A DNA stretch of 63,529 nucleotides from Gemmatimonadales bacterium (GTDB lineage: Bacteria > Gemmatimonadota > Gemmatimonadetes > Gemmatimonadales > JACORV01). The notes under the pieces were generated by a model. The model was not told the origin of the DNA and made no database searches. It saw only the letters and a list, made by a program, of their open reading frames with translations. The position numbers and the translations under genes were made by a program. The DNA lies in the NCBI GenBank assembly GCA_030697825.1, contig JAUYOW010000078.1:1-63529 (forward strand), given 5' to 3'. Positions 1 to 63,529 of this stretch are shown one piece after another (positions within the stretch are counted from its first letter, which is position 1; each line of letters opens with the position of its first letter).

Positions 1-2007
1 CGACCTCTCCAGAGCACCACGGATTGGCAGCGGTGCGAGATCATCCTGGACGTGCCACCGACCGCGACACGGATCGTCTTCGGGGCCATTCTGGCCGGAT
101 CGGGTTCGTTGTGGATGGATGACCTGGCGCTCACGGCGGCAGACTCCGCCGCGACGCCGACCGGCCAGGTACTGGGTGCCCGCCCGGAGACCGCTTCGGG
201 TGCCGACCTTCCTGCCGAGCCTCACAATCTCGACTTCGAGAGCGCCGGCGTTCCGATCCCCCCGGCTGCCCCACCCCGCATGTGGGAATCGCGGCAGCTG
301 ACAACTCGCGGCCTCGCCAACCTCACGGCTTTCGCCCGCCTCCTCGGCTACGTCCGGTTCTTCCACCCTTCGGAAGCCGGCCGCGTGACGAACTGGGATC
401 AATTCGCGGTACGAGGGATCTCCGCGGTAGAAGGCTCACCGACGCCGGACAGCCTCGCCGTCGCGCTGCGCGCCGTCTTTCACGACGTAGCTGCTACCGT
501 GGTCGTGGCGCCAAGCAACCGGATCGCCGCGGCACGCCGAACCGCGCCGCTCGCCAAGCCCGCCGATGCTTCGGATGCCGGGGTCGCGTACTGGCTGCAC
601 TACGGCATCCAGCTCGGCCCGAATGCCCCCGGGCCTTACCGGAGTCGCCTCCGCATCGTCCCCGCCGGCGCACCCGATTCACTGGCTCCCAGCCCCGACG
701 CCGCCATCGAGGCGACGCTCGGCGGCGGCGTGAGCGCGCGTATCCCCCTGGCGCTGCGTGTCGCGGTGCCATCGGGCGGCGCGGACGACAGGGAGCGGAG
801 CCCCGGCCCGGATCCGGCCAGCGCGCGCTACTGGGCAGAGGATCGCGCCGCGCGGCTGGCCGACGTCGTGCTCCTCTGGGCTGTCATGCAACATTTCTAT
901 CCGTACTTCGACGTGGTGCGCACGGACTGGACCGCCACCCTCGAACCCAGTCTTCTCGCAGCGGCCGCGGATCCGACGGCCGCCGCCTTCGAGCGCACGC
1001 TCCGACTGATGCTCGTCGCACTGCACGACGGCCACGGCGGCGTCCGGCCGGCGGCGCGCTCGCCTCTCGGCGCGGCACCCGTGGCGCTCGATTGGGTCGA
1101 AGATCAGCTGGTGGTCAGCGCAGTCGCAGATTCCACGCAGGACACGGTGCGTCGCGGAGACGTGGTAGTCACCGTCGAGGGACGACCGGCGGCGCAGGTC
1201 GTCGCCGAGCGCATGGCCGGGATACCGAGTGCCACGCCCCGCTGGGCGCGATTCCGGGCCCTACAGGACTTGAGTTTGGGGTCCCCGGACTCCGCCTGGC
1301 ACGTCGGACTGCGGCACGCCGACGGCCAAGAGACGTTGGTCGCGCTGGCGCGAGTGATCAGTCGACCGCGGCTGGATCCGGAGCCACGGCCGGCACCGGT
1401 AGCCGAGCTTCGGCCCGGCGTCATGTACGTGGACCTCACGCGCATCGCGGACAGCACGTTCGAGGCGGCCGTGCCGAGACTGGAGGCAGCGCACGGCATC
1501 GTATTCGACATGCGCGGCTATCCGAGCCGGCTCAACACGCCGCGCGTCCTGGCGCATCTCAGCGACTCGACGATGCACTCAGCGAAGTTCGAAGTGCCGA
1601 TCGTGACCCGGCCCGACCGGGAGGGCGTTCGTTACCTCGAAGGCGGCTGGCCCGTGCCGCCGGCCCAGCCTCGCTTCCACGCCAGGGTTGCCTTCCTGAC
1701 GGATGGTCGCGCCATCAGCTATGCCGAGACCACCATGGGCATCGTCGAAGCGTACCACCTGGGGGACATCGTCGGCGACGCCACCGCAGGAACGAACGGC
1801 AACGTCAACCCTTTCACCCTGCCCGGCGGGTACGCGATCTCCTGGACCGGGATGCGGGTCCTGAAGCACGACGGCACGACGCACCACGGCGTGGGCATTC
1901 TGCCCACCGCGCGGGTGCAGCGTAGCTTGCGAGGCGTCCGCGAGGGACGGGACGAGGTGCTCGAAGCGGGCGTGCGGCTGGTGACCGGCGCGTCGCCGAA
2001 CCGTTAG
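1..2007 (+). CDS. S41-family serine peptidase (tail-specific/C-terminal-processing type), 5'-partial
   Basis: Frame 1 is open from base 1 with no stop before the listed start at 52, so the gene runs off the window. The C-terminal LTDGRAISYAETTMG...HHGVGILPT region resembles the S41 catalytic domain (motif-level only). Confidence 0.65.
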   Translation, partial: RPLQSTTDWQRCEIILDVPPTATRIVFGAILAGSGSLWMDDLALTAADSAATPTGQVLGARPETASGADLPAEPHNLDFESAGVPIPPAAPPRMWESRQLTTRGLANLTAFARLLGYVRFFHPSEAGRVTNWDQFAVRGISAVEGSPTPDSLAVALRAVFHDVAATVVVAPSNRIAAARRTAPLAKPADASDAGVAYWLHYGIQLGPNAPGPYRSRLRIVPAGAPDSLAPSPDAAIEATLGGGVSARIPLALRVAVPSGGADDRERSPGPDPASARYWAEDRAARLADVVLLWAVMQHFYPYFDVVRTDWTATLEPSLLAAAADPTAAAFERTLRLMLVALHDGHGGVRPAARSPLGAAPVALDWVEDQLVVSAVADSTQDTVRRGDVVVTVEGRPAAQVVAERMAGIPSATPRWARFRALQDLSLGSPDSAWHVGLRHADGQETLVALARVISRPRLDPEPRPAPVAELRPGVMYVDLTRIADSTFEAAVPRLEAAHGIVFDMRGYPSRLNTPRVLAHLSDSTMHSAKFEVPIVTRPDREGVRYLEGGWPVPPAQPRFHARVAFLTDGRAISYAETTMGIVEAYHLGDIVGDATAGTNGNVNPFTLPGGYAISWTGMRVLKHDGTTHHGVGILPTARVQRSLRGVREGRDEVLEAGVRLVTGASPNR

Positions 2008-2458
2008 TCAGGCCGGATGTTCCGGTTCAGGCGGAAGACGTTGGCCGGATCGTATTTCTGCTTGACCTCGCGCCGCGCGTAGCGCGGCCCGTAGGCGGCG
2101 GCCACGGGGTCGCCAGCCTCGTCGTCGCCCCGGTAGTTGACGTAGCGCCGTTCGGCCATGAAGGGCCTCATCGCGTCGAAGATCTTCCGCGCCCAGGCCA
2201 CTCATTCCTCGTTCTGCTTCGGGTCGAGCCACTGCGCGACAAGCAGCAGGGTGTACCGGAGTGCCGCTGGGGGAACGCGGTGTCGGTGACGCCGGCCCGC
2301 GTCACGGCGCCGTGGAGGTGCTCGAGGCGCACCGCGCCGAGCGGCGCGGGGCACCCACGGAAGGCGGCCACCATCGTGTCGATCGCCTCGTCGGTGAGGG
2401 TCGCCAGGAAGGTCGACCACGAGGTGCTCGCTCTCATCGCTGCCATGAGCCGACGCAC
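2004..2458 (-). pseudogene. FAD-linked oxidase remnant (C-terminal BBE-like domain only, frameshifted)
   Basis: Two overlapping minus-strand ORFs lie in different frames (2004-2201 and 2168-2458). The first ends ...YDPANVFRLNRNIRPD, the typical C-terminus of BBE-domain FAD oxidases. The N-terminal FAD-binding domain is missing, and similarity stops at the first attC. Confidence 0.55.
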
Positions 2459-2488
2459 GCCGCTCTAGCAGGCGCACGGCGCTGTGCC

Positions 2489-2613
2489 ACCTAACATCAA
2501 CCGCTTGTAGCAGTCGGCCCGGCCGGCCGCGCCGGCAGGTGTCTGTTGCGGCTCGGATGAAGTGTTGGCGCGGCCGAAGCGCCGGGCCGCAGCTAAAGCG
2601 CAACTCGTTAGAT
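2489..2613 (+). repeat. attC site 1
   Basis: R'' ACCTAAC (2489-2495) and R' GTTAGAT (2607-2613). The GC-rich imperfect inverted repeat between them has ggcccggccggccgcgccgg pairing with ggcgcggccgaagcgccgggcc. Confidence 0.65.
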
Positions 2614-2656
2614 GCCACCCAAGACCCACTATCTTGACGGTCCGCTGCGGTCGGCC

Positions 2657-2685
2657 TTGACCGCGGGCGTGGGTTGTCATACATT
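2657..2685 (+). promoter_or_regulatory. candidate sigma70-type promoter of the vapBC-like cassette
   Basis: TTGACC (2657-2662), a 17-nt spacer, then TACATT (2680-2685), ending 7 nt before the ATG at 2693 (near-leaderless). These AT-rich hexamers stand out in GC-rich DNA. The short palindrome TGTC...GACA overlaps the -10 and the start. Confidence 0.35.
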
Positions 2686-2692
2686 GTAGGAC

Positions 2693-2911
2693 ATGAAGAG
2701 CGCGCTCACTATCCGCCTCGACCGAGAGCTGCAACGGCGCCTCGATCGACTGTCGAAGCAATCCGGGCGGACTCGCAGCGAGATCGTACGCGACGCCCTC
2801 CGGCGGCAGCTTGCCCTGCTCCAGTTCGATCAGCTACGCCGCCAGGTCGCGCCGTTCGCTGAGGCGCGCGGCTACCTCACCGACGAGGACGTCTTCCGCG
2901 ACATCTCGTGA
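2693..2911 (+). CDS. vapB: ribbon-helix-helix (CopG/VapB-type) antitoxin
   Basis: 72 aa. The N-terminal LTIRLDRELQRRLDRLSKQSGRTRSEIVRDAL is a typical RHH motif. Its stop overlaps the downstream PIN gene start by 4 nt. Confidence 0.8.
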   Translation: MKSALTIRLDRELQRRLDRLSKQSGRTRSEIVRDALRRQLALLQFDQLRRQVAPFAEARGYLTDEDVFRDIS

Positions 2912-3321
2912 AGGTCTGCCTCGACTCGAACGTCCTCGTCAGTGCTTTTGCAACCCGGGGCCTCTCGGCCGATGTGTTGCGGATTGTGCTCGCCGAGCAT
3001 GAGTTGCTGGTACCTGAGGTGGTGTTGGCGGAAGTCCGAAAGGCGCTTGAACAGAAGTTCCGTCTCCCCGCGCAGGTCGTAACCGGCATCGAGCAACTGC
3101 TGCGCGATCAAACCGTCATTCCGAGGCCGCGCAAGCCATCAACCGTCCCGGTTCGTGACCCGGACGATGCTTGGGTCCTGGCATCTGGCATCGCGGGGGC
3201 GGCCGATGTCCTCGTTACCGGCGACAAGGACCTGCTGGTTGTCGCGTCGAAGGCGCCGCTACCAATCGAGTCGCCGCGCCAGTTCTGGGAGCGACTCCGG
3301 GGGCAATCGGGTGGCACCTAA
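2908..3321 (+). CDS. vapC: PIN-domain toxin (VapC-type)
   Basis: 137 aa. It has an MKVCLDSNVLVSAF N-terminus with the acidic D, a later DPDDAWVLA, and TGDKDLL motifs typical of PIN nucleases. Its TAA stop lies inside the attC R'' box. Confidence 0.8.
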   Translation: MKVCLDSNVLVSAFATRGLSADVLRIVLAEHELLVPEVVLAEVRKALEQKFRLPAQVVTGIEQLLRDQTVIPRPRKPSTVPVRDPDDAWVLASGIAGAADVLVTGDKDLLVVASKAPLPIESPRQFWERLRGQSGGT

Positions 3322-3441
3322 CTAGCGCTTGAACTTGTCGAGCCGGCTGGCCGCGCTGGCGCATTTGCTGTAGGTTATTCAGCAACAGCGCACCAGCGCG
3401 GCCAGAACGCCGGCTCGCAGGTTAAGCGCACTTCGTTAGGT
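3316..3441 (+). repeat. attC site 2 (family A)
   Basis: R'' ACCTAAC, spacer tagcgc, L'' TTGAAC, then ccggctggccgcgctggcg pairing with caccagcgcggccag, L' GTTAAG, and R' GTTAGGT (3435-3441). Confidence 0.8.
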
Positions 3442-3691
3442 GGCAACTGCTTATCCGCTTGCCTCCACGGAGCCCGGGCCAGCGGAACTTGGAGGGGCAC
3501 CGGCCGACAGGGACCGCTACTGCTTGGGGCTTGTGGAGCTAACCGGATAAGCAGAAGGTGGCATATGACCGCGTTATCGCTGGGGAATGCGTGAGATCGC
3601 TTATAGTCGATGACTGCTTTCGACCCAGAGCGGGCATTGAAGCGTGGACTTTCCGTAGGCTCCTCGGGAGGGAGGCGGAGGGGGCATTAGA

Positions 3692-4822
3692 GTGGTTCCG
3701 AACGTAAAGGGGATTGCCCGGGTCGGCGGCTACTGGATGCTCTTCGGCCTCGGGTTCCTTGCGGTGGGGCTGTTAATTTTGTATGTGTGTCTGGCATCGC
3801 CATTGCCGCCCCCCGGGTGCACGACCGGTAACGTCGCTACCTTCGGCGGCGTGCTCGCGCTCCTCGGAGCCTTGTTCATGTGCGTGCGCTGCGGCGTCAT
3901 TGTCGACCGGCAGCGACTCACTGTTACGACCTGGTGGGGGCTCCTCGTTCCGTTTCACAAGACCGAGCATCGCTTCTCGCAAAGCCATCATGTGACCCTG
4001 TCGCGCGAGGAGCGGCAAGCCGGCAAACGAACCTATGAAGTCTTTCCGGTGAGGCTGGAAGGCCCCGGCACCGATGCGATTACGCTTCACGAGCCTCGCG
4101 ATCACGACAAGGCGCGCCACCTCGCCGAGGAGATCGCCAAGTTCGTCCACCTCGGGATCCGGGACCGGTCCTCGGGAGAGGAAGTCGCGCGCGAGGCCGG
4201 CGCGCTCGACCAGTCTTTGCGGCAGCGCGTGAAGCGTTCGCGCCGGTCCCTGCCGCTTCCCGCGCAGCCGCCGCAAGCAAGGGCAATTTTCGAATACGGC
4301 GGAACCCGGGCGCCCACCACGATCGAGATCCCGCCTGTCGGCCACAGCGCGCGGGAGTTTCGGCTGATGATCTTTTTAGCGTGCTTTGGCGCCCTCTTTG
4401 GTGAACTGGTTAACTACAACGAGTGGGGCATGGAAATCGGCGTAATGGGGCTGTTCGGTTTCTTGTTCGTTCTGGTTATTTTCCTGCCGCTCTTAATTCG
4501 CAGCGCCATCGTCCGAGAGCGCCTGATCGTCTCGCCGGACGACCTCGTCGTTACCCAGCGCGATATCTTCGGCACGAAGACGACTCGGCTGACTTCCGGC
4601 GAGATCGAGGAAGTGGAAGTAATCCAGGCTAAGTACGGAATGTCCGGCGGCTTCGCGGTCATCGGCGGCGGCAAGGGCCGCGTCGCCATCCGTAGCGATC
4701 ACGGCTCAATCGAGCTGGGTGCAGCGCTCTCGAATCCGGAGGAGGTCAAGTGGCTAAGCGATGTCCTCGTTCATGTCCTGACCTCGGTTTCCCGTGATGC
4801 CGGCGGTAACGCCCGCGCCTGA
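3692..4822 (+). CDS. membrane protein with duplicated 2-TM + PH-like module (unknown function)
   Basis: 376-aa ORF filling one cassette. Two hydrophobic helix pairs (residues about 15-70 and about 225-265) are each followed by a soluble segment of about 90 aa (VIVDRQRLTVTTWW... and AIVRERLIVSPDDLVV...). Confidence 0.6.
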   Translation: MVPNVKGIARVGGYWMLFGLGFLAVGLLILYVCLASPLPPPGCTTGNVATFGGVLALLGALFMCVRCGVIVDRQRLTVTTWWGLLVPFHKTEHRFSQSHHVTLSREERQAGKRTYEVFPVRLEGPGTDAITLHEPRDHDKARHLAEEIAKFVHLGIRDRSSGEEVAREAGALDQSLRQRVKRSRRSLPLPAQPPQARAIFEYGGTRAPTTIEIPPVGHSAREFRLMIFLACFGALFGELVNYNEWGMEIGVMGLFGFLFVLVIFLPLLIRSAIVRERLIVSPDDLVVTQRDIFGTKTTRLTSGEIEEVEVIQAKYGMSGGFAVIGGGKGRVAIRSDHGSIELGAALSNPEEVKWLSDVLVHVLTSVSRDAGGNARA

Positions 4823-4864
4823 CCGATCGTAGGCATTCCACGTGACATCCGCGAATTGGCTGCC

Positions 4865-5086
4865 ACCTAACTAGCGCTGAGCCTGTGCGAAAACACCGTT
4901 CTGAGCACCCCTAAGTTGTTGATTTACAACGCTGCCACTGCTGCCAAAGTGGCGTTTTCACACGGGCTCCGCTTGAACCTGTCGAGCCGGCTGGCCGCGC
5001 TGGCGCCCTTGCGGTAAGTTATTCAGGGAACAGCGCACCAGCGCGGCCAGGACGCCGGCTCGCAGGTTAAGCGCCATTCGTTAGGC
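4865..5086 (+). repeat. attC site 3 (family A) carrying a 91-bp insertion
   Basis: R'' ACCTAAC (4865-4871) and R' GTTAGGC (5080-5086). Apart from the insert at 4879-4969 it is nearly identical to site 2. Confidence 0.8.
4879..4969. mobile_element. 91-bp MITE-like palindromic element, copy 1
   Basis: Its ends, GAGCCTGTGCGAAAACACC and GGCGTTTTCACACGGGCTC, form a 19-bp imperfect terminal inverted repeat. It is flanked by CGCT (4875-4878) and CGCT (4970-4973). The uninterrupted site 2 has a single CGCT at the same place. Confidence 0.75.
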
Positions 5087-5108
5087 AGCAACGGTCCGGA
5101 GCCACCCC

Positions 5109-5136
5109 TTGCCTGTATCACGGATACCGTTATATT
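5109..5136 (+). promoter_or_regulatory. candidate promoter of the higBA cassette
   Basis: TTGCCT (5109-5114), a 16-nt spacer, then TATATT (5131-5136), upstream of the GTG start at 5166. Confidence 0.35.
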
Positions 5137-5165
5137 AGCAGGGTGACCTCCCTCCGGCGGCGCCT

Positions 5166-5459
5166 GTGATTGTGTCCTTCGCCGATGCCGGCAGCGAGGA
5201 CATCTTCAATCGCCGGGATACCAAGATTGCGAGACGCACCTGCCCGGCCTCGTTGTGGCCTGTGGCGGGCCGCAAGCTGGATCAGCTGAACGCTGCGGTC
5301 AGCCTCGGGTCGCTGCGTGTCCCTCCCGGTAACCGCTTGGAGGCCTTGCGCGGCGACCGGGCGGGGGAGCACAGCATTCGCGTGAACCAGCAGTATCGGG
5401 TCTGCTTTACGTGGACCGAGGCCGGCCCTGAGCGTGTAGCGGTCGTCGACTATCACTAG
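5166..5459 (+). CDS. higB: HigB-type (RelE/ParE superfamily) toxin, plasmid-maintenance killer protein
   Basis: 97 aa. The pattern IVSFADAGSEDIFN...LRVPPGNRLEALRGDRAGEHSIRVNQQYRVCFTW is characteristic of HigB. The toxin-first gene order is typical of higBA. Confidence 0.8.
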   Translation: MIVSFADAGSEDIFNRRDTKIARRTCPASLWPVAGRKLDQLNAAVSLGSLRVPPGNRLEALRGDRAGEHSIRVNQQYRVCFTWTEAGPERVAVVDYH

Positions 5460-5467
5460 GAGCAGGT

Positions 5468-5797
5468 ATGGTTCGAATTCCTTCGCATGGAGCGCCCACG
5501 CACCCTGGCGAGATGCTGCTGGAGGAGCTCCTCAAGCCGTTGGGAATGACGCAGCGTGAGCTGGCCGCCCGGCTTGGCGTGTCGTACCCACGGATCAACG
5601 AGCTCATTCACGGCAAGCGTGGCGTCACGCCGGATACCGCCTTGCGGCTAGAGCAGTTGTTTGGTATGGAGGCTCAGTTCTGGCTGAATCTTCAGCTTGC
5701 GTGGGATCTCTACCACGCGGCGCGCTCGCCGGCCGCCCGGACCATTCGTCGCATCAAGCGGCTCCGGCGCTCGCCGCGGTCCCGGGTTGCTGCCTAA
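5468..5797 (+). CDS. higA: HigA-type antitoxin (XRE-family HTH)
   Basis: 109 aa. HPGEMLLEELLKPLGMTQRELAARLGVSYPRINELIHGKRGVTPDTALRLEQLFG matches the HigA HTH. Its TAA stop is embedded in the attC R'' GCCTAAC. Confidence 0.8.
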   Translation: MVRIPSHGAPTHPGEMLLEELLKPLGMTQRELAARLGVSYPRINELIHGKRGVTPDTALRLEQLFGMEAQFWLNLQLAWDLYHAARSPAARTIRRIKRLRRSPRSRVAA

Positions 5798-5899
5798 CAA
5801 TCGCGTGAAGTTGACGAGCCGCGGCGCGGCGCGCATACCAAGGTGCGGTTGTGGCGCTCTTGGGCGCCGCGCCTCGCAACTTACGTGCGGTCGTTAGGC
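5792..5899 (+). repeat. attC site 4
   Basis: R'' GCCTAAC (5792-5798) and R' GTTAGGC (5893-5899) are perfectly complementary. The inner inverted repeat has gttgacgagccgcggcgcggcgcg pairing with gcgccgcgcctcgcaac. Confidence 0.75.
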
Positions 5900-5927
5900 G
5901 GCAACGCTGATCGGGGGGCGATACCGC

Positions 5928-6104
5928 ATGCTCCAGCTTTGGCAAGTAATCGGGCTCGTGGTCGTAGCCGTCCTTCTGGTCGTGCTCGCAAGTCGTGTCC
6001 GCAGCGCACACCGCTCGGCCGGACCGCAGAACTCGTTGTGGTTCGATGTCGGCGGTCACGGTCAGCATCACCACAGCCACGGCACCGAAGGCTCGTCCCA
6101 CTAA
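5928..6104 (+). CDS. small (58 aa) single-TM peptide with His-rich tail; below the ORF-track cutoff
   Basis: Starts at ATG 5928. Translation is MLQLWQVIGLVVVAVLLVVLASRVRSAHRSAGPQNSLWFDVGGHGQHHHSHGTEGSSH. It is the only sense ORF in this cassette, and its TAA stop sits in the CTAAC core of the next attC-like site. Confidence 0.45.
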   Translation: MLQLWQVIGLVVVAVLLVVLASRVRSAHRSAGPQNSLWFDVGGHGQHHHSHGTEGSSH

Positions 6105-6200
6105 CTGTACCACGTGGTCGTTCCCTTGGAGCCTTCCGTGAGCCAACGAACAAGGCCTCCGTAGTCACTGAGAGACAGCCTGTGGCGTAGGTCGTTCGCA
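6099..6200 (+). repeat. degenerate attC-like site 5
   Basis: R''-like CACTAAC (6099-6105) and R'-like GTTCGCA (6194-6200; compare ggtcGTTCGGC in family B). TACCACGTGG pairs with CCTGTGGCGTA with unpaired bases. Confidence 0.4.
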
Positions 6201-6246
6201 AAGCTGTTGGCGCCCCCGGTGAACCCCGACGTCGTGACGAGCTCGG

Positions 6247-7917
6247 CTACCTCTGTGGTGACCTGAGAACGATTCGCAGATTCCCTCCTTCCCATTGGAT
6301 GGTCGCACTGGCGGCATGCACCACAACCCCCGGCAACTCAAATCTCAACTCACGGACCTCCTGACCGGTCAGCGCCACGCCACCGGTCGCCCTCACTGCT
6401 TCCTGGGGAGAGATGGCCCTCGGTAACCGGAACCGGATCAGCTTGCCCTTCTTGTCGTGGAGGAGGGGCGTCGGCTCCGTCTGCGCGACCTCGGAGCCGT
6501 CCGGGAAGTGGGCGCGGATGGGGATCTGCGCGTAGATGGTTCGATCCGAATCTACGACTGTGATGCCGAAGGGGGTGAAGGCCAGCGCCACTCGTGGAGT
6601 CTCAAGGGCTCCGTAGTCCACGATGATGCCGGTTCCGACGCCATGCTCGATGCGCGCCAGCACCGTGTCGATCCGGGCTCGACCTTCGTCCGCGAGACGG
6701 CTCTTCGCGGCAACCAGTGAATCGAAGTCTCTGTCCCGTCGCGTTTCCTCCAGCGCTCTGCCCAGCTCGCCGGCAGCGGCACCAATCGCGCCCACTGCGA
6801 GATCCGTGAGGGACACCTCGGGTTCGACGATTCTGTCCTTCCAGTTCGTGGAGAGCCGGTCGAGCAGGGCGCCGATCGCCATGCCCGAGTAGTACAGTCT
6901 CATGCGCAGGGGGGCGGTGCCATACGGGTCGTTGTTGACCAAGACCTCGCCCCGCATGTGCTGGAGCATTCTGTCGACGAGTTGGGAGCGTCGGGATGCC
7001 AAATTGCCGTACCCGCCGAATCCCTGAACCCACCACATCTCCGGGCCAGGGGTTCGACCTTCGAGCAATTCGAGCAGCCGGTACTCCGCGTACTTGGCGA
7101 GACCTTCGCTGAACTCCACTCCGTTCTCGTACTCGATGGCTTCCGGCGGGAGCACGGATCTGCGCTGCCGTCGCAGCGCCAACCATCGCACGACGGCGGA
7201 CCTGAATGCCGTGTCGGATGCGGCTCGCAGGGCTGCCGCCAGCGCCGCGCCCTCCTGCGCAAACCCCACATTGTTCGCCACCGAGAGCACGGGGTAGTGC
7301 AGCAGGAGCATCTCGTTGGCACCCTTCGACGGGGCCACACGCCCCTGGAAGACGTGGAAAGCCTCGTGAACGATGAGTGTGAGCTGGTCGTATGGATCGA
7401 TCGCCAACTGCGAGAAGCTGAGGTCCGGCGGTCTCTCGGCTGGAGGTCGCGGGGCCTCCATCACACCGCGGAGCTGCTGCCTCAGGTTGGACAGGGCATC
7501 GGCAACCACCAGCGTCCGGACTCCCTCGACGTCGCGCGACGTGTTCTGGCCGTCGTACTGGAGGAACCCGGGACCGTCCCGCACCAGGATGCGTCCTCCC
7601 GGAAACCGCACCGGCCCATCATAGACGACGAAGCCCGCAGGTGGTCGGGGGTGATTGATGAGCACATCCTGCTCGCCGGGAAGGTAGAGGAGGATCGGGG
7701 TGTCCGAGGCATCCCAGCCGCGCCAGATGGGGTTCTCCCGCCCGGCGATTAGACGCCACACCTCCGCTGCTTCGACGATCAGCCGTGGGTCTACCCGAAG
7801 CACAGCTCCCGGCGCTCCGGGCAACTGGCTCGCGCTTGCAGCCACACCTTGGGCAATCGTGACTCCAGGAGCCAGCAGGAGGAAGGCCGTCGTGAATGGC
7901 AGTACCCGTCGCGTCAT
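6247..7917 (-). CDS. secreted protein with HExxH (HEAFH) zinc-metallopeptidase-like motif
   Basis: 603-aa ORF. The likely start is the internal M (7917), which gives the signal peptide MTRRVLPFTTAFLLLAPGVTIAQG. It contains LIVHEAFHVFQ. It is oriented opposite to all cassette ORFs. Confidence 0.6.
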   Translation of the reverse strand: MTRRVLPFTTAFLLLAPGVTIAQGVAASASQLPGAPGAVLRVDPRLIVEAAEVWRLIAGRENPIWRGWDASDTPILLYLPGEQDVLINHPRPPAGFVVYDGPVRFPGGRILVRDGPGFLQYDGQNTSRDVEGVRTLVVADALSNLRQQLRGVMEAPRPPAERPPDLSFSQLAIDPYDQLTLIVHEAFHVFQGRVAPSKGANEMLLLHYPVLSVANNVGFAQEGAALAAALRAASDTAFRSAVVRWLALRRQRRSVLPPEAIEYENGVEFSEGLAKYAEYRLLELLEGRTPGPEMWWVQGFGGYGNLASRRSQLVDRMLQHMRGEVLVNNDPYGTAPLRMRLYYSGMAIGALLDRLSTNWKDRIVEPEVSLTDLAVGAIGAAAGELGRALEETRRDRDFDSLVAAKSRLADEGRARIDTVLARIEHGVGTGIIVDYGALETPRVALAFTPFGITVVDSDRTIYAQIPIRAHFPDGSEVAQTEPTPLLHDKKGKLIRFRLPRAISPQEAVRATGGVALTGQEVRELRFELPGVVVHAASATIQWEGGNLRIVLRSPQR

Positions 7918-8201
7918 GACACACCTCACATGCAGCGGTTCACGGCCGAGTGGTACGGGGTTACGCGACCGCCGCCTCCCGAGATCATCCGGTGGGCGCA
8001 GCGTCTCAGAGGACTGGATGCCGGAGCGACGGGCAGCGTTGCAGGGCCGAGGGCGCAACCGGTCTCAGAGCCGCCGACTAAGGTCTGAGACCGCGGAGCG
8101 GTCACCCTCTTGGCCGCTCCACAGCACAACTTCGGCACAATGCGAAGCCGCCGGCCGATGGAGCGCTGGGGCTAACAGATTGCTGGGCTTGATGTTAGGA
8201 G

Positions 8202-8246
8202 TGGCCAGGGACGGAATCGAACCGCCGACACGCGGATTTTCAGTCG
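8202..8246 (-). pseudogene. tRNA-Phe(GAA) 3' fragment (anticodon loop to acceptor 3' strand)
   Basis: The reverse complement reads ACTGAAAATCCGCGTGTCGGCGGTTCGATTCCGTCCCTGGCCA. This gives a CTGAAAA anticodon loop, a variable loop, a T-arm (GGCGG TTCGATT CCGTC), and an acceptor 3' strand. No matching 5' acceptor strand (GGCCAGG) or D-arm follows. Confidence 0.6.
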
Positions 8247-8691
8247 CCGACAGGGCTTTCCTCGTGAACCCCTTGAGGTCTCCCGCAGTCACCAAGCCTA
8301 TCCGACAGTAGCAGACAAGATTCTGGGCCGTCCCCGCCTGTCCCGGTAAGGCTGATCCTGTCCCGCCCCACTATCCGCACCAGTCTGCGGGCTCCCCTGC
8401 GCAGCCCGTTGCTCGTCCTCCGCCTCGTCCTCCTTCAGGAACCAGAGGAGCCGAGAGAACTTGGTTCAGCCTCTCGCTGAAGTTTGTGTTTTCGAGATGT
8501 TTTCCGCTGACGGGCTGAAGCGACTCAGCCCAACTTGCGGCCTCAACCTGGGGCTGGCACTGGTCGGGCGCCGTCGCCACGGAATGCCGGCTGCTGGCTC
8601 AACCGCACCGCGGTCACCTTAAACTCGAGGCTGTACTCTCGCACCTTCCTCGGCCCCGGCCGTGCCACAGACACCCCCTTGTTAGATGGAA

Positions 8692-8841
8692 GTGTCTACG
8701 AAAGTGAGGGAGGTTCCCGGGCCGGCTGGACGCGCTGGCGGCGCCCGCGCCGAGCTTCTATGCTAGAGACAGTATTCAGAGGCGCGGGCTTGCCAGCGCG
8801 TCCAAGACGCCGGCCCGCAGCTTAAACCCATCGCGTTATAC
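8692..8841 (+). repeat. attC site (family A, degenerate R'')
   Basis: GTGTCTAC looks like GTCTAAC minus one A. It is followed by ccgggccggctggacgcgctggcgg pairing with gccagcgcgtccaagacgccggcccgcag, then CTTAAA, then R' GTTATAC (8835-8841). Confidence 0.55.
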
Positions 8842-8889
8842 GGCGCCGACGAGTCATCGCGACGAGAGAGAACCGGAGGCGAGCGAGCC

Positions 8890-9126
8890 GTGAACTATGA
8901 CACAGATAAGGTCGACGAGGCGGTGCTCGCCCTCATGTACCTCAACCTGCACGAGGGCTCAGGAGGTACGCGCGCGTGGAAGGGTTTCGACTGGGACGCG
9001 CTTGGGCGCCTCCACCAGCGCGGGATGATAGCGAGCCCTCGTGGCAAGGCGAGATCGGTGCTCCTTACGGCCGAGGGCCGGAAAGCTTGCGAGACCGCAT
9101 TTGCCAGGCAATTCGGCGCCGTCTAA
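8890..9126 (+). CDS. DUF6429-like small protein
   Basis: 78 aa. The pattern DKVDEAVLALMYLNLHE...RAWKGFDWDALGRLHQRGMI is recognised from memory as the DUF6429 family. Its TAA stop is inside R'' GTCTAAC. Confidence 0.6.
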   Translation: MNYDTDKVDEAVLALMYLNLHEGSGGTRAWKGFDWDALGRLHQRGMIASPRGKARSVLLTAEGRKACETAFARQFGAV

Positions 9127-9314
9127 CTTGCGCTGAGCCTGTGCGAAAACACCGTTCTGAGCACCCCTAAGTTGTTGATTTACAACGCTGCCACTGCTGC
9201 CAAAGTGGCGTTTTCACACGGGCTCCGCTTGCAGTTGACGGGCCGCCCGCCGAGGTTGGTGCAGCCGCTGCGCACGGAGTGGGCGGCCCGCAACTGAAGC
9301 GCTATCTGTTATGC
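9121..9314 (+). repeat. attC site carrying a 91-bp insertion
   Basis: R'' GTCTAAC (9121-9127) and R' GTTATGC (9308-9314). The inner inverted repeat has gcagttgacgggccgcccgcc pairing with gtgggcggcccgcaactgaagc. Confidence 0.7.
9135..9225. mobile_element. 91-bp MITE-like palindromic element, copy 2
   Basis: Identical in sequence to copy 1. It is flanked by CGCT (9131-9134) and CGCT (9226-9229), at the same offset (14 nt) from the start of R''. Confidence 0.75.
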
Positions 9315-9339
9315 AGCCAGCGATCACCAACAGCGGGAG

Positions 9340-9870
9340 GTGTCCGTGCCTCGGATTCGGTACGCGGTGGCGATCAGTTTGGATGGCTATATCGCAGGGC
9401 CCAAGGGCGAAGCCGACTGGATCCTCATGGATCCTGACATCGATTTTCGCGCCTTATTCGCGCAATTCGACACATTTCTCATGGGGCGCCGCACCTTCGA
9501 GGGAATGGCGGGCGCAGGTGGCCCCGGGGCAGCGGGCGGGAAGACCTTCGTCTTCTCTCGCAGTCTGCGGCCGCTGGACCATCCGGACGTGACGATCATC
9601 GCTGACGTGTCACCAGCGACGGTCGCCCCCATTCGGGCGCAAGCAACGAAGGACATTTGGCTGTTCGGTGGAGGACTCCTGTTTCGGAGTTTTCTGGACG
9701 CGGGGCTCGTGGATACGGTGGAGGTCGCGGTCATCCCAGTGCTCCTCGGCGGCGGGCTCCCGCTTCTTCCACACCCAGCCCATCAGGCGAAGCTCGCGCT
9801 GACCGGCCACCGAGTGTACAAGACGGGCATTGTCTCCCTGGAGTACGCCGTGACAAAACTGGCTGCCTAA
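9340..9870 (+). CDS. dihydrofolate-reductase-family protein (RibD C-terminal-domain type)
   Basis: 176 aa. RYAVAISLDGYIAGPKGEADWI...FLMGRRTFE...IWLFGGGLLFRSFLDAGLVDTVEVAVIPVLLGGG is typical of this family. Its TAA stop is inside R'' GCCTAAC. Confidence 0.75.
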   Translation: MSVPRIRYAVAISLDGYIAGPKGEADWILMDPDIDFRALFAQFDTFLMGRRTFEGMAGAGGPGAAGGKTFVFSRSLRPLDHPDVTIIADVSPATVAPIRAQATKDIWLFGGGLLFRSFLDAGLVDTVEVAVIPVLLGGGLPLLPHPAHQAKLALTGHRVYKTGIVSLEYAVTKLAA

Positions 9871-10085
9871 CTAGCGCTGAGCCTGTGCGAAAACACCGTT
9901 CTAAGCACCCCTAAGTTGTTGATTTACAACGCTGCCACTGCTGCCAAAGTGGCGTTTTCACACGGGCTCCGCTTGAACCTGTCGAGCCGGCTGGCCGCGC
10001 CGACGCTCTTGCGGTAAGTTGTTCAGGAACAGCGCAGCGGCGCGGCCATGACGCCGGCTCGCAGGTTAAGCGCACTTCGTTAGAC
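9865..10085 (+). repeat. attC site (family A) carrying a 91-bp insertion
   Basis: R'' GCCTAAC (9865-9871) and R' GTTAGAC (10079-10085). The backbone is nearly identical to sites 2 and 3. Confidence 0.8.
9879..9969. mobile_element. 91-bp MITE-like palindromic element, copy 3
   Basis: Differs from copies 1 and 2 by one substitution (G to A at 9903). It is flanked by CGCT (9875-9878) and CGCT (9970-9973). Confidence 0.75.
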
Positions 10086-10110
10086 GGCGGCGATTGACCA
10101 TCACGAGCGA

Positions 10111-10362
10111 GTGGTGCAAGCTTCGGCGGTGGACTTTCGGATACTCAGCCGGATAACCAACGTCGAGACCATCGCATCCGGTCGCGGCATCCGTGAACTC
10201 AAGCGCCTTCTGCGGGTGTACGGGAGGGCTCGGTGGCGCAAGCGGAGGGGCGTTGCCACGGTCGAGCTCCAGGACGGCGCGGTTCGGCTCGCCGAGTTAC
10301 ATTGGTACGAGGCGTCAGGAGTGGGTCGCAAGGAGTTCAAGATCAAACACTACCTCGACTAG
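10111..10362 (+). CDS. conserved hypothetical small protein (first gene of a two-gene cassette)
   Basis: 83 aa. It has a basic WRKRRG segment and a C-terminal AELHWYEASGVGRKEFKIK motif. No family assignment is possible by eye. Confidence 0.5.
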   Translation: MVQASAVDFRILSRITNVETIASGRGIRELKRLLRVYGRARWRKRRGVATVELQDGAVRLAELHWYEASGVGRKEFKIKHYLD

Positions 10363-10373
10363 GTCTAACCGCA

Positions 10374-10598
10374 ATGGCCGCTGCTCGCAATTTCGTTCTG
10401 TGCCTTCGCAATGGTGGCTACGAGGTGTCCCTCGAGCCCCGGAAACTCTATCAGGCCATACCCGACCGCCACGCCGCGGCACACGGACAGCTGCGCGTTG
10501 TCGACGAGTCGGGCGAAGACTATCTCTATCCTAAGTCGCTCTTTGCTCCCATCAAGCTACCGCAAGCTGTTCGCCGCGCCGCTTTCGCCGCCGTCTAA
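10374..10598 (+). CDS. conserved hypothetical small protein (second gene of the cassette)
   Basis: Starts at the internal ATG 10374 of the listed 10233-10598 ORF. Translation is MAAARNFVLCLRNGGYEVSLEPRKLYQAIPD...LRVVDESGEDYLYPKSLFAPIKLP. Its TAA stop is inside R'' GTCTAAC. Confidence 0.5.
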   Translation: MAAARNFVLCLRNGGYEVSLEPRKLYQAIPDRHAAAHGQLRVVDESGEDYLYPKSLFAPIKLPQAVRRAAFAAV

Positions 10599-10758
10599 CT
10601 AACAGTTGTAGCTGACGAAGCGCCGCGTCCGCGCCGTGCGCCGTGGCGTTTGTGGGCTGCCTATCGTATGCTCAAGGCAGCTTCCCGCCGGTGGCCGTTC
10701 GGTGCGCACGCGGCACCGTGCCCGGCGGCACTTCGCAGCTAAACTGTACTCGTTAGGT
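10593..10758 (+). repeat. attC site
   Basis: R'' GTCTAAC (10593-10599) and R' GTTAGGT (10752-10758). The long imperfect inverted repeat has agttgtagctgacgaagcgccgc pairing with gcggcacttcgcagctaaactgt. Confidence 0.7.
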
Positions 10759-10778
10759 GGCACACGCTGAGAACCAAT

Positions 10779-11120
10779 GTGCGAGTCGCGACCGGGCTGT
10801 TCGTCCTCGCCCTTGCTGGCTGTCATCGCGCAGCGAGCACTTACAGCGAGACATCGCCTACCAGAACTTGCGCCGGTCGTCTAGTCCTGGAATTCACCAA
10901 TCGTTTAGTGGAACCAGTACAGGTTGGCTGGATTCCCGCAGGCGATTCTAGCACCGTCTCTGTTGAGGTAGGCCCGACCTGGCTCGGTACCATCGGCCGG
11001 GGTACTGCGCGCTATGCGGTAATGGGACCGGGGTACGTGATCTTTCGCACGGCGAACCCCTCTGGGCTCACCGGAGAGCACCATGATGTGACCCACCGTC
11101 TGCTCTGCGTCCAAGGCTAG
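10779..11120 (+). CDS. small lipoprotein (unknown function)
   Basis: 113 aa. The N-terminal MRVATGLFVLALAGC carries a lipobox. Confidence 0.55.
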   Translation: MRVATGLFVLALAGCHRAASTYSETSPTRTCAGRLVLEFTNRLVEPVQVGWIPAGDSSTVSVEVGPTWLGTIGRGTARYAVMGPGYVIFRTANPSGLTGEHHDVTHRLLCVQG

Positions 11121-11158
11121 TAGCAGGGAGCGAGGCGGTTAGAGCCCGAGGTGTGCCA

Positions 11159-11291
11159 CCTAACTAGGAATTGAACCTGTCGAGGGCCGGCTGGCCGCGC
11201 TGGCGGGTGCACTCGCCAAGCGTTATCGTAGGCTACGTAGGGCCAGCGCGGCCAAGGCGCCGGCTTGCAGCTTATGCACTATGCGTTATAC
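11159..11291 (+). repeat. attC site (family A)
   Basis: R'' ACCTAAC, then TTGAAC, then ctgtcgagggccggctggccgcgctggcg pairing with ccagcgcggccaaggcgccggcttgcag, then CTTATG, then R' GTTATAC (11285-11291). Confidence 0.75.
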
Positions 11292-11318
11292 GCATTAGCC
11301 GATTCGGTTGGTGGTGTG

Positions 11319-11801
11319 ATGCAGATTCGGCGGCTAGAACCCTCAGACCGCGAGTGGTCGAACGCGCTGGTCGGCGCCCATTTCGGCTCGTCACGCGTCG
11401 TCTCACGCGGTCGGCTGTACGACGCGACTGCCCTTCCCGGGTTCATCGCGATGCATGACGGTGTCCCTGCGGGCCTGCTCCAGTTCCGGATCGCCGGGAG
11501 CACCTGCGAGGTCGTGGTCCTGGTGGTCGAACGGCCCCGCGAGGGTGTCGGCACTGCCTTGCTGGACTCGATGCGGGAGGCGGCTCGCTCCGCCGGTTGC
11601 TCTCGTCTGTGGCTCGTCACGACCAACGACAACACGGTGGCGCAGTCGTTCTATCGGGCTCTCGGCTGGCGGCTCGTGACGGTCCACAAAGGGGCCGTGA
11701 CGCGCTCGCGCGTCCTCAAGCCGGAGATTCCTGAGTTTGGCGCAAACGGTGTGGCGATCGAGGACGAACTTGAATACGAACTGTGCGTAAGTCGCGTATA
11801 A
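11319..11801 (+). CDS. GNAT-family N-acetyltransferase
   Basis: The start is taken at ATG 11319, because the listed start at 11265 lies inside the attC. ERPREGVGTALLDSMREAARSAGCSRLWLVTTNDNTVAQSFYRALGW is a GNAT motif A region. Its TAA stop is inside R'' GTATAAC. Confidence 0.75.
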   Translation: MQIRRLEPSDREWSNALVGAHFGSSRVVSRGRLYDATALPGFIAMHDGVPAGLLQFRIAGSTCEVVVLVVERPREGVGTALLDSMREAARSAGCSRLWLVTTNDNTVAQSFYRALGWRLVTVHKGAVTRSRVLKPEIPEFGANGVAIEDELEYELCVSRV

Positions 11802-11881
11802 CAAGAGCTTGAACCTGACGCGCCGAAGGTGGTCATACTCTGAAAGCGCGCGGCGCGCAGGTTAAGCTCAACACGTTAGCG
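11796..11881 (+). repeat. attC site (short)
   Basis: R'' GTATAAC (11796-11802), then cttgaacctgacgcgccg pairing with gcgcggcgcgcaggttaag, then R' GTTAGCG (11875-11881). Confidence 0.65.
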
Positions 11882-12006
11882 TGCAGCAAAGAACAAAGTT
11901 GGTTTCGGGAAGAGCGGCATCGTCTCAATCATTCGGCCATCGGTCCGCTGCGCCAGGGCAGCCGCAGCTTTGGATGCACGCGGCGGCGCCCCACCATGGT
12001 GGCGAT

Positions 12007-12096
12007 CGGCACATGGTTGAGAGCGGCGCGATCTTCCCAGACGCTGGTTTCGTTCTGGGCGCCACCGCGCCGCAACTTAAGCCCATGTCGTTCGGC
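12007..12096 (+). repeat. degenerate attC-like site closing an ORF-less cassette
   Basis: ggttgagagcggcgcg pairs with cgcgccgcaactt, followed by aagcccatgtc and R' GTTCGGC (12090-12096). The R'' is poorly conserved (CGGCACA). Confidence 0.4.
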
Positions 12097-12114
12097 GGCC
12101 TAGGAACGGTGAGA

Positions 12115-12636
12115 ATGACCGACACTCAGCAGGAGATTCAAATCCGTGGCGCGGTGCTTGATGACGCCGAAGCGCTCGTCAGCGTTCTCAACCCAATCAT
12201 CGAAGCGGGAACCACGGCACTCGATACGATGCTGACGGTTGCTGACGAGCGCGACTACATTGCGAGCTTGCCAGAGCGAGCGATCTTTCTCGTCGCGGCA
12301 CGGGCGCTCGACGGAACGCTCGTCGGGTGCCAAAGCGTGGAACCGTTCACGACTGGGGGGACGCACGCCTTCGATCACGTTGGGGTGATGGGGACCTACG
12401 TGGCCGTGGGGCACCAACGGCGGGGGATTGGGCGGCGATTGTTCGAGGCGATGTTCGAGCAGGCGCGGCGCAAGGGCTACGAGAAGATCTTCACGTATGT
12501 GCGTGCGGACAACACGGCAGGGATGGCGGCGTACCTTGGGCAGGGATTTCGGGTCATCGGGACGGCTGAACGACATGCGAAGATCGATGGACAATATATT
12601 GACGAGGTGCTCATCGAGCGGTTTCTACCCGACTGA
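12115..12636 (+). CDS. GNAT-family N-acetyltransferase (YncA/PAT-like)
   Basis: The start is taken at ATG 12115, downstream of the attC-like site and preceded by ggtgag. HVGVMGTYVAVGHQRRGIGRRLFEAMFEQARRKGYEKIFTYVRADNTAGMAAYLGQGF is a GNAT core. Confidence 0.75.
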   Translation: MTDTQQEIQIRGAVLDDAEALVSVLNPIIEAGTTALDTMLTVADERDYIASLPERAIFLVAARALDGTLVGCQSVEPFTTGGTHAFDHVGVMGTYVAVGHQRRGIGRRLFEAMFEQARRKGYEKIFTYVRADNTAGMAAYLGQGFRVIGTAERHAKIDGQYIDEVLIERFLPD

Positions 12637-12673
12637 CTGCCTACGGGTCGAAGCAAAACGTACAGCAACGGCC

Positions 12674-12767
12674 GCCGAACCAGCGCTTGCACCGGAGGCC
12701 GGCGCAGCCGAGGCCTCATCCTTCGTCCGGTATCGTTGCGCCGGCCCGGTGAACTTGGTCGTTCGGC
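12674..12767 (+). repeat. attC site (family B)
   Basis: R'' GCCGAAC, spacer cagcgc, TTGCAC, then ccggaggccggcgcagc pairing with gttgcgccggcccgg, then TGAAC, then ttggtc and R' GTTCGGC (12761-12767). Confidence 0.75.
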
Positions 12768-12788
12768 GGCTTGCCGCGGCGTGACTGT

Positions 12789-13529
12789 ATGGTGAATGAA
12801 CTCGGGCATGTTTGCGAACTTGTGCGGTATCCCGTCAAGTCGATGGCTGGTACCGTGACGGAGTCGGCATTTCTCGGGTGGCACGGTCTCGATGGTGATC
12901 GGCGCTTCGCCTTCCGGCGCTTGGGAGATGACAGCGGTTTCCCGTGGCTTACCGCGAGCCGCGTCGCTGAACTCCTTCTGTACCACCCGTTCGGTCTCGA
13001 CGAGAGTACCGGCGAGCCCCTGCCAACTCACGTACGCACACCGGTCGGAACGCACGTGGAGCTTCGCAGCGTAGAGCTCCAGAGCGAGGTCGGCGAGCGT
13101 TTTGGGAGCAGCGTGGAATTGATGAGGCTCAAGCACGGGATCTTCGATGAAGCCTCGGTATCGGTGATTAGCCTGGCGACCATTGCTGGCATCGGTGGCG
13201 AGGCGGGAGTGGACCTCGATCGCAGGCGCTTCCGAGCCAACATTGTGCTTGAGACTCGCGGCCGCGAGCCGTTTCTCGAGGATGGGTGGGTTGGCGGGAC
13301 ACTGGTGTTCGGCAACAGCGAGCCAAGGCCAGCCGTGAGCGTGACGGTGCGCGACGTGCGATGTATGATGATCAACCTCGATCCGGACACGGGCACACAA
13401 GACGCGCGGGTGCTGAAGACAGTCGTCCGGCTGAACAAGAACAACGCGGGCGTCTATGGAACGGTGGTGCAAACCGGTACAATCCGCGTTGGCGACCCAG
13501 TGAGCCTCGTATTGGACGCGCGGCGCTAA
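12789..13529 (+). CDS. MOSC-domain protein (YcbX-like)
   Basis: VCELVRYPVKSMAGT...GLDGDRRFAF is a MOSC N-terminal beta-barrel pattern, followed by a C-terminal MOSC-like region (FRANIVLE...). The start is taken at ATG 12789. Confidence 0.7.
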   Translation: MVNELGHVCELVRYPVKSMAGTVTESAFLGWHGLDGDRRFAFRRLGDDSGFPWLTASRVAELLLYHPFGLDESTGEPLPTHVRTPVGTHVELRSVELQSEVGERFGSSVELMRLKHGIFDEASVSVISLATIAGIGGEAGVDLDRRRFRANIVLETRGREPFLEDGWVGGTLVFGNSEPRPAVSVTVRDVRCMMINLDPDTGTQDARVLKTVVRLNKNNAGVYGTVVQTGTIRVGDPVSLVLDARR

Positions 13530-13554
13530 GACGAGCGTTTGACGTTTTCGCGCC

Positions 13555-13647
13555 GCCGAACTAGCGGTTGCACCGGACGCGGCGCAGCGGAGTCTTATTG
13601 GTTCATCGAGTGCGGCCGCGCCGCGCCGGTGAACCTGGGCGTTAGGC
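13555..13647 (+). repeat. attC site (family B); last confident site
   Basis: R'' GCCGAAC (13555-13561), spacer tagcgg, TTGCAC, then cggacgcggcgcagcgg pairing with ccgcgccgcgccgg, then TGAAC, then ctgggc and R' GTTAGGC (13641-13647). Confidence 0.75.
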
Positions 13648-13701
13648 AGCAACCGACGCTGCGACCTGATTTGTGTCGCCGGACTGGCCCGTACTACGCT
13701 G

Positions 13702-14010
13702 TTGGGGTCTTACGACCAGCCTAGGCTCCACTTCCTCGGTGCGTCCGCGCTGGTGCTTGGCTCGCTGCTCATCGGCATGGCAGGCTACGCCCACTTCGAA
13801 GGCCTGGCTTGGCGGGATGCCTTTCTGAATGCCGCGATGCTGCTTGGCGGTATGGAGCCGGTTGAATCGCCTCAGACCGCTGGGGGCAAGCTCTTCGCCG
13901 GTCTTTACGCCCTCTACGCTGGTCTCGTGTTCCTCGTTGCGGTGGGTATCGTTTTGGCGCCGGTCGTCCATCGGCTGCTGCACCGGTTCCATTGGGACGC
14001 TGACGGCTGA
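13702..14010 (+). CDS. small multi-TM membrane protein (ion-channel pore-loop-like, unknown function)
   Basis: 102 aa with three hydrophobic segments. WRDAFLNAAMLLGGMEP resembles a degenerate pore-loop region. The start codon is uncertain (TTG 13702 or ATG 13777). Confidence 0.45.
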   Translation: MGSYDQPRLHFLGASALVLGSLLIGMAGYAHFEGLAWRDAFLNAAMLLGGMEPVESPQTAGGKLFAGLYALYAGLVFLVAVGIVLAPVVHRLLHRFHWDADG

Positions 14011-14067
14011 CCGGGACGCCCGCGGGCCGCGCGACCGTGAGCGGTCCCCCGCGCTCAGGCACTTGCG

Positions 14068-14128
14068 GACGAAGAGGACTCGGCCCAGGGACCCGCGGAG
14101 GGGCACGACGGGATCCTCATCGTTCGTG
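14068..14128 (+). repeat. possible degenerate attC-like site
   Basis: GACGAAG is followed by GAGGACTC pairing with GGATCCTC, then catc and GTTCGTG (14122-14128). It is short, both core boxes deviate, and it does not match the TTAGGC half-site at 13642. Confidence 0.2.
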
Positions 14129-14139
14129 GTGGTGGCGGC

Positions 14140-14424
14140 GTCCGCGGTAGGAACGGTATTCGCTACCAGGCCGGGTTGTCCGGCAAGAACGTCGGAGCCA
14201 AAGAGCTCTCGATGAACGTCGCGACGATCCCGCCCGGCGGCGTCGCATATGCCCACGTTCACGTGGGCTTCACGGAACCCGTTGTGGCGGTCGTCGCGCG
14301 GTCCGACCCAAGTGAGTGGGAGAACATCATCCCGTACGAGCGAGGCGCTCATGGCTTGCCGGGGAGCGGCGACGGCGTTACGCTGACTGGCGTGGACGCC
14401 CAGGATCCCACCTCAGGAGCTTAG
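14140..14424 (+). pseudogene. cupin-domain protein remnant with internal deletion
   Basis: GAKELSMNVATIPPGGVAYAHVHVGFTE is joined directly to VVAVVARSDPSEWENIIPYE. In intact homologues, as recalled, about 40-50 aa of the cupin barrel separate these two motifs. Confidence 0.45.
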
Positions 14425-14427
14425 GGA

Positions 14428-14601
14428 ATGTCGAAGAGCGACGAACAGCGAATGGCTGCTTTGATCAGGAAGAATGCCGCCAAGGTCGCACAGGCCAAGG
14501 CCAAGGTGCAGCGCAACTACGATAGCACCTTGCAGCCACAACCGGACGACGATCCGGAGTTGAGGGCCTTCTTCTCGGAGATGAAGAAGCGCGAGTTCTA
14601 G
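14428..14601 (+). CDS. hypothetical 57-aa protein (below the ORF-track cutoff)
   Basis: ATG 14428 is preceded by AGGAG (14415-14419). The product is hydrophilic (MSKSDEQRMAALIRKNAAKVAQAKAKVQRNYD...EMKKREF). Confidence 0.3.
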   Translation: MSKSDEQRMAALIRKNAAKVAQAKAKVQRNYDSTLQPQPDDDPELRAFFSEMKKREF

Positions 14602-14717
14602 GGCTATCCTCAGCGCTCTCCCCGCACCACGACGTGACGAAGGGTTAGATTCAAGGTGCGCACCCGGGTCTGGTGGCTCCCCGGCGTCGGCATCACTCTC
14701 ACGTCTGCGAGTCTTCC

Positions 14718-14954
14718 ATGAGCAGTTACAAGGTCGAGCAACGGCGCCTGACGCTTCGCGGGCGCGAGTTCCACTTCGTGTCTTACGAGGGGCAGCCCGC
14801 CAACGCAGCTCGGAAGCAGGACGCCATCCTCCCAACCTGGTTCCTCATGAACGGGGGCAAGCGTTGGGCGGTCATCCCGCACCAGGCTGGGCAAGAACCC
14901 GTTGAGTTGGACGGGCAGCTGACCCGCTGGCTGGAGGCGCATCTGTTCGACTGA
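14718..14954 (+). CDS. hypothetical protein
   Basis: Uses the internal ATG of ORF 14673-14954. Translation begins MSSYKVEQRRLTLRGREFHFVSYEGQ... The amino-acid composition is protein-like. Confidence 0.45.
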   Translation: MSSYKVEQRRLTLRGREFHFVSYEGQPANAARKQDAILPTWFLMNGGKRWAVIPHQAGQEPVELDGQLTRWLEAHLFD

Positions 14955-15020
14955 GTGACCGGAGGTCGCGGGGCGATCGAGGCGCCGCGACGACCGCACA
15001 CCTCAACCAGGAATACCGCG

Positions 15021-15554
15021 ATGTCCGTTATGGTGGTGGGAAGGCCGGAGGCGGACGAGTACGCGCCGTTCTACGCTGATTACGTCTCCCGGGTCCCGGA
15101 AACCAACCCCATCGAGGCCATGTCCGCGCAGATCGGACAGACGACGGCGCTGCTCGGGCGCGTTGCGGAAGCCGAAGCGGGCGCGCGGTACGCTCCCGGC
15201 AAGTGGAGCGTGAGGGAGGTGGTCGGCCACCTGGCGGACGCGGAGCGGATCTTCTCGTATCGGGCGCTTCGAATCGCGCGGGGCGACGCCACGCCTCTGC
15301 CAGGCTTCGACGAGAACGCGTACGTCCCGGCCGGACGGTTCGACGAGCGCACGCTGGCCGATCTGGTCAGCGAGCTGGCGAACGCGCGCCGCTCGACCCT
15401 GGACCTGTTCCGAAGCTTCGGGGAAGCAGAATGGCGCCGCCGCGGCATCGCGAGCGGCAAGCCGATCAGCGTGCGCGCCTTGGGTCGCATCATCCCTGGC
15501 CACGAGCGCCATCACGTGGAAGTGCTCGGAACGCGCTACGGCCTTCGCGGCTGA
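15021..15554 (+). CDS. DinB-family (DinB_2) protein
   Basis: DEYAPFYADYVSRV...KWSVREVVGHLADAERIFSYRALRIARGD...PGHERHH is the typical DinB four-helix-bundle His triad pattern. Confidence 0.75.
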   Translation: MSVMVVGRPEADEYAPFYADYVSRVPETNPIEAMSAQIGQTTALLGRVAEAEAGARYAPGKWSVREVVGHLADAERIFSYRALRIARGDATPLPGFDENAYVPAGRFDERTLADLVSELANARRSTLDLFRSFGEAEWRRRGIASGKPISVRALGRIIPGHERHHVEVLGTRYGLRG

Positions 15555-15916
15555 CGTCGCTGACACTCCGGCGGACGGAACGCTAGCCTGTGACGTGATG
15601 CTCTTGCAGCTGGTCCGACCGAAGCCTAGACCATCCGGAGCTTCCAGCGTCCGCGCCGGAACAGCACCGCGCACGCGATCGCGACGACGAATGAGATAAC
15701 GCCGTTTCGGCGCCGGCGGCGAGTCCCTCGCGGCCCGATGTTCGCGATGCAGACTTGGCCAACAGGCGCTCCTCTCCGTAGCCTCATCACTCATCTACGC
15801 CTCGGCTTCGGACCTGGTGAAGGAACCTTCACGACAGCGTTACGCGTTCCTCAGACAGGAAGTTGACGCGATAGTTAGTTTGCCTGACGAAGGGACAACA
15901 GGGAAAGGAGCCTCAC

Positions 15917-16450
15917 ATGACGTGGCCATTCGCGGACCGCTGGGACCGCGCGCTGACATACGAGCAGTTCGTCAAGGAATCGAAGGAGCACTGCGCCCTC
16001 TGGACGGGCGTTCACCGCGCCGCGCGCATCCCGGACTGGGCGAGCGAGCGCGTGGCGGAGCTGGGCGAGCGCTTCCGCGTCGTCGTGCTGGCCGAAGACT
16101 GGTGTGGCGATGCGACGAACACGGTGCCCGTGCTCGCGAAATGGGCGGAGCTGACGCCCAACGTGGAGTTGCGCATCCTCCGGCGTGACGAGCATCCGGA
16201 GGTGATGCAACGCTACCTCACCGACGGCACGCGCTCGATCCCGGTCGCCATCGTCCTCACCGAAGCGATGGATGAGATCGGCTGGTGGGGTCCCCGGCCC
16301 GCGGAGCTGCAGGAGTGGGTGAAGGAGCAGCGCCGCGCCGGCCGGACCAAGCTGGACTTCTACCCCGAGGTCCGGCGCTGGTATGCCAAGGACAAGGGGG
16401 AAACGACGCTCCGCGAGCTGTTCGAAGTGATGTCGCGCGTGCGCGTCTAG
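15917..16450 (+). CDS. thioredoxin-fold protein
   Basis: VVVLAEDWCGDATNTVPVLAKWAE is a thioredoxin-like motif with a single-Cys WCGD. 177 aa. Confidence 0.65.
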   Translation: MTWPFADRWDRALTYEQFVKESKEHCALWTGVHRAARIPDWASERVAELGERFRVVVLAEDWCGDATNTVPVLAKWAELTPNVELRILRRDEHPEVMQRYLTDGTRSIPVAIVLTEAMDEIGWWGPRPAELQEWVKEQRRAGRTKLDFYPEVRRWYAKDKGETTLRELFEVMSRVRV

Positions 16451-17112
16451 AGGTTCGCGGCGAGCAGCAGCCCCGCCGCCGTGCTCGCCCCGGCGGAACC
16501 GACGTGCAGGAACGTCGCCCACCGCCCGCCGTTGCGTGCAGCGGCCCGCGCGAGCGCGGCCACCGCGACCGACACGCCGAGCATTCCAAGCATCGTCCCC
16601 ATCCCGAACGCCGCGAAGTACGTCGCCTGAGCGGCGCGCGTCGGCGCTGCCGCCACCAGCAGCACCACGATCGCGCCGCTGCCCGCCAGCCCGTGCGCCA
16701 CGCCGAAACCGAACGAGCCCCCGATGTCGCGCGCGCTCGGTCGAGGACCCGCGCCGCTCATCCGCAGCAACACGCTCAGGCCCAGGATGATGAGAAGGAA
16801 AGCGACCGTCAGGTCCACGGCCGGCTGAAAGGCTGGCGGCAGACGGAGATCGGCGAGCATGATCGCCGCCACGACGACGCCCACACTCGCGGTATGGCCG
16901 ACGCCCCAGGAGAGGCCCAGACGGGCGGCATCGCGCAGGGCGCCTTGGCGCATAGCTAGTGTCGAGACAGCGGCGAGGTGATCCGGCTCGAACGCATGCC
17001 GCAGCCCGAGGACGAAGCCCACGCCGAGGACGGTCAGCGTAGCGTTCACGGCCGCACGATAGGTGCCCGATCGTGAAGAAGGGCGGACGCCAAGTATGAA
17101 GACTTCGAGCAC
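16447..17112 (-). CDS. nickel/cobalt transporter-like membrane protein (NicO/HoxN-signature)
   Basis: Polytopic protein with LGLRHAFEPDHLAAV, resembling the NiCoT HX4DH signature. It is adjacent to the hyp genes. The exact start is uncertain. Confidence 0.55.
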   Translation of the reverse strand: MLEVFILGVRPSSRSGTYRAAVNATLTVLGVGFVLGLRHAFEPDHLAAVSTLAMRQGALRDAARLGLSWGVGHTASVGVVVAAIMLADLRLPPAFQPAVDLTVAFLLIILGLSVLLRMSGAGPRPSARDIGGSFGFGVAHGLAGSGAIVVLLVAAAPTRAAQATYFAAFGMGTMLGMLGVSVAVAALARAAARNGGRWATFLHVGSAGASTAAGLLLAANL

Positions 17113-17126
17113 CGGCTTTCCCGATT

Positions 17127-17516
17127 GTGTTGCTGGTGGACGGTGGTACCTGGGGAATGAACCTGCTGCCGGTCATTGAGGACGCCGGCGCGCTGATCAT
17201 GGTGGACGCGATTGACGCCGGCGCGCCGGCGGGGAGACAGATTGTCCTCGAACGCGACGATTTGCCCCGGTACTTAGGGGTGAAGCTGTCGCCACACCAG
17301 ATTGACCTGCGCGAAGTGCTTGCCCTGGCAGAACTTCGGGGCACGCTCCCGGAGCGCGCGGTGGCCTTCGGAGTCCAGCCGCAGCGGGTAGCGATGGGCA
17401 CGGAGCTTGCCCCCTTGGTGGCCGTGGCCTTGGACGAGCTGGTGAGGCGCGTGGCGGACCGGCTCGGGGCCTGGGGGTACGGGTGCAGGCGGGTCCGGGC
17501 GGCGGCGCATGCATGA
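17127..17516 (+). pseudogene. hydrogenase maturation endopeptidase (HybD/HyaD family), N-terminally truncated
   Basis: The ORF begins at ...LLVDGGTWGMNLLP, which corresponds to about residue 35 of HybD-type proteases (ILDGGTAGMELL). KLSPHQIDLREVLALAEL is conserved. An in-frame stop at 17097-17099 leaves no room for the N-terminal GxGNxxxxDD(E)G Ni-binding segment. Confidence 0.6.
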
Positions 17517-17778
17517 GCTGAGCATCGCGTTGGAGGTCTGCCGTATCGCGGAAGAGCGACTCGGGCGCGAGGGATGCGCCGCGGTGCGGGAAGTGGCGGT
17601 CGAGGTCGGCGACGACGCGGGGGTGGAGCCCGAGAACCTCGCGTTCTGTCTCGAGGCGGTGCTCGCCGATCCGCCGTTCGGCCGCGCACGGCCGGTGATC
17701 CTGCGGCGTCCCGGCGACGCTCTGCACGTCGCCTACCTGGAGGTTGACGATGGCGGTCCGGACGATCGAGGTCCGTGA
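17509..17778 (+). CDS. hypA: HypA-like hydrogenase nickel-insertion protein, short form lacking the Zn-finger module
   Basis: MHELSIALEVCRIAEE is the N-terminal Ni site motif (MHE). The protein is only 89 aa and has no CxxC...CxxC pairs. Confidence 0.65.
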   Translation: MHELSIALEVCRIAEERLGREGCAAVREVAVEVGDDAGVEPENLAFCLEAVLADPPFGRARPVILRRPGDALHVAYLEVDDGGPDDRGP

Positions 17779-18421
17779 GAGCGTGATGGCGAAGAACAAC
17801 GAGCTGGCGACCGAGGTGCGGCGCCGGCTGCGGGAGGCGTCCGTCACGGCGCTCAACCTCGTTAGCTCGCCCGGCTCGGGGAAGACGCTGCTGCTCGAGC
17901 GCACGGTTGAGACGCTCGGCGAGGAGCTGGGCATCGCGGTCGTGGCCGGCGACGTGCAGACGCAGAACGACGCCGACCGCATCGCCAGCCGCACCAACCG
18001 GCTGGTGCAGGCGGTGGTGACCAACGGCGCCTGCCACCTCGACGCCCGGCAGGTGCTTACCGCGCTCGAGGCCATTGACCTCGCTGCTACACGACTGCTG
18101 ATAATCGAGAACGTCGGCAACCTCGTGTGCCCGGCGAGCTGGGACCTCGGCGAGGACGCCAAGGTGGTGCTGTTCTCGGTGACCGAGGGCGAGGATAAGC
18201 CTCTCAAGTACCCGAAGATGTTCCGCCAGGCGAGCGTCGCGGTGCTGAACAAGATCGATCTGCTGCCGTACGTGCCGTTCCGTCTGGAGCGCGCGATGGA
18301 GTTCGCTCGTCAGGTCAATCCGGAGCTGCGGTTCTTCCATACCTCAGCCCTCACGGGCGAGGGGCTCGACGCGTGGTACTGCTTCCTCCGGCAGCGCGTG
18401 CGGGCCCTCGCGCCGGCATGA
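17744..18421 (+). CDS. hypB: hydrogenase nickel-incorporation GTPase HypB
   Basis: LVSSPGSGKTLLLE is a P-loop. Also present are ENVGNLVCPA and VLNKIDLLPY. The start may be ATG 17750. Confidence 0.85.
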   Translation: MTMAVRTIEVRESVMAKNNELATEVRRRLREASVTALNLVSSPGSGKTLLLERTVETLGEELGIAVVAGDVQTQNDADRIASRTNRLVQAVVTNGACHLDARQVLTALEAIDLAATRLLIIENVGNLVCPASWDLGEDAKVVLFSVTEGEDKPLKYPKMFRQASVAVLNKIDLLPYVPFRLERAMEFARQVNPELRFFHTSALTGEGLDAWYCFLRQRVRALAPA

Positions 18422-20775
18422 CCGCCGGAGAGATCGCGACCGTGCGCGCGGCCGAGCTGCTGCGCGTCACCGGCCTGGTGCAGGGGGTCGGGTTCCGGCC
18501 CTTCGTGCACCGGGTCGCGACGCGGTACGGCCTGGGCGGGTGGGTACGCAACGGCGCGGGCGAGGTGTCCATCGCGGCGGAGGGCACGCCCGAGGCGCTG
18601 GAGGCGTTCGTCGGCGCGCTGGAGCGTGAGGCGCCGCCGCTCACCCGCATTGCGCGCATCGCGCGGGAGCCGTGCGCGCCCGAGGGGCGCACCGACTTCG
18701 CGATCCTGCTGAGCGCCGTCGAACCGGACGGCAGGCTGCCGGTCTCGCCCGACGTAGCGTTGTGCGCGGCATGCGAGCACGAGCTGATCGAGCCGGGGGA
18801 CCGCAGGTTCCGCTACCCGTTCATAACCTGCACCGACTGCGGCCCGCGGTTCAGCGTGATCGAGGCGATGCCGTACGACCGCGAGCGCACGTCCATGCGC
18901 GCGTTCGCGATGTGTCCCGAGTGCCGGCGCGAATACGAGACCCCGGGCAACCGGCGCCACCACTCGCAGACCAACAGCTGCCCGGCGTGCGGCCCGCGGC
19001 TCTGGCTCGAGCACGCGGACGGGCGGGTGCTCGAGCGGCACCGCGCCCGCGCGATCGAGTCCGCCGCCGCCATGCTCCGGGAGGGGCTGATTGTCGCGGT
19101 GCGCGGCCTGGGTGGTTTCCACTTCGCGGTGGACGCGACCGACGAGGCGGCGGTGCGCCGGCTGCGCGCGCGCAAGCGCCGCGATGCCAAGCCGCTGGCG
19201 GTGATGGTGGGATCGCTCGACGAGGCGCGCGCGGTGGCGCATGTGGGCGCGGCCGAGGCGGAGCCGCTCGGCTCGCCCGAGCGGCCGATCGTGGTGCTCC
19301 GGCGCCGCGCCGAGGCGCCGCTCGCGGCGGCGGTCGCTCCGGGGCTGGACACCGTCGGCCTGATGCTCGCCTACACGCCGCTCCACTTCCTGCTGCTGGA
19401 GTGCGCGCGGCGGCCGCTGGTGATGACCAGCGGCAATCTCAGCGATGAACCGATCGCGACGTCGAACGACGAGGCACGCCGCCGGCTCGCCGGGATCGCC
19501 GACTCGTTCCTGCTGCACGACCGCGAGATCGTGGCGCGCTACGACGACTCGGTGGTGCGCGTGGTGACCGGCGCGCCGGTGTTCCTGCGCCGCGCGCGCG
19601 GCTACGCGCCGCTTCCGTTGACGCTGCCCGTCGCGTCGCCGGTGCCGCTGGTCGCCGTCGGCCCGCACCTCAAGAACACGCTCACCCTGGCGCACGGCGC
19701 GACGGCCTACGTGAGCCAGCACGTCGGCGACCTCGAGGACCTGGAGACGCTCGAGCACTTCACGGCGGTGTACGATACCTACCGGCGGCTGTTCCGCATC
19801 GAGCCCGAGGTGGCGGTGCGGGACCTGCACCCCGGCTACCTCTCGACCCGGGTGGCCGAAGAGCTGGGCCTGCACCGGGTGCTCACGGTGCAGCATCACC
19901 ACGCCCACATCGCGGCGGTGATGGGGGAGCACGGGCTCACGGACCGCGTGGTGGGCATCGCCTACGACGGCACGGGCCTGGGCGACGACGGTGCGGTCTG
20001 GGGCGCGGAGGTGCTGGCCGCGGACCTCGGCGGCTACCGGCGCCGCGCGCACCTGCGCTATGCGCCGCTGCCCGGCGGTGATCTCGCGGCGCGGCGGCCG
20101 TGGCGCGCGGCCCTGGGCTTCCTGTCGCTCGCGCCCCAGGAGGCGCCCGCCTTCGCCCGCGCGTTCGACGGCGTGGATGAGGCCGAGCGGGCGGTGGCGG
20201 TGCGGCAGATCGCGCGGCGCCTCAACGCGCCGGCGGCCTCCTCGATGGGCCGGCTGTTCGACGCCGCGGCGGCCGTGCTCGGCCTACGCCTCGTGGCAGA
20301 CTACGAGGGCCAGGCCGCGATGGAGCTGGAGGCCATGGCCGGCGCGCACGGCGCGGCGCCGCTCCCGTTCCCGGTGGAGCCCGATGGCGAGGACGGCTGG
20401 CTCCTCGACCCAGTGCCGCTGCTCGCGGAGCTGGGCCGACGGCTGGCGCGGGGCGTAAGCGCGCCGACGCTGGCTGCCGCGTTCCACGAGAGCGTCGCGG
20501 CCGCGACCGCCGAGGTGGCGCAGAAGGTGTGCGAGGCCGAGGGGCTGCAGACCGTCGTGCTGGGCGGCGGGTGCTTCCAGAACGCGCGGCTGTTGGCGTC
20601 GGTGCGCTGGCGCCTGGAGGCACGGGGGCTCGCGGTCTACGCGCCGCAGCGCCTCTCGCCCAACGACGGCGCGATCAGCTACGGCCAGGCCGCCATCGCG
20701 GCGGCGATCCTGGCGGGCGAGCGCGCCGCGGCTCACGCGCCGGACGCGCGACTCGGGAGGTCAGTATGTGCCTAG
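18418..20775 (+). CDS. hypF: carbamoyltransferase HypF
   Basis: An acylphosphatase-like LRVTGLVQGVGFRPFV segment, two CxxC Zn-finger pairs (CAACEHE...CTDCGPRF and CPECRRE...CPACGPRL), and YrdC-like and Kae1-like regions. Its ATG overlaps the hypB stop (ATGA). Confidence 0.9.
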   Translation: MTAGEIATVRAAELLRVTGLVQGVGFRPFVHRVATRYGLGGWVRNGAGEVSIAAEGTPEALEAFVGALEREAPPLTRIARIAREPCAPEGRTDFAILLSAVEPDGRLPVSPDVALCAACEHELIEPGDRRFRYPFITCTDCGPRFSVIEAMPYDRERTSMRAFAMCPECRREYETPGNRRHHSQTNSCPACGPRLWLEHADGRVLERHRARAIESAAAMLREGLIVAVRGLGGFHFAVDATDEAAVRRLRARKRRDAKPLAVMVGSLDEARAVAHVGAAEAEPLGSPERPIVVLRRRAEAPLAAAVAPGLDTVGLMLAYTPLHFLLLECARRPLVMTSGNLSDEPIATSNDEARRRLAGIADSFLLHDREIVARYDDSVVRVVTGAPVFLRRARGYAPLPLTLPVASPVPLVAVGPHLKNTLTLAHGATAYVSQHVGDLEDLETLEHFTAVYDTYRRLFRIEPEVAVRDLHPGYLSTRVAEELGLHRVLTVQHHHAHIAAVMGEHGLTDRVVGIAYDGTGLGDDGAVWGAEVLAADLGGYRRRAHLRYAPLPGGDLAARRPWRAALGFLSLAPQEAPAFARAFDGVDEAERAVAVRQIARRLNAPAASSMGRLFDAAAAVLGLRLVADYEGQAAMELEAMAGAHGAAPLPFPVEPDGEDGWLLDPVPLLAELGRRLARGVSAPTLAAAFHESVAAATAEVAQKVCEAEGLQTVVLGGGCFQNARLLASVRWRLEARGLAVYAPQRLSPNDGAISYGQAAIAAAILAGERAAAHAPDARLGRSVCA

Positions 20776-21062
20776 GAATCCCCGGCCGGCTGGTCGAGCT
20801 GAAGGACGACGAGGGTCTGCGCACCGGCGTGGTGGACTTCGGCGGCGTGCGGCGCGATGTCTGCCTCGCCTACGTCGCGGACGAAGTGGGCCTCGGCGAC
20901 TACGTCATCGTCCACGTGGGCTTCGCCATCAGCAAGGTGGATGAGGAGGAGGCGCGCCGCACCTTCGAGGCGCTGCGCGAGATGAGCCAGCTCGACGAGC
21001 TGGAGTGGATGCGGGAGGTCGCGGAGCGCGGTCTCGGCTCGCTGCCGGGCATGGTCGCATGA
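20766..21062 (+). CDS. hypC: hydrogenase assembly chaperone HypC/HupF
   Basis: Has the [13 protein letters not shown]-terminus. 98 aa. Confidence 0.85.
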
Positions 21063-22168
21063 AATACCTCAGCGAGTATCGCGATGGCGACGTTGCGAGA
21101 GCCCTCATGGCGCGGATCCGGCGGACCGCGACGCGGCGGTGGGTGCTCATGGAAGTTTGCGGCGGCCAGACGCACACCATCGTGAAGCAGGGGATCGACG
21201 ACCTCCTGGACGGCGCCGTCGAGATGATCCACGGCCCCGGCTGTCCGGTGTGCGTGACGCCGCTGGAGCAGATCGACAAGGCGCTGCGCCTCGCCGCGCG
21301 GCCGGACGTCATCTTCACCTCGTTCGGCGACATGCTGCGGGTGCCCGGCAGCGAGTGCGACCTCCTCCAGGTCCGCGCCCGGGGCGGCCAGGTGCGCGTC
21401 GTGTACTCGCCGCTCGACGCCGTCGAGCTCGCCCGGCGGAATCCGGGCAAGCAGGTCGTCTTCTTCGCGGTTGGGTTCGAGACCACGGCGCCCGCGAACG
21501 CGATGGCGGTCTGGCGCGCGCGCGAATTGGGCGTCCCGAACTTCAGCGTGCTGGTCTCGCACGTCACCGTGCCGCCGGCGATGACGGCGCTGCTCGGGTC
21601 GCCGGACAACCGCGTGCAGGCCTTCCTCGCCGCGGGTCACGTCTGCACGGTGATGGGGTGGACCGAGTACGAGCCGATCGCGGCGAAGTACCGAGTGCCC
21701 ATCGTGGTCACCGGGTTCGAGCCGGTGGACATCCTCGAGGGGATCATGATGGCGGTGCTCCAGCTCGAGGAGGGGCGGCACGAGGTGGAGAACCAGTACG
21801 TGCGCTCGGTGCGCCGGGAAGGCAACCAACCCGCTCAGGAGCTGGTTTCGCGCGTCTTCGCGCTGGTGGACCGGAAGTGGCGCGGGATCGGGGAGATCCC
21901 GCGCAGCGGGCTCGGCCTCGCCGAGGAGTTTGCGGCGTACGACGCGGAGCGGCGATTCGAACTCGCCGACATCACCACCGCCGAGTCGCCGCTCTGCCAC
22001 GCCGGCGACGTGCTCACCGGGAAGCTGAAGCCCAGCGCCTGCCCGGCCTTCGGCACGCAGTGCACGCCGGAGCAGCCGCTCGGCGCGCCGATGGTGTCGT
22101 CGGAGGGCGCGTGCGCCGCGTACTACAACTACGGGCGCTTGCGGGCGGCAGCGCCGCTGGAGGTGTGA
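21059..22168 (+). CDS. hypD: hydrogenase maturation protein HypD
   Basis: MKYLSEYRD..., [10 protein letters not shown] and [10 protein letters not shown] motifs. ATGA overlap with hypC. Confidence 0.9.
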
Positions 22169-22169
22169 C

Positions 22170-23234
22170 ATGAGCGTCGGCACCCTGGCCACGAGCGCGC
22201 TCGTCTGCCCGGCGCCGTCGGTCGCCCACGACCGCGTCCAGCTCGGCCACGGCTCGGGCGGGAAGATGAGCGCCGCGCTGTTGCGCGAGCGCTTCCTGCC
22301 GCGGTTCGGCAACGCGATCCTGAGCCGCCTGGGTGACGCTGCGGTCGTCGGCATCGGCGGCGCCGAACTCGCGGTCTCGACCGACACCTTCGTCGTCTCG
22401 CCGCTCGAGTTCCCAGGCGGCAACGTGGGCTCGCTCGCGGTGCACGGTACCTTGAACGACCTCGCGATGATGGGCGCGCGGCCGCTGTACCTCGCCGCGG
22501 GCTTCGTGCTGGAGGAGGGGCTGCCGTTCGACGTGCTCGATCGGATCCTCGTCGCGATGAGCGAGGCGGCGCGCGAAGCCAACGTAGAGATCGTCACCGG
22601 CGACACGAAGGTGGTGGAGCGCGGCAAGGCCGACGGGGTGTTCATCAACACGACCGGGATCGGCCTGCTCGATGGCGGGTTCCGGCCCGGACCCGAGCGC
22701 GCCCGCGCCGGCGACGCGGTCATCGTGAGCGGCCCGATCGGGCGGCACGGCATCGCGATCATGGCCGCGCGCGAGGGCCTCGAGCTCGAGGTGCAGGTCG
22801 AGAGCGACTCGGCCACGCTGTACCCGCTGGTCGAGCGCCTGCGCGAACGCTGCGGCGACGGGATCTCCGTCATGCGCGACCCTACCCGCGGCGGCGTGGC
22901 GAGCGCGCTGAACGAGATCGCCGCGGCCTCCCGCGTCGGCATCGCGCTGCACGAGGACGCGCTCCCGATCCCGGGCCCGGTGGCCGCCGCATGCGAGCTG
23001 CTCGGCTTCGACCCCCTGTACGTCGCCAACGAGGGCGTGCTGCTCGCGTTCGTGCCCGGCGCGCTCGCGGACCAGGCAGTCGAGGCGCTGCACACGCACC
23101 CGCTCGGCCGGGAGGCGGCGCGGATCGGCCACGTGGTGGACGACCATCCCGGCATGGTCGTAATGCTCACCGCCATCGGCGGGACGCGCGTCGTGGACAT
23201 GCTGCCGGGCGACCAGCTGCCGCGCATCTGCTGA
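22170..23234 (+). CDS. hypE: hydrogenase maturation protein HypE
   Basis: AIR-synthase-like fold pattern, with a C-terminal ...LPRIC carrying the terminal Cys. Confidence 0.9.
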   Translation: MSVGTLATSALVCPAPSVAHDRVQLGHGSGGKMSAALLRERFLPRFGNAILSRLGDAAVVGIGGAELAVSTDTFVVSPLEFPGGNVGSLAVHGTLNDLAMMGARPLYLAAGFVLEEGLPFDVLDRILVAMSEAAREANVEIVTGDTKVVERGKADGVFINTTGIGLLDGGFRPGPERARAGDAVIVSGPIGRHGIAIMAAREGLELEVQVESDSATLYPLVERLRERCGDGISVMRDPTRGGVASALNEIAAASRVGIALHEDALPIPGPVAAACELLGFDPLYVANEGVLLAFVPGALADQAVEALHTHPLGREAARIGHVVDDHPGMVVMLTAIGGTRVVDMLPGDQLPRIC

Positions 23235-23312
23235 CCGGTTCCTGATCGAGTCGCCGCGCATACGGCGCCCGCCGCGCTGCACCGCGCGCCGAATGGCGCT
23301 ATTATCCGCGCC

Positions 23313-24311
23313 ATGACCGACGTCGTGGCGCTCGCGGCCGAACTCGTCTCCCTGGAGTCCCCCACCGGCGCCGAAGGGCCGGCGGTGGATTTCGTGGCTC
23401 GCTGGCTAGTCTCCCGCGGGTGGAACGTCACCGTCCAGGAAGTGACCGATGGGCGGGGCAATGTCTGGGCCTCGCGCGCGGGTGGCGGGGTCACTTTCTC
23501 CACCCATCTCGATACGGTGCCGCCGTTCGTGCGGCCCGACCTCCGCGACGACCGCCTCTACGGCCGCGGCGCGTGCGATGCCAAGGGGATCGCCGCCGCG
23601 ATGCTGGTCGCCGCCGAGCGGCTCGCGGCGCGCGGCGAGGACCGGGTGGACCTGCTCTTCGTGGTGGGCGAGGAGCATGGCTCCGACGGCGCGCGCGCGG
23701 CGAACCGGCTCCCCGCGACCAGCCGCTTCCTCATCTTCGGCGAGCCGACCGAGAGCAAGCTCGCCACCGGCGCCCGCGGGTCGCTACGGGTCACGCTGCG
23801 CACCAAGGGCCGCGCCGCGCACTCCGCCTATCCCGACCTCGGCCAGTCCGCGATCGTGCCGATGCTGGCCATCCTCCAGGACATCCAGGGCCTCCCGCTC
23901 CCCACCGATGAGATCCTCGGCGCCACGACGGTCAACGTCGGCACGATCAAGGGCGGCACCGAAGCCAACGTGATTCCGGACGCATGCGAGGCCGAGCTGA
24001 TGTTCCGTCTGGCCGGGGACGTCGAGCAGCTGAAGCGCGTGGTAGAGGGGTGCGTCACGGGGCGCGCGGAGATCGGGTACGGCTCGTACACGCCGCCCGC
24101 GCCGCGCTGCCACACGGTGCCGGGCTTCGCGACGGCGCCGGTCGCGTATGCCACCGACGTCCCGCTGCTCGACCGATGGGGAACACCGCTGCTCTTCGGG
24201 CCGGGGTCCATTCATGTCGCGCACACCGCCGAGGAGTACATCGAGGTGCGGGAGCTGACGGAGAGCGTGGACGCGTATGAGCGCCTTGCCGGTATCCTCC
24301 TTGCGACTTGA
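23313..24311 (+). CDS. M20-family metallohydrolase (ArgE/DapE/LysK-like)
   Basis: STHLDTVPP..., YGRGACDAKG and VGEEHGSDG motifs. Confidence 0.75.
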   Translation: MTDVVALAAELVSLESPTGAEGPAVDFVARWLVSRGWNVTVQEVTDGRGNVWASRAGGGVTFSTHLDTVPPFVRPDLRDDRLYGRGACDAKGIAAAMLVAAERLAARGEDRVDLLFVVGEEHGSDGARAANRLPATSRFLIFGEPTESKLATGARGSLRVTLRTKGRAAHSAYPDLGQSAIVPMLAILQDIQGLPLPTDEILGATTVNVGTIKGGTEANVIPDACEAELMFRLAGDVEQLKRVVEGCVTGRAEIGYGSYTPPAPRCHTVPGFATAPVAYATDVPLLDRWGTPLLFGPGSIHVAHTAEEYIEVRELTESVDAYERLAGILLAT

Positions 24312-24315
24312 GCGC

Positions 24316-25386
24316 ATGCCGCACGTCCCGGCGACCAGGATCCCGGTCGCCGTCCTCGGCGCGACGGGCGCGGTCGGGCAGACGTTCGTCCAGCTGCTGG
24401 AGCACCATCCGTGGTTCCGGCTCGCCGCGGTCGCGGCGTCCGAGCGCTCGGCGGGGAAGAAGTATCGGGAGGCGACCCGCTGGATCGGTGGTGATCTGCC
24501 GGCGGGTGCGGCGGACCTGCCCGTCCTCCGGTGCGATCCCGCCGCGTTCGACGCGCCGGTGGTGTTCTCCGCGCTGGACGCCGGTGTCGCGGGAGAGATT
24601 GAAACCGCGTTCGCGCGCGCGGGCCGCGTGGTGCTCAGCAACGCGCGCAGCTTCCGCATGGAGCGCGACGTCCCGCTCGTCATCCCGGAGATCAACGCGG
24701 ACCATCTCGCGCTGCTCGATGCGCAGCGTAGGGCACGCGGCTGGGACGGCGCCATCGTCACCAACGCCAATTGCGCGACGATCGTCATCGCGATGGCGCT
24801 GGCGCCGCTCCACGAGGCGTTCGGCGTGCGGCAGGTGTTCGCGATGACGATGCAGGCGGTCTCGGGCGCGGGGTATCCGGGCGTTCCTTCCCTCGACATC
24901 CTCGGCAATGTCATCCCGTTCATCGCCGGCGAGGAGGAGAAGATCGAGAGCGAGACGCGGAAGATCCTCGGCTGGCTGGACGGCGATTCGGTGAGCGCGG
25001 CGCCATTCGAAGTGAGCGCGCAGGCCAACCGCGTGCCGGTCGAGCACGGCCACACGGCGTGTCTTTCGGTGGCGCTTAACGAGAAAGCGGCGCCGGACGA
25101 GGCGCTGGGGGCGTTGCGCGCGTGGCGCGGCGCGGTGGAGGATCTCGACCTGCCGAGCGCGCCGAAGCCGCCGCTCATCGTGACGGATGCACCGGACCGT
25201 CCCCAGCCCCGCCGCGACGCCGGGGCTGGCGCCGGCATGGCGGTCACCGTGGGCCGGGTGCGCAAGGACCCGATCCTCGACCTCAGGCTGGTGGCGACGG
25301 GGCACAACACCATTCGCGGCGCGGCGGGCGCGTCGATCCTCAACGCCGAGCTGATGGTGGCGCGCGGCATGATCCGCGGCGTGTGA
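24316..25386 (+). CDS. asd: aspartate-semialdehyde dehydrogenase
   Basis: VAVLGATGAVGQ (NAD(P) binding) and the NANCATI active-site Cys region. The start is taken at ATG 24316, after the upstream stop. Confidence 0.85.
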   Translation: MPHVPATRIPVAVLGATGAVGQTFVQLLEHHPWFRLAAVAASERSAGKKYREATRWIGGDLPAGAADLPVLRCDPAAFDAPVVFSALDAGVAGEIETAFARAGRVVLSNARSFRMERDVPLVIPEINADHLALLDAQRRARGWDGAIVTNANCATIVIAMALAPLHEAFGVRQVFAMTMQAVSGAGYPGVPSLDILGNVIPFIAGEEEKIESETRKILGWLDGDSVSAAPFEVSAQANRVPVEHGHTACLSVALNEKAAPDEALGALRAWRGAVEDLDLPSAPKPPLIVTDAPDRPQPRRDAGAGAGMAVTVGRVRKDPILDLRLVATGHNTIRGAAGASILNAELMVARGMIRGV

Positions 25387-26744
25387 TCGTCGTCAAGTTC
25401 GGCGGGACGTCGGTGGGTGACGCCGAGGCCATCCGGCGTTCGGCGGCCATCGTTCGCACCCGGCTGGACCGAAAGCCCATCGTGGTGGTCTCCGCGCTCG
25501 CGGGGACGACCAACGCGCTGCTCGCCATTGCCGAGCACGCGGTGAAGGGCCGGCTCATCGTGGCGGTGCGTGAGGTGGAGGGGTTGCGCGAGCGGCACCT
25601 CACCGCGGCCGACGATCTGCTGGGAAGTGGCGCCCCGGCGGATGAAGTGCGAGGCGATATAAGCGCGACGTGCGACGAGTTGGCGAGCCTCGCCGAGGCA
25701 CTCTCAGTGCTCGGGCACGTCACGCCGCGCAGCCAGGACGCCGTCGCCGCCATCGGCGAGCAGCTGTCGCCGGGGCTCGTGACGGCGGCGTTCGCGGCGT
25801 GCGGGCTTCCCGTGGAGCTGGTGGATGCGCGGCGGGTCATGATCACCGACGAACAGTTCACTCGAGCCACACCGAAGCCCGACGCGATCGCGCGGGCGGG
25901 GCGCGAGACGCTGCTCCCGCTGGTCGAGCAGGGTCGCGTTCCGGTACTGGGCGGCTTCATCGGGGCGACGGAGCAGGGGATCACGACCACGCTGGGTCGC
26001 GGCGGCTCCGACTACAGCGCCTCGCTCATCGGGGCGGCGCTCGAAGTTGAGGCGATCGAGATCTGGACCGACGTGGACGGCATGCTCACCGCCGATCCAC
26101 GCGTCGTGCCGGCGGCGCGCCTGCTCGAGCAGGTGCGCTTCGATGAGGCGTCGGAGCTGGCCACCTTCGGGGCCAAGGTGCTCCATCCCGCGACCATCGC
26201 GCCCGCGGTGGGGCGCGGGATCCCGGTTCACGTGTACAACTCCCGCCGGCCCGACGGCAAGGGGACGCGCATCACCACTGACGCCCCGCGCCGCCCGGTG
26301 ACGGCGCTCGCCGGCCGGCGAGGTGTGGCGGTGCTGAAGGTGCAGTCGTCGCGGATGCTCAACGCGCACGGGTTCCTGGGCCGCCTCTTCGAGATCTTCG
26401 CGCGGCACCAGGTCGCGGTGGACGTGGTGGCTACTTCGGAGGTGTCCGTCTCTCTCACGGTGGACGGTGCGGCGCGGCTCGACGGGCTCGTGGTGGACCT
26501 CGCGACCCTGGGCGACGTCTCAGTCGAGCGTAACCGCGCGATCCTCGCGGTGGTGGGCGCGGGCCTCGGCGATCACAGCGCGACCATGGCGCATGCGATC
26601 GCCGCGCTGGGAGACATCCCCGTGCGCATGGTCTCGTTGAGCGCGACGGGGATCAATCTCACGATCATCGTGGACGATGATCTGCTGGAGCCAGGGATGC
26701 GCAGGCTGCACGCGGCTCTGTTGGAGCCGTCCGCGGCGATGTGA
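25383..26744 (+). CDS. lysC: aspartate kinase
   Basis: (V)IVVKFGGTSVGD N-terminus with C-terminal ACT-type repeats. The GTG start overlaps the asd stop (GTGA). Confidence 0.85.
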   Translation: MIVVKFGGTSVGDAEAIRRSAAIVRTRLDRKPIVVVSALAGTTNALLAIAEHAVKGRLIVAVREVEGLRERHLTAADDLLGSGAPADEVRGDISATCDELASLAEALSVLGHVTPRSQDAVAAIGEQLSPGLVTAAFAACGLPVELVDARRVMITDEQFTRATPKPDAIARAGRETLLPLVEQGRVPVLGGFIGATEQGITTTLGRGGSDYSASLIGAALEVEAIEIWTDVDGMLTADPRVVPAARLLEQVRFDEASELATFGAKVLHPATIAPAVGRGIPVHVYNSRRPDGKGTRITTDAPRRPVTALAGRRGVAVLKVQSSRMLNAHGFLGRLFEIFARHQVAVDVVATSEVSVSLTVDGAARLDGLVVDLATLGDVSVERNRAILAVVGAGLGDHSATMAHAIAALGDIPVRMVSLSATGINLTIIVDDDLLEPGMRRLHAALLEPSAAM

Positions 26745-26795
26745 CCAGGCTCGTGGCGGAACTCCGGACCCGACTCCGGCGTTCTTGATGACGGC

Positions 26796-27368
26796 ATGAC
26801 GACTCTGAAGGAGATCGGAGTGGGAGCGAACGGACGGGAGACCGCGACGCTGGCGGGCGGGTGCTTCTGGTGCCTCGAGGCCGTCTTCGAGCAGCTGCGC
26901 GGCGTCGAGCGCGTGGTTTCGGGCTACGCGGGAGGGACGGTGGCGAATCCGTCGTACGAGCGCGTCTGCGCGGGCGCGACGGGTCACGCCGAAGTCGTGC
27001 AGGTCACGTTCGACCCGCGAGCCGTCTCCTTCAAGCACCTGCTCGAGGTCTTCTTCACGATCCACGACCCCACGACGCTCGATCGCCAGGGGAACGACGC
27101 CGGCACGCAGTATCGCTCGGCCATCTTCTACCACTCTCCAGAGCAGAAGGCGACGGCCGAGGGCGTGGTTGCGGAGCTCACGGCCCAGAAGGTTTGGGAT
27201 GCGCCGATCGTGACCAAGATCTCACCACTCGCGACGTTCTACCCCGCCGAGGATTACCACCAAGGCTATTACCGGAACAATCCGGGGCAGGGGTATTGCC
27301 GGGCGGTGATCGCGCCCAAGGTGGCCAAGCTGAGGAAGGTGTACTTCGAGAAGTTGAAAAAGGCCTGA
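26796..27368 (+). CDS. msrA: peptide-methionine (S)-S-oxide reductase
   Basis: [15 protein letters not shown] and [12 protein letters not shown] motifs. Confidence 0.9.
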
Positions 27369-27371
27369 GCG

Positions 27372-28685
27372 CTAGACCTCGTAGATCGCCTCGATCGGAT
27401 TGAACCGCGAGGCCCGCCGCGCCGGATACCAGCCGAACAGCAGCCCGACCACCACCGCGAAGAAGACCGACATCACCACGCCGGGCACGTTGATCGGGAT
27501 CGTGAAGTGCCGCCCGAACTGCTGCGCGATCTGCTGGGTGACGAAGATGAGGCCCGCGCCTCCCGCGATGCCGACCAGCGCGCCGCTCGCCGCCAACGTG
27601 AGCGCCTCGGCCAGGAACAACGCCTTGATCTCCTCGTCGTCCGCGCCCAGCGCCTTGCGGATGCCGATCTCGCGCACCCGCTCGCGCACCGAGATCAGCA
27701 GCACGCTGAAGAGCCCTATGCCGCCCACGATCATCGTCACGCCTGCGATGGCGAATAGCACGCCGTTCCACCCCTTCAGGACGTTGTCCGCCAGCGCGAG
27801 GTTCTCGGCCACCTCGGCGGCGTCGTTCTGAAGGTTGAAGTCCTCGACGCCGTGCCGCTGCCGGAGCGCCGCGCGCCCCGACTGCATGGTGCTCGGGAAG
27901 TCCGCATCCGCCGCGACGGTGACGGTCACGCTCCCCACCCGGCCCTCGCCCATCTGATAGCGGCTGAGGTACGTGTAGGGGATGTAGATCCGCCGGGCCG
28001 TGAAGCTGAAATCGACCGGGATGAACTCGAGGGGGAGCGGCGCGTTGACACCCACCACCGTGAACCGCACGGCGTCGATCGTGAGGGTACGGCCGACGGG
28101 GTCCGCGCTGCCGAAGAGGTCCTCGACGAGCGCCGAGCCGACCACGGCGACGCGCGAGCGCCCGATGATGTCGAGCGGCACGAGGGTGCGGCCCTGGATG
28201 ACGGGCCAGTGCCGCTGTTCGAGGTACCCAGCGTCCACGCCGCGGACCTGGAGGCGCCGCTGGCCGAGTGGCGTGGCAACTATCATGTCCTGGCCGGCGA
28301 CGTTGCCGTACACCGACTCGACCCCCGGCACGCGGCGCAGCGCCTCGAGGTCGGCGGCTTTGAGGCCGGGATGCATGAGGTCGGCGGCGCGGCGGCTGTC
28401 GCTGCGCGGGCTCCCGTCGTACAACGAGAAGCTCCTCGGCAGGCCCATTCGCCGAAGCTCGTCGTAGGCCATCGTCTTCACCGCGGCGGCGAGCGACGTC
28501 ATCGCCACGACGGACGCGCACCCGAATACGATACCGGAGAGGGTGAGGACCGAGCGCACCTTGTGCGCGCCGATCTCGCGGAAGGCGTCGCGTGCCAGCT
28601 CCCACGTCGCATCGAGCGCGCCCGCGAGTCGGCCCCGGCGCCCGGCCGCGGCGGTCTCCACCGGCCAAGCCGCCGGCTCAGCCAT
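27372..28685 (-). CDS. ABC transporter permease (MacB/FtsX-like)
   Basis: An N-terminal TM, a large periplasmic domain, and a C-terminal FtsX-type 3-TM bundle (IGIRKALGA). Confidence 0.8.
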   Translation of the reverse strand: MAEPAAWPVETAAAGRRGRLAGALDATWELARDAFREIGAHKVRSVLTLSGIVFGCASVVAMTSLAAAVKTMAYDELRRMGLPRSFSLYDGSPRSDSRRAADLMHPGLKAADLEALRRVPGVESVYGNVAGQDMIVATPLGQRRLQVRGVDAGYLEQRHWPVIQGRTLVPLDIIGRSRVAVVGSALVEDLFGSADPVGRTLTIDAVRFTVVGVNAPLPLEFIPVDFSFTARRIYIPYTYLSRYQMGEGRVGSVTVTVAADADFPSTMQSGRAALRQRHGVEDFNLQNDAAEVAENLALADNVLKGWNGVLFAIAGVTMIVGGIGLFSVLLISVRERVREIGIRKALGADDEEIKALFLAEALTLAASGALVGIAGGAGLIFVTQQIAQQFGRHFTIPINVPGVVMSVFFAVVVGLLFGWYPARRASRFNPIEAIYEV

Positions 28686-29904
28686 AGCGCAGTGCCTCGA
28701 CCGGCGAGAGCCTCGCCGCCTGGATCGCGGGGAAAGTGCCGGCGACGAGGCCGGTGGCGAGCGCCGTCGCGAGCGCGAGGCCGGCGACGAAGGGGCTCAC
28801 CACGGCCGGCACCTGCATGAAGTGCGCGACCAGTCCGGTGAGCGCGGTGCCGAGGCCGAGGCCGGCGAGGCCGCCCAGCACCGCCACGACCACCACCTGC
28901 GCGAGCACGTGCGCGAAGATGCCGACTCCCGTGGCGCCCAGCGCCATGCGGGTGCCGAACTCGCGCACCCGCTCCACGACGGAGGCGAGCAGGATGTTCG
29001 CGATCACGATGCCGCCGGTGAAGAGCGACACCGCGCCTACCACCAGGAAGATGAAGTTGATGAGCATCAGGAACTGGGTGTTGTCGCCGCCGGCGCCCTG
29101 GCCGGAGGGCTGAAGCTCGAAGTCCTCCACGCCGTGGCGCATCGCAAGCAGGGTGCGCACTTCCGCCTCCGCGACCCTGGCGCCGTCCTGCGGCCGCGCC
29201 TTCAGCGTCATGAAGTCGAGGCGGTCGTTACCCGACAGGTTGGCGATCCCGGTGGTGATGGGGATGTAAGCGCGGCGGTTGCGGTACTCGAGCGCGTTAT
29301 CCTCCCAGACCGCGAACTTGAACTCCTCGCGCTCCATCACGCCCACCACCACGTAGTTCTTCCCGCCGATGTTGACGAGCTGGTTGAGGGCACGCTCGGG
29401 GTCCCCGAACAGCGAGTCCGCGTACTTCCAGCCCAGCACCGCGACCCGTGCCCGCCGACGGACGTCCAGATCGCCGAGGAAGCGGCCCACCAGCGGCCGG
29501 ATGTCGTTGATGAAGGCGTAGTCCGGCACCGTGCCGATCACTTCGCCGTCGAAGCTGACGCCGCCCGCGCGGTAGGGCAGCTCGTGGCTCCAGCCGGGGC
29601 TCACCGCGAGGAGCGTGTGGGCGCGGTCCTTCAGCATCTGGGCGTCGCGGTAGGTGAGGCGGTCGGAGCGGAGCTCGCGCGCGGTTGGCGTGATCGCCAT
29701 GTCGCGGTTGCGCGCGATGATCGTCCCGGCGCCGCCCACTTCGTTGAGGAACTGGGTGGTGAGCGCCGTCTGCCCGCCGAACAGCGCCAGCACCGTGACG
29801 ATGCTCGCGGTGCCGAGAATGAGGCCCAGCAGCGAGAGGACGGTCTGGCCCCAATGCCGCCGCGCTTCGTCGAGACCGGTGAGCAGCGCCTCCGCGAAAG
29901 TCAC
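28678..29904 (-). CDS. ABC transporter permease (MacB/FtsX-like)
   Basis: Same architecture as the neighbouring permease. Contains EFGTRMALGA. Confidence 0.8.
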   Translation of the reverse strand: MTFAEALLTGLDEARRHWGQTVLSLLGLILGTASIVTVLALFGGQTALTTQFLNEVGGAGTIIARNRDMAITPTARELRSDRLTYRDAQMLKDRAHTLLAVSPGWSHELPYRAGGVSFDGEVIGTVPDYAFINDIRPLVGRFLGDLDVRRRARVAVLGWKYADSLFGDPERALNQLVNIGGKNYVVVGVMEREEFKFAVWEDNALEYRNRRAYIPITTGIANLSGNDRLDFMTLKARPQDGARVAEAEVRTLLAMRHGVEDFELQPSGQGAGGDNTQFLMLINFIFLVVGAVSLFTGGIVIANILLASVVERVREFGTRMALGATGVGIFAHVLAQVVVVAVLGGLAGLGLGTALTGLVAHFMQVPAVVSPFVAGLALATALATGLVAGTFPAIQAARLSPVEALRYG

Positions 29905-30569
29905 ACTACGCGACCGTCGGAGATGTGGATGGTGCGGTGCGCCTCGGCGGCGACCTTGGAGTCGTGGGTGACGAGAAGGATGGTGTGGCCCGCCTCGTGC
30001 AACTCGCGAAAGGTCTTCATCACCTCGGCGCCGGACTGCGAGTCCAGGTTGCCGGTGGGTTCGTCGGCCATGAGGATGGCCGGCTCGCCGACCAGCGCGC
30101 GCGCGATCGCCACCCGCTGCCGCTCCCCACCCGACAGCTCGTCCGGACGGTGATCCATCCGGTCGCCCATGCCGAGCCGCGCGAGGATGGCGCGCGCCCG
30201 GGACTTCCGCTCCGCGCGAGGGATCCCGCCGCGATACTGGAGCGGGAGCGCGACGTTCTCGAGCACGTTGAGCCGCGGCATCAGGTTGAAGGTCTGGAAG
30301 ACGAAGCCGACCTTCCTGTTCCGCACGTGCGCCAGCGTCTTGCCCCGGAGGCGGCTCACGTCCTGTCCGTCCAGCTCGTAGCTGCCGGCCGTGGGCGTGT
30401 CCAGGCAGCCGAGTATGTGCATGAGGGTGCTCTTGCCGGAGCCGGAAGGGCCGGTGATCGCGACGAACTCGCCCGCCTCGATGTCGCAGTCGGCGCCCCG
30501 CAGCGCCGGCACGTCAACCCGGCCCAGGCGGTAGGTCTTCTCCAGGCCGTTCGCGTGTATAAGTGGCAC
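29901..30569 (-). CDS. ABC transporter ATP-binding protein (MacB/LolD-type)
   Basis: GPSGSGKST (Walker A), LSGGERQRVAIARAL (signature), and ILMADEPTGNLD (Walker B). Confidence 0.9.
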   Translation of the reverse strand: MPLIHANGLEKTYRLGRVDVPALRGADCDIEAGEFVAITGPSGSGKSTLMHILGCLDTPTAGSYELDGQDVSRLRGKTLAHVRNRKVGFVFQTFNLMPRLNVLENVALPLQYRGGIPRAERKSRARAILARLGMGDRMDHRPDELSGGERQRVAIARALVGEPAILMADEPTGNLDSQSGAEVMKTFRELHEAGHTILLVTHDSKVAAEAHRTIHISDGRVV

Positions 30570-31687
30570 TACGACGTCCGCCGCACGCTCTTGGCCCGGT
30601 CGGCCGCCGCGACCGGGTCCTCGAGGGCCACCGAGTCGCCCGGCGCGATGCCTGGTCCGGTGATCTCGACGTGCGCGATGTCGGAAAGGCCGAGCGTGAC
30701 GGGAGTCGCGTGCGCCTCACCGCCCGAGACCTTGAAGACGACCGGCTTTCCTTCCTGGTAGATGATTGCCTCGACCGGGACGCGCACCACGTTCCGCCGC
30801 GTCGGGCCGGCGATGCGCACGTTGGCGGTCATGCCGGGGCGCAGCACGCTCTGGCGTCCACGCACCTCGACCTCGACGTCGAAGACCCGCACGCGGTCCT
30901 GCTGGCGCGCCGCGGGTGGGACGAGCCGCACGACGCCCTCGACCGTGTCGTCGGGGAAGGCGTCCACGTTGAGCTGCACGCGCTCACCACGCGCCACCTT
31001 TCCGATGTCAACTTCATTCACCGCCGCCTTCACGATCAGCACCGAGAGGTCGCCGATGGTGAACATCTCGGTACCGCCGCCGAAGGCGCTGGTGCCGCCC
31101 ACGACGGTTTCGCCCTCTTCGACGCCGCGCAGGATCACCACGCCGGCGGCGGGCGCGCGGATCGAAGCGAGCTGCGACGAATCGTTAGCGACCACGCCGC
31201 TCTCTTCCACGAGCCGGAGCTGGTTCTGTACGCGGTGCAGGGTGTTCTCAGCCTGCTCGATCGCCGCTCGTTTTTCCTCGATCTGCTGCTGGGTGATCAT
31301 CGTGCCGACGGTGAGCCCTTGCGCGCGGTCGTAGTCGCGACGGGCGTTGTCCCGCGCGATGCGGGCGGAAGTGACGTCACTCCGCATCTGGGCGAGCTGG
31401 TTGGCCTGCGCGATGTCGGGAACGACGGTGGCGAGGAGTTGGCCCGCGCGAACCACGTCTCCCTCGCCCACCAGCAGCCGGCGCACGATCCCGGAGATCG
31501 GCGACTTGACGACGATCTGGCGGTCGGGCTCGACCACACCGGTTTCCTCAATGGTTACGTGGATGTCGCCACGGTCGGCGAAGCCGACCTTGAAGGGGTA
31601 GGGCGAGTCACCGCCCTCGCCGCTAGCCTTGGAGCATGCGGCGAGGGCCAGCAGCGGCAGGAGGGCGAGCATCGGGTGATGGCGCAT
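30569..31687 (-). CDS. efflux periplasmic adaptor (HlyD/MFP family) lipoprotein
   Basis: Uses the internal start MRHHPMLALLPLLALAAC (lipobox). It has a coiled-coil plus beta-barrel MFP pattern. Confidence 0.8.
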   Translation of the reverse strand: MRHHPMLALLPLLALAACSKASGEGGDSPYPFKVGFADRGDIHVTIEETGVVEPDRQIVVKSPISGIVRRLLVGEGDVVRAGQLLATVVPDIAQANQLAQMRSDVTSARIARDNARRDYDRAQGLTVGTMITQQQIEEKRAAIEQAENTLHRVQNQLRLVEESGVVANDSSQLASIRAPAAGVVILRGVEEGETVVGGTSAFGGGTEMFTIGDLSVLIVKAAVNEVDIGKVARGERVQLNVDAFPDDTVEGVVRLVPPAARQQDRVRVFDVEVEVRGRQSVLRPGMTANVRIAGPTRRNVVRVPVEAIIYQEGKPVVFKVSGGEAHATPVTLGLSDIAHVEITGPGIAPGDSVALEDPVAAADRAKSVRRTS

Positions 31688-31864
31688 CGATTCTACCTTT
31701 GCAATCCATTGGGCAGCATGGAGTTGGCCGGGGTTCAAATGCCCTACGGCCACCGCCGACGTTAGGATTCAGACCGGCCCAGCGCGGCCGTCTAACACCG
31801 GGCATCCCAGCAGCGTATACTAGTGGTCAGGTCCGCATTTCGCCTTTTACCGGAGAGGGTAACG

Positions 31865-32452
31865 ATGCAGCGACGCTCTTCCGTGCTCTTTGCCGCCATC
31901 GGCCTCGCGGCCTCCGCCTCGGCCGCTCGCGCCCAGGCGGCTCCAGCGGCCCAGGCCACGCCCCCGCTCGAGATCGGCGCGGTGGCGCCGGACTTCGCGC
32001 TGCCCGGCGCGACCCGTTTCGGGGTCCTGCAGGACCCGATCCGCCTCAGCGACTTTCGGGGGAAGACCGTGGTCCTGGCGTTCTACTTCCGATCGCGAAC
32101 GCGTGGCTGAACCGTTCAAATGAACGCGTACCGTGATCAGTACGCGCAGCTATTCAGGGACGGCCGTAACGTGGTGCTCATCGCCATTAGCGCGGACCCC
32201 GATACGATGCAGGCGGCGTGGGCACGGGAGAGCGAGTTCCCGTTCCTCTTCGCGAGTGATTCGGGCGCGGTGGTGGGGCGTGCGTACGGCGCGCTGGCCT
32301 CGCGGCCGACCATGACGAACCGGAATCTCTTCGTGGTGGGGCCGGATGGCAGGATCGCGTACCGGGCGGTGCCGTTCCGGGAGGTGGATCCGACGGCGTA
32401 CACCGAGCTGGGGCAGGCGATCGATAGGACTGTGCCGGCGGCAGGGAACTGA
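31865..32452 (+). CDS. periplasmic PrxQ/BCP-like peroxiredoxin with in-frame TGA (32108-32110) at the peroxidatic Cys position; candidate selenoprotein (or nonsense pseudogene)
   Basis: ORFs 31823-32110 and 32120-32452 are in the same frame, separated only by TGA plus three sense codons. The joined sequence reads ...GKTVVLAFYFRSRTRG[TGA]TVQMNAYRDQY..., matching the Prx motif T-x-G-C-T-x-Q-x-x-x-x-R-D. The signal peptide is MQRRSSVLFAAIGLAASASAARAQ. Confidence 0.6.
32125..32146 (+). promoter_or_regulatory. candidate bacterial SECIS hairpin
   Basis: The 7-bp stem CGCGTAC / GTACGCG with loop CGTGATCA starts 14 nt after the TGA. The loop begins 21 nt after the TGA and has G in its second position. 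A lower helix TGAA / TTCA is possible. Confidence 0.4.
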
Positions 32453-32483
32453 GAAACGGTTGAGGAAAGAGAAGCGTTGAAGG

Positions 32484-33014
32484 TCAACGCCTTTCCCCCA
32501 CCGCCCTCCGCACTGCCGCCTCGATATCCTGGTCCGGACCGACCCCGGTGTACACCACGCGTCCCCGAGCGTCCAGCGCCACCACGTAGGACGTCGCCGG
32601 GGCCTCGAACGCGCGCACCGCGCTCCCGGTGGCATCGAAGAAGAACCGGAATGGCATCCGGTGGGTCTCGAGGTGACGGCGCATCGTGTTCCGCGTCTGG
32701 TTGACGCCCACTCCCACCACGACGAAATCCACGCGCCGGCCATACCGCTGATATGCGGCCTCCATCTTCGGCAACAGTGCCCGGCAGTTCGTGCACCAGG
32801 TCGCCCAGAACTCGACCAGCACGGGACGGCGCCCCACGAACGCCGAGAAATCCGCCGCCTGCCCGTCCAGGTCCTCGACTTGCACGGCCGGCGGCGTCGC
32901 GCCGAGGGCGATGCCGATCACTTCGTCCTGCGCGGCGAGTACGCGAGGGCAGGTAAGGGCGGTCGCGGTCGCGAGCGCGGCTAGCGCGAGCGTGGTCTGG
33001 AGGGTCCTACTCAC
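32484..33014 (-). CDS. TlpA/ResA-like periplasmic thiol:disulfide oxidoreductase
   Basis: VLVEFWATWCTNCRALLP is a WCxxC redoxin motif. The GTG start at 33014 overlaps the ccdA stop (GTGA). It has an N-terminal signal/anchor. Confidence 0.75.
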   Translation of the reverse strand: MSRTLQTTLALAALATATALTCPRVLAAQDEVIGIALGATPPAVQVEDLDGQAADFSAFVGRRPVLVEFWATWCTNCRALLPKMEAAYQRYGRRVDFVVVGVGVNQTRNTMRRHLETHRMPFRFFFDATGSAVRAFEAPATSYVVALDARGRVVYTGVGPDQDIEAAVRRAVGERR

Positions 33015-33730
33015 AGGACAGTTCCCATCTGTATGAAGTAGTACTCGGCCATACCGAGCAAGACGAGTCCCGCCGCTCGTTTGATCCACAGCATCCATCG
33101 GCCGGAGCGTGGCAGCGCGGCGAGCGTTCCCGACGAGAGGCCCACTACGATCAGCAGCGCCGTCATGCCCAGCGAGAACACGAAGAGGTAGATGAAGCCG
33201 AGCGCCGCGCTCTTCGTCGAGGCGACCCAGGTGAGCACCGCGGCGAACGCCGGAGCACCGCACGGCGCGGCCACGATGCCTGATGTCGCGCCGAGGAGGA
33301 AGACCGCGGGATACGAACCTCCGCCGAGGCTTCTAGCCCAGGCCACGAGCCGCTGAGGCGCGGAGACAGGGATGACGTCGAGCATGGCAAGCGCGAAGAG
33401 GAGTAGAAGGTTCCCGGTTGCGAAGCGCACCCAGGGATTCGACCCGATGGTGCCGAACAGCGAGCCGGTGAGCCCGGCCAGCAGCCCGAGCAGCGCGTAG
33501 AAGAGCGCGAGGCCGCAGGCGTACGTAAGCGTGAGGCCGATGGTCCTCGCCCGTGATGCGTTCTGGCGGGCGCTGCCGGCCAGGAGCCCGGCGGTGATGG
33601 GGATCATCGGATAGACGCACGGGGTGAGGCTCGTGACGAGGCCCGCGCCGAACAGCGCCGCCGCCGCCGTCAGGGGACGGTGGTGGAGGGACTCCGAAAG
33701 GCCCTGCAGCGTGGCGAGGATCGCGGGCAT
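33011..33730 (-). CDS. ccdA: cytochrome c biogenesis / DsbD-family transmembrane electron transporter (CcdA-like)
   Basis: Six TM segments, with the two conserved Cys in LTPCVYPMIP and VAAPCGAPAF. Confidence 0.8.
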   Translation of the reverse strand: MPAILATLQGLSESLHHRPLTAAAALFGAGLVTSLTPCVYPMIPITAGLLAGSARQNASRARTIGLTLTYACGLALFYALLGLLAGLTGSLFGTIGSNPWVRFATGNLLLLFALAMLDVIPVSAPQRLVAWARSLGGGSYPAVFLLGATSGIVAAPCGAPAFAAVLTWVASTKSAALGFIYLFVFSLGMTALLIVVGLSSGTLAALPRSGRWMLWIKRAAGLVLLGMAEYYFIQMGTVL

Positions 33731-33787
33731 CAGGTCGAAAGGTACGCCGGAAGACTGGGGATTGCCGCCGGGCGCGCCGGGCGCCTG

Positions 33788-34960
33788 TCAGAACGCCATC
33801 GTCAGCGCCGAGCCGAACTCGAAATGCGCATCCGGGCTCCAGCCGAAGTCCAACCCGAACAGCGAACCCTTGGATAGCTGGAAGCGGAAGCCGGCGCCGT
33901 AACCGGTGTGCAGGCCGTTCGTCTCGAAGCGCTCATCGTGGCTCCACACCCGCCCGACGTCCGCGAATGCCAGTAGCCACAGCCGGAACGGCGAGCTGGC
34001 GAAGGCGCCGTCCCAGTACTTGTAACGGAGATCCACGCTCGCGAGCGCCTTGTTCTCGCCGATCCAGCGCCCCGGCAGGTTGGAGCGCAGCGTCGTGGGG
34101 CCTCCGAAGCCGTCGTCCGGCCGCCAGGCGGTCAGTCGCTCGTAGGCGATGTAGAAGGGGAGACGGTCGTCCGACAGCTCGAGCGACTGGCGGAGCCCGA
34201 GCGTGGTCCGCAGCCCCAGGGGGATGAACTCGCGGGCGCCGAAGGCGTAGCGAGTGTAGTCGAAGTCGCCCGAGCCCTTGAGGCCGCGCACCGCGAGTGC
34301 TTCGACCAAGACCCCCCGCGACGGCGTCGCTTCTTCGTCCCGCGTGTCGAAGAAGAGGCCGCCGCGCAGCTCTGCGCTGGTGGACGATCCCGTGTCGCTC
34401 GTGAACCCCGTGTCGATCGTGTCGCCGAGGGCGGTGGGAAGTCCGTCCAGCGTCCTTGCCGCGTAGTGGCGCCACTGGCCGCCGACCTGAAGGTGCAGCG
34501 GTCCGGCGATGCGCCGGCGTATGGCGAGGAGTCCGGTGGTGCGCACCAGGGAATAGCGGTAGTAGTGAGAGACGCCGCCGTTCGCCGCTTCCAGCGAATC
34601 GTCCACCTCGGTCGCGTTCCCGATCCCGTAGAACGGCGCGCGTCGTCCGCGCTGCGCGCCGCCCATGGCGAGGAACCGCCAGCCCGGCCAGTGCCCCGAG
34701 TAGTCGAGCGTGAGCTGGATGCCGCGGGTGCCGCTGGTCGAGATCCACGCGGTGGGCTCGATCGAGATGCCGACGGGGATCGGGCCCGGCGGAGGCGCCT
34801 TCCGCCACCCGCCGGTGATGCTCACCATGAGCCCCTCGAGCGAGCTGTAGGTGGGCACGGGGAAGAGGTAGAAAACCCACGGCTCGGACCGCTGCTGCGC
34901 GCGTCCGAGCCGGGGCGCAAGAATGAGCAGGGCGGCGAGCGCCGCGGCCGTTCGATTCAG
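33788..34960 (-). CDS. Omp85/BamA-family outer-membrane beta-barrel protein (surface-antigen D15 domain)
   Basis: C-terminal ...GYGAGFRFQLSKGSLFGLDFGW...ALTMAF ending in Phe. The signal peptide is LNRTAAALAALLILAPRLGRAQQ. No ATG/GTG/TTG start precedes the signal peptide, so the upstream part of the listed 645-aa ORF is an antisense artefact over the asparaginase gene. Confidence 0.6.
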   Translation of the reverse strand: MNRTAAALAALLILAPRLGRAQQRSEPWVFYLFPVPTYSSLEGLMVSITGGWRKAPPPGPIPVGISIEPTAWISTSGTRGIQLTLDYSGHWPGWRFLAMGGAQRGRRAPFYGIGNATEVDDSLEAANGGVSHYYRYSLVRTTGLLAIRRRIAGPLHLQVGGQWRHYAARTLDGLPTALGDTIDTGFTSDTGSSTSAELRGGLFFDTRDEEATPSRGVLVEALAVRGLKGSGDFDYTRYAFGAREFIPLGLRTTLGLRQSLELSDDRLPFYIAYERLTAWRPDDGFGGPTTLRSNLPGRWIGENKALASVDLRYKYWDGAFASSPFRLWLLAFADVGRVWSHDERFETNGLHTGYGAGFRFQLSKGSLFGLDFGWSPDAHFEFGSALTMAF

Positions 34961-36042
34961 CGTGGCGCAGGCGTGTCGTAGAGGTAGGCGGAGTCCACCA
35001 GCCGCGCCTCGCGGCCGTCGTGCACGGCGAAACGGCTGGGGTAGGCCGTGGCCGCCTCGCCCACGCGGCTGGGGTAGAGCGAGGCCGCCCCGAACTCGCC
35101 GCGCTTGTTCAGGGCGTAGAAGTTGAGTTGGAACTTGGGGCGGCCGCGGGGATCGAGCAGGCGCGGCTCCGTCGTCGCGACCACCCGTCGCAGCGTCTCG
35201 AGGCAGGCGTCCGTGGGCGTGAGGCCGCGCCGCATCCCCTCGACCGTCAGGAAGCCGCCGCACACCTTGATGTTCGACTCGCCGCGGCCGGTGGAGCCCG
35301 CCGCGCCCACGTCGTTGTCGGTGTACTGCCCGGCGCCGATGATCGGTGAGTCGCCCACGCGCCCCGGGATCTTCCACGCCAGCCCGCTCGTCGTCGTCAC
35401 CGACGAGATCTCGCCGCGCGCGTTCACCACGGCGCAGTTGATCGTCCCAGTGGGCGGACGAACGAACGTCTCGCCGCGCTCGACATCCAGGAAATTGTCG
35501 TTGGGATTGAGGTTGGCGCGCCAGCGGAGCCACGCCTGGCGGGACGCATCCGTGAGCAGGTTCTCGACTTGGAAGCCGAACGACACCGCGAACCGCTGTG
35601 CCCCCTCGCCCACCAGGAAGATGTGGTTGGTGTAGCGCAGCACCAGTTTCGCCACTTCGCTCGGCGTCTTGATCCCCTCGAGGCAGCCCACCGCGCCGGC
35701 CCGCTTGGTCGGGCCGTGCATGCACGAAGCGTCGAGCTGCACGACGCCATCCGCGTTGGGCAGGCCGCCGTAACCGACCGAGTTGTCGTTCGGGTCCAGC
35801 TCCTGGATCTTCACGGCCTCGACCACGGCGTCCAGCGTGTCCACGCCCTGGTTGAGCAGCTCCATCGCGCGCGCGACGCCCCTGATGCCGTTCGCCGAGG
35901 CGACGACGCAGGGCCGCGAGCCCTGCCGGAGGACGACGGAGGGGGCCGGGAACCCCGGGGCCTTCGCCGCGGCCTTGCCCGCGAGCGGCAGGGTGGCGGC
36001 GCCGGCCAGCAGGAAGTCCCGACGAGACAGCTGATCCATCAC
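34957..36042 (-). CDS. Ntn-hydrolase asparaginase (isoaspartyl peptidase / glycosylasparaginase-like) with Tat signal
   Basis: The N-terminus is MMDQLSRRDFLLAGAA (twin-arginine motif). GTINCAVV is the autoprocessing Thr region. GAAGSTGRGE is also present. Confidence 0.75.
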   Translation of the reverse strand: MMDQLSRRDFLLAGAATLPLAGKAAAKAPGFPAPSVVLRQGSRPCVVASANGIRGVARAMELLNQGVDTLDAVVEAVKIQELDPNDNSVGYGGLPNADGVVQLDASCMHGPTKRAGAVGCLEGIKTPSEVAKLVLRYTNHIFLVGEGAQRFAVSFGFQVENLLTDASRQAWLRWRANLNPNDNFLDVERGETFVRPPTGTINCAVVNARGEISSVTTTSGLAWKIPGRVGDSPIIGAGQYTDNDVGAAGSTGRGESNIKVCGGFLTVEGMRRGLTPTDACLETLRRVVATTEPRLLDPRGRPKFQLNFYALNKRGEFGAASLYPSRVGEAATAYPSRFAVHDGREARLVDSAYLYDTPAPR

Positions 36043-37016
36043 GGTCGCTCCGGAGCGGGTGTTGTTCTCGGCAAAGATAGCGGTCGGTTCACTGGGATGG
36101 CCACCTCGGCCCAGGATTGGCCGGGGTAACGGGCATCCGAGATACGCACCAGCGCGCCGCCCCGTTGCCGCTCGACCTGGAAAACGGGGAATCGCGCCCA
36201 GCGGAGGTAGGTGCGGCCATCGGAAGTGGCGGCCGCGGCGCGCGCTTCGGAGGTCGAGTCCCCCGTGGAGATGACGTCCCAGTCATCCCCAAGGCTTGGC
36301 CGCTCGAGCCAGGCGATGGATGTGCGCACGTACCCCCGGTCCGTGTCCATCACCACGTCCCTCTGAAACGGGTTCGCGGGAACGGGCGCCGTCATGAGGT
36401 GGCGGATCGTCAGGCGGTCGCTCTGGGCGGTTTCCACCAGCCGTCGCCCGGCGACGTTGAGCGCCGCCATAGCCAGCGCATAGGCGAGTGTCAGAACGAG
36501 CGCCACCCGCGCCGGTCCGCCCGCCCGCGGGACCTCCTTCGACCATTGCCAGCGTGACCAGATCGCGCCGGCAAGCAGCAGGATCCAGATCCACGGGTCC
36601 ACGATGAACAGGGTGTCGCCGTAGAACCACCGGTCGCTGAACGGCATCAGGAAGCGCACGCCGTAGGTGTTCAGGAAGTCGAGGAGCGGGTGACTCGTGA
36701 CGGACATCGCGGCGAGCACGACCAGCCACCACGGGTCTGACGGTGCGGCTCCCGGCTCCCGGCGTCGCCTCACCCCGCGGTCCCAGGCCAGCATCAGCCC
36801 GGCCAGCACCAACGGCCAGACCGCGATCGCCAGCACCCCGTGCGTCCATCCTCGTCTGAAGCCGAGCGCCGTGACGGGGCCCCAAGCGTACGCGAACACG
36901 TCAACATCGGGCAGGTTCGCTCCGACGAGCAAGGTGGCCGTGCCAAGCGCTGTTTTCCGCTTCAGACCGGACTCGGCCAGGCCGAGCCCGACCAGGGTGT
37001 GGCAGAGATTGTCCAT
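36039..37016 (-). CDS. membrane-bound metal-dependent hydrolase (YdjM/DUF457-like)
   Basis: Uses the internal start MDNLCHTLVGLGLAESGL. It has multiple TM segments and conserved His residues. Confidence 0.6.
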   Translation of the reverse strand: MDNLCHTLVGLGLAESGLKRKTALGTATLLVGANLPDVDVFAYAWGPVTALGFRRGWTHGVLAIAVWPLVLAGLMLAWDRGVRRRREPGAAPSDPWWLVVLAAMSVTSHPLLDFLNTYGVRFLMPFSDRWFYGDTLFIVDPWIWILLLAGAIWSRWQWSKEVPRAGGPARVALVLTLAYALAMAALNVAGRRLVETAQSDRLTIRHLMTAPVPANPFQRDVVMDTDRGYVRTSIAWLERPSLGDDWDVISTGDSTSEARAAAATSDGRTYLRWARFPVFQVERQRGGALVRISDARYPGQSWAEVAIPVNRPLSLPRTTPAPERP

Positions 37017-37056
37017 CGGCTGATAGGTTGTGGCACCCACCCAGGGGGAGGCCGGT

Positions 37057-38619
37057 ATGCTGGAAACGTTGGACCTCGACAAGAGAATCGAAAAAGACTC
37101 CTACGACAAGTCGTTCAAGGAGCTGCGCGACAAGCTCCGCGACCTCCAACAGGAGACCTTCGACGCGAAGATCCCAGTCGCCGTGCTGTTCGAGGGCTGG
37201 GACGCGGCCGGCAAGGGCGACTGCATCGAGAAGCTGGTGGGCCGGCTCGACCCGCGCGGCTACAAGGTTCACCCCATCTACGAGCCGCTGCCGGAAGAGC
37301 GGCTGCGTCCCTTCCTGTGGCGCTTCTGGACCAAGATACCAGGGCGCGGGGAGATGGCGATCTTCGACCGCTCCTGGTACGGCCGGGTGATGGTCGAGCG
37401 GGTGGACGGAATAGTGACGAAGCAGCAGTGGCAGTCAGCCTACAACGAGATCGCGCAGTTCGAGCGCATGCTCACCGACGACGGGTCGGTGATCGTCAAG
37501 TTCTGGCTGCAGATCAGCGAGAAGGAGCAGCGGAAGCGGTTCGAGAAGATCGAGAAGAGCAAGTACGACGCGTGGCGGGTGACGAAGCAGGACTGGGCGA
37601 CGCACCAGAGGTACGACGAGTACCTGGGGGCCGCCGAGGAGATGCTCGAGCGCACCAGCACGGCCTACGCGCCGTGGACCATCGTCGAGGCGCACGACAA
37701 GTACTACCGCCGCATCAAGATCTTCAAGACGCTGGCCGACGCGATGCAGTCCGCGCTCAACGCCAAGGCGGGAGCGGCGAAGCCCGTGCGGACCGCCCGG
37801 GCCAGTGTTTCCGTCCCGGCGCTCAAGGAGATGGAGACGGTCCTCGACCGCGTGGACCTGAAGAAGGCGCTCTCCGAGAAGAAATTCGAGGAAGAGCTGG
37901 AGAAGTACTCGGTGCGGCTGCGCGCGCTGGAGTTCAAGTGCTTCGAGGAGCGCATGCCGGTGGTGATCGCCTACGAGGGCTGGGACGCCGGGGGCAAGGG
38001 CGGCAACATCCGGCGGGTCATCGGCTCGCTCGATCCGCGCGGGTACAGCGTGATCCCCATCGCGGCGCCCAAGGGTGATGAGGCGACGCACCACTACCTG
38101 TGGCGCTTCTGGCGGCAGATCCCGAAGGCCGGCCACCTCGCCATCTACGACCGCACCTGGTACGGGCGTGTCCTGGTGGAGCGGGTCGAGGGCTTCTGCG
38201 CTGAGGCGGAGTGGCGCCGCGCCTATCAGGAGATCAAGGAGTTCGAGCTGTCGCTCGCCAACTTCGGCACGGTCATCGTGAAGTTCTGGCTGCACATCTC
38301 GAAGGAGGAGCAGCTCCGGCGCTTCAAGGAGCGCGAGAAGCTCGAGTACAAGCGCTTCAAGATCACCGAGGAGGACTGGCGCAACCGTGACAAGTGGGAC
38401 CTGTACCGGGCCGCCGTGGTCGACATGATCACCAACACCAGCACGACCTGGGCGCCCTGGACGATCGTCGAGGCGAACGACAAGTACTGGGCGCGCATCA
38501 AGGCGCTGCGGACCATCGTCGAGGCGATCGAGGAAGGCCTGAACCGGAACAAGGACGAGAAGAAGGGCAAGACCGGCAAGAACGGCAAGACCGGCAAGAA
38601 GAAGAAGAAGGACGCCTGA
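37057..38619 (+). CDS. ppk2: two-domain polyphosphate kinase 2 (polyP:AMP/ADP phosphotransferase type)
   Basis: Two PPK2 repeats (VLFEGWDAAGKG...FDRSWYGRV and IAYEGWDAGGKGG...YDRTWYGRV). It has a Lys-rich tail, KKGKTGKNGKTGKKKKKDA. Confidence 0.85.
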   Translation: MLETLDLDKRIEKDSYDKSFKELRDKLRDLQQETFDAKIPVAVLFEGWDAAGKGDCIEKLVGRLDPRGYKVHPIYEPLPEERLRPFLWRFWTKIPGRGEMAIFDRSWYGRVMVERVDGIVTKQQWQSAYNEIAQFERMLTDDGSVIVKFWLQISEKEQRKRFEKIEKSKYDAWRVTKQDWATHQRYDEYLGAAEEMLERTSTAYAPWTIVEAHDKYYRRIKIFKTLADAMQSALNAKAGAAKPVRTARASVSVPALKEMETVLDRVDLKKALSEKKFEEELEKYSVRLRALEFKCFEERMPVVIAYEGWDAGGKGGNIRRVIGSLDPRGYSVIPIAAPKGDEATHHYLWRFWRQIPKAGHLAIYDRTWYGRVLVERVEGFCAEAEWRRAYQEIKEFELSLANFGTVIVKFWLHISKEEQLRRFKEREKLEYKRFKITEEDWRNRDKWDLYRAAVVDMITNTSTTWAPWTIVEANDKYWARIKALRTIVEAIEEGLNRNKDEKKGKTGKNGKTGKKKKKDA

Positions 38620-41432
38620 TGGACCGCACGGGGCAGGTGCTCGTCAATCGCTACCGGCTCGTCCGCGAGCTGGGTTCCGGCGGGATGGGCACCGTGTACC
38701 TCGCGGAGCACGTGCACCTGGGGCGGTCAACCGCCGTCAAGCTGATGCACAAGGAGCTGACGCTGGAGCCCGATGCGGAGCAGCGCTTTCGCCGCGAGGC
38801 CCTCCTCGCCGCGAAGATCAGCCACTCCAGCGTCGCCCAGGTCTACGACTTCGACTGCACGCCGTACGGCGAGTTCCTGCTGGCGATGGAGTACGTCGAG
38901 GGGGAGACCGTAGCGCAGCGGCTCAAGACCTCGGGGCCGTTCCCGCTTGCCCTGGCTCTCCAGGTCCTGAAGGAGGTTGCCGAGGGGCTCGACGTGGCCC
39001 ACGGCCTCGGCATCCTCCACCGCGACATCAAGCCCGAGAACCTCATGCTCGCGGCGGGCGGCGTGGTGAAGCTGCTCGACTTCGGCGTGGCGCGCGCCTT
39101 CGAGACCACCAGCAGCATCACGTCGGCGGGCTTCGCGGTCGGCACGCCGGCGTACATGAGCCCGGAGCAGCTCATGGGCGAGCCGCTCGGCCCGGCGAGC
39201 GATCTCTACGCCCTCGGCACCGTCTTCTACGAGATGCTGACCGGCCAGCCCGCGCACTCGGGCAAGTCGTTCGCGGAGTTCCGCGCCAAGCGCATGAGCC
39301 AGCCACCGACGGCCCTGCACCTGCTCCGTCCGGAGATCCCCACCGCGCTCACTGAGGTCGTGGCGCGGGCGCTGGATCCGGAGCCCAGGGGACGATGGCC
39401 CTCCGCCACCGCGTTTGCGCGCGCCGCCGATGATGCGGTCAAGGCGGCCGCGCCGCCGGCGGTAGGCGCGTCGCCGCGCCGGAGCAGGGTCTCAGGCCAG
39501 CTCGACCGGTGGCAGTCGCACTTCGCGGCGCTCCGCTTCGCCGGCCGCGAGCGCGAGATGCGGATGGTGCGCGACGCGTGGGCCACCGCGCGCACCGGCC
39601 GGACCACGCTGCTCTGGATCGAGGGAGACGAAGGGGCCGGCAAGTCGTCGTTCTTCGAGCAGGCCGAACGCGAGGCCGCGGGCGACGAAGCAGCACAGGT
39701 CACCGGGCGCGGTTACGAAGCCGACGTCGTCCGCCCCTACGGACCGTGCCTGCCGATACTGCGGCGCGCGCTCCAGCTTCGCGCGGCCGAGGGGCGCACC
39801 TGGCCCGCCATCCTGGCCCTCGCCGATGCCAGGCTCGATACGCGCGCGCCGGACCGCGCGGTGCTCTACGACGAGGTGACGCTCCTGGTGCGCGGTGCGG
39901 CCGAGCGCGGGCCGGTGCTGATCGGCATGGAGGACCTCGACTGGTGCGACCCCGCCTCGATCTCGCTGTTCGAGTTCCTCGCGCACGACATCTCGGACGT
40001 GCCGCTACTTCTCGTGACCAGCAGCTCCGTGGGGCGCGGCACGTCGGAGGTGCGGGAGCGGATGCGACGGCTCGAGAACGTCATCTGGGTCACGCTCCGC
40101 CCGCTCGGCTACGAGGCTGTCGCCGCCTGGCTCTCCCGCGCGCTGGGCCGTGAGGCGCCCGAGGAATTGGTGCGCTTCGTCTACGGCCATACCGAGGGCA
40201 ACGCGTTCTTCATCGAGCAGGTGGTCAGATCGCTCATCGAGCGCGGCGACATGGACCGGGTCACCGACGAGCTGCGCGTGTCGTTCGCGGACGCTCCGCC
40301 GCCCGAGGCTGTCGCCGACGTCGTGCAGCGGCGGCTCAAGGGGATGTCCCCCGCGGCGCGGGAGATCCTCCAGATAGCGGCGGTAGTGGGTCGCGAGTTC
40401 GACGTTGACCTGCTCATCGAGCTCTCGACCCGGGCCGAGGACGCCGTCCTCGACGCCCTCGACGAGGCGGTCTTCGCCGGCGTGCTGTCGCCGCTCCAAC
40501 GCCCACAGGGCGACTGGTATCGGTTCACCCACAACAAGCTCGGGCAGGTCCTGGCGCAGGCGATGAACGCGCGGCGCCGGCGCAAGCTCCACGGCCAGAT
40601 CGCCGAAGCGCTGGCGCAGCATCCCGACTCCCCCGCCGGCGTCATGGCCTGGCACTGGTACCATGCCGGCGATTTCGCCCGCGCGTCCGTGGCGGCCCGC
40701 GTGGCGGCGCGCCACGCCCTCAACGTCCACGACTACGACGACGCGGTGACGTTCGCGGTGATGGCGGCCGAGACCGGCGAGACGGCGGAAGAGAAAGGCG
40801 AGGCGCACGAGCTGCGCGGCGACGCGCTGCGGCGCCTCGACCGTAACGGCGAGGCGGCGGCCGCGTACGCCCGCGCCCGCCTGGTGGGAGACGCGAGCCC
40901 CGAGGCCGCGACCAACCTCAGGCGAAAAGAACTGCGTTGCGCGCTGGTGGCCGGTACGGTGAGTCCGGTGGCCGCGGCGGCGGAGGCGAAGAAACTGGCC
41001 GAGAACGCGGGAGCGCTGCCGCCTCAGAAGCGCACGGCGGTGGAGATCGTCCTGGCCGAAGCGCTGGCCGCGGCGGGCGAAGTCCCGGAGGCGATCGAAG
41101 CCGCGAAGCGGGCGAAGGCCGCGGCGGAAGAGACGGGCGACCGGTTCCAGGTGGGTGAGGCCCTCCTGGCCCTCGGCCACGCCGAGCTGAAAGCGAGGAA
41201 CCTCGACGAGGCGGTCCGAGCCGCGCGCGAGGCGAGCGTCATCTTCGCCGAGGCTGCCGACCCCTACTCGTCGGCGCGCGCCGCGTCGCTGATCGGCCAG
41301 GTCGCGGCCGCCGCGAGTGACCTGCCCGCCGCGCGCGCCGCCTTCGACGACGCGCTCCGCCAGGCGGAGCGCGCCCACGTCACGCGGTTGGTCCGCCAGA
41401 TCAAGGAGAGGCAGGCCGAGCTGGAGGGGTAG
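38619..41432 (+). CDS. Ser/Thr protein kinase fused to AAA(16)-type ATPase and TPR-like repeats
   Basis: YRLVRELGSGGMGTVYLAEH, HRDIKPENLM and DFG kinase motifs, then the P-loop WIEGDEGAGKSSF, and a helical repeat C-terminus. Its ATG overlaps the ppk2 stop (TGATG). Confidence 0.85.
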   Translation: MDRTGQVLVNRYRLVRELGSGGMGTVYLAEHVHLGRSTAVKLMHKELTLEPDAEQRFRREALLAAKISHSSVAQVYDFDCTPYGEFLLAMEYVEGETVAQRLKTSGPFPLALALQVLKEVAEGLDVAHGLGILHRDIKPENLMLAAGGVVKLLDFGVARAFETTSSITSAGFAVGTPAYMSPEQLMGEPLGPASDLYALGTVFYEMLTGQPAHSGKSFAEFRAKRMSQPPTALHLLRPEIPTALTEVVARALDPEPRGRWPSATAFARAADDAVKAAAPPAVGASPRRSRVSGQLDRWQSHFAALRFAGREREMRMVRDAWATARTGRTTLLWIEGDEGAGKSSFFEQAEREAAGDEAAQVTGRGYEADVVRPYGPCLPILRRALQLRAAEGRTWPAILALADARLDTRAPDRAVLYDEVTLLVRGAAERGPVLIGMEDLDWCDPASISLFEFLAHDISDVPLLLVTSSSVGRGTSEVRERMRRLENVIWVTLRPLGYEAVAAWLSRALGREAPEELVRFVYGHTEGNAFFIEQVVRSLIERGDMDRVTDELRVSFADAPPPEAVADVVQRRLKGMSPAAREILQIAAVVGREFDVDLLIELSTRAEDAVLDALDEAVFAGVLSPLQRPQGDWYRFTHNKLGQVLAQAMNARRRRKLHGQIAEALAQHPDSPAGVMAWHWYHAGDFARASVAARVAARHALNVHDYDDAVTFAVMAAETGETAEEKGEAHELRGDALRRLDRNGEAAAAYARARLVGDASPEAATNLRRKELRCALVAGTVSPVAAAAEAKKLAENAGALPPQKRTAVEIVLAEALAAAGEVPEAIEAAKRAKAAAEETGDRFQVGEALLALGHAELKARNLDEAVRAAREASVIFAEAADPYSSARAASLIGQVAAAASDLPAARAAFDDALRQAERAHVTRLVRQIKERQAELEG

Positions 41433-41437
41433 GACGC

Positions 41438-43408
41438 TCAGCCCGCGGCAGGCTCTCCTCCACGCGGATTGCGCAGCAGCTTCGCCACTTCCTCCTGCCC
41501 CTGGATCGCCAGCTCGATCTCCGCCTCGAGTTCCCGCGCCGCCGAGAGGTCCGCGCTTAGCTGATCCACCGTGCCGACGCCCGCCTTGAGCCGCAGCAGG
41601 TCGAGCCGGATGTTCTCCAGCGCCGCCACTGAGACGCCGAGCCTTTTCTGTGCGACGTCACGCTGAGCTGCCAGGTCGTCCCGCAGCTTCTGTCTCCCGC
41701 CCGCGATGACGGCGCCGGCCGGCGCGCCCGTGATCTTAAGCGAGGCCGACTTCGCCGCCGGGTCCTCGGCGCTCACGTCCTCCAACATCGCCGCCAGCTC
41801 CTCGACCCGCGCCCGGGTGGCCTGCGCGTCGGCCTCGAGACGCCGCACCAGCGCGGGGAGGTCCTTGAGCTCCTTGCGGGTCTCTTTAGGCAGAGACTCG
41901 AACAGCGCGTCCGCCGCCAGGCCAATGGCGAGCTCGGTCGGACGATGCGTTGCGCCGGCCGGCAGCGCGGGCCGCTTGACTCCCACCCCGGCGACCTTGA
42001 ACAGCCACTTGCCCACCCTGCCGAGCCAGAGGCGCGAGCCGAGGTCGGGCTTGGTTTCTCCGCTCGCCTTCAAGATCCGACCGGGAATGGCGCGGCCGAG
42101 GAGGACGCCTGTGCCGGAGATGACATACGACGAAAGGAAGACTGTGAACCACCCCGTCCCCTCCCTAGCCGCCGGAAACAGGATGACCGCGAGCCCCGAG
42201 GCGATGGCGGTGCCGAACGCCACCAGCGTGGCCCCGCGTAGCAGCCGGCCGAACAGCGACGGCCCGCCCGTCTGCTCGAACGCGATCTCCTCGCGGCGCC
42301 GCTCGGTATGCTGGCGCACCGCGAGCCGGAGATCCTCGAGGCCGTATCCGGCCGCCAGTATGCGCTGTGTCTGGTGCAGGCGGTACAGAAGATAGGCACC
42401 CCACGAAAGTCCGAGACCGACAATCGAGCCCGCGTTGAGGCCACCCTCCACCCAACGCCAGGCGGTCAGGGCCATCAGCGCCGACCAGCCGTAGAGCGCC
42501 GGTTTTGCGCCGCGGCCCTTGGTGAGCCACACCCGCAGCGGCGCCGGCAGCTCGCGGGAAAGCTCAGTGGACTGCGCCACCGCCTCGGCCAGCGCTTCGC
42601 CCGTGGGGAACCGCGCGGCCGGGTCCTTGGCCAGGCACCTGTCAACCGCCTGCGCGATGCGCTTCGGGATGCCCGGCGCGGCCGACCCCAACGGCGGCGC
42701 CGGCTTGGTGATCTGCATCGCGAGCAAGGCGGGGATGTCGGGAGCGTCGAAAGGCAACTTCCCCGACAAGGCGAAGAACCCGACGACCCCGAGGGAGTAG
42801 AGGTCGCTGCGCCCGTCCACCGGCTCGCCGCAGGCCTGCTCCGGGCTCATGTACTGCGCGGTGCCCAGCACCTCGCCGACCGCCGTGCTCCCCGAGGTCT
42901 CCGTGACCCGCGCGATCCCGAAGTCGCTCACCAGCGCCCTGCCGCTCCCCTGCTCGAGGAGGATGTTGTCGGGCTTGATGTCGCGATGGACGATCCCCCG
43001 CAGGTGGGCGTAGGCGAGTGCCCATGCCACTTCCTGGATCAGCTTCGTCCCATCTCTGGGCGAGAGCGGGCCCTTGGCGCGGATGCGCTGACCGAGGGTC
43101 TCGCCCTCCACGTACGCCATCACAAAGAAGACGAAGTCGTCGACCGTCTCGACCGCGAAGATCGGGATGATGTTGGGGTGGGACAGCTTGGCCGCCGTCT
43201 GCGCCTCGCGCAGGAACCGTTCGCGCAGCGCGGGCTGCGCGGCCATGGCAGGCGGGAGGAGCTTGATTGCGACGGAGCGGTCGAGGGCTACGTCGCGAGC
43301 GAGGAAGACGATTCCCATTCCGCCGCGCCCCAGCTCCCGATCGAGCGAATACCGGCCGATGAGGGCCTGCTGGAGGGCGATGAACTCGGGAGCGACTGCG
43401 TCGGGCAT
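41438..43408 (-). CDS. membrane-anchored Ser/Thr protein kinase with C-terminal coiled-coil
   Basis: YSLDRELGRGGMGIVFLARD, HRDIKPDNILL and DFGIA kinase motifs. Several TM helices and a coiled-coil tail follow. Confidence 0.85.
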   Translation of the reverse strand: MPDAVAPEFIALQQALIGRYSLDRELGRGGMGIVFLARDVALDRSVAIKLLPPAMAAQPALRERFLREAQTAAKLSHPNIIPIFAVETVDDFVFFVMAYVEGETLGQRIRAKGPLSPRDGTKLIQEVAWALAYAHLRGIVHRDIKPDNILLEQGSGRALVSDFGIARVTETSGSTAVGEVLGTAQYMSPEQACGEPVDGRSDLYSLGVVGFFALSGKLPFDAPDIPALLAMQITKPAPPLGSAAPGIPKRIAQAVDRCLAKDPAARFPTGEALAEAVAQSTELSRELPAPLRVWLTKGRGAKPALYGWSALMALTAWRWVEGGLNAGSIVGLGLSWGAYLLYRLHQTQRILAAGYGLEDLRLAVRQHTERRREEIAFEQTGGPSLFGRLLRGATLVAFGTAIASGLAVILFPAAREGTGWFTVFLSSYVISGTGVLLGRAIPGRILKASGETKPDLGSRLWLGRVGKWLFKVAGVGVKRPALPAGATHRPTELAIGLAADALFESLPKETRKELKDLPALVRRLEADAQATRARVEELAAMLEDVSAEDPAAKSASLKITGAPAGAVIAGGRQKLRDDLAAQRDVAQKRLGVSVAALENIRLDLLRLKAGVGTVDQLSADLSAARELEAEIELAIQGQEEVAKLLRNPRGGEPAAG

Positions 43409-43536
43409 GGGCCTATCCTACCACCGCGCGCCGGGGGTTGCCAGAAACGACGCGAAACGGCGCCGCGAGGTTTCCCGCCGGCTCCCGGAGTCGCGTCTTG
43501 CCGACCCTCGCCTCAGGCACTTATGTACACGCGCCC

Positions 43537-44184
43537 ATGAGCGACCAGTCGCGGAACATCGGCCACGGCGCCCGCGTGGAGAACCAGATCCGGGGGATGG
43601 CCATCCTCCTCGGCATCTTCACGTCGGTCAGCCTTGTGATCGGTGTGACGGTCGGCTCGTGGAGCTGGCTGCTGCTCGCCGGATGCGCCGCGGGCTGGTG
43701 CGTGCTGGGCGGCTACTACCTCATCAATCGCGGCATCATCGAGCCGGTGGGCGACGCGATCGGGCGCATCGTCGTGCCGAGCGGCAGCTCGACGCCGTCG
43801 GTCAACCAGCACTCGAACATCCAGGCGATGGAGGCACGCGGCGAGCTCAGAAAGGCCGCGGAGGCGTACCGCGCCGTGATCGAGACGGAGCCGGAGGACA
43901 TCGTGGCGTGCGAGAAGCTGGGCCAGCTCGCCTTCCGGGAGCTGAAAGATTTCGGGCTGGCGATCTGGGCGTACCGCGAGGCCGACCGGCGGGTGAACGA
44001 GCCGAAGCGGCAGCTGGGCTACGCCCTGATCGTCGCGGGCATCTACCGAGACAACGTCCAGGACACGGGGAAGGCGATCGTGGAGATAAGGAAGGTGCTC
44101 GACCGTTTCCCGGACGCGCCGAACGCGGCGCAGCTGCGCGCCGAGCTGGACGAACTGAAGGCCCGCCACTTCGGGGCCCAATGA
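43537..44184 (+). CDS. membrane protein with TPR-like C-terminal domain
   Basis: Uses the internal ATG 43537. Two TM helices are followed by AEAYRAVIETEPEDIVACEKLGQLAF... helical repeats. Confidence 0.55.
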   Translation: MSDQSRNIGHGARVENQIRGMAILLGIFTSVSLVIGVTVGSWSWLLLAGCAAGWCVLGGYYLINRGIIEPVGDAIGRIVVPSGSSTPSVNQHSNIQAMEARGELRKAAEAYRAVIETEPEDIVACEKLGQLAFRELKDFGLAIWAYREADRRVNEPKRQLGYALIVAGIYRDNVQDTGKAIVEIRKVLDRFPDAPNAAQLRAELDELKARHFGAQ

Positions 44185-45239
44185 CGCGCCGGCAGCGGCT
44201 CGATCCCTCCGTCTTCCACCTGCCCGTCGAAAAGATGCGGCAGGGCTACTACACCGATAAGTACTTCGTCCGCGCCCGCGAGATCCTGCTGGCCGACCAG
44301 CACCGTCCCCGCGTGACGATGCAGGTGTTCGGCAAGTCTCACTCGTTCCTGGGCGGCATGGACGAGGCCGTCGCGATCCTGAAGCTCTGCTCCGTCGAGT
44401 GGGAAGAGCTCACCGTCCACGCCCTCCATGACGGCGATGAGGTCGAGCCTTGGGAGACGGTGATGCTGATCGAAGGCCCGTACGACGCCTTCGCGCATCT
44501 CGAGACCCTCTACCTGGGGGTCATCGCGCGGCGCACCAAGGTCGGTACCAACACGCGCCGGGTCGTCGAGGCGGCGCGGCCCAAGGAAGTGATGTTCTTC
44601 CCGGCCCGGCACGACCACTGGCTGGTCCAGACCGGCGATGGGTACGCGGCCCACGTGGCAGGCGCGATCGGCGTCTCGACCGATGCCCAGGCCTCCTGGT
44701 GGGGGAGCGAAGGCGTGGGCACCGTCCCCCACGCGCTCATCGCCGCGTACGGCGGGGACACCGTTCTCGCGACCACCAAGTTCGCGGACCTGATGCCGGC
44801 GCACACCCGGCTCGTCACCCTGGTGGACTTCGACAACGACTGCGTCGGCGCCAGCCTCGCCTGTGCCCGCGCCCTCGGCGACAAGCTCTACGGGGTCCGG
44901 CTCGATACCTCCGAGACCATGGTGGACAAGTCGGTCCTGCCGCAGATGGGCACCATCCGGCCCACGGGCGTGAACCCGCAGCTCGTATGGAACGTCCGCC
45001 GGGCCCTCGACGCCGAAGGGTTCCAGCACGTGAAGATCGTCGTGTCCGGCGGCTTCACCGTCGAGAAGATCCGCCTTTTCGAGGAGCAGGGAGTGCCGGT
45101 GGACGCGTACGGCGTCGGCTCGTCGCTCTACCAGGGCCGCTACGACTTCACGGGCGACGTCGTGCTGGTCGAGGGCAAGCCCTGCGCCAAGACGGGGCGG
45201 GTCTACCGGGCGAATCCGAGGTTGGAGCGGGTGGATTAG
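44181..45239 (+). CDS. pncB: nicotinate phosphoribosyltransferase
   Basis: YYTDKYFVRAREIL..., GVGTVPHALI and VRLDTSE NAPRTase patterns. ATGA overlap with the upstream gene. Confidence 0.75.
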   Translation: MTRRQRLDPSVFHLPVEKMRQGYYTDKYFVRAREILLADQHRPRVTMQVFGKSHSFLGGMDEAVAILKLCSVEWEELTVHALHDGDEVEPWETVMLIEGPYDAFAHLETLYLGVIARRTKVGTNTRRVVEAARPKEVMFFPARHDHWLVQTGDGYAAHVAGAIGVSTDAQASWWGSEGVGTVPHALIAAYGGDTVLATTKFADLMPAHTRLVTLVDFDNDCVGASLACARALGDKLYGVRLDTSETMVDKSVLPQMGTIRPTGVNPQLVWNVRRALDAEGFQHVKIVVSGGFTVEKIRLFEEQGVPVDAYGVGSSLYQGRYDFTGDVVLVEGKPCAKTGRVYRANPRLERVD

Positions 45240-45567
45240 GTGTCGGGTGTCACCCCACACCCTCACCCCCTCTTGCGCTCCCGTGCCGCTTTGTATATTT
45301 ATGCACTCGTTCGCATGAGTATGCACTTCGTAACGGGAGCCGAAATGAACCGAGCCGCGAAGAAGCCGCGCCCCAATACCCCTCCGCCCGAAGCGTTCGG
45401 CATCTAGCTCCTCGCAGTCCCCCGCGCTGAAGCAGGCCTGCGCCGCCCGGGCGTTCACCTATCGCCGACGTAATCGGTAGGGGAACGTCCGGGCGAGGCG
45501 TCTCCCCTCTCCCCTCTCCCCGCTCCCCGCTCCTCTCAGGTACATTCACGGCCGGAGGGGAACGCTC

Positions 45568-46227
45568 ATGTCCACCACGATCTTCTGGGACGTCGATACC
45601 CAGGTCGATTTCATGAGTTCGGACGGGAAGCTGTACGTGCCTGACGCCGAGTCCATCATCCCGAACCTGAAGCGTCTCACCGATCACGCGCACGCCCGCG
45701 GCTACCGTATCGTCGCCAGCGCCGATGACCATGTGCCGGGCCACCGCGAGCTGTCGGCCGCGCCAGACTTCCGGGAGACGTTCCCGCTCCACTGCATGCG
45801 TGGCACCGCGGGGCAGGCCAAGATCCCGGAGACGGCGTTGCGGGATCCCCTCGTGATCGAGCCCGAGCCCCAGGATCCGGTGGCCCTCAAGGCGCGCGTC
45901 GGCGCGCACCAGGGCGACATCCTTCTCCACAAACACTGGTTCGACGTGTTCACCAACCTGAACGTGGAGACCGTGCTCGCCGTGCTGAATCCCAACACCG
46001 TGGTGCTGTACGGCGTCGCGCTCGACGTCTGCGACAAGTACGCCATCGAGGGTCTGGTCGAGCGCCATCCCGACATCCGGCTATTCGTGGTGAGCGACGC
46101 GATGAAGCCGATAGACCGGGATGCCGCAGAGCACCTCCTCAAGCAGTGGGCCGAAGAGGGTGTCCGGATCGTCCCGACCGCCGAAGTCGTGGAAGAGGGA
46201 CTGCTCGAAGCGCAGCACGCCGCGTGA
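45568..46227 (+). CDS. pncA: nicotinamidase / isochorismatase-family hydrolase
   Basis: IFWDVDTQVDFM..., DDHVPGH, a HCM(R)GT region, and VVLYGVALDVCD with the catalytic Cys. Confidence 0.75.
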   Translation: MSTTIFWDVDTQVDFMSSDGKLYVPDAESIIPNLKRLTDHAHARGYRIVASADDHVPGHRELSAAPDFRETFPLHCMRGTAGQAKIPETALRDPLVIEPEPQDPVALKARVGAHQGDILLHKHWFDVFTNLNVETVLAVLNPNTVVLYGVALDVCDKYAIEGLVERHPDIRLFVVSDAMKPIDRDAAEHLLKQWAEEGVRIVPTAEVVEEGLLEAQHAA

Positions 46228-47327
46228 CGGCGCCATTCGGCCGGTTCTTCCTGCCGGGGCCCACCGAGGTGCTGCCGGAGATCCTCGCGGCCCAGGTGCG
46301 CCCGATGATCGGGCACCGCGGCACCGCCACCGAAGCGCTCCTGGGCGGCGTGGACGCTCCGCTCAAGGCCGCCTTCCGCACCCGGAACCCGGTGATCATC
46401 TCGACCTCTTCCGCCACCGGGTTGATGGAGGCGGCGATCCGGAACGGCGTCCGCCGGCGAGTACTCTGTCTGGTGAACGGCGCGTTCTCGCAGCGCTTCG
46501 CCGACATCGCCAAGGCGTGCGGCACCGACCACGTCGTGGCCGAGGTGCCGCTCGGCGAGACCTTCGAGGCCGACCGGGTGCGGGACCTGCTCAAGGAAAC
46601 GGGCGCCGACGCGGTCACCGTGGTCCACTCGGAGTCGGCGACGGGCGCTCTCTCCCCTCTGGACGAGATCGCCGCCGCCGTCCACGAGTTCCCGGACGTC
46701 CTCCTGCTGGTGGACGCGGTGACCTCGCTCGGCGGCTGTGCGGTCGAGACGGACGCATGGGGCCTCGACTTCGTCCTGACCGGCTCACAGAAGGCGCTCG
46801 CGCTGCCGCCCGGCCTGGCCTTCGGGGTCGCGTCGGAGCGGTTGCTCGCGCGCGCGAAGACGATCACCGGCCGCGGCATCTACTTCGACCTGCTGCCGTA
46901 CGACGCGCAGGCGCGCAAGCGCCAGACGCCCTACACGCCCGCGATGTCGCTCCTCTACGCGCTCGACGCGCAGCTCCGGCGCATCGCGGCCACCGGGGGC
47001 ATCGAAGCCCGCTGGGCCCGGCATCGCGCCATGCGCGAGCGGGTGGAGCGGTGGACGGGGGAGAAGGGAGAAGCGCTCGGCATCGCCTTCCTGCCGCGCG
47101 AGGGCCGGCGCTCATGGACGATCTCGTGCCACCGGCTCGAGGCCGCCGCGGACGGGCGGTCCGGGGGCAGCGTGGCGAAACGGATGGAAGCCCGCGGCTT
47201 CGTGATCGCGGCCGGCTACGGCAAGCTCAAGGACTCGACGTTCCGCATCGGCCACATGGGAGACCACACCGTGCCGGAGTTGGACGCGCTGCTCGCCGAG
47301 TTGGAAGAAGTGTTGCGCCGTGGGTGA
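46224..47327 (+). CDS. class V aminotransferase (serine-glyoxylate / phosphoserine aminotransferase type)
   Basis: FLPGPTEV N-terminus and GSQKALALPPGL (PLP Lys). The GTG start overlaps the pncA stop. It lies immediately upstream of serA. Confidence 0.75.
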   Translation: MTAPFGRFFLPGPTEVLPEILAAQVRPMIGHRGTATEALLGGVDAPLKAAFRTRNPVIISTSSATGLMEAAIRNGVRRRVLCLVNGAFSQRFADIAKACGTDHVVAEVPLGETFEADRVRDLLKETGADAVTVVHSESATGALSPLDEIAAAVHEFPDVLLLVDAVTSLGGCAVETDAWGLDFVLTGSQKALALPPGLAFGVASERLLARAKTITGRGIYFDLLPYDAQARKRQTPYTPAMSLLYALDAQLRRIAATGGIEARWARHRAMRERVERWTGEKGEALGIAFLPREGRRSWTISCHRLEAAADGRSGGSVAKRMEARGFVIAAGYGKLKDSTFRIGHMGDHTVPELDALLAELEEVLRRG

Positions 47328-48921
47328 GCGCGTCGTCGTCGCCGACCGGATCGCGGCGCCGGGCGTCCAGCTCCTCAAGGGCGTTCACGGCCTCGACGTC
47401 GTCGAGACGGTTGGCAAGGGGGCCGAGGCGCTGAGGGACGCGCTCCTGGACGCCGCGGCGCTGGTGGTGCGCAGCGAGACCCAGGTGACGCCGGAGCTGA
47501 TGGCCGGCGCACCCAAGCTCCGGATCGTCGCCCGCGCCGGCATCGGCGTGGACAACATCGACCTCGAGGAAGCGACGCGGCGCGGGATCGCCGTTCTGAC
47601 CGCCCCCGGCGCCAACTCCACCAGCGCCGCCGAGCACACCTTCGCGCTGATGCTCGCCCTGGCTCGCAGGATCCCGGCGGCGTCGGCCTCGGTCGCGGCG
47701 GGCAAGTGGGACCGCAAGAGCTACGAGGGCACCGAGCTGCGCGGCAAGACGCTCGCGATCCTGGGCCTGGGCCGCATCGGCTCGCTGGTCGCGCAGATCG
47801 GCCGGGCGTTCGGCATGACGGTGATCGCGCTCGATCCCTACGTCATGGCCGCGCACGCCTCGTCGCTCGGCGTTGAGTTGCTGCCGCTCGAGGAGGTGCT
47901 CGCTCGGGCGGACGTCATCACCCTCCACATCGCTCTCACCGAGGACACCCGCCAGCTCATCAACGCTGAGCGCCTCAAGCTGGTCAAGAAGACGGCGCTG
48001 CTGGTCAACACCGCGCGCGGCGCGCTGGTCGACGAGGCGGCGCTGTCCGCGGCGCTGGTGGAGGGCAGGCTCGCCGGTGCGGCGCTCGACGTCTTCGAAC
48101 CGGAGCCGCTGCCCGCCGATTCACCCCTGCGCGGGGCGCCCAACGTCATCCTCACCCCGCACCTCGGGGCGTCCACGAAGGAAGCGCAGACCCGGGTCTC
48201 GATCGAGATCGCGGAGGCGGTGCGTGACGCGCTGCTCTCGGGCGACCTGCGCAGCGCGGTGAACCTGCCCGGGCTCGACGCCTCACAGCTCGCCTCGAGC
48301 CGGCCGCTCATGGACCTTGGCCAGCGGCTAGGCAAGCTCGCCTTCGGCTTGGGCTCGGGCGGCGTGCAGTCGGTGGATGTGACCTACCGCGGCACCGACG
48401 ACCGTGCTGCCGACACGGCCGGCATCGCCGCGCTCTCGGGCGTCCTGGTGGCGATGGGGATGGACCGGGTGTCGCTGGTCAATGCCGGGCACCTGGCGCG
48501 CCAGCGCGGGATCCGGGTGACCCGCCGCGCCGAGGACCCGGACGTCTTCCAGACCAGCCTGAGCGTCGAGTTGGTCGCCGATGGGCGGACCGTCCGGGTG
48601 CAGGGCGCGCTCCTGGGGGACGCGCACGCGCGCATCGTGCGGATCCATGACTACCACGTGGACGTGGAGCCCTTCGGCACGCTGCTCGTGCTGACCAACC
48701 GGGACGTGCCGGGCGTGATCGGGAAAGTGGGAACGATGCTGGGCGCCGCCGGCGTCAACATCAGCGACTACCATCAGTCGCGCCCGCCGCGGCGCGGCGA
48801 CGACGCCCTGGCCGCCATCGCGCTGGAGGTGCGCGCGCCGACACCGGTGCTCGAGGACCTGCGGAAGATGCCGGAGGTCACCGGCGTGTGGCAGGTGGAC
48901 CTGGGGCCGCCGACGGCCTAG
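47320..48921 (+). CDS. serA: D-3-phosphoglycerate dehydrogenase
   Basis: [10 protein letters not shown] (NAD binding), the ARGALVDE...TPHLGAST catalytic region, and a C-terminal ACT domain. Confidence 0.85.
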
Positions 48922-51041
48922 TCCGCGGCCTGCTCCAGAGGCGGCTGGTGGGTCTGTAGCCGGAAGCTCTGCACCGCGGTGGTAAGCCGGTCCGCCGCCC
49001 TCGCCAGGTTCTGCGCGGAAGCGGCGATCTCCTGCGTCGCGGCCGTCTGCTCTTCCGAAGACGCGGCGATCTCCTCCGCCGACGCGACGAACGATTCGGC
49101 GCTCGCGGCGAGCTGGTCCAGCCGCGCGGCGATCTCCTGAACCAGCTGCTCTGACTCCACTGCCGAGGCGTTGATCTCGCGCGACCAGATGTCGTTGTCG
49201 CCGGCCGCCTTCGCGACCGCGCCCAACCCTTCGCCCACGGTACGCGCCGCCCGTCTCGCTGCCGCGCTCCCCTCGCCGAGGCGGGTCATCGCGTCGTGAG
49301 CGCCCTTCACCCGCTTGAGTACCTGCTGCACCGTACCCTCGGTCGTGACCGCCGCCTGTGCCGCCTGGGTCGCCAGCTTGCGCACTTCGTCGGCCACGAT
49401 CGCGAAGCCGCGGCCGTGCTCGCCCGCCCGTGCCGCTTCGATCGCGGCGTTCAGCGCCAGCATGTTGGTCTGGGTCGCGATCGTCTTGGTCTGCGCTACG
49501 AACCGCGAGATCTGGTTCGAGGCCTCCCTGAGCGCCGCGGACTCCGCCGCGCCCTTCTCCACCTCCGCCGCCAGGCCCTCGAGTGCGGCGCTGCTCTCCT
49601 CGAGCTGCGCCCGGTGCTCTTCGGCCACGGTCGCGAGCGCGCTGTTGCGGGCGGCCGCGTCGCGCGATGTCTCGGCGAGGCGCTTCGCGATGGCGAGGAT
49701 GCGGTTCGCGTCCACCGCCGCCGCCTTCACGACCTCGGCTTGCTGCTGCGCGCGGCGTGAAAGGTCCTGAGTCGTGGACGACATCTCCTGGCCCGCGGCC
49801 GCCATCTCTTCGGTGGACGCGCTGATCTCGGCCGCCATCGCCGCCGCTTCGTCAGCCGCCGAGCGTATGGCCCCGACGAGGCGCCGGAGCGCGCCGACCA
49901 TCCCGATCAACGAAGAGCCCAGGTGCGCTACTTCCGCCGTGCCTCGCGTCAGCTCGAGGTCCACGGCAAGGTCGCCCTGCGCGACCGCGCTCGCAGCAGC
50001 AGCGAGCCGCTCGACCGGCTTCGTCACGCGGCGGTTGAGCCATGCGCCGAGGCCGAAGAGCGCGAAAACCACCAACACCCCCAGGGTGATCGCCACCACG
50101 AGGATCAGCTTGCCGATGGCGTTCACCGACTCGTAGATCCGCTCCGCCGGCTGGCGCACCACCACCCACCACCGGGCGCTACCGACCCGGGCCGTCGCCG
50201 TTCGTTCGGTGCCGTGCTCGGCGTCCTGGACGGTCGTGAAGCTGACCGTGTCGGCGAAGGTGAGGCTCGGGGCCTCCGGCAGCAGCTTCAGGAGCTGGGT
50301 CGAGTCGCCGCCCACGATCAGCTTGCCGAATTGGTCCACCACCTGCACCGCCGCGCCCGCGCCGGCGTCAGAGCTCGCCACCAGGCGGGAGAGCCGATCG
50401 AGGTCGAACGTGCCTCGGAAGACGCCGACCCGGCGCTGGGTCCCGCGCGCCACGATCGGTGCCGCCATCTGGAGGGAGACGACCCTCGCCGACTCGTCAT
50501 ACGTCGGCTCCGACTGGTACCAGCCCGTCTGCATCGCCCGCTGCCACCACTCTTCGTCGCTCTGCACGAAATCGGACGTAGCCTCGGACGTGACCGCGTT
50601 GTAGCCGTGAGACTCCGTGAAGAACAGTTCGGCGAAATCGGAACGGTCCACGGCGGCCCGGAGGAACGCCTTGGCCACGGGATCCACCTCGAGCGAGCGG
50701 GTGGCCGTGAATCGGCGCTCGAGCTGGTCGATGGTATTCAGCGGCAGCCCCTGCTGCGCCGCCTGGGCGTCCGCCGCTTCCGCCGCGGCCACGACCGTCG
50801 GCGTCGAGGCCAGCAGCTCCAACTCGCTGCGACGCTCCCGCATGTACTGGGCGATCAGCGAGGACGTACGCTGGGCGATGTCGGCCAGTCGCCGGTCGGC
50901 GTCGGACTGGAGGTAGCCTTTCGCCACCCGCCAGGAGAGCGCCGCGACGGCGGCCACCACGATGAGCGCGGCGACGATGCCGAACGTGAGGAGATAGCTC
51001 TGGAGGCTGCGGTCGCCGGAACGACGCGGGGTAGCGGGCAT
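48918..51041 (-). CDS. methyl-accepting chemotaxis protein (periplasmic sensor + HAMP + MA domain)
   Basis: Two TM helices flank a periplasmic domain of about 270 aa. The signalling hairpin is conserved (...[17 protein letters not shown]...). Confidence 0.85.
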
Positions 51042-51098
51042 CTCCGGTCAAGGTAGGGATGGCTGTTTCACGCCGCAAGCCGCTATTTTTCGCCTCTT

Positions 51099-53552
51099 AT
51101 GCCCGACCAAGGCTTCACCCCGTACGACCCGCAAGGCGTCGAGAAGAAGTGGGAGGCGCGCTGGGAAGAGCGCGGAACCAACCACGCCGACCTCGTCGGC
51201 GCGAAGCGGCCCTTCTACAACCTCATGATGTTCCCGTACCCCTCGGCCGAGGGGCTGCACGTCGGGAACGTCTTCGCCTTCGTCGGCGCGGATATCTTCG
51301 GGCGGTTCCGCCGGCTCCAGGGCGACGACGTCTTCGAGCCGATGGGTTTCGACGCCTTCGGGATCCACTCGGAGAACTACGCCCTCAAGATCGGCGTACA
51401 CCCGGCCGAGCTGATCCCGCGCAACATCGAGCGCTTCCGCCGGCAGATGAAGCGCATGGGGCTGATGATCGACTGGCGCCGGCAGCTCTCGACGACGGAC
51501 GCCGAGTACTACAAGTGGACGCAGTGGATATTCCTCCAGCTCCACAAGGCGGGCCTCGCCGTCAGGAAGCGCGCCGCGGTGAACTGGTGCCCCGCGTGCA
51601 AGACGGTGCTCGCCAACGAGCAGGTCATCAACGGCTATTGCGAGCGGCATCCCGATGTGAAGGTAGAGCAGCGGGTCCTCGACCAGTGGTTCTTCACCAT
51701 CACCAGGTACACCGAGAAGCTGCTCGGCAACCTCGAGAAGCTCGACTGGTCGTCGTCGACGCGGCTCCTCCAGACCAACTGGATCGGCCGGTCGGAGGGC
51801 GCAGAGCTGGCGTTCGAGACGCCCGCCGGCAGGCGCATCACCGTCTTCACCACTCGTCCCGACACGGTTTTCGGCGCGACCTACCTCGTTCTGGCGCCCG
51901 AGCACCCTCTCGTGGGAGACCTAGCCACGGCGGAGCAGCGGGCGGACGTCAACGCCTACCGCCGCAAGGTCGAGAAGAGCGACCTGGTCTCTCGCAAGGT
52001 CGGTGACAAGGAGCGGACCGGGGTCTTCACCGGCGCGTACGTGCGTAACCCGGCGACGGGCGACAGCATCCCCATCTGGATCGCGGACTACGTCCTCATG
52101 GAGTACGGGACCGGCGCGATCATGGGCGTTCCGGGTCATGATGCGCGTGACTTCGACTTCGCCACGCGGATGGTGCTACCGATCGTGCGGGTCGTCGCGG
52201 GCCCGGCCCAGGACGCCGCTACGCCGCTCCCGGCCGCCGAGCCCGACGTCCCGGGAGGGCGGTTGGTGAACAGCCCCGGCTTCGACGGGATGCCGTGGGA
52301 GGAGGCCTCCCGGGCGATCACCTCCTCGCTCGAAGCGAAGGGCCTCGCCAAGGGCATGGTCAACTACCGCCTCCACGACTGGTGCGTGTCGCGGCAGCGC
52401 TACTGGGGCCCGCCCATCCCCATCATCTATTGCGATGCCTGTGGCACGGTCCCCGTTCCCGAGAAGGACCTCCCCGTCGTCCTGCCGGTGGTGGCGGACA
52501 CCCGGCCCGACGACTCCGGCGTCTCGCCATTGGCGCGCCACGCCGAGTGGTACCGCGTGCCGTGCCCCAAGTGCGGCAAGATGGGTCGCCGCGAGACCGA
52601 CGTCTCCGACACTTTCCTCGATTCGGCGTGGTACTTCCTGCGCTACCCCTCCGTGGGACGCGGCGACGTGCCGTTCGACGCCGTGCTCACGAAGAAGTGG
52701 CTCCCGGTGACGAGCTACATCGGGGGCAACGAGCACGCGGTGCTGCACCTCATGTACTCGCGCTTCGTCACGATGGCGCTGAAGGACCTTGGCTACGTGG
52801 ACTTCGAGGAGCCGTTCCCGCGCTTCCGCGCCCACGGCACGATCGTGAAGGACGGGTCGAAGATGTCGAAGTCGCGCGGCAACGTCGTCGTGCCGGACCA
52901 GTACGTCGAGCAGTGGGGAGCCGACACCTTCCGGATGTACCTGATGTTCCTCGGTCCCTACCAGGAGGGTGGGGACTTCCGCGACGCGGGGATCTCGGGG
53001 ATCCGGAGATTCCTCGATAAGGTCTGGCATCTGATCGATGAAGCAGACGCGCCGACGCGCCGACGCGCAGCGGAGGTCAGCCAGCAGCCATCAGGAGAGC
53101 TGCTCCGACTAATGCATCACACGATCCAGAAGGTCACGAAGGACACTGCGTCGCTCGACTACAACACGGCGATCTCGGCGATGATGGAGTACGTGAACGC
53201 GCTGCGCGATGGCGCTCCCACCCGGGCGCTCATCGAGCCGCTGGCGGTCATGCTCGCACCATACGCGCCTCACTTCGCCGAGGAGTGCTGGGAGCGGCTC
53301 GGCCACACGGCTTCGGTCATGGACGCTGAGTGGCCGGTGTTCGACGCGCGACTCGCGCTGGCGGAGGACGTGGAGATCGTGGTGCAGGTGAACGGCAAAG
53401 TCCGGGCGCGGCTCATGTTCCCCCGCGGCGCAGCCGAGGCGACGGTGGTGGCGGCTGCCATTGCGCATCCGGGGGTGCGGAAGTTCACTGACGGGAAGAC
53501 TGTCAGGAAGGTGGTGTTTGTGGTGGACAGGCTGGTAAATCTCGTTGTATGA
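51099..53552 (+). CDS. leuS: leucine--tRNA ligase
   Basis: PYPSAEGLHVGN (HIGH-type) and KMSKSRGN motifs. 817 aa. Confidence 0.9.
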   Translation: MPDQGFTPYDPQGVEKKWEARWEERGTNHADLVGAKRPFYNLMMFPYPSAEGLHVGNVFAFVGADIFGRFRRLQGDDVFEPMGFDAFGIHSENYALKIGVHPAELIPRNIERFRRQMKRMGLMIDWRRQLSTTDAEYYKWTQWIFLQLHKAGLAVRKRAAVNWCPACKTVLANEQVINGYCERHPDVKVEQRVLDQWFFTITRYTEKLLGNLEKLDWSSSTRLLQTNWIGRSEGAELAFETPAGRRITVFTTRPDTVFGATYLVLAPEHPLVGDLATAEQRADVNAYRRKVEKSDLVSRKVGDKERTGVFTGAYVRNPATGDSIPIWIADYVLMEYGTGAIMGVPGHDARDFDFATRMVLPIVRVVAGPAQDAATPLPAAEPDVPGGRLVNSPGFDGMPWEEASRAITSSLEAKGLAKGMVNYRLHDWCVSRQRYWGPPIPIIYCDACGTVPVPEKDLPVVLPVVADTRPDDSGVSPLARHAEWYRVPCPKCGKMGRRETDVSDTFLDSAWYFLRYPSVGRGDVPFDAVLTKKWLPVTSYIGGNEHAVLHLMYSRFVTMALKDLGYVDFEEPFPRFRAHGTIVKDGSKMSKSRGNVVVPDQYVEQWGADTFRMYLMFLGPYQEGGDFRDAGISGIRRFLDKVWHLIDEADAPTRRRAAEVSQQPSGELLRLMHHTIQKVTKDTASLDYNTAISAMMEYVNALRDGAPTRALIEPLAVMLAPYAPHFAEECWERLGHTASVMDAEWPVFDARLALAEDVEIVVQVNGKVRARLMFPRGAAEATVVAAAIAHPGVRKFTDGKTVRKVVFVVDRLVNLVV

Positions 53553-53603
53553 AGGAGATAGGGGTTCACGCGACCCTTCCCCCCTCTCCCGCATCTACAT
53601 AAC

Positions 53604-54152
53604 GTGACCGTCATGACGGAAACCCTCCCCCTGTCGGAGGCCCGGAGCCTCGTCGCGCGAGCGAAGGCCGGTGACTACGGCGCCCTCGAGCAGGTGTATC
53701 GGGCGCACGAGAAGGGCGTGTACTCGCTGGCGCGGCGACTGACGCCGACCGCGGAGGACGCCGAGGACGTGTTGCAGGAGACCTTCCTCGAGGTCTGTCG
53801 CTCGATCGGCAGTTGGCGGGGTGACGGCAGCCTCTGGGGGTGGATTCGGACCATCGCGGCGAGCAAGGCGCTGATGCGCTATCGCCGCGAGAAGCTCCGC
53901 GCGGGAGAGCCGCTGGAGGACGAAGCGGCGGAGTCGCACGACGCCGACGTGCCGCTACGGCTCGATCTCGAGGCCGCGATGTCGCGGCTCACCGAGCGGT
54001 CGCGCGCGGTGGTCTGGCTGCACGATGTGGAAGGGTACACTCATGAGGAGATCGCCGAGCTGATGGGTATGACGACGAGCTTCTCGAAGTCGCAGCTGGC
54101 CCGGGCACACGAGAAACTGCGCCGCTGGCTCGGCGAAGGAGCGATGGCATGA
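53604..54152 (+). CDS. ECF-type RNA polymerase sigma-70 factor
   Basis: Region 2 (AEDVLQETFLEV) and region 4 (EGYTHEEIAELMGMTTSFSKSQLARA) patterns. Confidence 0.85.
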   Translation: MTVMTETLPLSEARSLVARAKAGDYGALEQVYRAHEKGVYSLARRLTPTAEDAEDVLQETFLEVCRSIGSWRGDGSLWGWIRTIAASKALMRYRREKLRAGEPLEDEAAESHDADVPLRLDLEAAMSRLTERSRAVVWLHDVEGYTHEEIAELMGMTTSFSKSQLARAHEKLRRWLGEGAMA

Positions 54153-54745
54153 GCGACATCCGGCACGGAACGACCGAAGAGCTGCTCGCGCTACGCGACG
54201 GCGAAGGCAGCGCGTGGACGAAGGCGCACGTCGGGGAGTGCGTGGCCTGCGCGGGCGAGCTTTACCGGCTGGATCAGATGCGCGCGCGGCTGAAGGCGTT
54301 GCCCACGTTCACGCTGCCTCGCGATCGCTGGCCCGTAGTCGCGACCAGGGCGAGCGCCGAGCGCCGGCGCCGGTGGGTCCATGGCATGGTCGGCCTGGCC
54401 ACGGCCGCGGCTCTGACTTTGCTCACCGTCGTGGCGCTGCGGCCGGACGGCGCTGCCTCCACGGCGGCCGGTCGTGCGGCGCTTCAGCGCGCGATGGCAC
54501 AGTCGGCGGCGATGGAGCAGTCGCTGCGCGACCTCTCGCCCGAGTCCCGGGCGCTGCCGGGGTCCGCCGCGGGGGTCGTGGCCGATCTCGAGGACCGGCT
54601 GTCCAGCATCGACGCACAGCTCGCGCAACCCGGCGCCTGGCGTTCTGATCCGGACCGGGTGGTCGGCCTGTGGCAGAATCGCGCCGGCGTGCTCTCGGCG
54701 CTGGTGGACGTTCACACCACGCGGGTGGCCCTCGCGGGCCTTTAG
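54149..54745 (+). CDS. anti-sigma factor (zf-HC2-like, single TM)
   Basis: HVGECVACAGEL motif and a central TM helix. It overlaps the sigma gene by 4 nt. Confidence 0.65.
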   Translation: MSDIRHGTTEELLALRDGEGSAWTKAHVGECVACAGELYRLDQMRARLKALPTFTLPRDRWPVVATRASAERRRRWVHGMVGLATAAALTLLTVVALRPDGAASTAAGRAALQRAMAQSAAMEQSLRDLSPESRALPGSAAGVVADLEDRLSSIDAQLAQPGAWRSDPDRVVGLWQNRAGVLSALVDVHTTRVALAGL

Positions 54746-54770
54746 CGTCCTTTTCTTCAACGAGGTTTCC

Positions 54771-55739
54771 ATGCGACGCCTTCTTCTCACAGCAACGTTC
54801 CTGGCCGCGGTGGCCGTCCCCGCGGCGGCTCAGGACTCGGCGCGGGTTCGCGAACGGGAGCGCGAGCGCGAGGATCGGGTGCGCACATTCATGTACTCGA
54901 TCGGTCCGGGCGAGTTCTCCCGGATGAGCTTCCGCCGCGAGCGGCTCGGCGTGCTCGTGGATCTGACCGCTGACCCGGCGCGCGACAGCGTCGGCGCGCG
55001 AGTGGCGGGCGTGACGCCGGGCGGTCCCGCCGATCGCGCCGGCGTGCGCACCGGCGACCTCATCGTGCGCCTGAACGGCGCTCGCCTCGCCGCGCTCCGG
55101 AGCGACCGGCGCGATGACGAAATGGATCAGTCGCGCCCCGGCCTACGGCTCATCGAGCTGGCCTCGCGGCTCGACGGCGGCGACTCGGTGCGGCTCGAGC
55201 TGCGTCGCGACGGGCGGACCCAAACCGTGAGTTTCGTCGTCTCGGAGTCCGGGTTCGACCGGATCACGGAGTTGAGCGGCAACCAGCTCCGCCGGTTCGC
55301 CGTCCCGTTCCCGCCGGAGATTGCCGTCCCGGGCGGCCCGGAGAATCGCATGCGGGTCATGGCGTTCGGCGGCGAGGGACTGGCCGACCTGGAACTGGTG
55401 CGGGTGGGCCCCGGCCTGTCGGAGTACTTCGGGACCTCGGAGGGACTGCTCGTCGTGGACGTGGGGACCGACTCGACCCTCGGCCTGCGCGCCGGCGACG
55501 TCATTCTCTCGATCGGCGGCCGGCGGCCCACCAGCCCGTCCCACGCGATGCGGATCCTCGGGACCTACGACGCCAACGAGGCGGTGTCGTTCGAGGTGAT
55601 GCGGCAGAAGCGCCGGGTCAGCGTGAATGGACGCATGCCGCGCCAGTCGGAGCAGCGGTGGAGGATAAGATCGAACCGCTTCGAGATGCAGCCGGGAATG
55701 GAGCTGCCGCGGGTGGAAAGAATCAGGATTAGTTTGTGA
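54771..55739 (+). CDS. secreted protein with two PDZ domains
   Basis: The signal peptide is MRRLLLTATFLAAVAVPAAAQ. GVRTGDLIVRLNG and GLRAGDVILSIGG are PDZ carboxylate-loop/GD motifs. No protease domain is seen. Confidence 0.6.
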   Translation: MRRLLLTATFLAAVAVPAAAQDSARVREREREREDRVRTFMYSIGPGEFSRMSFRRERLGVLVDLTADPARDSVGARVAGVTPGGPADRAGVRTGDLIVRLNGARLAALRSDRRDDEMDQSRPGLRLIELASRLDGGDSVRLELRRDGRTQTVSFVVSESGFDRITELSGNQLRRFAVPFPPEIAVPGGPENRMRVMAFGGEGLADLELVRVGPGLSEYFGTSEGLLVVDVGTDSTLGLRAGDVILSIGGRRPTSPSHAMRILGTYDANEAVSFEVMRQKRRVSVNGRMPRQSEQRWRIRSNRFEMQPGMELPRVERIRISL

Positions 55740-55912
55740 TGAGGTGATGGGGTGAGGGGAGAAAAGGGAGTGAGGGGAGAAAGGGGAGTTAGGGGAGAAA
55801 TGGCACGACCGCACTCCGGTCCCCTTACTCCCCTTTCTCAATTTACTCCCATAACTCCCCTTTCTCCCCCTACCCTCACCACCTCATGCCCTTCACCATC
55901 ACCCCATCATCT
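55737..55912. repeat. about 175-bp imperfect palindrome built from tandem G/A-rich 18-mers
   Basis: The left arm is TGAGGGGAGAAAAGGGAG, TGAGGGGAGAAAGGGGAG, TTAGGGGAGAAATGG. The right arm is their reverse-complement pyrimidine version (CCCCTTACTCCCCTTTCTC...CTCCCCTTTCTCCCCC). It lies between convergent genes. Confidence 0.7.
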
Positions 55913-55975
55913 CTCCGGGATACAGGGCCCCAACCCCGGGTGACAGCGCGCCGCGCCGGCGAACCGGCGCAACGC

Positions 55976-58102
55976 TTACCGGCGGGTGCCGCGCCTTCCC
56001 TCCGCCAGCACCTCGCCGAGGTCCAGGCGCCAGATCGAGCTGCCGCGCGGGATCTCGGCCGGGTACGCGATGTACCGGCCGTCGGGCGAGAGCGAGTAGC
56101 TCCACATCGCCGAGGGGTCGTCCCGGGTCAGTTTGACTGGCTGATCGCCTTCGCGAAGCGACACGAGCCAGACGCCGGGCGTGGACCCCTGGCCGCTCAT
56201 GCCGAAGACGGTCACCGCCCGGCTGTCGGGCAGCCACTTGATGTCCCAGCCAACCACAAGTCCGGCCTCGACGAGCCGTGGCGGCGCGCTCGGCAGACCG
56301 CCGGGCGTCACGCCGACGACCAACACGGCGTAGCGCAAGCTTGTACCCGGAGCGCCGTAGCTCGCAGCGATCCAGCGACCATCAGGCGACCAGACCGGTT
56401 GGTACAGGCTCCCCCGCATTGTCGCGACGCGCCGGGGCGCGCCGTTCCGGCCCTCCGCGACGAGCAGGGCGCTGGAGTCGCCGAGTACGTCCGTCCAGGC
56501 AACGCGCTCACCTTGCACGCCGACGCCGCCGAAGCTTCTGTTGTCTGCGAAGCTGGCCGGGAAGGAACGCAGAACGTGAGGCTCTCCCTCTGGTGCACAC
56601 GCCCGCAACTCGAACCGATCACCGCGACGCTCGGCGTAGAGGATCTCTGCACCGCTGAACGGCGAACCGCCGGGTCCGGTGATGGGCACTCCGGTCGGAT
56701 CAACCAGGTCCCGTGCAATCTCTCGCGTGCGCCCATCGCTGAGCCGACGGACCCGCAGGCTCTTCCGGGAGGTCGCCGAGTCCGTGACGACGTAGAAGAG
56801 ATGGTTGCGGTCTGGCGACAGCATCGTCCTCGTCGCTTCTGGCGGCGTCGCGATCTCCGCGGCCTGGCCCCCGTCAATCGGAATATCGAGCAGCGTCGCG
56901 TGTCCGTTCATCCGCGTCCTCACCGCCAGGCGACCGGCGTCGGCGGTCCACGTATCCAGCTCGTCGTACTCGCGCGCCTCCGTCAACGTTCTGGAGGGGC
57001 CGCCCGCGACCGGCAGCACGCGGATGGGTGCCACGCGGTCCGACACCACAGCGAGAACCGACCGGCCGTCGCCGGTGAACGAGGACGGGTCCATGTTTCG
57101 ATGCAGAGGAACACTCGCAACAGGGCGGCCCTCGAAGGTGAAGACCTGGGCGACTGGAGAGCCGGGAAGGGAGACGTCCGACAAGGTAAGCGCCTGGCGC
57201 GCTGTCGTGTTCAGCGCGCGCATCCCCCTAGGCGTCGACCACAGCCGCTGGGGCTGTCCGCTATCGGCCGATACGCGCATCAGGGTACGCTCCGGCCCAC
57301 CGGACACCCTGTCCACGAAGTAGATCGCGCGGCCGTCGGGCGACCATTCCGGCCGGCCCCCATAGCTCTTGCTCGGCACCACCGTTCGGGCGGTGCCGCC
57401 CGTGGACGGCACGACCATCAGACGGCGGGTACCGGGAAGCCCGAAAGCCTCGAAGAGAATCCAGCGCCCGTCGGGTGATACCGCCGGAAAGTACCCGGAC
57501 TCCAGCGAGACCTGCTGTGCCGGGCCGGCACTCCGCCCCGTCCGCGCGTCGAACGGGATCGTCATGACGTACCTCGTCGTTTCCTCGCCGGGCGGCGACG
57601 GCCTATTGGAAGCGAATGCGATACGGTCACCGGACGGGAACCATCTTGGAAACCAGTCGTCGTGGCGACCGGACGTGAGCTGAATCGGTGCGCCGCCGCC
57701 CGCCGGAACGACCCACAGGTAGACTCCGCCTTCACCACCGCTGTTGAAGACGATCCAGCGCCCGTCGGGGGAGAGGGCCGGATTCGTGATCTGCATCGAG
57801 TCCGACCCGAAGATGCGCGTGAACCGCGGCTGCGGCTGGGCCGCGGCTGCCTGAGCCCCTGCGACTTGCGCGGCGAGCGGTGGCGACCCGAGGCCCGGGA
57901 CGACGGCCGCGAGACACAACGCCGCGAGGAGCACGCCCCGCGGTCGAGTCCGCCGGCCCTGCGCCGCTAGCCAGAGAGAGAGCGCCACCACGTGCAGTAC
58001 CTCCAGGACGAGGAACGCGACGACCCCCAGGCCGATGACGAGCAGAACCGGTCCGAACAGGTCCAGGACCTGCACGCCGGGTGAAGTGACGGTGTCGATC
58101 AT
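55976..58102 (-). CDS. TolB-like protein with multiple PD40/WD40-like beta-propeller repeats and N-terminal TM anchor
   Basis: Repeated SPDG(R)xIxF motifs: LSPDGRWIVFNS, VSPDGRWILFEA, WSPDGRAIYFVD, WSPDGRWIAASY, LSPDGRYIAYPA. Uses the internal start MIDTV. Confidence 0.75.
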   Translation of the reverse strand: MIDTVTSPGVQVLDLFGPVLLVIGLGVVAFLVLEVLHVVALSLWLAAQGRRTRPRGVLLAALCLAAVVPGLGSPPLAAQVAGAQAAAAQPQPRFTRIFGSDSMQITNPALSPDGRWIVFNSGGEGGVYLWVVPAGGGAPIQLTSGRHDDWFPRWFPSGDRIAFASNRPSPPGEETTRYVMTIPFDARTGRSAGPAQQVSLESGYFPAVSPDGRWILFEAFGLPGTRRLMVVPSTGGTARTVVPSKSYGGRPEWSPDGRAIYFVDRVSGGPERTLMRVSADSGQPQRLWSTPRGMRALNTTARQALTLSDVSLPGSPVAQVFTFEGRPVASVPLHRNMDPSSFTGDGRSVLAVVSDRVAPIRVLPVAGGPSRTLTEAREYDELDTWTADAGRLAVRTRMNGHATLLDIPIDGGQAAEIATPPEATRTMLSPDRNHLFYVVTDSATSRKSLRVRRLSDGRTREIARDLVDPTGVPITGPGGSPFSGAEILYAERRGDRFELRACAPEGEPHVLRSFPASFADNRSFGGVGVQGERVAWTDVLGDSSALLVAEGRNGAPRRVATMRGSLYQPVWSPDGRWIAASYGAPGTSLRYAVLVVGVTPGGLPSAPPRLVEAGLVVGWDIKWLPDSRAVTVFGMSGQGSTPGVWLVSLREGDQPVKLTRDDPSAMWSYSLSPDGRYIAYPAEIPRGSSIWRLDLGEVLAEGRRGTRR

Positions 58103-58264
58103 CCTGCTGCTCCTTCCCTGACACGTCGGATCGCGGGCACACGCGGATGCGGGGCCCTTGCACAAGCCACATACAAGAGGCGTGCCGGGTCCAGCGAAAG
58201 CGGCAAGATGCGAGGGGACAGAGAGTTCAGCCGACGCGAGAGCGACGCCGCGCGGATGGTGTGG

Positions 58265-59647
58265 TCACGTTCCGTGACCATCGGGGTCACGATCCGTTAC
58301 CACGGGGTCGTGCTCGGCGAGCAGCCGATCGAGGCGGGGCCTGGAGATGCCGAGGATGCGGGCGGCCTGCCGCTTGTTCCCGCCGGCGCGGGCGAGGACT
58401 CGGTGGACGTGGGCGCGCACGGCGGCGTCGAGCGAGTCGTCCTCGGCGCTCGGGCTGCCGCCGTCGGCGCCGGCGCGGGTCGGTTCCCCGAAGGACAGGT
58501 GCTCGGGCATGATCGCGGGGCCGCGGGCCAGCACCGCCGCGCGGGTCAGGGCGTTCTCGAGCTCTCTGACGTTCCCCGGCCAGTCGTACGCGGTGAGGAG
58601 CCGCATCGCGTCGTCCGAAATGAGCCGGACTTCCCGGTGGAGGTCCCGCGCGATGCGCGCGATGAGGTGCTGCGCCAGCGGCGGGATGTCGGAGCGCCGC
58701 TCCCGCAGCGGCGGCACGGTGATCTCCACGACCTTCAGGCGGTAGAACAAGTCCTCGCGGAACCTTCCCGAACGGACCAGCTCCTCCAGCGGGCGATGCG
58801 TGGCGGTGATGACCCGGGCATCCGAGGTGCGCGGCTCCTCGCTCCCGACGGGGTAGAACTCGCGGCTCTCCAACACCCGCAGCAGCTTGGCCTGAAGCTC
58901 CAGGGTGGTGTCGCCGATCTCGTCGAGGAAGATCGTGCCCGAGCCCGCCAGCTCGAAGTAGCCGCGGCGGCTGCCGACGGCGCCGGTGAACGCGCCGCGG
59001 ACGTGTCCGAACAGCTCGGATTCGAGCAGCGTTTCGGCCAGGGCGGTGCAGTTGACCGCGATGAACGGGTCGGCCGCCTGCGGCGAGCTGAAGTGGATGG
59101 TTCGAGCGATCCGCTCCTTGCCCGTGCCGGTCTCACCGCGCACGAGCACGGTGGCGCGGTTGCCGGCCAGCATGCCGATCAGCTTGTAGATCTCTATCAT
59201 GCGCCCGTCGCGGCCGATCAATTGCTCGAGCGTGTGGGGCTCCGCCTCGGCCGCCGCCTGACGCTGCACGCGCTGCCGCAGCGCACGCTCGCGCAGGCAG
59301 CGCTGGATGGTGAGATCGATGACGTCGAGATCGAGCGGTTTGACGAGATAGTCGTACGCGCCGGCCTTCATCGTCTCGATCGCCGACTGCATGTCGTCGT
59401 GCGCCGTGATCACGACGACGTCCACGTCGTCGAGGGTGGCGCGGACCCGGCGCAGCAGCTCCAGCCCGCCCATGCCCGGCATGCGCAGGTCGGTGATGAC
59501 GAGCACGGGCTGGAAGGTCTCGAGCAGCGGCAGCGCGGCCGCAGCGGCGGCCGCCGTGCGGACCTCGTAGCCGGAGCGTCCCAAGTGGTGCTCGAAGGTC
59601 TCGCGGATGGACGCGTCGTCGTCCACGACCAGAATGCGCGCGCTCAC
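58265..59647 (-). CDS. sigma-54-dependent response regulator (NtrC family)
   Basis: A receiver domain (ILVVDDD...DLRMPG), an AAA+ domain (GETGTGKE, ESELFGH), and a C-terminal Fis-type HTH. Confidence 0.9.
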   Translation of the reverse strand: MSARILVVDDDASIRETFEHHLGRSGYEVRTAAAAAAALPLLETFQPVLVITDLRMPGMGGLELLRRVRATLDDVDVVVITAHDDMQSAIETMKAGAYDYLVKPLDLDVIDLTIQRCLRERALRQRVQRQAAAEAEPHTLEQLIGRDGRMIEIYKLIGMLAGNRATVLVRGETGTGKERIARTIHFSSPQAADPFIAVNCTALAETLLESELFGHVRGAFTGAVGSRRGYFELAGSGTIFLDEIGDTTLELQAKLLRVLESREFYPVGSEEPRTSDARVITATHRPLEELVRSGRFREDLFYRLKVVEITVPPLRERRSDIPPLAQHLIARIARDLHREVRLISDDAMRLLTAYDWPGNVRELENALTRAAVLARGPAIMPEHLSFGEPTRAGADGGSPSAEDDSLDAAVRAHVHRVLARAGGNKRQAARILGISRPRLDRLLAEHDPVVTDRDPDGHGT

Positions 59648-61401
59648 GCGTGGGCTCCCGCATCGCCCATCGGCAGCTCGACGAGGAACGACGCTCCCTC
59701 CGCGGCCGCAGCGTCTTCCAGGACGAGGCGGCCGCCGTGCTCCTCCACGGTCCGGAGCGCCAGGGGCAGGCCGAAGCCGCTGCCGTCGCGCTTGCTGCTG
59801 TAGAACGGCTCGAAGATCCGCTGGCGCAGCTCGGCGGGGATTCCCGGGCCGGTGTCGGCGATGCGCACGCGGAGCAGCGTCGGCGGCCCGCCATTGGCCT
59901 CGTCGGTCTCCGTGGCGACGCTCAACCGGCCGCCGCCCGGCATCGCGTGGGCCGCGTTCAGAAAAAGGTTAAGGAACAGCGCCTGGAGGTGCTCCGCATC
60001 ACCGAGCACAGCGTCGGTCGCGGCGCGGAAATCGGTCTCCATGGCTACCCCCTGCTGCTCCAGCTGCGGTCGCACCAGGGCCAGCGCCTCGGCGACCACA
60101 GCGTGCACGGAGCAGGCGGCCCGGTGCATCGGTCGCGTCCTGCCGAGGGCGAGCACGCCCCTGACCACGCGATCGAGCCGCTCGATCTCGCGGAGCGAGA
60201 TGCTGACCGGCAGCGCGGCGCCGGGCGGAAGCCTGCCAGCGGCGCCCTCCCGCTGCAGCTGCTGCAGGTTGAGCTTGATGGACGTGAGGGGATTGCGGAT
60301 CTCGTGGGAGAGCTGCGCGGCGAACGCGCCGACCGCGGCCATGTGCCGGCTCGCCGCGATCTCCCGCAGCATGCCGCGGATCCGGCCGACCATCAGGCCG
60401 AAGGCCGCGGACAGGCGTCCGACCTCGTCGCCGCCCGCCGGCGGCAGGCGCGGGGCGAAGTTCCCCGCGCCGACCTCGTCGGCTGCCGTCGTGAGTGCCT
60501 CCAGCGACCGGGTCGAGCGCCGCGTGAGCACCACGAACATCACCGCCGTCGTCGCGGTGACCAGCAGTACCAGCGCGAGATTGACCAGTCGCGTCCGGAG
60601 GAAGGGCGCGGCGAACTCGTCCACCGCACCGCTGGAAAGCACCGTCCAGGGTGGCGCCGCCAGACTCACGAACGCCGCCACGCGCGCCGTATCGTGCTCG
60701 CTGTATCTGAAGGACCCACGCGCGCGAGCGATCAGCGCCGTATCGACGCCCCAGCCGGCGGGGCCCAGCAGCGCCGGGATGCGCTGGCGGATCAGGCTGT
60801 GGCGAGGATGGTAGACGACCTCGCCGGTGCCGCGGTCGAGCACCATGGTGTAGCCCGCGCGCCCGAACCGGTTCTCGAGCACGGACGCCGGGATCAGGGC
60901 GTCCCGGCGCACCACGGCCACGAGGGTGCCGTACGCGGGCCTGCCGCCGGGGCCGACGATCGGCTTCGTAACCGTCAGCGCGCCTCGGGTCCCGCCGCCA
61001 GCCGCGTCGGCCAGCGGCTCGCCGAGGCGATAGAGGACGAACCCGCGGCCATCGCGGAACTCCACCCACTCGTAGGAGCGGGAGAATTGCTCCCACGCGC
61101 CCCGCAGGTAGGCGTCGGCCGCCGGAAGCGCCGCCGCCCACTGCGCGGCGTCGCCGCTCGCGCGGGCCCGATACAGCCGCTGCGTTTCGGCGTTCTCGGC
61201 GAGCAGCAGAAGGTCCGACTCGCGTTGAGCGTACCGGTCGCTCAGCTCGGAGCCGGCGCGCTCGGCGATCGTGCCGGTCTGGGCCGCGATGAGCGCTCGC
61301 AACGCGCGCATCGACTGCACGTAGCCCAGGACACCGATGCCGACGAGCGGCACGACGGCGAGCAGGAAGAACAGCGCGATCAACTTCGCACGCAGGGACA
61401 T
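59644..61401 (-). CDS. sensor histidine kinase (periplasmic Cache-like domain, HAMP, HisKA, HATPase)
   Basis: The H-box is FAAQLSHEIRNPLTSI. N/G boxes are LNAAHAM...DTGPGI...GSGFGL. It overlaps the regulator gene by 4 nt. Confidence 0.85.
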   Translation of the reverse strand: MSLRAKLIALFFLLAVVPLVGIGVLGYVQSMRALRALIAAQTGTIAERAGSELSDRYAQRESDLLLLAENAETQRLYRARASGDAAQWAAALPAADAYLRGAWEQFSRSYEWVEFRDGRGFVLYRLGEPLADAAGGGTRGALTVTKPIVGPGGRPAYGTLVAVVRRDALIPASVLENRFGRAGYTMVLDRGTGEVVYHPRHSLIRQRIPALLGPAGWGVDTALIARARGSFRYSEHDTARVAAFVSLAAPPWTVLSSGAVDEFAAPFLRTRLVNLALVLLVTATTAVMFVVLTRRSTRSLEALTTAADEVGAGNFAPRLPPAGGDEVGRLSAAFGLMVGRIRGMLREIAASRHMAAVGAFAAQLSHEIRNPLTSIKLNLQQLQREGAAGRLPPGAALPVSISLREIERLDRVVRGVLALGRTRPMHRAACSVHAVVAEALALVRPQLEQQGVAMETDFRAATDAVLGDAEHLQALFLNLFLNAAHAMPGGGRLSVATETDEANGGPPTLLRVRIADTGPGIPAELRQRIFEPFYSSKRDGSGFGLPLALRTVEEHGGRLVLEDAAAAEGASFLVELPMGDAGAHA

Positions 61402-62018
61402 GGCTGGCGCCCTCGGTGGCGTGCAAGCAAGCGGCGTGCCGAGTACCGCGCCCGTCCGTGACCCAGGCTGCCAAGAGGCGCGGCCCCATTTATCTTCGCG
61501 CTGCCGCGAGAGTCACGGCATCGAAACGTCACCACCCGTCTCACCGGTGTAACATCGCGATGCCACCTGCTCCGGCTGGCCGCGCGATGAGATGCAGGGT
61601 GCGATCGGATCAGGTTCGGGCCGTGGAGAAGATACGAGGCGATATAACGTGTCGGCAACGCGCCCATGGTGAAGCCGCAGTTCCCCGGCGGTCCCCCCCC
61701 CACGATGTTCACCTGAAGCCCAGCTCGAAACGCCGCGCTCCGTCGTGCCGCGTGCGCCCCCGCCGGTATCTTCCCGGCTCACTTTGACACCAAAGGACGC
61801 CTCGTGTCGGGAATCCGCATCGCCCCGCGCTCGTAGAAGACGAAGCGCACCTGCGCGGCGGCGCCGGTGGCGGCGAGGGAAGCTCCAGCGGCGAGCGCGA
61901 GAGCGATTCGTGAGCGGGTCATGCGGGATCCGGTTCGGGTCGGCGCCTAAGATAGGGAGCATTGCCGGCGCACGGAACCTCCGCGGAACTTCCGGCGGCC
62001 CGGGCGGGTTCTCTTGGT

Positions 62019-62681
62019 GTGCGCGTCCCGCTCCTTGCTTCGCTGCTCTTCGTCGCGGCCCACTCGGCCGCCGCCCAGGCTCCGGAAGGGCGCGCCGCCG
62101 TCCGCATCCACCTTGCCGCCGGCGCCGGCTCCTCCACGACGGTCGCGTCGGCCGCCGCCACGCGGGACCATGCACTCGGCTTCTTTCGCCGCGCCCGTCT
62201 TGGATACGGCGTGCGGGTCACGGTCATCGGTGGCGGTGACCAGGCGTTCGGCACCGCCGACCCCGACATCCCGCGGAGCCAGCGTGAGGCAGTCCTGGTC
62301 CGAAGCCCCCTGGCCGTAGCTGCGAACCTAGAGTTCTACAGCAGCCTGCGGTTGCTCGGGACGGTGGCGGTCGGCTTCGACATCGATGTGGTCGGGATCG
62401 GGGCGGGGCCGAAGCGACAGGCCGACCCGGCGTCGGGATCGGTGGCCGATTCCTCCGCCAGGGCGACCGGCTTCAACCTTCTCCGCGGCGGGAACGCCGA
62501 TCACGGTACGCTGAACTCCGAGTTCTTCTTGGCGGTGCGCGTGACTCCCCGAATGACCCTGCGCTCCGGGCTGATCCACGCCGTTTCCGAGTATTCGACC
62601 AGCGCTTCGCGCGCCTTGGGCAACGACCGCTTCCGGAAGTTCGTCACCGTTCCATTCGTGGCTGTGACCTTGGATCGCTGA
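62019..62681 (+). CDS. hypothetical secreted protein
   Basis: An internal GTG gives the signal peptide VRVPLLASLLFVAAHSAAAQ. Alternating beta-like segments are present. No family was recognised. Confidence 0.4.
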   Translation: MRVPLLASLLFVAAHSAAAQAPEGRAAVRIHLAAGAGSSTTVASAAATRDHALGFFRRARLGYGVRVTVIGGGDQAFGTADPDIPRSQREAVLVRSPLAVAANLEFYSSLRLLGTVAVGFDIDVVGIGAGPKRQADPASGSVADSSARATGFNLLRGGNADHGTLNSEFFLAVRVTPRMTLRSGLIHAVSEYSTSASRALGNDRFRKFVTVPFVAVTLDR

Positions 62682-62787
62682 ACGCCGCCCGCGCGACGTC
62701 CGCCGCAATGTGAAACACCGCTCCCCGTCGCGCCGCACGCGTTCGCGCCCTTATCTTCTCCGCTCACTTCTCGACCCAGGACTTTCC

Positions 62788-63529
62788 GTGCTCCCCATTC
62801 GACTCGTCGCGCTCTGCCTGTGCGTCCCCACGCTCGCCCGGGCCCAAGGCGCGCGTCCAGGCCGCGCCCCGGCGGCCCCACCCGCGATCCGCGCCGCCGA
62901 TCTCCGCACCCGGCTCTTCGCGCTCGCGGATGATTCCATGGGTGGCCGCGACACGGGCTCCCCGGGCAACATGAAGGCCACGGACTGGATCGCGTCGGAG
63001 TTCCGGCGCTTCGGCCTGGAGCCTGCGGGAGATGACGGCACCTTCTTTCAGACGTTGCCGGTCATTCGGATCGCCCCCGACCCGGCCTCGCGCCTCGAGG
63101 TGGATTCGACGCGGCTGGCGCTGGGCACCGACTTCCTGCCCGTCGGCCTGGCGGTAGTGCCACGGCCTATCGAAGGGGCACAAGTCGTCTACGGCGGATC
63201 GGCTAACAATCCGGCCACCTGGATCACCGTCCAGCAGGCCGCGGGCAAGCTGGTAGTGTTGATCATCGCGCCGGGTTCGAGCGGCAGGCGCGGGTACGTC
63301 CGTGCCCAGGGGCTCACCGCCAATCCGCGATTCAGCCAGGCGGCCGCCGTTGCGGTCGCGGGTCTTGACCTGCTTCCCCAGCAGTTCGTCGCACGGTTCC
63401 TGGCCGGTAACATCACTACCGACACAGCGCGAAACCCGGCCGCGCCTCCGGGCCTGCTCATCTCGCCGGCCGCGGCCGGGCAGCTCCTGGGGGGCGAACC
63501 CTACGGGCTCACCCCCCGCGCCGCCGGCC
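62788..63529 (+). CDS. M28-family peptidase-like protein, 3'-partial (not in the ORF track because it has no stop)
   Basis: The frame is open from GTG 62788 to the end of the window. The signal peptide is VLPIRLVALCLCVPTLARAQG. LFALADDSMGGRDTGSPGNMKATDWIASEFRRFGLEP resembles the N-terminal region of M28/PA-domain aminopeptidases. Confidence 0.55.
   Translation, partial: MLPIRLVALCLCVPTLARAQGARPGRAPAAPPAIRAADLRTRLFALADDSMGGRDTGSPGNMKATDWIASEFRRFGLEPAGDDGTFFQTLPVIRIAPDPASRLEVDSTRLALGTDFLPVGLAVVPRPIEGAQVVYGGSANNPATWITVQQAAGKLVVLIIAPGSSGRRGYVRAQGLTANPRFSQAAAVAVAGLDLLPQQFVARFLAGNITTDTARNPAAPPGLLISPAAAGQLLGGEPYGLTPRAAG

Follow-up and report, generated by a model that had tools for sequence, protein, structure and literature searches.

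A probable integron cassette array without an adjoining integrase in the chromosome of a high-GC soil-type bacterium

Introduction

The question raised by this locus is whether the palindromic repeats behind its short open reading frames (ORFs) are integron attC sites and, if so, what became of the integrase. Integron integrases (IntI) bind a folded single strand of attC and cut in the R' box, by which the ORF and its attC are excised as a circle and re-inserted at attI. The stretch of DNA analysed here (63.5 kb in full, hereafter the window) was described in an earlier note as carrying an integron-type array without integrase, and this description is borne out below by attC models and by recombinase searches across the window. 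attC clusters that lack an integron-integrase, named CALINs, comprise at least two attC sites on one strand with no intI nearby (Cury et al., 2016; PMC4889954). Positions 2489–13647 of the window are best read as an array of integron cassettes in the chromosome that has no integrase alongside, i.e., a CALIN (probability about 0.88). The label, one of two offered in the earlier note, is apt: no integrase lies in the window and, at its left edge, the array runs up against a chromosomal oxidase gene that is truncated and has native GC, which fits the published definition. The array is genuine but ordinary, and its host is a high-GC soil-type bacterium.

Identification of the attC sites

Both strands were scanned for an R'' heptamer followed by 5–8 nt, 3 bp, one extra base, 6 bp, 0–2 extra bases and 5 bp, with a mirrored 3' arm. 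Ten sites reached 13–14 of 14 inner-box pairs; every one of them lies on the + strand between 2489 and 13647, and none was found on the - strand or across the other ~50 kb of the window. In composition-preserving shuffles, a score of 13 was attained in only one of 20. A covariance model (R3) was then built from 15 attC sites of L044, an IntI-bearing integron from a soil metagenome, with window sequence excluded. The ten intact sites, all of which pass, are its ten top matches in the 63.5-kb window, on the + strand and with exact ends (20.7–55.6 bits; E-values of 1e-15 to 1e-4, which are rough because calibration was short), while the best match outside the array has 11.6 bits (E 0.1). A second model (R1), made from nine class 1 integron attC sites and likewise free of window sequence, passes four of the ten, and its top four window matches are array sites (15–33 bits). 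This class 1 model does not pick up the sites of family A described below; it gives 18–21 bits on held-out genuine attC sites and 10–23 bits on those of L044 itself. Profile HMMs of the two arms, built from 218 metagenome attC sites, agree: all eight 3'-arm matches at E <= 0.002 and all 5'-arm matches at E <= 0.06 fall inside the array on the + strand.

The tally is 13 sites, namely ten intact, one degenerate (11158–11291) and two partial 3' halves (8718–8840 and ~11882–12096), instead of the 14–16 counted previously. Heptamers at 2003 (GTTAGTC), 10363 (GTCTAAC) and 14128 (GTTCGTG) are supported by no model, and the span formerly given as 2003–14128 shrinks to 2489–13647, plus one further cassette-like ORF to ~14010. 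Seven attC sites are undamaged, with 13–14 of 14 pairs in the scanner. As the earlier note had stated, the sites stand behind short same-strand ORFs; they all point in one direction, the palindromes being specific to the + strand, and six ORFs use the TAA within the R'' heptamer as stop codon. The cassettes have 62–65% GC and the flanks 70%. In the published survey, only 6.6% of CALINs held more than 10 attC sites (PMC4889954).

Architecture and families of the attC sites

Each site is an imperfect palindrome opening with an RYYYAAC-like and closing with a GTTRRRY-like heptamer. The general form previously assigned to these heptamers holds, but the strict consensus is matched by seven of ten R'' (RYYYAAC) and seven of ten R' (GTTRRRY). 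The length range of 86–166 bp is upheld once the 91-bp inserts and their 4-bp duplications are subtracted. Folding of the bottom strands as DNA, a check that the earlier note had proposed, gave z-scores of about -3 to -9 with the extrahelical bases visible. In the folded bottom (-) strand, the R box measures 7 bp, the unpaired spacer is asymmetric, with 5 nt on one arm and 6–8 nt on the other, and the 3' arm of the L box has two bulged bases 6 bp apart, first A or T and then C. A single unpaired G in the inner boxes had been noted before and is present, but on the top strand; what is extrahelical on the recombinogenic bottom strand is therefore a C, with A or T 6 bp further on. This A/T-N6-C type is rarer than T-N6-G, the commonest, and both T-N6-C and A-N6-C sites have been recombined (PMC3053210). 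The bulge nearest the R box is a C in place of the usual G, and C is known to work (PMC3053210).

The sites at 3316, 4865 and 9865 form family A and share 87–91% identity, in keeping with the near-identical set proposed earlier; the site at 11159, which had been placed in the same set, has only 71–74% identity to these three. The sites at 12674 and 13555, likewise paired before, are grouped as family B, although their mutual identity is 74%. Mean pairwise identity across the array is 59%, with at least six attC families, and with such heterogeneity the argument from homogeneity for a sedentary chromosomal integron is weak and had been overstated.

Organization of the cassette array

All features in this section lie on the + strand unless stated otherwise. 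The array opens with attC a1 (2489–2613; ACCTAAC...GTTAGAT, 125 bp; scanner 13/14; R3 27.1 bits, E 1e-6; 3'-arm HMM E 8e-5), which has a complete R'' and no cassette ORF before it. There follows a toxin-antitoxin cassette (2693–3321) with an RHH antitoxin (2693–2911) and a PIN toxin (2908–3321) by Pfam, preceded by a promoter-like site at 2657–2685 found by promoter scan. It ends in the uninterrupted family A site a2 (3316–3441, 126 bp; scanner 13/14; R3 47.7 bits), the bottom strand of which folds with z = -9.2 and bulged A and C. An apparent membrane protein of 376 aa without family match (3692–4822) comes before a3, another family A site carrying a MITE-like insert (4865–5086; scanner 14/14 minus the insert; R3 23.9 bits over 4966–5086). 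The second toxin-antitoxin cassette (5166–5797) encodes a HigB-like toxin (5166–5459) and an HTH antitoxin (5468–5797) by Pfam, with a promoter-like site from the same scan at 5109–5136, and is closed by a4 (5792–5899, 108 bp; scanner 13/14; R1 32.9 bits, E 1e-6; R3 55.6 bits). A 58-aa ORF (5928–6104) has lost its own attC, of which an R''-like CACTAAC (6098–6104) remains, with no R3 match.

Beyond a 2.6-kb non-cassette insertion (6105–8717, - strand) lies a5', the 3' half of a family A-like site ending in GTTATAC (8718–8840; 3'-arm HMM E 0.0016; R3 10 bits; repeat families D2 and D7). A DUF6429 cassette (8890–9126; Pfam E 1e-27) is followed by a6, which belongs to a different family and holds the second MITE-like copy (9121–9314; scanner 14/14 minus the insert; R3 25.4 bits); a metagenome attC matches it at 80% identity over 95 nt. 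A RibD_C/dihydrofolate-reductase-like cassette (9340–9870; PF01872, E 2e-20) ends in the family A site a7 with the third copy (9865–10085; scanner 14/14; R3 23.0 bits for the whole site). The next cassette contains two small ORFs (10111–10362 and 10375–10599); a cassette homologous to 10111–10599 occurs in soil contig L063 at 67% nucleotide identity with different neighbours. Its attC, a8, is 166 bp long (10593–10758; scanner 14/14; R1 19.9 bits; R3 26.1 bits). A 113-aa ORF (10779–11120) has a lipobox (LAGC), recognised by reading the sequence, and no family match; behind it stands a9 (11158–11291), the degenerate family A site, which scanner and R3 miss (5'-arm HMM E 0.8; identity to a2, a3 and a7 as given above).

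A GNAT acetyltransferase cassette (11265–11801; Pfam) carries a10, 86 bp (11796–11881; scanner 14/14; R3 38.1 bits; 84% identity to a metagenome attC). The adjoining ORF-less unit (11882–12096) retains the 3' half a11 (...GTTCGGC; 3'-arm HMM E 7e-5; repeat family D4) next to a degenerate 5' half. A second GNAT acetyltransferase (12115–12636; Pfam) precedes the family B site a12 (12674–12767, 94 bp; scanner 13/14; R1 15.1 bits; R3 20.7 bits), and a MOSC domain protein (12771–13529; Pfam) precedes a13, also of family B and the last recognisable site (13555–13647, 93 bp; scanner 14/14; R1 22.3 bits; R3 25.8 bits). A last cassette-like ORF, hydrophobic and 102 aa long (13702–14010), has no attC after it; lower GC continues past it to ~14.7–15.9 kb. 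The ORF content reported in the earlier note (two toxin-antitoxin pairs, two GNATs and the DHFR-like, MOSC, DUF and lipoprotein ORFs) is recovered throughout, and all recognised cassette ORFs have full-length family matches and look intact.

Erosion of the array

Three attC sites contain near-identical copies of a 91-bp non-coding, MITE-like element, bounded by terminal inverted repeats of 19 bp and flanked by a duplication of 4 bp. The copies share one fixed attC position and one orientation, and there are none elsewhere in the 63.5 kb. In a3 the copy (4879–4969, +) is flanked by CGCT at 4875–4878 and 4970–4973, and 5'-arm HMM positions 11–14 are matched twice; copy 2 in a6 (9135–9225, +) and copy 3 in a7 (9879–9969, +; one mismatch to the others) take the same attC position. 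No partner transposase was seen, and a literature search found no description of such an attC-specific MITE-like element, which is the one element of the locus that may be new. A seat inside attC is shared with attC-targeting mobile elements, the IS1111-attC group and group IIC-attC introns, an example of which is seated in an attC of plasmid locus L013; the present element differs in being 91 bp, non-coding and MITE-like.

Besides these inserts, 2.6 kb of foreign DNA has replaced R'' and L'' of a5'. Its - strand ORF (6247–8058) contains the zinc-protease motif HEAFH, resembles a signal peptide at its N-terminus and has no match in Pfam or NCBIfam. A tRNA-like piece at ~8200–8250, spotted by eye, was unconfirmed on checking. 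The array shows clear signs of erosion: three MITE insertions, one half-replaced attC, one degenerate and one partial site, and no terminal attC. Nevertheless, as the cassette ORFs all look intact and seven attC sites are undamaged, it may still be in use instead of decaying.

Left edge, origin and function

To the left lies a peptidase gene of the S41 family, present by its 3' part (1–2007, +; PF03572; 70% GC), open from base 1 and running off the window, as the earlier note had recognised. It is followed by what remains of an FAD-linked oxidase with BBE domain, a frameshifted C-terminal piece (2004–2488, -; PF08031 on Logan contig L001; GC 69.9%) that is cut off at the start of the array; this native-GC edge is the left breakpoint. 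The same Logan contig is 100% identical to window 1494–3436, so the left junction is present in that assembly too. Searches with IntI1, XerD and the L044 IntI (tblastn, phmmer, hmmsearch) gave nothing credible for a tyrosine recombinase in the window, which reaches 2.5 kb left of the first attC and 50 kb downstream, and the previously reported lack of such an ORF holds to that extent.

That the repeats are generic REP/BIME-like or terminator-like palindromes unrelated to integrons is scarcely credible. GC-rich palindromes behind ORFs would suit such elements, but the dispersal that the earlier note had named as a refuting sign is absent from the window, neither strand of the other ~50 kb holding a copy; orientation is strictly one-way; the sites have AAC/GTT cores, two bulges 6 bp apart and an unpaired spacer; and models from both class 1 and IntI-linked sites recognise them. 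Moreover, the same repeat type lies beside an integron integrase in L044. It is also improbable that IntI built the array at a secondary chromosomal site away from attI, with an integrase of its own never present. This route to CALINs is documented (PMC4889954), and the GTTAGTC heptamer at 2003–2009 overlapping the peptidase stop codon is in its favour. However, from 2003 to the first attC there is the truncated oxidase gene of chromosomal GC and not a cassette, and the array opens with a complete attC where a junction made by IntI would read G|TT, with a cassette ORF next.

A tentative case, stronger than either of these, can be made for an integron, complete or split, of which the array is the distal part, with an integrase that would lie past the left window end or elsewhere in the genome and still shuffle cassettes in trans. 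The undamaged sites and full-length cassette ORFs, the short 2.5-kb reach of the window to the left, and the finding that about half of CALINs sit in replicons encoding IntI (PMC4889954) are consistent with this. Against it, intI adjoins the first cassette in L044, whereas here that place is taken by native-GC chromosomal genes; three attC sites are split by the MITE, one is truncated and one degenerate; and the 50 kb downstream contain no intI.

On the reading preferred here, as the left edge, the one junction from which the origin is inferred, joins an attC directly to a truncated chromosomal gene instead of a G|TT junction and then a cassette, the integrase end of the CALIN was most likely lost by deletion or rearrangement.

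By extrapolation from established integron biology, the bottom strands of these attC sites would fold for IntI recognition. Since no intI, attI or Pc adjoins the array, its cassettes would be mobile only with IntI supplied in trans, from elsewhere in the genome or by an incoming mobile element. The majority of the cassettes are probably silent; the two toxin-antitoxin cassettes, which appear to have promoters of their own, would be exceptions and may be expected to stabilise the array.

Comparison with known systems

Arrays of the same attC type occur in at least 80 soil-metagenome contigs; across 80 such contigs, 249 sites lie on the matching strand and none on the opposite one. The only IntI-linked one is L044 (metagenome contig Ga0209376_1002218), with intI immediately beside the first cassette and the attC array starting 612 bp downstream of the integrase stop codon. 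Its integrase scores 419 bits with TIGR02249 (cut-off 265), has 52% identity to IntI1 and contains the IntI-specific insert relative to XerD. It is a chromosomal integron of soil/freshwater type, in which intI and the cassettes run in the same direction ('inverted' IntI group). Both arrays share the attC layout R''-5 nt-CTT[G]AAGCTG[N]CG...CAGCTTAAG-8 nt-R' with the top-strand extra G, and in both the cassette GC is below the flank GC; every intact window site is recognised by models built from L044 sites. Directly upstream of the first cassette in L044 stand intI and a GTTAGGC junction, both of which are lacking in the window, and mean attC identity is 68% in L044 but 59% in the window.

Class 1 attC sites (59-base elements) share the R''/R' cores and have the first bulge 8 nt after R'' and the second 6 bp further; in the blaVIM-2, cmlA1 and estX cassettes, as in the window, C is the bulged base closest to the R box on the bottom strand. 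The window sites are longer (86–166 against ~60–110 bp), GC-rich and more asymmetric in the spacer (5 against 6–8 nt), and their cassettes include no known resistance cassette. With Vibrio-type superintegrons the locus has in common a chromosomal array, toxin-antitoxin cassettes and some near-identical attC sites (family A), but it has no integrase, only 13 sites and, given its at least six families, no VCR-like homogeneity. With published CALINs (PMC4889954) the locus shares chromosomal location, mostly unknown or accessory cassette functions and no recognised resistance genes; it exceeds most of them in size, and its left end is a visible breakpoint inside a chromosomal gene.

Detection of attC Sites in the Array

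Repeat finding and direct reading revealed imperfect palindromes in series along the + strand, each opening with a heptamer ending in AAC and closing with a heptamer beginning with GTT. Both strands were then searched using an architecture-specific scanner with three 95-bp insertions masked. Ten sites with 13–14 of 14 inner pairs were recovered (2489–2613, 3316–3441, 4865–5086, 5792–5899, 9121–9314, 9865–10085, 10593–10758, 11796–11881, 12674–12767 and 13555–13647), all of them on the + strand, with none on the - strand and none beyond the array. Among block-shuffled sequences (n = 20), one site reached 13 pairs, once, and a 21-pair variant of the scanner that included the R box gave 19–20 of 21 pairs in the window against a maximum of 18 across 40 shuffles. 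Besides the intact sites, three damaged ones lie on the same strand: a degenerate copy of family A (the sites starting at 3316, 4865 and 9865) at 11158–11291, and two remnants, at 8718–8840 and 11882–12096, in which the 3' half alone is kept. The earlier note had described an array of 14–16 sites; the array stands, but its total is 13 (10 intact and 3 damaged), and the heptamers listed or implied at 2003, 10363 and 14128 are supported by no model. Sites are spaced 0.2–1.6 kb apart, except across a 2.6-kb insertion.

Palindromes of the REP/BIME type would be scattered over the intergenic regions of the whole genome and would occur in both orientations. Here a single orientation was found, and no copies of the palindrome were present in the approximately 50 kb of the window beyond the array. 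Simpler searches were less useful. Counting bare RYYYAAC and GTTRRRY heptamers gave only a slight and uninformative enrichment, and a first scanner based on symmetric arm alignment, which could not distinguish the strands and whose scores overlapped those of shuffled sequence, was replaced by the architecture-specific one. The heptamer CACTAAC at 6098 and the half-site at 8718–8840 were also considered as one split attC and rejected, their inner boxes being non-complementary.

Structure of the attC Sites

The outer cores read ...AAC and GTT... in all ten intact sites, and the strict consensus is matched by seven of ten for R'' (RYYYAAC) and likewise by seven of ten for R' (GTTRRRY). R'' and R' are complementary at 4–7 of 7 positions. 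Most of R' is supplied by the adjoining cassette, and imperfect pairing of the two boxes is therefore expected. The inner boxes pair at nearly every position (13–14 of 14). Comparison of the 5' arm with the reverse complement of the 3' arm gave a common plan consisting of R'' (7 nt), 5 nt, 3 bp, an extra G, 6 bp, an extra base and a long stem. The gap between R'' and the start of pairing is 5 nt in this plan and 8 nt in the first site (2489–2613), and the top-strand extra G is accordingly placed 8 nt past R'', or 11 nt in that site. The second extra base, 6 bp beyond the G, is T or A, with AG in one site. On the 3' arm, 6–8 unpaired nucleotides precede R', giving an asymmetric spacer of 5 nt vs 6–8 nt.

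Single-stranded DNA folding of the bottom strands gave hairpins with an R box, an unpaired spacer, an L box and two single-base bulges on the 3' arm (z of -3 to -9). The extrahelical bases follow the pattern (A or T)-N6-C and not the commonest T-N6-G. The unpaired G had previously been taken as canonical; it is indeed unpaired, but it belongs to the top strand, so that the corresponding bulge of the bottom strand is C. Most attC sites carry G at that position, and sites of the T-N6-C and A-N6-C types have been recombined, C even being preferred by some integrases (Larouche and Roy, PMC3053210). The class-1 attC sites of blaVIM-2, cmlA1 and estX have the top-strand G as in the window.

Recognition by Covariance Models and Arm Profiles

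Rfam contains no attC family, and a search of the window against it gave zero matches. Models were therefore built from outside material. Class-1 integron arrays were taken from PLSDB plasmids and 12 genuine attC sites were cut out, of which the nine that aligned cleanly were used for a covariance model with R-box and L-box pairs specified (R1). Applied to both strands of the whole window, R1 placed its four best matches at 5792–5899 (32.9 bits), 13555–13647 (22.3 bits), 10593–10758 (19.9 bits) and 12674–12767 (15.1 bits), all on the + strand and with exact ends, corresponding to 4 of the 10 intact sites. These scores are about equal to or above those of genuine attC sites held out of the model, since estX and arr-3 reached 21 and 18 bits and dfrA5 was missed. 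Family A sites were missed by R1 as well; given that the genuine dfrA5 site shared this fate and that arr-3 and estX scored only 18–21 bits, the miss was not counted against them.

Profile HMMs of both arms, derived from 218 distinct metagenome attC sites, gave matches at E ≤ 0.002 (3' arm) and E ≤ 0.06 (5' arm) that all fell within the array on the + strand, while matches elsewhere in the window had E of 0.3 or worse, one of them on the - strand. A further covariance model (R3) was built solely from 15 attC sites of an integrase-bearing soil contig, L044. Its ten best matches in the window were exactly the 10 intact sites, on the + strand and with exact ends (20.7–55.6 bits, E of 1e-15 to 1.3e-4), and the best match beyond the array reached 11.6 bits (E = 0.1). 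The earlier note had named failure under a covariance model, or dispersal of the repeats, as what would speak against attC sites; with ten of ten sites recovered by R3, a proxy for the standard attC model, and no copies elsewhere in the window, both favour attC. A full-length MAFFT alignment of the window sites misaligned the 3' arms, and an arms-only model of six window sites performed poorly with long central loops, recovered its own seeds in part, and was excluded from the evidence.

Relation to Soil Metagenomes

A scan of JGI metagenomes with a 24-nt pattern of the 3' arm yielded matches in at least 120 contigs, nearly all belonging to soil-type projects. In 80 of these contigs the scanner recovered 249 sites, every one on the strand of the pattern and none on the opposite one, and the arrays they form hold as many as 20 sites. 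The attC type of the array is very common in soil metagenomes. The top-strand extra G occurs in 242 of the 249 sites, making bottom-strand C the bulge nearest the R box, and the A/T-N6-C pattern characterises this soil attC type and is no anomaly. Site lengths in these contigs fall into discrete classes of about 90, 93, 102, 137–138 and 140–141 nt.

Contig L044 (Ga0209376_1002218) contains a complete integron at 3390–14125. Its integrase of 330 aa scores 419 bits against TIGR02249 (cut-off 265), is 52% identical to IntI1 and, compared with XerD, carries the IntI-specific insert. A GTTAGGC junction lies approximately 200 bp past the intI stop codon and is followed by 18 attC sites in the orientation of intI; the gene and its cassettes, 18 or more in number, are read in one direction. 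The attC type of the array adjoins a TIGR02249 integrase in this contig, and the array in the window is of a soil attC type whose integron integrases are co-oriented with the cassettes ("inverted"). A second contig, L075, apparently overlaps the L044 array.

Content of the Cassettes

The ORFs of the array run in the direction of the sites, six of them stopping at the TAA of R''. Two toxin-antitoxin modules are present, one of RHH and PIN proteins and one of HigB with an HTH antitoxin. The other cassettes encode a 376-aa membrane-like protein, a 58-aa ORF, a DUF6429 protein, a RibD_C/DHFR-like protein, two small ORFs, a lipobox protein, two GNATs, a MOSC protein and a small hydrophobic protein; no recognised resistance genes were found among the array cassettes. 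The cassette of two small ORFs has a 67% identical counterpart among other neighbours in a further soil contig (L063).

Matches to sigma-70-like promoters were located at 2657–2685 and 5109–5136 on the + strand, directly 5' of the RHH/PIN and HigB/HigA cassettes, respectively, and such matches are absent ahead of most other cassettes. Toxin-antitoxin cassettes are known to bring their own promoter, and the two promoter-like sites fit that habit.

Integrase Absence, Array Ends and Internal Damage

No tyrosine recombinase was found in the window by tblastn, phmmer or a two-sequence IntI profile with IntI1, XerD and the L044 integrase as queries, the IntI1 query being 100% identical to the database IntI1. 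The absence of an integrase noted earlier is borne out across the window. One weak match to the N-terminal domain of the L044 integrase (45766–45960, - strand, 65 aa, E = 0.006), 32 kb off, is attributed to chance, as the ORF containing it (45250–46068) has neither a Pfam match nor a catalytic domain. A complete integron has intI within about 4 kb; none was seen here, with 2.5 kb visible to the left of the array. Neither attI nor Pc was detected at the integrase-proximal end, a weak test for attI, which has no general model. The first promoter-like site lies just 5' of the RHH antitoxin ORF, and none occurs ahead of the first attC.

At the left end, the - strand at 2004–2488 retains the C-terminal part of a BBE-type FAD oxidase gene, frameshifted and with the GC content of chromosomal DNA (69.9%). 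This remnant and the S41 peptidase gene converge, and the remnant is cut off exactly at the start of the first attC, with no cassette ORF between. In L044, the integrase occupies the exact position of this oxidase remnant. The junction resembles a breakpoint left by deletion or rearrangement and not one made by an integrase, and it probably marks the event that removed the integrase end. The junction is 100% identical in the Logan assembly of SRR13727529, which is possibly not independent of the source of the window. In a GTDB scan, the S41 peptidase had its nearest relatives in Thermoanaerobaculia MAGs (49% identity), and no relative returned exceeded that value.

GC content is about 70% for the window and 62–66% at 2.5–14.7 kb. 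On the right side, the final ORF (13702–14010) has no attC after it, and lower GC persists past the last attC to about 14.7–15.9 kb. The lower-GC segment 13648–15880 holds this and three further small ORFs on the + strand (14176–14424, 14428–14601 and 14673–14954), followed by a DinB_2 gene (14955–15554), and no model detected attC sites there. These ORFs may be cassettes with decayed attC sites. Further downstream, a full-length HypF carbamoyltransferase for hydrogenase maturation is encoded at 18373–20775 (+), which places hydrogenase accessory genes among the chromosomal neighbours of the array.

Inside the array, 2.6 kb of non-cassette DNA (6105–8717) stands in place of the 5' half of one attC. 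An ORF on its - strand (6247–8058) encodes a protein with a signal-peptide-like start and an HEAFH zinc-protease (HExxH) motif, for which no match was found in Pfam or NCBIfam. A tRNA-like 3' half seen by eye in the same segment (about 8200–8250, - strand; GGTTCGATTCC T-arm and GAA anticodon-like loop) was confirmed by neither ARAGORN nor Rfam.

Classification and Origin of the Array

A CALIN is defined as at least two clustered attC sites with no intI nearby (Cury et al., 2016; PMC4889954). With 10 intact sites and no intI in the window, the array merits the CALIN label that it had been given. It is larger than most CALINs, as only 6.6% of those surveyed have more than 10 attC sites (PMC4889954). 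The near-identity of the repeats had also been read as the hallmark of a sedentary chromosomal integron. The heterogeneity of the sites speaks against this argument (mean pairwise identity within the array, 59%), and their number, 13, is below the operational rule of more than 19 attC sites for such integrons (Cury et al., PMC4889954), for which conservation across the species is the other mark. Overall, the feature is real, the central interpretation of the earlier note is correct, and the array is ordinary for the field, holding no surprise for an integron specialist.

By analogy with established integron biology, the bottom strand of each site would fold and then be cleaved in R', and the cassettes would be excised and re-integrated. 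Promoterless cassettes would be silent without Pc, and the toxin-antitoxin cassettes would be expected to stabilise the array. Loss of the integrase end through deletion, and progressive decay of the array since, are suggested less firmly by the left breakpoint and the damaged sites. Integrase loss is one of the routes proposed by Cury et al. for the unexpectedly common CALINs (PMC4889954). The left breakpoint and the internal damage provide a concrete example of the way in which an integron may lose its integrase and begin to erode. The array adds a well-documented CALIN of fairly large size, from an uncultured soil-type bacterium with high GC, and its sites are tied to an attC type which abounds in soil metagenomes and is associated there with a co-oriented integron integrase.

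A MITE-Like Element within attC Sites

Three attC sites are interrupted on the + strand by a 91-bp element (4879–4969, 9135–9225 and 9879–9969), and this is the sole lead with some novelty. The element is non-coding and has 19-bp terminal inverted repeats (GAGCCYGTGYGAAAACRCC) matching at 16 of 19 positions. It is flanked on both sides by the 4-bp sequence CGCT, which is present once in the empty family A site at 3316–3441, and positions 11–14 of the arm HMM are matched on either side of it. Short length, lack of coding capacity, terminal inverted repeats, target-site duplication and near-identical copies are together the features of a MITE. No further copies, and no related autonomous insertion sequence with the same ends (GAGCCYGTGYGAAAAC), were found in the window, the 80 soil loci or PLSDB plasmids; nor were other insertion-split attC sites found in the soil loci.

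In all three sites the element occupies one position, between R'' and L'', in one orientation. The copies differ by 0–1 base, and their hosts span two attC families, one host sharing only about 60% identity with the other two. It is tentatively proposed, at odds somewhat below even, that the element is a MITE specifically targeting integron attC sites between R'' and L'' at ..GCGCT|TG.., in one orientation. Alternatively, the near-identical copies may have spread by gene conversion between the 5' arms of attC sites and not by site-specific transposition. If the element does target attC, its insertion could fix cassettes in place, or it could be the sign of an array no longer subject to integrase activity. 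Mobile elements that target attC are already known, namely the IS1111-attC insertion sequences and the group IIC-attC introns, and an attC-targeting MITE would be a third kind beside them. The textbook comparison is provided by a plasmid locus (NZ_CP038280.1, about 3690–5650 of L013), in which a group II intron carrying ltrA interrupts the attC of a class-1 integron cassette.

Follow-up and report, generated by a model that had tools for sequence, protein, structure and literature searches.

The 91-bp element that is present in three copies in the integron cassette array studied here is very probably a non-autonomous MITE, which would be moved in trans by an attC-specific lineage of the IS1182 family. 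Its target consists of the 4 bp beginning 3 nt past the R'' core YTAAC of the attC, directly before the L'' box TGNAG, and is entered in either orientation. The copies belong to a widespread environmental family which inserts almost only at this one spot of the attC. The analysis started from a contig of a Gemmatimonadales bacterium, referred to as the window (63,529 nucleotides), and was extended to metagenome-assembled and metagenomic contigs.

The core sites R'' (RYYYAAC) and R' (GTTRRRY) of the attCs were located by pattern search. The three copies described in the initial annotation were found where it had placed them (Table 1), copies 1 and 2 being identical and copy 3 carrying a single change, A for G at position 9903. 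The proposed imperfect terminal inverted repeats are indeed 19 nt long (GAGCCTGTGCGAAAACACC / GGCGTTTTCACACGGGCTC, three mismatches), and a terminal-repeat scan of the window gave six matches as compared with 0.02 expected by chance. All three copies lie between direct repeats of CGCT and begin 14 nt past the first base of the R'' of their host (4865, 9121 and 9865), as had been claimed. Likewise, attC 1 and attC 3 form one attC family to which attC 2 is unrelated. Of the two uninterrupted sister sites said to contain a single CGCT, this holds for the one at 3316; the other, given as 11159, is empty but has GAAT in place of CGCT.

Table 1. Features of the window. All positions refer to the forward strand of the 63,529-nt stretch.
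Feature	Position	Strand	Remarks
MITE copy 1, 91 bp	4879–4969	+	GAGCCTGTGCG end adjoins R''; 19-nt imperfect terminal inverted repeats
CGCT duplication of copy 1	4875–4878 (left), 4970–4973 (right)	+	
Host attC 1, filled, 222 bp	4865–5086	+	R'' ACCTAAC 4865–4871; R' GTTAGGC 5080–5086
MITE copy 2, 91 bp	9135–9225	+	CGCT duplication 9131–9134 and 9226–9229
Host attC 2, filled	9121–9314	+	R'' GTCTAAC 9121–9127; R' GTTATGC 9308–9314
MITE copy 3, 91 bp	9879–9969	+	CGCT duplication 9875–9878 and 9970–9973
Host attC 3, filled	9865–10085	+	R'' GCCTAAC 9865–9871; R' GTTAGAC 10079–10085
Empty sister attC, family of attC 1/3	3316–3441	+	CTAAC-TAG-CGCT-TGAAC; single CGCT 3326–3329
Empty related attC	11158–11290	+	CTAAC-TAG-GAAT-TGAAC; target 4-mer GAAT 11168–11171
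Cassette array, ~13 attC sites	2489–13645	+	Every site R'' to R' on + strand; hosts three MITEs

The hosts have the properties of attC sites: inverse core sites, an imperfect palindrome and extra bases on the R''-L'' arm. The spacers are asymmetric, with 3+4 nt on the R''-L'' side versus 6–7 nt on the L'-R' side. For the empty attC at 3316 a single-stranded DNA fold with bulged bases is predicted (z = -10.1). A crude scan of the six-frame translations of the window for the box II motif of tyrosine recombinases did not reveal an intI gene, and none of the flanking ORFs encodes an integrase; the intI gene may be located outside the window. The initial annotation had also reported that no transposase is present in the window, which we confirmed by tblastn for IS1182-type transposases. 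The cassettes of the array include toxin–antitoxin pairs (RHH/PIN, HigB/HTH), a DUF6429 protein and a RibD_C protein.

Further copies were sought by context-blind scans using the end sequence alone as query. This yielded 68 unique copies with 45 distinct sequences in six MAG contigs and 83 metagenome contigs, a collection from which divergent copies, or copies in other contexts, could be missing because the metagenome contigs were collected by exact match to a 20-mer from the right end. The sources are Gemmatimonadota MAGs and soil and groundwater metagenomes. With a length of 86–94 bp the copies are too short to encode a transposase, and their outer 16 nt are kept throughout.

Fifty-five distinct sites could be cleanly classified, and all of them have the insertion in the R''-L'' arm in the arrangement YTAAC-N3-(4-bp duplication)-TGNAG. 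The TAA of R'' is invariant in all 55 and the duplication is perfect in 51. No classified insertion was found in the near-palindromic L'-R' arm, in the attC loop or in the intergenic spacers between cassettes. The orientation is that of the window copies at 21 sites and the opposite at 34. At three sites (on contigs L091, L099 and L113) the right flank is atypical, and these may not be canonical attCs.

The duplicated 4-mers vary (CGCT, CGCA, GGGT, CAAA, GAAT and others) and mirror the composition of empty attCs. At the target position CGCT is more frequent than any other 4-mer, both in filled (25 of 55) and in empty arms (14 of 33). It is the local attC consensus and not the target itself. 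Independent insertion events can be discerned as well: the homologous attCs of contigs L093 and L117 hold the element in opposite orientations and were hit independently.

A longer relative with the same ends, for which a search had been suggested, was found outside the window. It is an insertion sequence of 1.66–1.68 kb (1662–1678 bp) that contains one ORF of 475 aa and is bounded by 16-nt terminal repeats, which match the MITE termini at 15–16 of 16 positions, and it generates a 4-bp duplication at the attC position used by the MITE. The transposase matches the NCBIfam IS1182 profile NF033551 with 404.9 bits (P0086) and 399.6 bits (P0041) at a cut-off of 270, and Pfam assigns DUF772, DDE_Tnp_1 and DDE_Tnp_1_6. 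Members of the IS1182 family have a total length of ~1.3–1.95 kb (ISfinder) and a lone transposase ORF flanked by terminal inverted repeats, so that the partner IS fits the family in profile score, single ORF, terminal repeats and length. Intact 475-aa transposases form more than 120 clusters with 82–94% identity. In all copies with flanks that were read, the order on the 3' side of the transposase gene is 4-bp duplication, 3 nt, GTTAGRC or a variant such as GTTGGAC or ACTAGGC. The element itself has the attributes of a MITE: it is short and non-coding, has terminal inverted repeats, a duplication of fixed length with corresponding empty sites, dispersed copies and an end-matched autonomous element.

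IS and MITE co-occur on three contigs (L108, L131 and L009). A 1668-bp IS (L108:2784-4451) lies in an attC with the flanks GCTAAC-aag-CGCA[IS]CGCA-TGGACC, and the same contig carries the MITE. This IS, the sole complete one on a MITE-bearing contig, is disrupted by a frameshift and a stop codon. On L131, where an IS end adjoins CGCT-TGAAGCTG, MITEs are present in the two attCs that follow; here the IS is incomplete, being cut by the contig end. The ends and the attC position are also shared by a second MITE family of 141 bp (L081:611-751), whose duplication is AGCG. Beyond the 16-nt termini, the interior of the 91-bp MITE is not significantly similar to any of the examined IS copies, apart from 25 nt at 88% in one copy. 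The link between IS and MITE is therefore drawn from ends, duplication length, target and co-occurrence.

From these data we infer that the IS1182 lineage mobilizes the MITE. A transposase of this lineage, supplied from elsewhere in the genome or the community, would bind the 16-nt MITE ends and insert the MITE into duplex DNA by a 4-bp staggered cut, the repair of which would produce the target duplication. Recognition would read the duplex R''(-L'') sequence rather than the folded hairpin. As the target follows the TAA, often the stop codon of the cassette gene, and is inside the cassette's own attC, insertion breaks no gene and the element would travel with the cassette. In the window, the DUF6429 cassette ORF (8890–9126) ends with the TAA within the R'' of attC 2, and the RibD_C cassette ORF (9340–9870) with that within the R'' of attC 3. 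Filled attCs may still recombine. In the predicted bottom-strand single-stranded DNA fold of filled attC 1, the R box and the main stem are kept and the MITE forms a third arm, which agrees with the earlier suggestion that the element might extrude as a side arm from the folded attC.

A purely parasitic reading leaves one observation unexplained. The interior blocks TTCTGAGCA, CTAAGTYGTTGATTT and GCTGCCACTNCTG and the length of 91 bp show unusual conservation across the 45 distinct sequences. The MITE might have been co-opted in addition to being mobile, its interior having gained a structural or regulatory role, for example as an outward promoter, as an RNA, or in locking or modulating cassette excision. 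The predicted three-way junction would change the geometry of the L box, and group IIC-attC introns, which occupy attCs too, have outward promoters (PMC3001079). We nevertheless regard such a role as unlikely. Neither a sigma-70-like promoter nor a terminator was found in the MITE, Rfam has no family for it at gathering or E<=1, and its fold is only weakly better than that of shuffled sequences (z = -2.8); inspection of the 45 sequences by eye showed no covariation in stems other than the inverted repeats. The occurrence of both orientations is contrary to a directional function, and the conservation may reflect recent spread together with the exact-match sampling.

An attC-targeting MITE could also be moved by an agent other than the IS1182 lineage, be it a different transposase or a structure-guided route via the folded attC or the integron integrase, and the ends would then reflect distant ancestry only. 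This is compatible with the unrelated MITE interior, with the lack of a transposase in the window and with the wide distribution of the same ends among IS1182 relatives that use other targets. It seems to us quite unlikely, as the end sequence, the 4-bp duplication and the nucleotide position are common to the IS, the 91-bp MITE and the 141-bp MITE, and IS and MITE co-occur on the three contigs named above. In addition, judged by established transposition mechanisms, a 4-bp duplication confined to one arm is the signature of DDE integration into duplex DNA, and not of tyrosine-recombinase or single-strand chemistry.

There is very little probability that the element inserts near-randomly and that only copies in harmless non-coding attCs survive selection. 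Some survivorship bias is to be expected for a non-essential attC, and sampling was by exact end match. However, selection cannot yield single-nucleotide precision, and all 55 distinct sites are at one offset from YTAAC; the equally harmless L'-R' arm, loop and intergenic spacers are unused, and the full-length ISs are equally precise. An ancestral origin of the 91 bp within one attC family, followed by deletion from sister sites or spread by gene conversion, might be suggested by the common family of two of the three window hosts and by the frequent CGCT at the target position, but is effectively refuted by the many unrelated attC types with differing duplicated 4-mers and both orientations, the terminal inverted repeats shared with ISs that encode a transposase and duplicate their target in the same way, the clean single target of the empty site at 3316, and tandem MITE copies on L004 with one duplication copy in common; the initial view of an insertion targeting attCs is thereby supported.

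Two kinds of attC-targeting elements have been described. Insertion sequences of the IS1111-attC group (ISPa21, ISPst6, ISKpn4) are attC-specific, lie near the 5' (R'') end and are usually antisense to the cassettes (PMC3001079, PMC11187229). The present system resembles them in behaviour only, by its invariant position close to the 5' end of the attC and by the partner IS being mostly antisense as well (11 of 12 distinct sites, one sense). IS1111 elements are not known to make a target duplication. They encode a DEDD transposase (Pfam DEDD_Tnp_IS110 / Transposase_20), are seekRNA-guided and have subterminal repeats and a single orientation, whereas here terminal inverted repeats, a 4-bp duplication, a MITE in both orientations (21:34) and a DDE IS1182 partner are found, and an assignment to the IS1111-attC group was rejected on these grounds. 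We know of no MITE derivative of IS1111-attC elements.

Group IIC-attC introns, a monophyletic attC-specialized lineage, have their insertion point close to the 5' end of the attC and reside within cassettes (PMC3001079). The element is similar in being attC-specialized, in its location near the 5' end and in being carried within the cassette. The introns, in contrast, are retroelements of ~2 kb with ribozyme and reverse transcriptase, which enter the bottom strand in one orientation and have neither terminal inverted repeats nor duplications. With its length of 91 bp and no Rfam family at the thresholds given above, the element is not such an intron.

Classical MITEs (Correia/NEMIS, RUP, ERIC) are short and non-coding, have terminal inverted repeats, short duplications and many copies, and are mobilized in trans by a cognate IS. 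Their targets are short and loosely defined, TA for example. The 439-bp MITEs of Acinetobacter and the 'integron mobilization units' flank whole integrons as composite structures. To our knowledge, no classical or integron-associated MITE has been reported inside an attC at a fixed nucleotide. The literature searched contained no report of attC targeting by the IS1182 family, nor of an attC-specific MITE/IS1182 system. If our reading is true, IS1111-attC and the group IIC-attC introns would be joined by a third kind of attC-targeting element, the first DDE/MITE one as far as the literature searched shows.

The partner IS agrees with the IS1182 family in profile match, length and 16-nt repeats, and relatives with the same ends duplicate 4 bp as well. 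It differs in its target: the relatives examined use short non-attC sites (GGCC, GACC, GATC, TCTG), and their transposases are only ~45–55% identical to those of the attC lineage. GGCC is the target in five copies of an IS1182 relative from Amaricoccus.

The three copies of the 91-bp MITE in the window are bounded by imperfect inverted repeats of 19 nt. When the window was searched for these ends with up to three mismatches, exactly the six MITE ends were returned, against 0.02 expected by chance. CGCT lies on either side of all three copies, and each copy starts 14 nt past the first base of R'' (ACCTAAC at 4865, GTCTAAC at 9121 and GCCTAAC at 9865). The initial annotation had described the copies, their coordinates, the end repeats, the CGCT flanks and the 14-nt offset, and all are real in the window sequence. 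Its assignment of two hosts to one attC family and of the third to a different one also holds, as does its reading of site 3316 as an empty target with CGCT. The second empty example it had named, at 11158, is indeed empty, but has GAAT at the target position instead of CGCT. When the window was compared with all fetched loci by blastn, no empty-attC allele turned up for any of the three filled cassettes.

Features of the MITE-bearing cassette array and its surroundings in the window
Feature	Position	Strand	Remarks
Peptidase S41 gene	52-2007		left of first attC (2489)
Small frameshifted ORF	2008-2684	minus	left of first attC (2489)
Cassette array	2489-13645	plus	about 13 attC sites, R'' to R' on this strand throughout
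Empty sister attC	3316-3441		CTAAC-TAG-CGCT-TGAAC
attC host of MITE copy 1	4865-5086		same attC family as host of copy 3
MITE copy 1	4879-4969		91 bp, same sequence as copy 2
603-aa ORF	6247-8058	minus	no Pfam match
attC host of MITE copy 2	9121-9314		differs from family of the other two hosts
MITE copy 2	9135-9225		91 bp, same sequence as copy 1
attC host of MITE copy 3	9865-10085		same attC family as host of copy 1
MITE copy 3	9879-9969		91 bp, one difference, at 9903
Empty attC	11158

Further copies were collected in two scans, in neither of which the flanks played a part. A degenerate 19-mer fitting both ends gave 63 loci when run over one genome per species. Full-length copies were present at seven of these, among them L004, L009, L037 and L057 from three Gemmatimonadetes/Gemmatimonadaceae MAGs, and L006 and L015, two short contigs from one sample which were binned as Novosphingobium and Hyphomonadaceae (L numbers denote fetched MAG or metagenome contigs). 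A 20-mer of the right MITE end matched 83 metagenome contigs, mostly from soil, sediment and groundwater. The deduplicated total is 68 unique copies, which represent 45 distinct sequences and nearly always measure exactly 91 bp, and every copy that could be classified lies in an attC arm. The family occurs commonly in metagenomes from soil and groundwater, the environments that hold most of the diversity of integrons; a viral contig collection contained no copy. Many MAGs, among them Amaricoccus, Microvirga and Acidobacteriota, gave isolated matches to the end sequence; these do not belong to the 91-bp family but come from other relatives of IS1182 or from different MITEs outside attC sites.

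Several contigs contain the right-hand part of the MITE alone (L065, L084/L103, L104, L081:1400-1467 and L090:1314-1335, the last being 22 bp long). These remnants still adjoin an attC on its L'' side, while R'' is gone and the left side is fused to unrelated, often coding, sequence. Several of the breakpoints are close to an internal CCTAAGTTG, which resembles an R'' core. Two apparent autonomous elements were rejected: that of L090 is the 22-bp MITE end fused to a cassette ORF, and an ‘857-bp element’ in L081 proved to consist of a truncated 91-bp copy and a separate MITE of 141 bp.

The target position was analysed on 55 distinct, cleanly classified sites. When oriented on the host, every classifiable copy reads GCCTAAC-N3-[N4]-element-[N4]-TGAAGCTG, followed by the remainder of the attC hairpin and GTTAGGC. 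The TAA is retained in all 55 sites and followed by C in 52, and the duplication, of fixed length but variable sequence, is perfect at 51. The MITE is oriented as in the window in 21 sites and reversed in 34. The opposite arm of the palindrome, which has a 6–7 nt spacer and lacks the extra base, was never occupied among the classifiable copies. CGCT is the most frequent duplicated 4-mer (25 sites), followed by CGCA (seven) and 17 others. When the 55 filled sites were compared with 33 arms of empty attCs in these loci, CGCT was present in 14 of the empty arms and the overall 4-mer composition was the same. CGCT is thus the local attC consensus and not the target. In the homologous attCs of L093 and L117, the MITE is present in opposite orientations, showing that the two insertions were independent.

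The search for a longer autonomous relative with the same ends, which the initial annotation had suggested, led to IS1182-family insertion sequences. Five copies of a 1602-bp IS with MITE-type ends and a 488-aa DUF772/DDE transposase were found in Amaricoccus (L024, L026, L053, L055, L062), with GGCC duplicated at all five. Further relatives with such ends duplicate TCTG, GACC and GATC, and a duplicated GGTC also occurs at related ends. As these relatives encode a transposase and generate 4-bp duplications, the ends belong to IS1182-type elements of this kind. The duplications GGCC, GACC, GATC and GGTC suggest that the relatives outside attC sites prefer GNNC.

One particular lineage of these ISs occupies attC sites, with full-length copies that have the same duplication and target as the MITE. 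In L108:2784-4451, a 1668-bp IS is flanked by GCTAAC-aag-CGCA on one side and CGCA-TGGACC on the other; its transposase gene contains one frameshift and one stop codon, and the contig carries a 91-bp MITE too. In L131, an IS end adjoins CGCT-TGAAGCTG and each of the next two attCs holds a MITE, while in L009 an IS remnant ending in ACCG-cgt-GTTAGGC lies beside a MITE-bearing attC. With the L131 transposase fragment as query, intact 475-aa proteins with 82–94% identity were retrieved in more than 120 clusters. Those that are annotated carry the NCBI name IS1182 family transposase and come from Rokuibacteriota, Methylomirabilaceae and Dehalococcoidia MAGs; the 475-aa transposase scores 405 bits on the NCBIfam IS1182 model (cut-off 270). 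In a plasmid collection no close transposase was found, the best match having 55% identity. Contigs were fetched for six of the proteins, and every readable flank on the 3′ side of the transposase gene consists of the 4-bp duplication, 3 nt and GTTAGRC (or variants such as GTTGGAC and ACTAGGC), which is the R'' arm again. Relative to the cassettes, the transposase is antisense at 11 distinct sites and sense at one (L168). The termini of IS and MITE match at 15–16 of 16 positions, while their interiors are unrelated except for a 25-nt stretch in one IS copy. A second MITE family, 141 bp long, is represented by L081:611-751; it agrees with the 91-bp MITE in its 16-nt termini and its position in the attC, has AGCG as the duplicated 4-mer, and differs in its interior, which is unrelated. 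The contigs L147–L155 contain identical IS copies with a common right flank and several different left flanks. Either the IS copies have recombined with each other, or the metagenome assemblies are chimeric at the 1.67-kb repeat.

From the shared ends, duplication and target we infer that an IS1182-lineage transposase mobilizes the MITEs in trans. Integration would be into ordinary duplex DNA, because the 4-bp duplication within one arm corresponds to staggered cuts on both strands; integration into an extruded hairpin would join the two arms instead. If the duplex is used, the transposase probably reads the R'' core and the spacing, possibly together with L''. A few cases suggest that R'' carries weight in this recognition. 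L091, L099 and L113 have kept CCTAAY-N3 next to an atypical right flank, and in L168:2850-4584 a full IS is preceded by a 73-bp inverted IS-end fragment in the same attC. L004:1-176 contains a tandem MITE pair with one duplication copy in common next to R''; the second MITE entered between R'' and the first, suggesting that R'' alone may suffice.

The insertion splits the integrase-bound R and L boxes and may therefore lock cassettes or alter excision rates. The filled bottom strand is predicted to fold into a three-way junction in which the R box and main stem of the empty site are kept, the MITE forms a hairpin of its own and the second duplication copy is unpaired. On its own, the MITE folds modestly better than shuffled sequences (z = −2.8), and covarying secondary structure in its interior was not seen by eye in an alignment of the 45 sequences. 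Rfam searches, at gathering thresholds for the whole window and at E ≤ 1 for a filled attC, returned no more than sub-threshold matches of attC stems to miRNA-type hairpins; a promoter and terminator scan found neither inside the MITE. In two of the three filled cassettes of the window, the cassette ORF terminates at the TAA within R'', so that insertion 3 nt beyond this stop codon cannot damage the gene.

Repeats of 91 bp within arrays are substrates for inversion and deletion, and chimeric flanks do occur. In L079, L100 and L110 the MITE has R''-type flanks on both sides, and in L078 L''-type flanks. These are the reciprocal products that would be expected of inversion between copies in opposite orientation, but could also be assembly joins. 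The contigs L082 and L120 share a MITE-filled cassette and have different downstream neighbours, diverging directly after GTTC of R'. This hints at integrase-mediated cassette exchange of the filled attC or of its empty ancestor, although two copies of the cassette may have received the MITE independently.

A wider scenario is conceivable, although we lean against it as a whole: a DDE lineage of IS1182 type evolved sequence-specific reading of the duplex R''-L'' arm, together with at least two MITE families; filled attCs stay usable for the integrase since the MITE folds back on itself; the elements ride on cassettes between genomes and phyla, at which the pair L082 and L120 hints; and copies in opposite orientation drive inversions which reshuffle or freeze parts of the array.

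[quoted passage not shown] In the IS1111 group, the transposase is of the DEDD type and a seekRNA guides it (PMC11187229). The present elements share the destination with both groups but none of their defining features; they fit the definition of a MITE and, in the case of the partner, that of an IS1182-family IS. A 2024 survey of cassette amplicons reported many IS5-type transposases in arrays and credited attC targeting to IS1111 only (PMC11089894). In the full-text literature searched, no prior account of an attC-targeting MITE or IS1182/IS5 element was found. Mobile elements specific to attC sites are already known as a kind; what differs here is the family of the enzyme and the existence of a miniature form that is non-autonomous. 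Our overall result supports and extends the interpretation of the initial annotation, a MITE-like insertion directed to attC. If the wider scenario is true, attC targeting would have been invented a third time by an independent mechanism, and for the first time by a cut-and-paste enzyme. Integrons exchange genes through attC sites as their currency. A DDE transposon lineage and its MITEs that home to these sites to the exact nucleotide would be evidence of repeated evolution of attC targeting, and would provide a simple protein–DNA system for studying how a DDE transposase recognizes a core site of 7 nt from a fixed distance. Filled attCs measure about 220 bp, which is longer than attC finders usually allow, so that the limits of cassettes in environmental integrons would be called wrongly.

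The array carries typical cassettes, which encode toxin–antitoxin pairs (RHH/PIN and HigB/HTH), DUF6429 and RibD_C. A motif search revealed no integrase (box-II) motif anywhere in the window, and within this stretch the array resembles a group of attC sites that lacks intI. The remainder of the window is chromosomal DNA of about 70% G+C. Its leucyl-tRNA synthetase shares 96% identity with that of a Gemmatimonadota MAG; the named matches that come next are from Gemmatimonadales. ARAGORN found no tRNA. At 6100-8840, the cassette array is broken by a minus-strand block which contains the 603-aa ORF. Next to this ORF, at about 8200-8290 on the minus strand, a stretch resembles the 3′ part of a tRNA by eye, but was called by neither ARAGORN nor Rfam. 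Beyond it lies an attC without its R'' half, ending in GTTATAC near 8832-8838. The block may be the remnant of an integrative element.

Follow-up and report, generated by a model that had tools for sequence, protein, structure and literature searches.

The 63,529-nt stretch of Gemmatimonadales DNA analysed here (hereafter the window; G+C content ~69%) carries on its forward strand two listed open reading frames, 31823-32110 and 32120-32452, which share one frame and have only a TGA (32108-32110) and three codons between them. As the first-pass annotation had proposed, the two are parts of one gene that the open reading frame track had split. Translation of 31865-32452 gives a 195-codon frame with one internal stop (...VVLAFYFRSRTRG-stop-TVQMNAYRDQYAQLF..., or, quoted at greater length, ...GKTVVLAFYFRSRTRG-stop-TVQMNAYRDQYAQLF...); there is no other lesion, both halves are under constraint, and peroxiredoxin homologues recovered by protein search are 187-217 aa in length and span both halves. 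That gene calling overlooks the full gene is equally apparent in its closest relatives (91-100% identical), which are called only as fragments of 110-113 aa beginning with the Met that follows the TGA. The parts of the locus are as follows.

31792..31821, + strand: possible promoter, CTAACA-18-TATACT, 44 nt 5′ of the start codon (weak evidence, from a consensus scan)
31852..31859, + strand: Shine-Dalgarno-like GGAGAGGG, 5 nt before the ATG at 31865, read from the sequence
31865..32452, + strand: complete peroxiredoxin gene (prx), 195 codons including the probable Sec82, with its own stop TGA at 32450-32452
31865..31933, + strand: signal-peptide-like N-terminus MQRRSSVLFAAIGLAASASAARA, read from the sequence, with putative cleavage after A-R-A
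32087..32089, + strand: Phe75 (TTC), at the canonical Pro position of PxxxTxxC in the alignment to 2ywn/3hjp
32099..32101, + strand: Thr79 of the TxxU motif, by alignment to solved structures
32108..32110, + strand: in-frame TGA, probable Sec codon 82 at the peroxidatic position (TGA in 105/108 loci; TGC in Cys homologues)
32111..32124, + strand: A-rich spacer of 14 nt from UGA to hairpin, with codon +3 usage compared between forms
32125..32146, + strand: SECIS-like hairpin, 7-bp stem (32125-32131/32140-32146) and 8-nt loop CGUGAUCA (32132-32139)
32321..32323, + strand: Arg153, conserved peroxiredoxin active-site Arg (NRNLFVV), aligned to the Arg of 2ywn/3hjp
32472..32492, no strand: terminator-like hairpin, found by a scan, between the convergent prx and tlpA-like genes
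32484..33008, - strand: TlpA/ResA-like exported thioredoxin-fold protein with WCTNC (Pfam Redoxin/Thioredoxin, NCBIfam ResA/TlpA-like); start codon uncertain
33011..33730, - strand: CcdA/DsbD-type transmembrane electron transporter, DsbD_TM only (Pfam DsbD_TM, E = 3.5e-46; NCBIfam DsbD)

With Cys in place of the internal stop, the product matches the Pfam family AhpC-TSA (PF00578) at E = 1.8e-25, covering residues 37-166 and profile positions 1-123 of 124 with a score of 89.7 bits against a gathering cutoff of 26, and Redoxin as a second Pfam family (E = 3e-17). Matches extend to 57 peroxiredoxins in the PDB, led by the archaeal BCP types 2ywn and 3hjp together with M. tuberculosis AhpE, making the earlier description of the protein as PrxQ/BCP-like a reasonable one. 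The TGA had been placed at the peroxidatic Cys of the peroxiredoxin motif, and alignment bears this out, with the stop falling on that Cys in 2ywn and 3hjp and Thr at -3 (T79-R-G-[TGA]82 versus T-Q-V-C of 2ywn). Arg153 is likewise invariant in 14 homologues. The canonical Pro of PxxxTxxC is absent, with Phe75 aligned at its position in both structures, and canonical catalysis therefore cannot be assumed; judged by sequence homology, membership of the peroxiredoxin family is not in doubt despite this altered active-site signature. All 105 Cys-form proteins from the protein search possess a single Cys in their mature part and the mature window protein has none, which suggests a one-Cys or one-Sec peroxiredoxin needing an external reductant. 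AhpE, too, is a one-Cys enzyme. With regard to automated classification, none of the NCBIfam models reaches its own cutoff for the peroxiredoxin product, the PrxU equivalog NF040737 included (55.7 bits versus a cutoff of 270, placing the protein outside that equivalog as a distant relative only), and GenBank consequently annotates only the C-terminal 110 aa.

Related loci were collected in two scans, the first of species-representative genomes (32 loci) and the second, seeded with Cys-form proteins, of metagenome contigs (80 more loci). Across both, 105 of the 108 family loci fetched retain the TGA at this position, with protein identities down to ~50%. The TGA is found at this codon in all of L001-L026, which derive from 25 species-representative MAGs (24 labelled Gemmatimonadota/Gemmatimonadales and one Acidobacteria, with two loci being contig ends of a single MAG) and encode proteins ~50% to 77% identical to that of the window. 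A complete chromosome, CP070812.1, is among the TGA-bearing genomes, and the loci from soil metagenomes comprise ~78 with TGA, two further metagenome loci having TGC. The frame remains open for 106-130 codons past the TGA in every one of the 106 loci examined, and 102 distinct TGA-bearing (Sec-form) genes display dN/dS values of 0.20 upstream (45 codons) and 0.27 downstream of it, at a dS of ~0.9-1.0. The sequence after the TGA is accordingly not degraded, and purifying selection acts on both sides. A Cys aligns with the UGA in 106 proteins, 105 of them recovered by protein search and one encoded at a fetched locus, and TGC was confirmed on the DNA in nine distinct genes (L049, L055, L117, L121, L122, L124, L125, L126 and L127). 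The alternation of Cys and TGA that an alignment of orthologues had been proposed to reveal is therefore present, with TGA across many species and true TGC in homologues.

The 7-bp hairpin reported by the first-pass annotation was re-found in every particular, CGCGUAC-CGUGAUCA-GUACGCG occupying 32125-32146, beginning 14 nt past the TGA and opening into its loop 21 nt past it, with a predicted energy of -9.4 kcal/mol alone and -10.5 kcal/mol with flanks. Folded as a single 71-nt sequence the region is no better than its shuffles (z = -0.82), and it is the comparison with other loci, in the retention of the TGA in 105 of 108 and in the invariance seen in 83 sequences, that argues against a chance structure. 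All 83 of these sequences, each distinct and 60 nt long, agree in the six inner pairs of GCGUAC-CGUGAUCA-GUACGC and in nearly every position of its loop. The closing pair, both positions of which are third codon positions (Asn/His and Ala), is C-G in 51, U-A in 28, G-C in one and mismatched in three, with no single-side changes, and the RNAalifold consensus is the same hairpin structure. Synonymous variation in the Sec forms is zero at GCG, TAC, CAG and TAC (GCG and TAC in 102/102), and CGT and GAT are retained in 99/102 and 100/102, respectively, whereas in the rest of the gene 45-65% of sequence pairs differ at four-fold codons. In the Cys forms the AYRDQY peptide is unchanged, although its codons are not (CGT in 0/9, TAT in 4/9, GAC in 6/9), and all seven pairs are retained in only one of these forms, L117, which of all the Cys forms stands nearest to a Sec form (88% identical to L035). 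From the synonymous invariance of the Sec forms, set against the codons of the Cys forms, it follows that it is the RNA that is constrained, and that this constraint goes with the TGA. The spacer between UGA and hairpin also looks constrained, codon +3 being CAA in 83 of 102 Sec forms and CAG in eight of nine Cys forms.

The published bSECIS model specifies a loop of 3-9 nt, a stem of 4-16 bp, 16-37 nt from UGA to loop and a minimum free energy of ≤ -7.5 kcal/mol, with a G in the first two loop positions that is often followed by G or U (PMC13188914). The hairpin lies within all of these limits, having an 8-nt loop (C-G-U-G-A-U-C-A), a 7-bp stem, a spacing of 21 nt and an energy of -9.4 to -10.5 kcal/mol, and the second position of its loop is G, followed by U. 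Searches of Rfam gave no match, either for the whole window at gathering thresholds or for 31800-32500 at E ≤ 10. The structure nonetheless looks like a bacterial SECIS, as had been suggested from its spacing, on the grounds of nucleotide-level conservation, covariation and agreement with the published model.

Taken with the conserved TGA, its alternation with TGC and purifying selection on both sides, this conserved and covarying hairpin sustains the selenoprotein reading of the first-pass annotation: 31865-32452 encodes, with a high degree of confidence, a single peroxiredoxin, probably exported and ~172 residues long when mature, whose UGA codon 82 is read as Sec. The hairpin at 32125-32146 would act as a SECIS that tethers the SelB-GTP-Sec-tRNA(Sec) complex while the ribosome sits on the UGA, and this tethered complex would favour the insertion of Sec rather than termination. 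The terminal TGA of the gene, which is without such a hairpin, would end translation in the ordinary manner.

With regard to the machinery that such insertion would call upon, ARAGORN detected tRNA-Sec in none of the related loci and, within the window, no tRNA of any kind; tblastn searches of the 63.5-kb window and of ~0.94 Mb of sequence from related loci, with E. coli SelA, SelB and SelD as queries, found no selA, selB or selD. The absence of these genes near prx is uninformative, since they need not be linked. A SelB-like match adjoining prx in two Gemmatimonas MAGs (L021 and L022) proved to be a CysN/CysNC sulfate adenylyltransferase, and was rejected. In both of these loci CysN/CysNC is followed by a gene judged by eye to be PAPS-reductase/CysD-like. 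Within the phylum more broadly, the source data of PMC8938466 assign KOs for selA (K01042) and selD (K01008) to 86% of their Gemmatimonadota MAGs. The supplements of Peng et al. 2016 hold no Gemmatimonadetes entry, and other papers naming both Gemmatimonadota and selenoproteins were uninformative.

Downstream hairpins can stimulate read-through in general, and the UGA might therefore be recoded independently of Sec, through a near-cognate or suppressor tRNA (Trp, Cys or Gly) perhaps stimulated by the hairpin, or through insertion of Cys by the Sec pathway at scarce selenium. This is the best placed of the alternatives and is nevertheless distinctly unlikely. The codon coincides exactly with that of the catalytic Cys and is replaced by TGC in homologues; an enzyme with Trp or Gly at this position would be inactive; the hairpin agrees with every bSECIS constraint, including the G-U of the loop; TGA otherwise serves as a stop; and selA and selD are common in the phylum, as the MAG data cited above indicate.

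Set against decoding of the whole frame is the possibility of two products, namely a secreted N-terminal peptide of 81 residues and, initiated at the ATG at 32120, a C-terminal redoxin fragment of 110 residues that would stay in the cytoplasm. Such an ATG does lie three codons past the TGA, and a product of 110-113 aa is called in many contigs. The split, however, would divide one thioredoxin-fold domain in two at the active site, across which the Pfam model is continuous (residues 37-166); the ATG encodes the conserved Met of TxQM, which is present in the unsplit Cys forms too; and the 9 nt that separate TGA from ATG show no evident ribosome-binding site. Separate synthesis of the halves is thus very improbable.

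Less probable still is that the gene is a pseudogene, an ordinary peroxiredoxin recently inactivated by nonsense mutation of its Cys codon (TGC/TGT) to TGA, an alternative that the first-pass annotation had itself raised. TGC and TGA are one base apart, and GenBank and gene callers do treat the locus as truncated, MEK6767502.1 comprising the C-terminal 110 aa only. A simple nonsense mutation is, however, contradicted by the open frame past the TGA in 106/106 loci and by the occurrence of the same TGA in 105/108 loci from at least 25 species, as well as by the lack of other lesions, by dN/dS of 0.2-0.27 on both sides and by the nucleotide-constrained hairpin downstream. Nor are the TGA loci copies of one contaminant sequence, given a dS of ~0.9.

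That TGA has become a sense codon throughout the genome, in the manner of code 4 or code 25, is scarcely credible, for the single JGI gene call (P0002) that renders the TGA as W also passes the real terminal TGA, TGA ends 39 of the 106 family genes (the true stops of the remainder being TAG in 36 and TAA in 31) and 13 of the 24 long high-GC3 ORFs in the window, and a scan of the window for further in-frame TGA codons with a two-sided coding signal returned four candidates, all ordinary gene ends, using a filter that missed the prx TGA itself. Its use at the ends of so many family genes means that these organisms continue to use TGA for termination. Four protein calls (P0001, P0002, P0005 and P0080) have Leu or Trp at the Sec position, which was considered as a sign of a non-catalytic position, and discarded once two of them had been traced to the DNA: P0002 is a TGA read with code 4. 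P0001 has TTA (Leu) at the Sec position in an 864-bp contig of 1.6x coverage, with the hairpin intact. Together, the conservation of the TGA, the open frames, the dN/dS values and the usage of stops exclude a pseudogene, a sequencing error and codon reassignment.

Returning to the gene as a probable selenoprotein, its N-terminus (MQRRSSVLFAAIGLAASASAARA/Q) displays basic residues, a hydrophobic core and an A-x-A motif, and similar N-termini recur in the family, 59 of 87 distinct examples passing a crude hydropathy test in which start-codon choice is imperfect. The earlier description of the protein as secreted is therefore reasonable, the N-terminus being signal-peptide-like. Downstream of prx, and convergent with it, the TlpA-like gene encodes a WCTNC motif and a hydrophobic N-terminus of its own. 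The pair of TlpA-like and DsbD_TM genes adjoins prx in 41 of the 58 Sec loci with enough flank, being immediately convergent in 37, and is absent from the other 17; it also adjoins the peroxiredoxin gene in the Cys-form loci L117, L122, L124 and L127. The evidence that the TlpA-like protein and the DsbD-family transporter are functionally linked to prx is only contextual, drawn from gene neighbourhood. A pathway from a DsbD-family protein through TlpA to a periplasmic peroxiredoxin has been demonstrated experimentally in Caulobacter, where it runs ScsB to TlpA to PprX (PMC3322552).

On this basis, the protein is probably a periplasmic 1-Sec peroxidase, for which the TlpA-like protein would serve as recycling partner and CcdA as the importer of electrons. 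Its signal peptide would send it via the general secretory pathway to the periplasm. From the chemistry of the family, the selenolate of Sec82, activated by Thr79 and Arg153, would reduce H2O2 or organic hydroperoxides and itself be converted to a selenenic acid. For a "1-Sec" enzyme of this kind the likely direct reductant, from gene context, is the convergently encoded TlpA-like CxxC protein, which would in turn be re-reduced by the CcdA/DsbD-type membrane transporter using electrons from cytoplasmic thioredoxin.

The residue at the canonical Pro position appears to vary with the choice between Sec and Cys. This Pro of PxxxTxxC has been called absolutely conserved in peroxiredoxins (PMC3322552), and that of PxxxTxxU is described as highly conserved in Sec-peroxiredoxins (PMC13188914). 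Amongst the distinct Sec-form proteins of the present family, the position is occupied by Phe in 76, by Tyr in 21 and by Pro in one (L025), whereas the Cys forms possess Pro in 106 and Tyr in one (P0031, for which TGC was confirmed on the DNA), leaving only two discordant sequences among ~205. In a crude neighbour-joining tree built with the Sec/Cys and Pro columns removed, Sec and Cys forms interleave, and Fitch parsimony counts ~10 switches. As the switches are repeated and joint, and as Pro to Phe takes two nucleotide changes, the coupling looks selected, although the tree is rough. It is thus tentatively proposed, as an idea with rather less than even prospects, that use of Sec is mechanistically coupled to the replacement of Pro by Phe or Tyr, with Sec/Phe-Tyr and Cys/Pro pairs repeatedly switching together. 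If this were true, [F/Y]xxxTxxU would represent a distinct catalytic variant, its pocket shaped otherwise because a selenolate is larger and more reactive, and the coupling would offer a natural experiment on why Sec is employed rather than Cys.

Sec-peroxiredoxins with a TxxU motif are an established family, verified in Eubacterium acidaminophilum and abundant in marine metagenomes (PMC1088965, PMC9312934, PMC13188914); the precedent invoked by the first-pass annotation is thus a sound one, and the window gene joins selenoproteins that are already known. In common with these proteins (COG1225/PF00578; PrxU of Eubacterium acidaminophilum), it has an AhpC/TSA fold, Sec, in all probability, at the peroxidatic Cys position of TxxU, a bSECIS-like hairpin just downstream and widespread Cys homologues. 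It differs from them in its signal peptide (predicted by eye), in having no second Cys or Sec, and in the Phe/Tyr that replaces Pro. The hosts differ also, known Sec-peroxiredoxins being found in anaerobes and marine taxa whilst the window derives from an aerobic soil Gemmatimonadota.

Comparison with the PprX-TlpA-ScsB system of Caulobacter crescentus (PMC3322552) reveals the same set of components, namely a PrxQ/BCP-type peroxiredoxin (exported in Caulobacter, predicted to be so here), a TlpA-like periplasmic reductant and a DsbD-family transporter, although here they are known as genes alone. PprX has a peroxidatic Cys, a resolving Cys and a canonical PxxxTxxC, none of which is present in the window protein. 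In place of ScsB, the transporter of the window is a minimal, CcdA-type protein consisting of DsbD_TM only, and, in distinction to the Caulobacter pathway, all three genes are clustered at the locus. The best matches of solved structure (2ywn, 3hjp and 1xvw, of BCP/PrxQ and AhpE types; E = 5e-15 to 1e-10) align with the window protein at the Thr, the peroxidatic position and the Arg; these proteins are, however, cytoplasmic, use Cys, and have Pro where the window protein has Phe.

Considered as a whole, the locus belongs to a family of probably secreted peroxiredoxins, very probably Sec-containing, that is nearly universal in the Gemmatimonadota, an abundant phylum of soils, and that gene callers habitually break in two or shorten. 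Public annotation retains only the last 110 aa of the protein in MEK6767502.1, and JGI renders the TGA as Trp; as a consequence, inventories of the selenoproteome and of antioxidant functions in soil metagenomes will undercount the family. Due to its strong conservation, the hairpin provides a ready search pattern and a candidate SelB-binding site for the phylum. The pairing of Sec with Phe/Tyr, as opposed to Cys with Pro, is a testable clue to how the peroxiredoxin active site may adapt to selenium. For the organisms themselves, the implication would be a requirement for selenium in periplasmic peroxide defence amongst aerobic Gemmatimonadota.

Sec forms of the gene for a probably exported peroxiredoxin (prx), in which TGA occupies the peroxidatic position (TxxU), and Cys forms, which carry TGC there (TxxC), also differ at the canonical peroxiredoxin active-site Pro position (window 32087-32089). 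Across loci L001-L114 and proteins P0001-P0120, almost every Cys form retains Pro at this site, whereas almost every Sec form has an aromatic residue, Phe or Tyr; the exceptions are L025, a Sec form with Pro, and P0031, a Cys form with Tyr. On a crude tree, the two states change jointly and repeatedly. One such Pro-bearing TGC gene, L117:8241-8300 (protein P0003), displays 88 % identity to the Sec form L035, and retains the full 7-bp stem of the SECIS-like hairpin, with a single loop change of CGT to CGC. L117 looks like a recent Sec-to-Cys conversion in which the SECIS element has been left as a relic.

Upstream of the UGA, 60 of the 102 Sec-form genes use CGA, a rare codon, for the Arg at −4 (window 32096-32098), whilst residue −6 is mostly Lys (AAG/AAA) in Sec forms, as opposed to Arg (CGC/CGG/AGA/AGG) in Cys forms. 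Through these patterns, the sequence preceding the UGA may influence how it is decoded.

A small number of sequences vary at or around the Sec codon itself. L034, on an ENA contig of 1.6x coverage, has TTA (Leu) instead of TGA at positions 332-334, with its hairpin intact; TTA is a very rare codon at the G+C content of this locus, and its presence is due either to an error in sequencing or to loss of function through a very recent mutation. Leu also occupies the Sec position of P0005 at the protein level, the contig record for which is absent. The Sec form L013 (10199-10213; complete chromosome CP070812.1) reads AGA GGC CGT AAT TGA (R-G-R-N-U), with Gly replacing the conserved Thr of TxxU and Asn the Gly preceding Sec. 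Despite this altered motif, the hairpin and the remainder of the gene are intact.

JGI gene calls render the TGA as Trp (genetic code 4) in L033 (Ga0633609_0330342) and protein P0080, with the contigs bearing such calls being high-GC and Gemmatimonadota-like. For L033 and its protein P0002, the one case checked on DNA, the call also passes through the true stop codon. The Trp assignment is an annotation artefact that hides the selenoprotein.

With regard to gene neighbourhood, the wider surroundings of prx in the window include:

27372-31753, minus strand, MacAB-type efflux cluster divergent from prx, with two MacB_PCD/FtsX permeases and an HlyD-family adaptor
33788-35725, minus strand, Omp85-family outer-membrane protein, just past ccdA
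38394-41432, plus strand, fusion of a Ser/Thr protein kinase with an AAA_16 ATPase domain, 1012 aa in length, farther out than the Omp85 gene

The surroundings of the Cys-form locus L117 also contain MacB_PCD/FtsX genes. Locus L014 (QHWJ01000199.1), from a MAG that bears the label Acidobacteria gp6, harbours a typical Gemmatimonadales-type Sec-prx with TlpA/CcdA neighbours (a TlpA-like redoxin and a DsbD_TM transporter), which may reflect a binning error or horizontal transfer. In two Gemmatimonas MAGs (L021:10573-13950 and L022) the TlpA/CcdA pair is replaced, and a CysN/CysNC-like sulfate adenylyltransferase-APS kinase gene lies immediately downstream of prx, with a CysD-like gene also downstream. 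Thus, at these loci the selenoprotein gene adjoins genes of sulfur/selenium activation.
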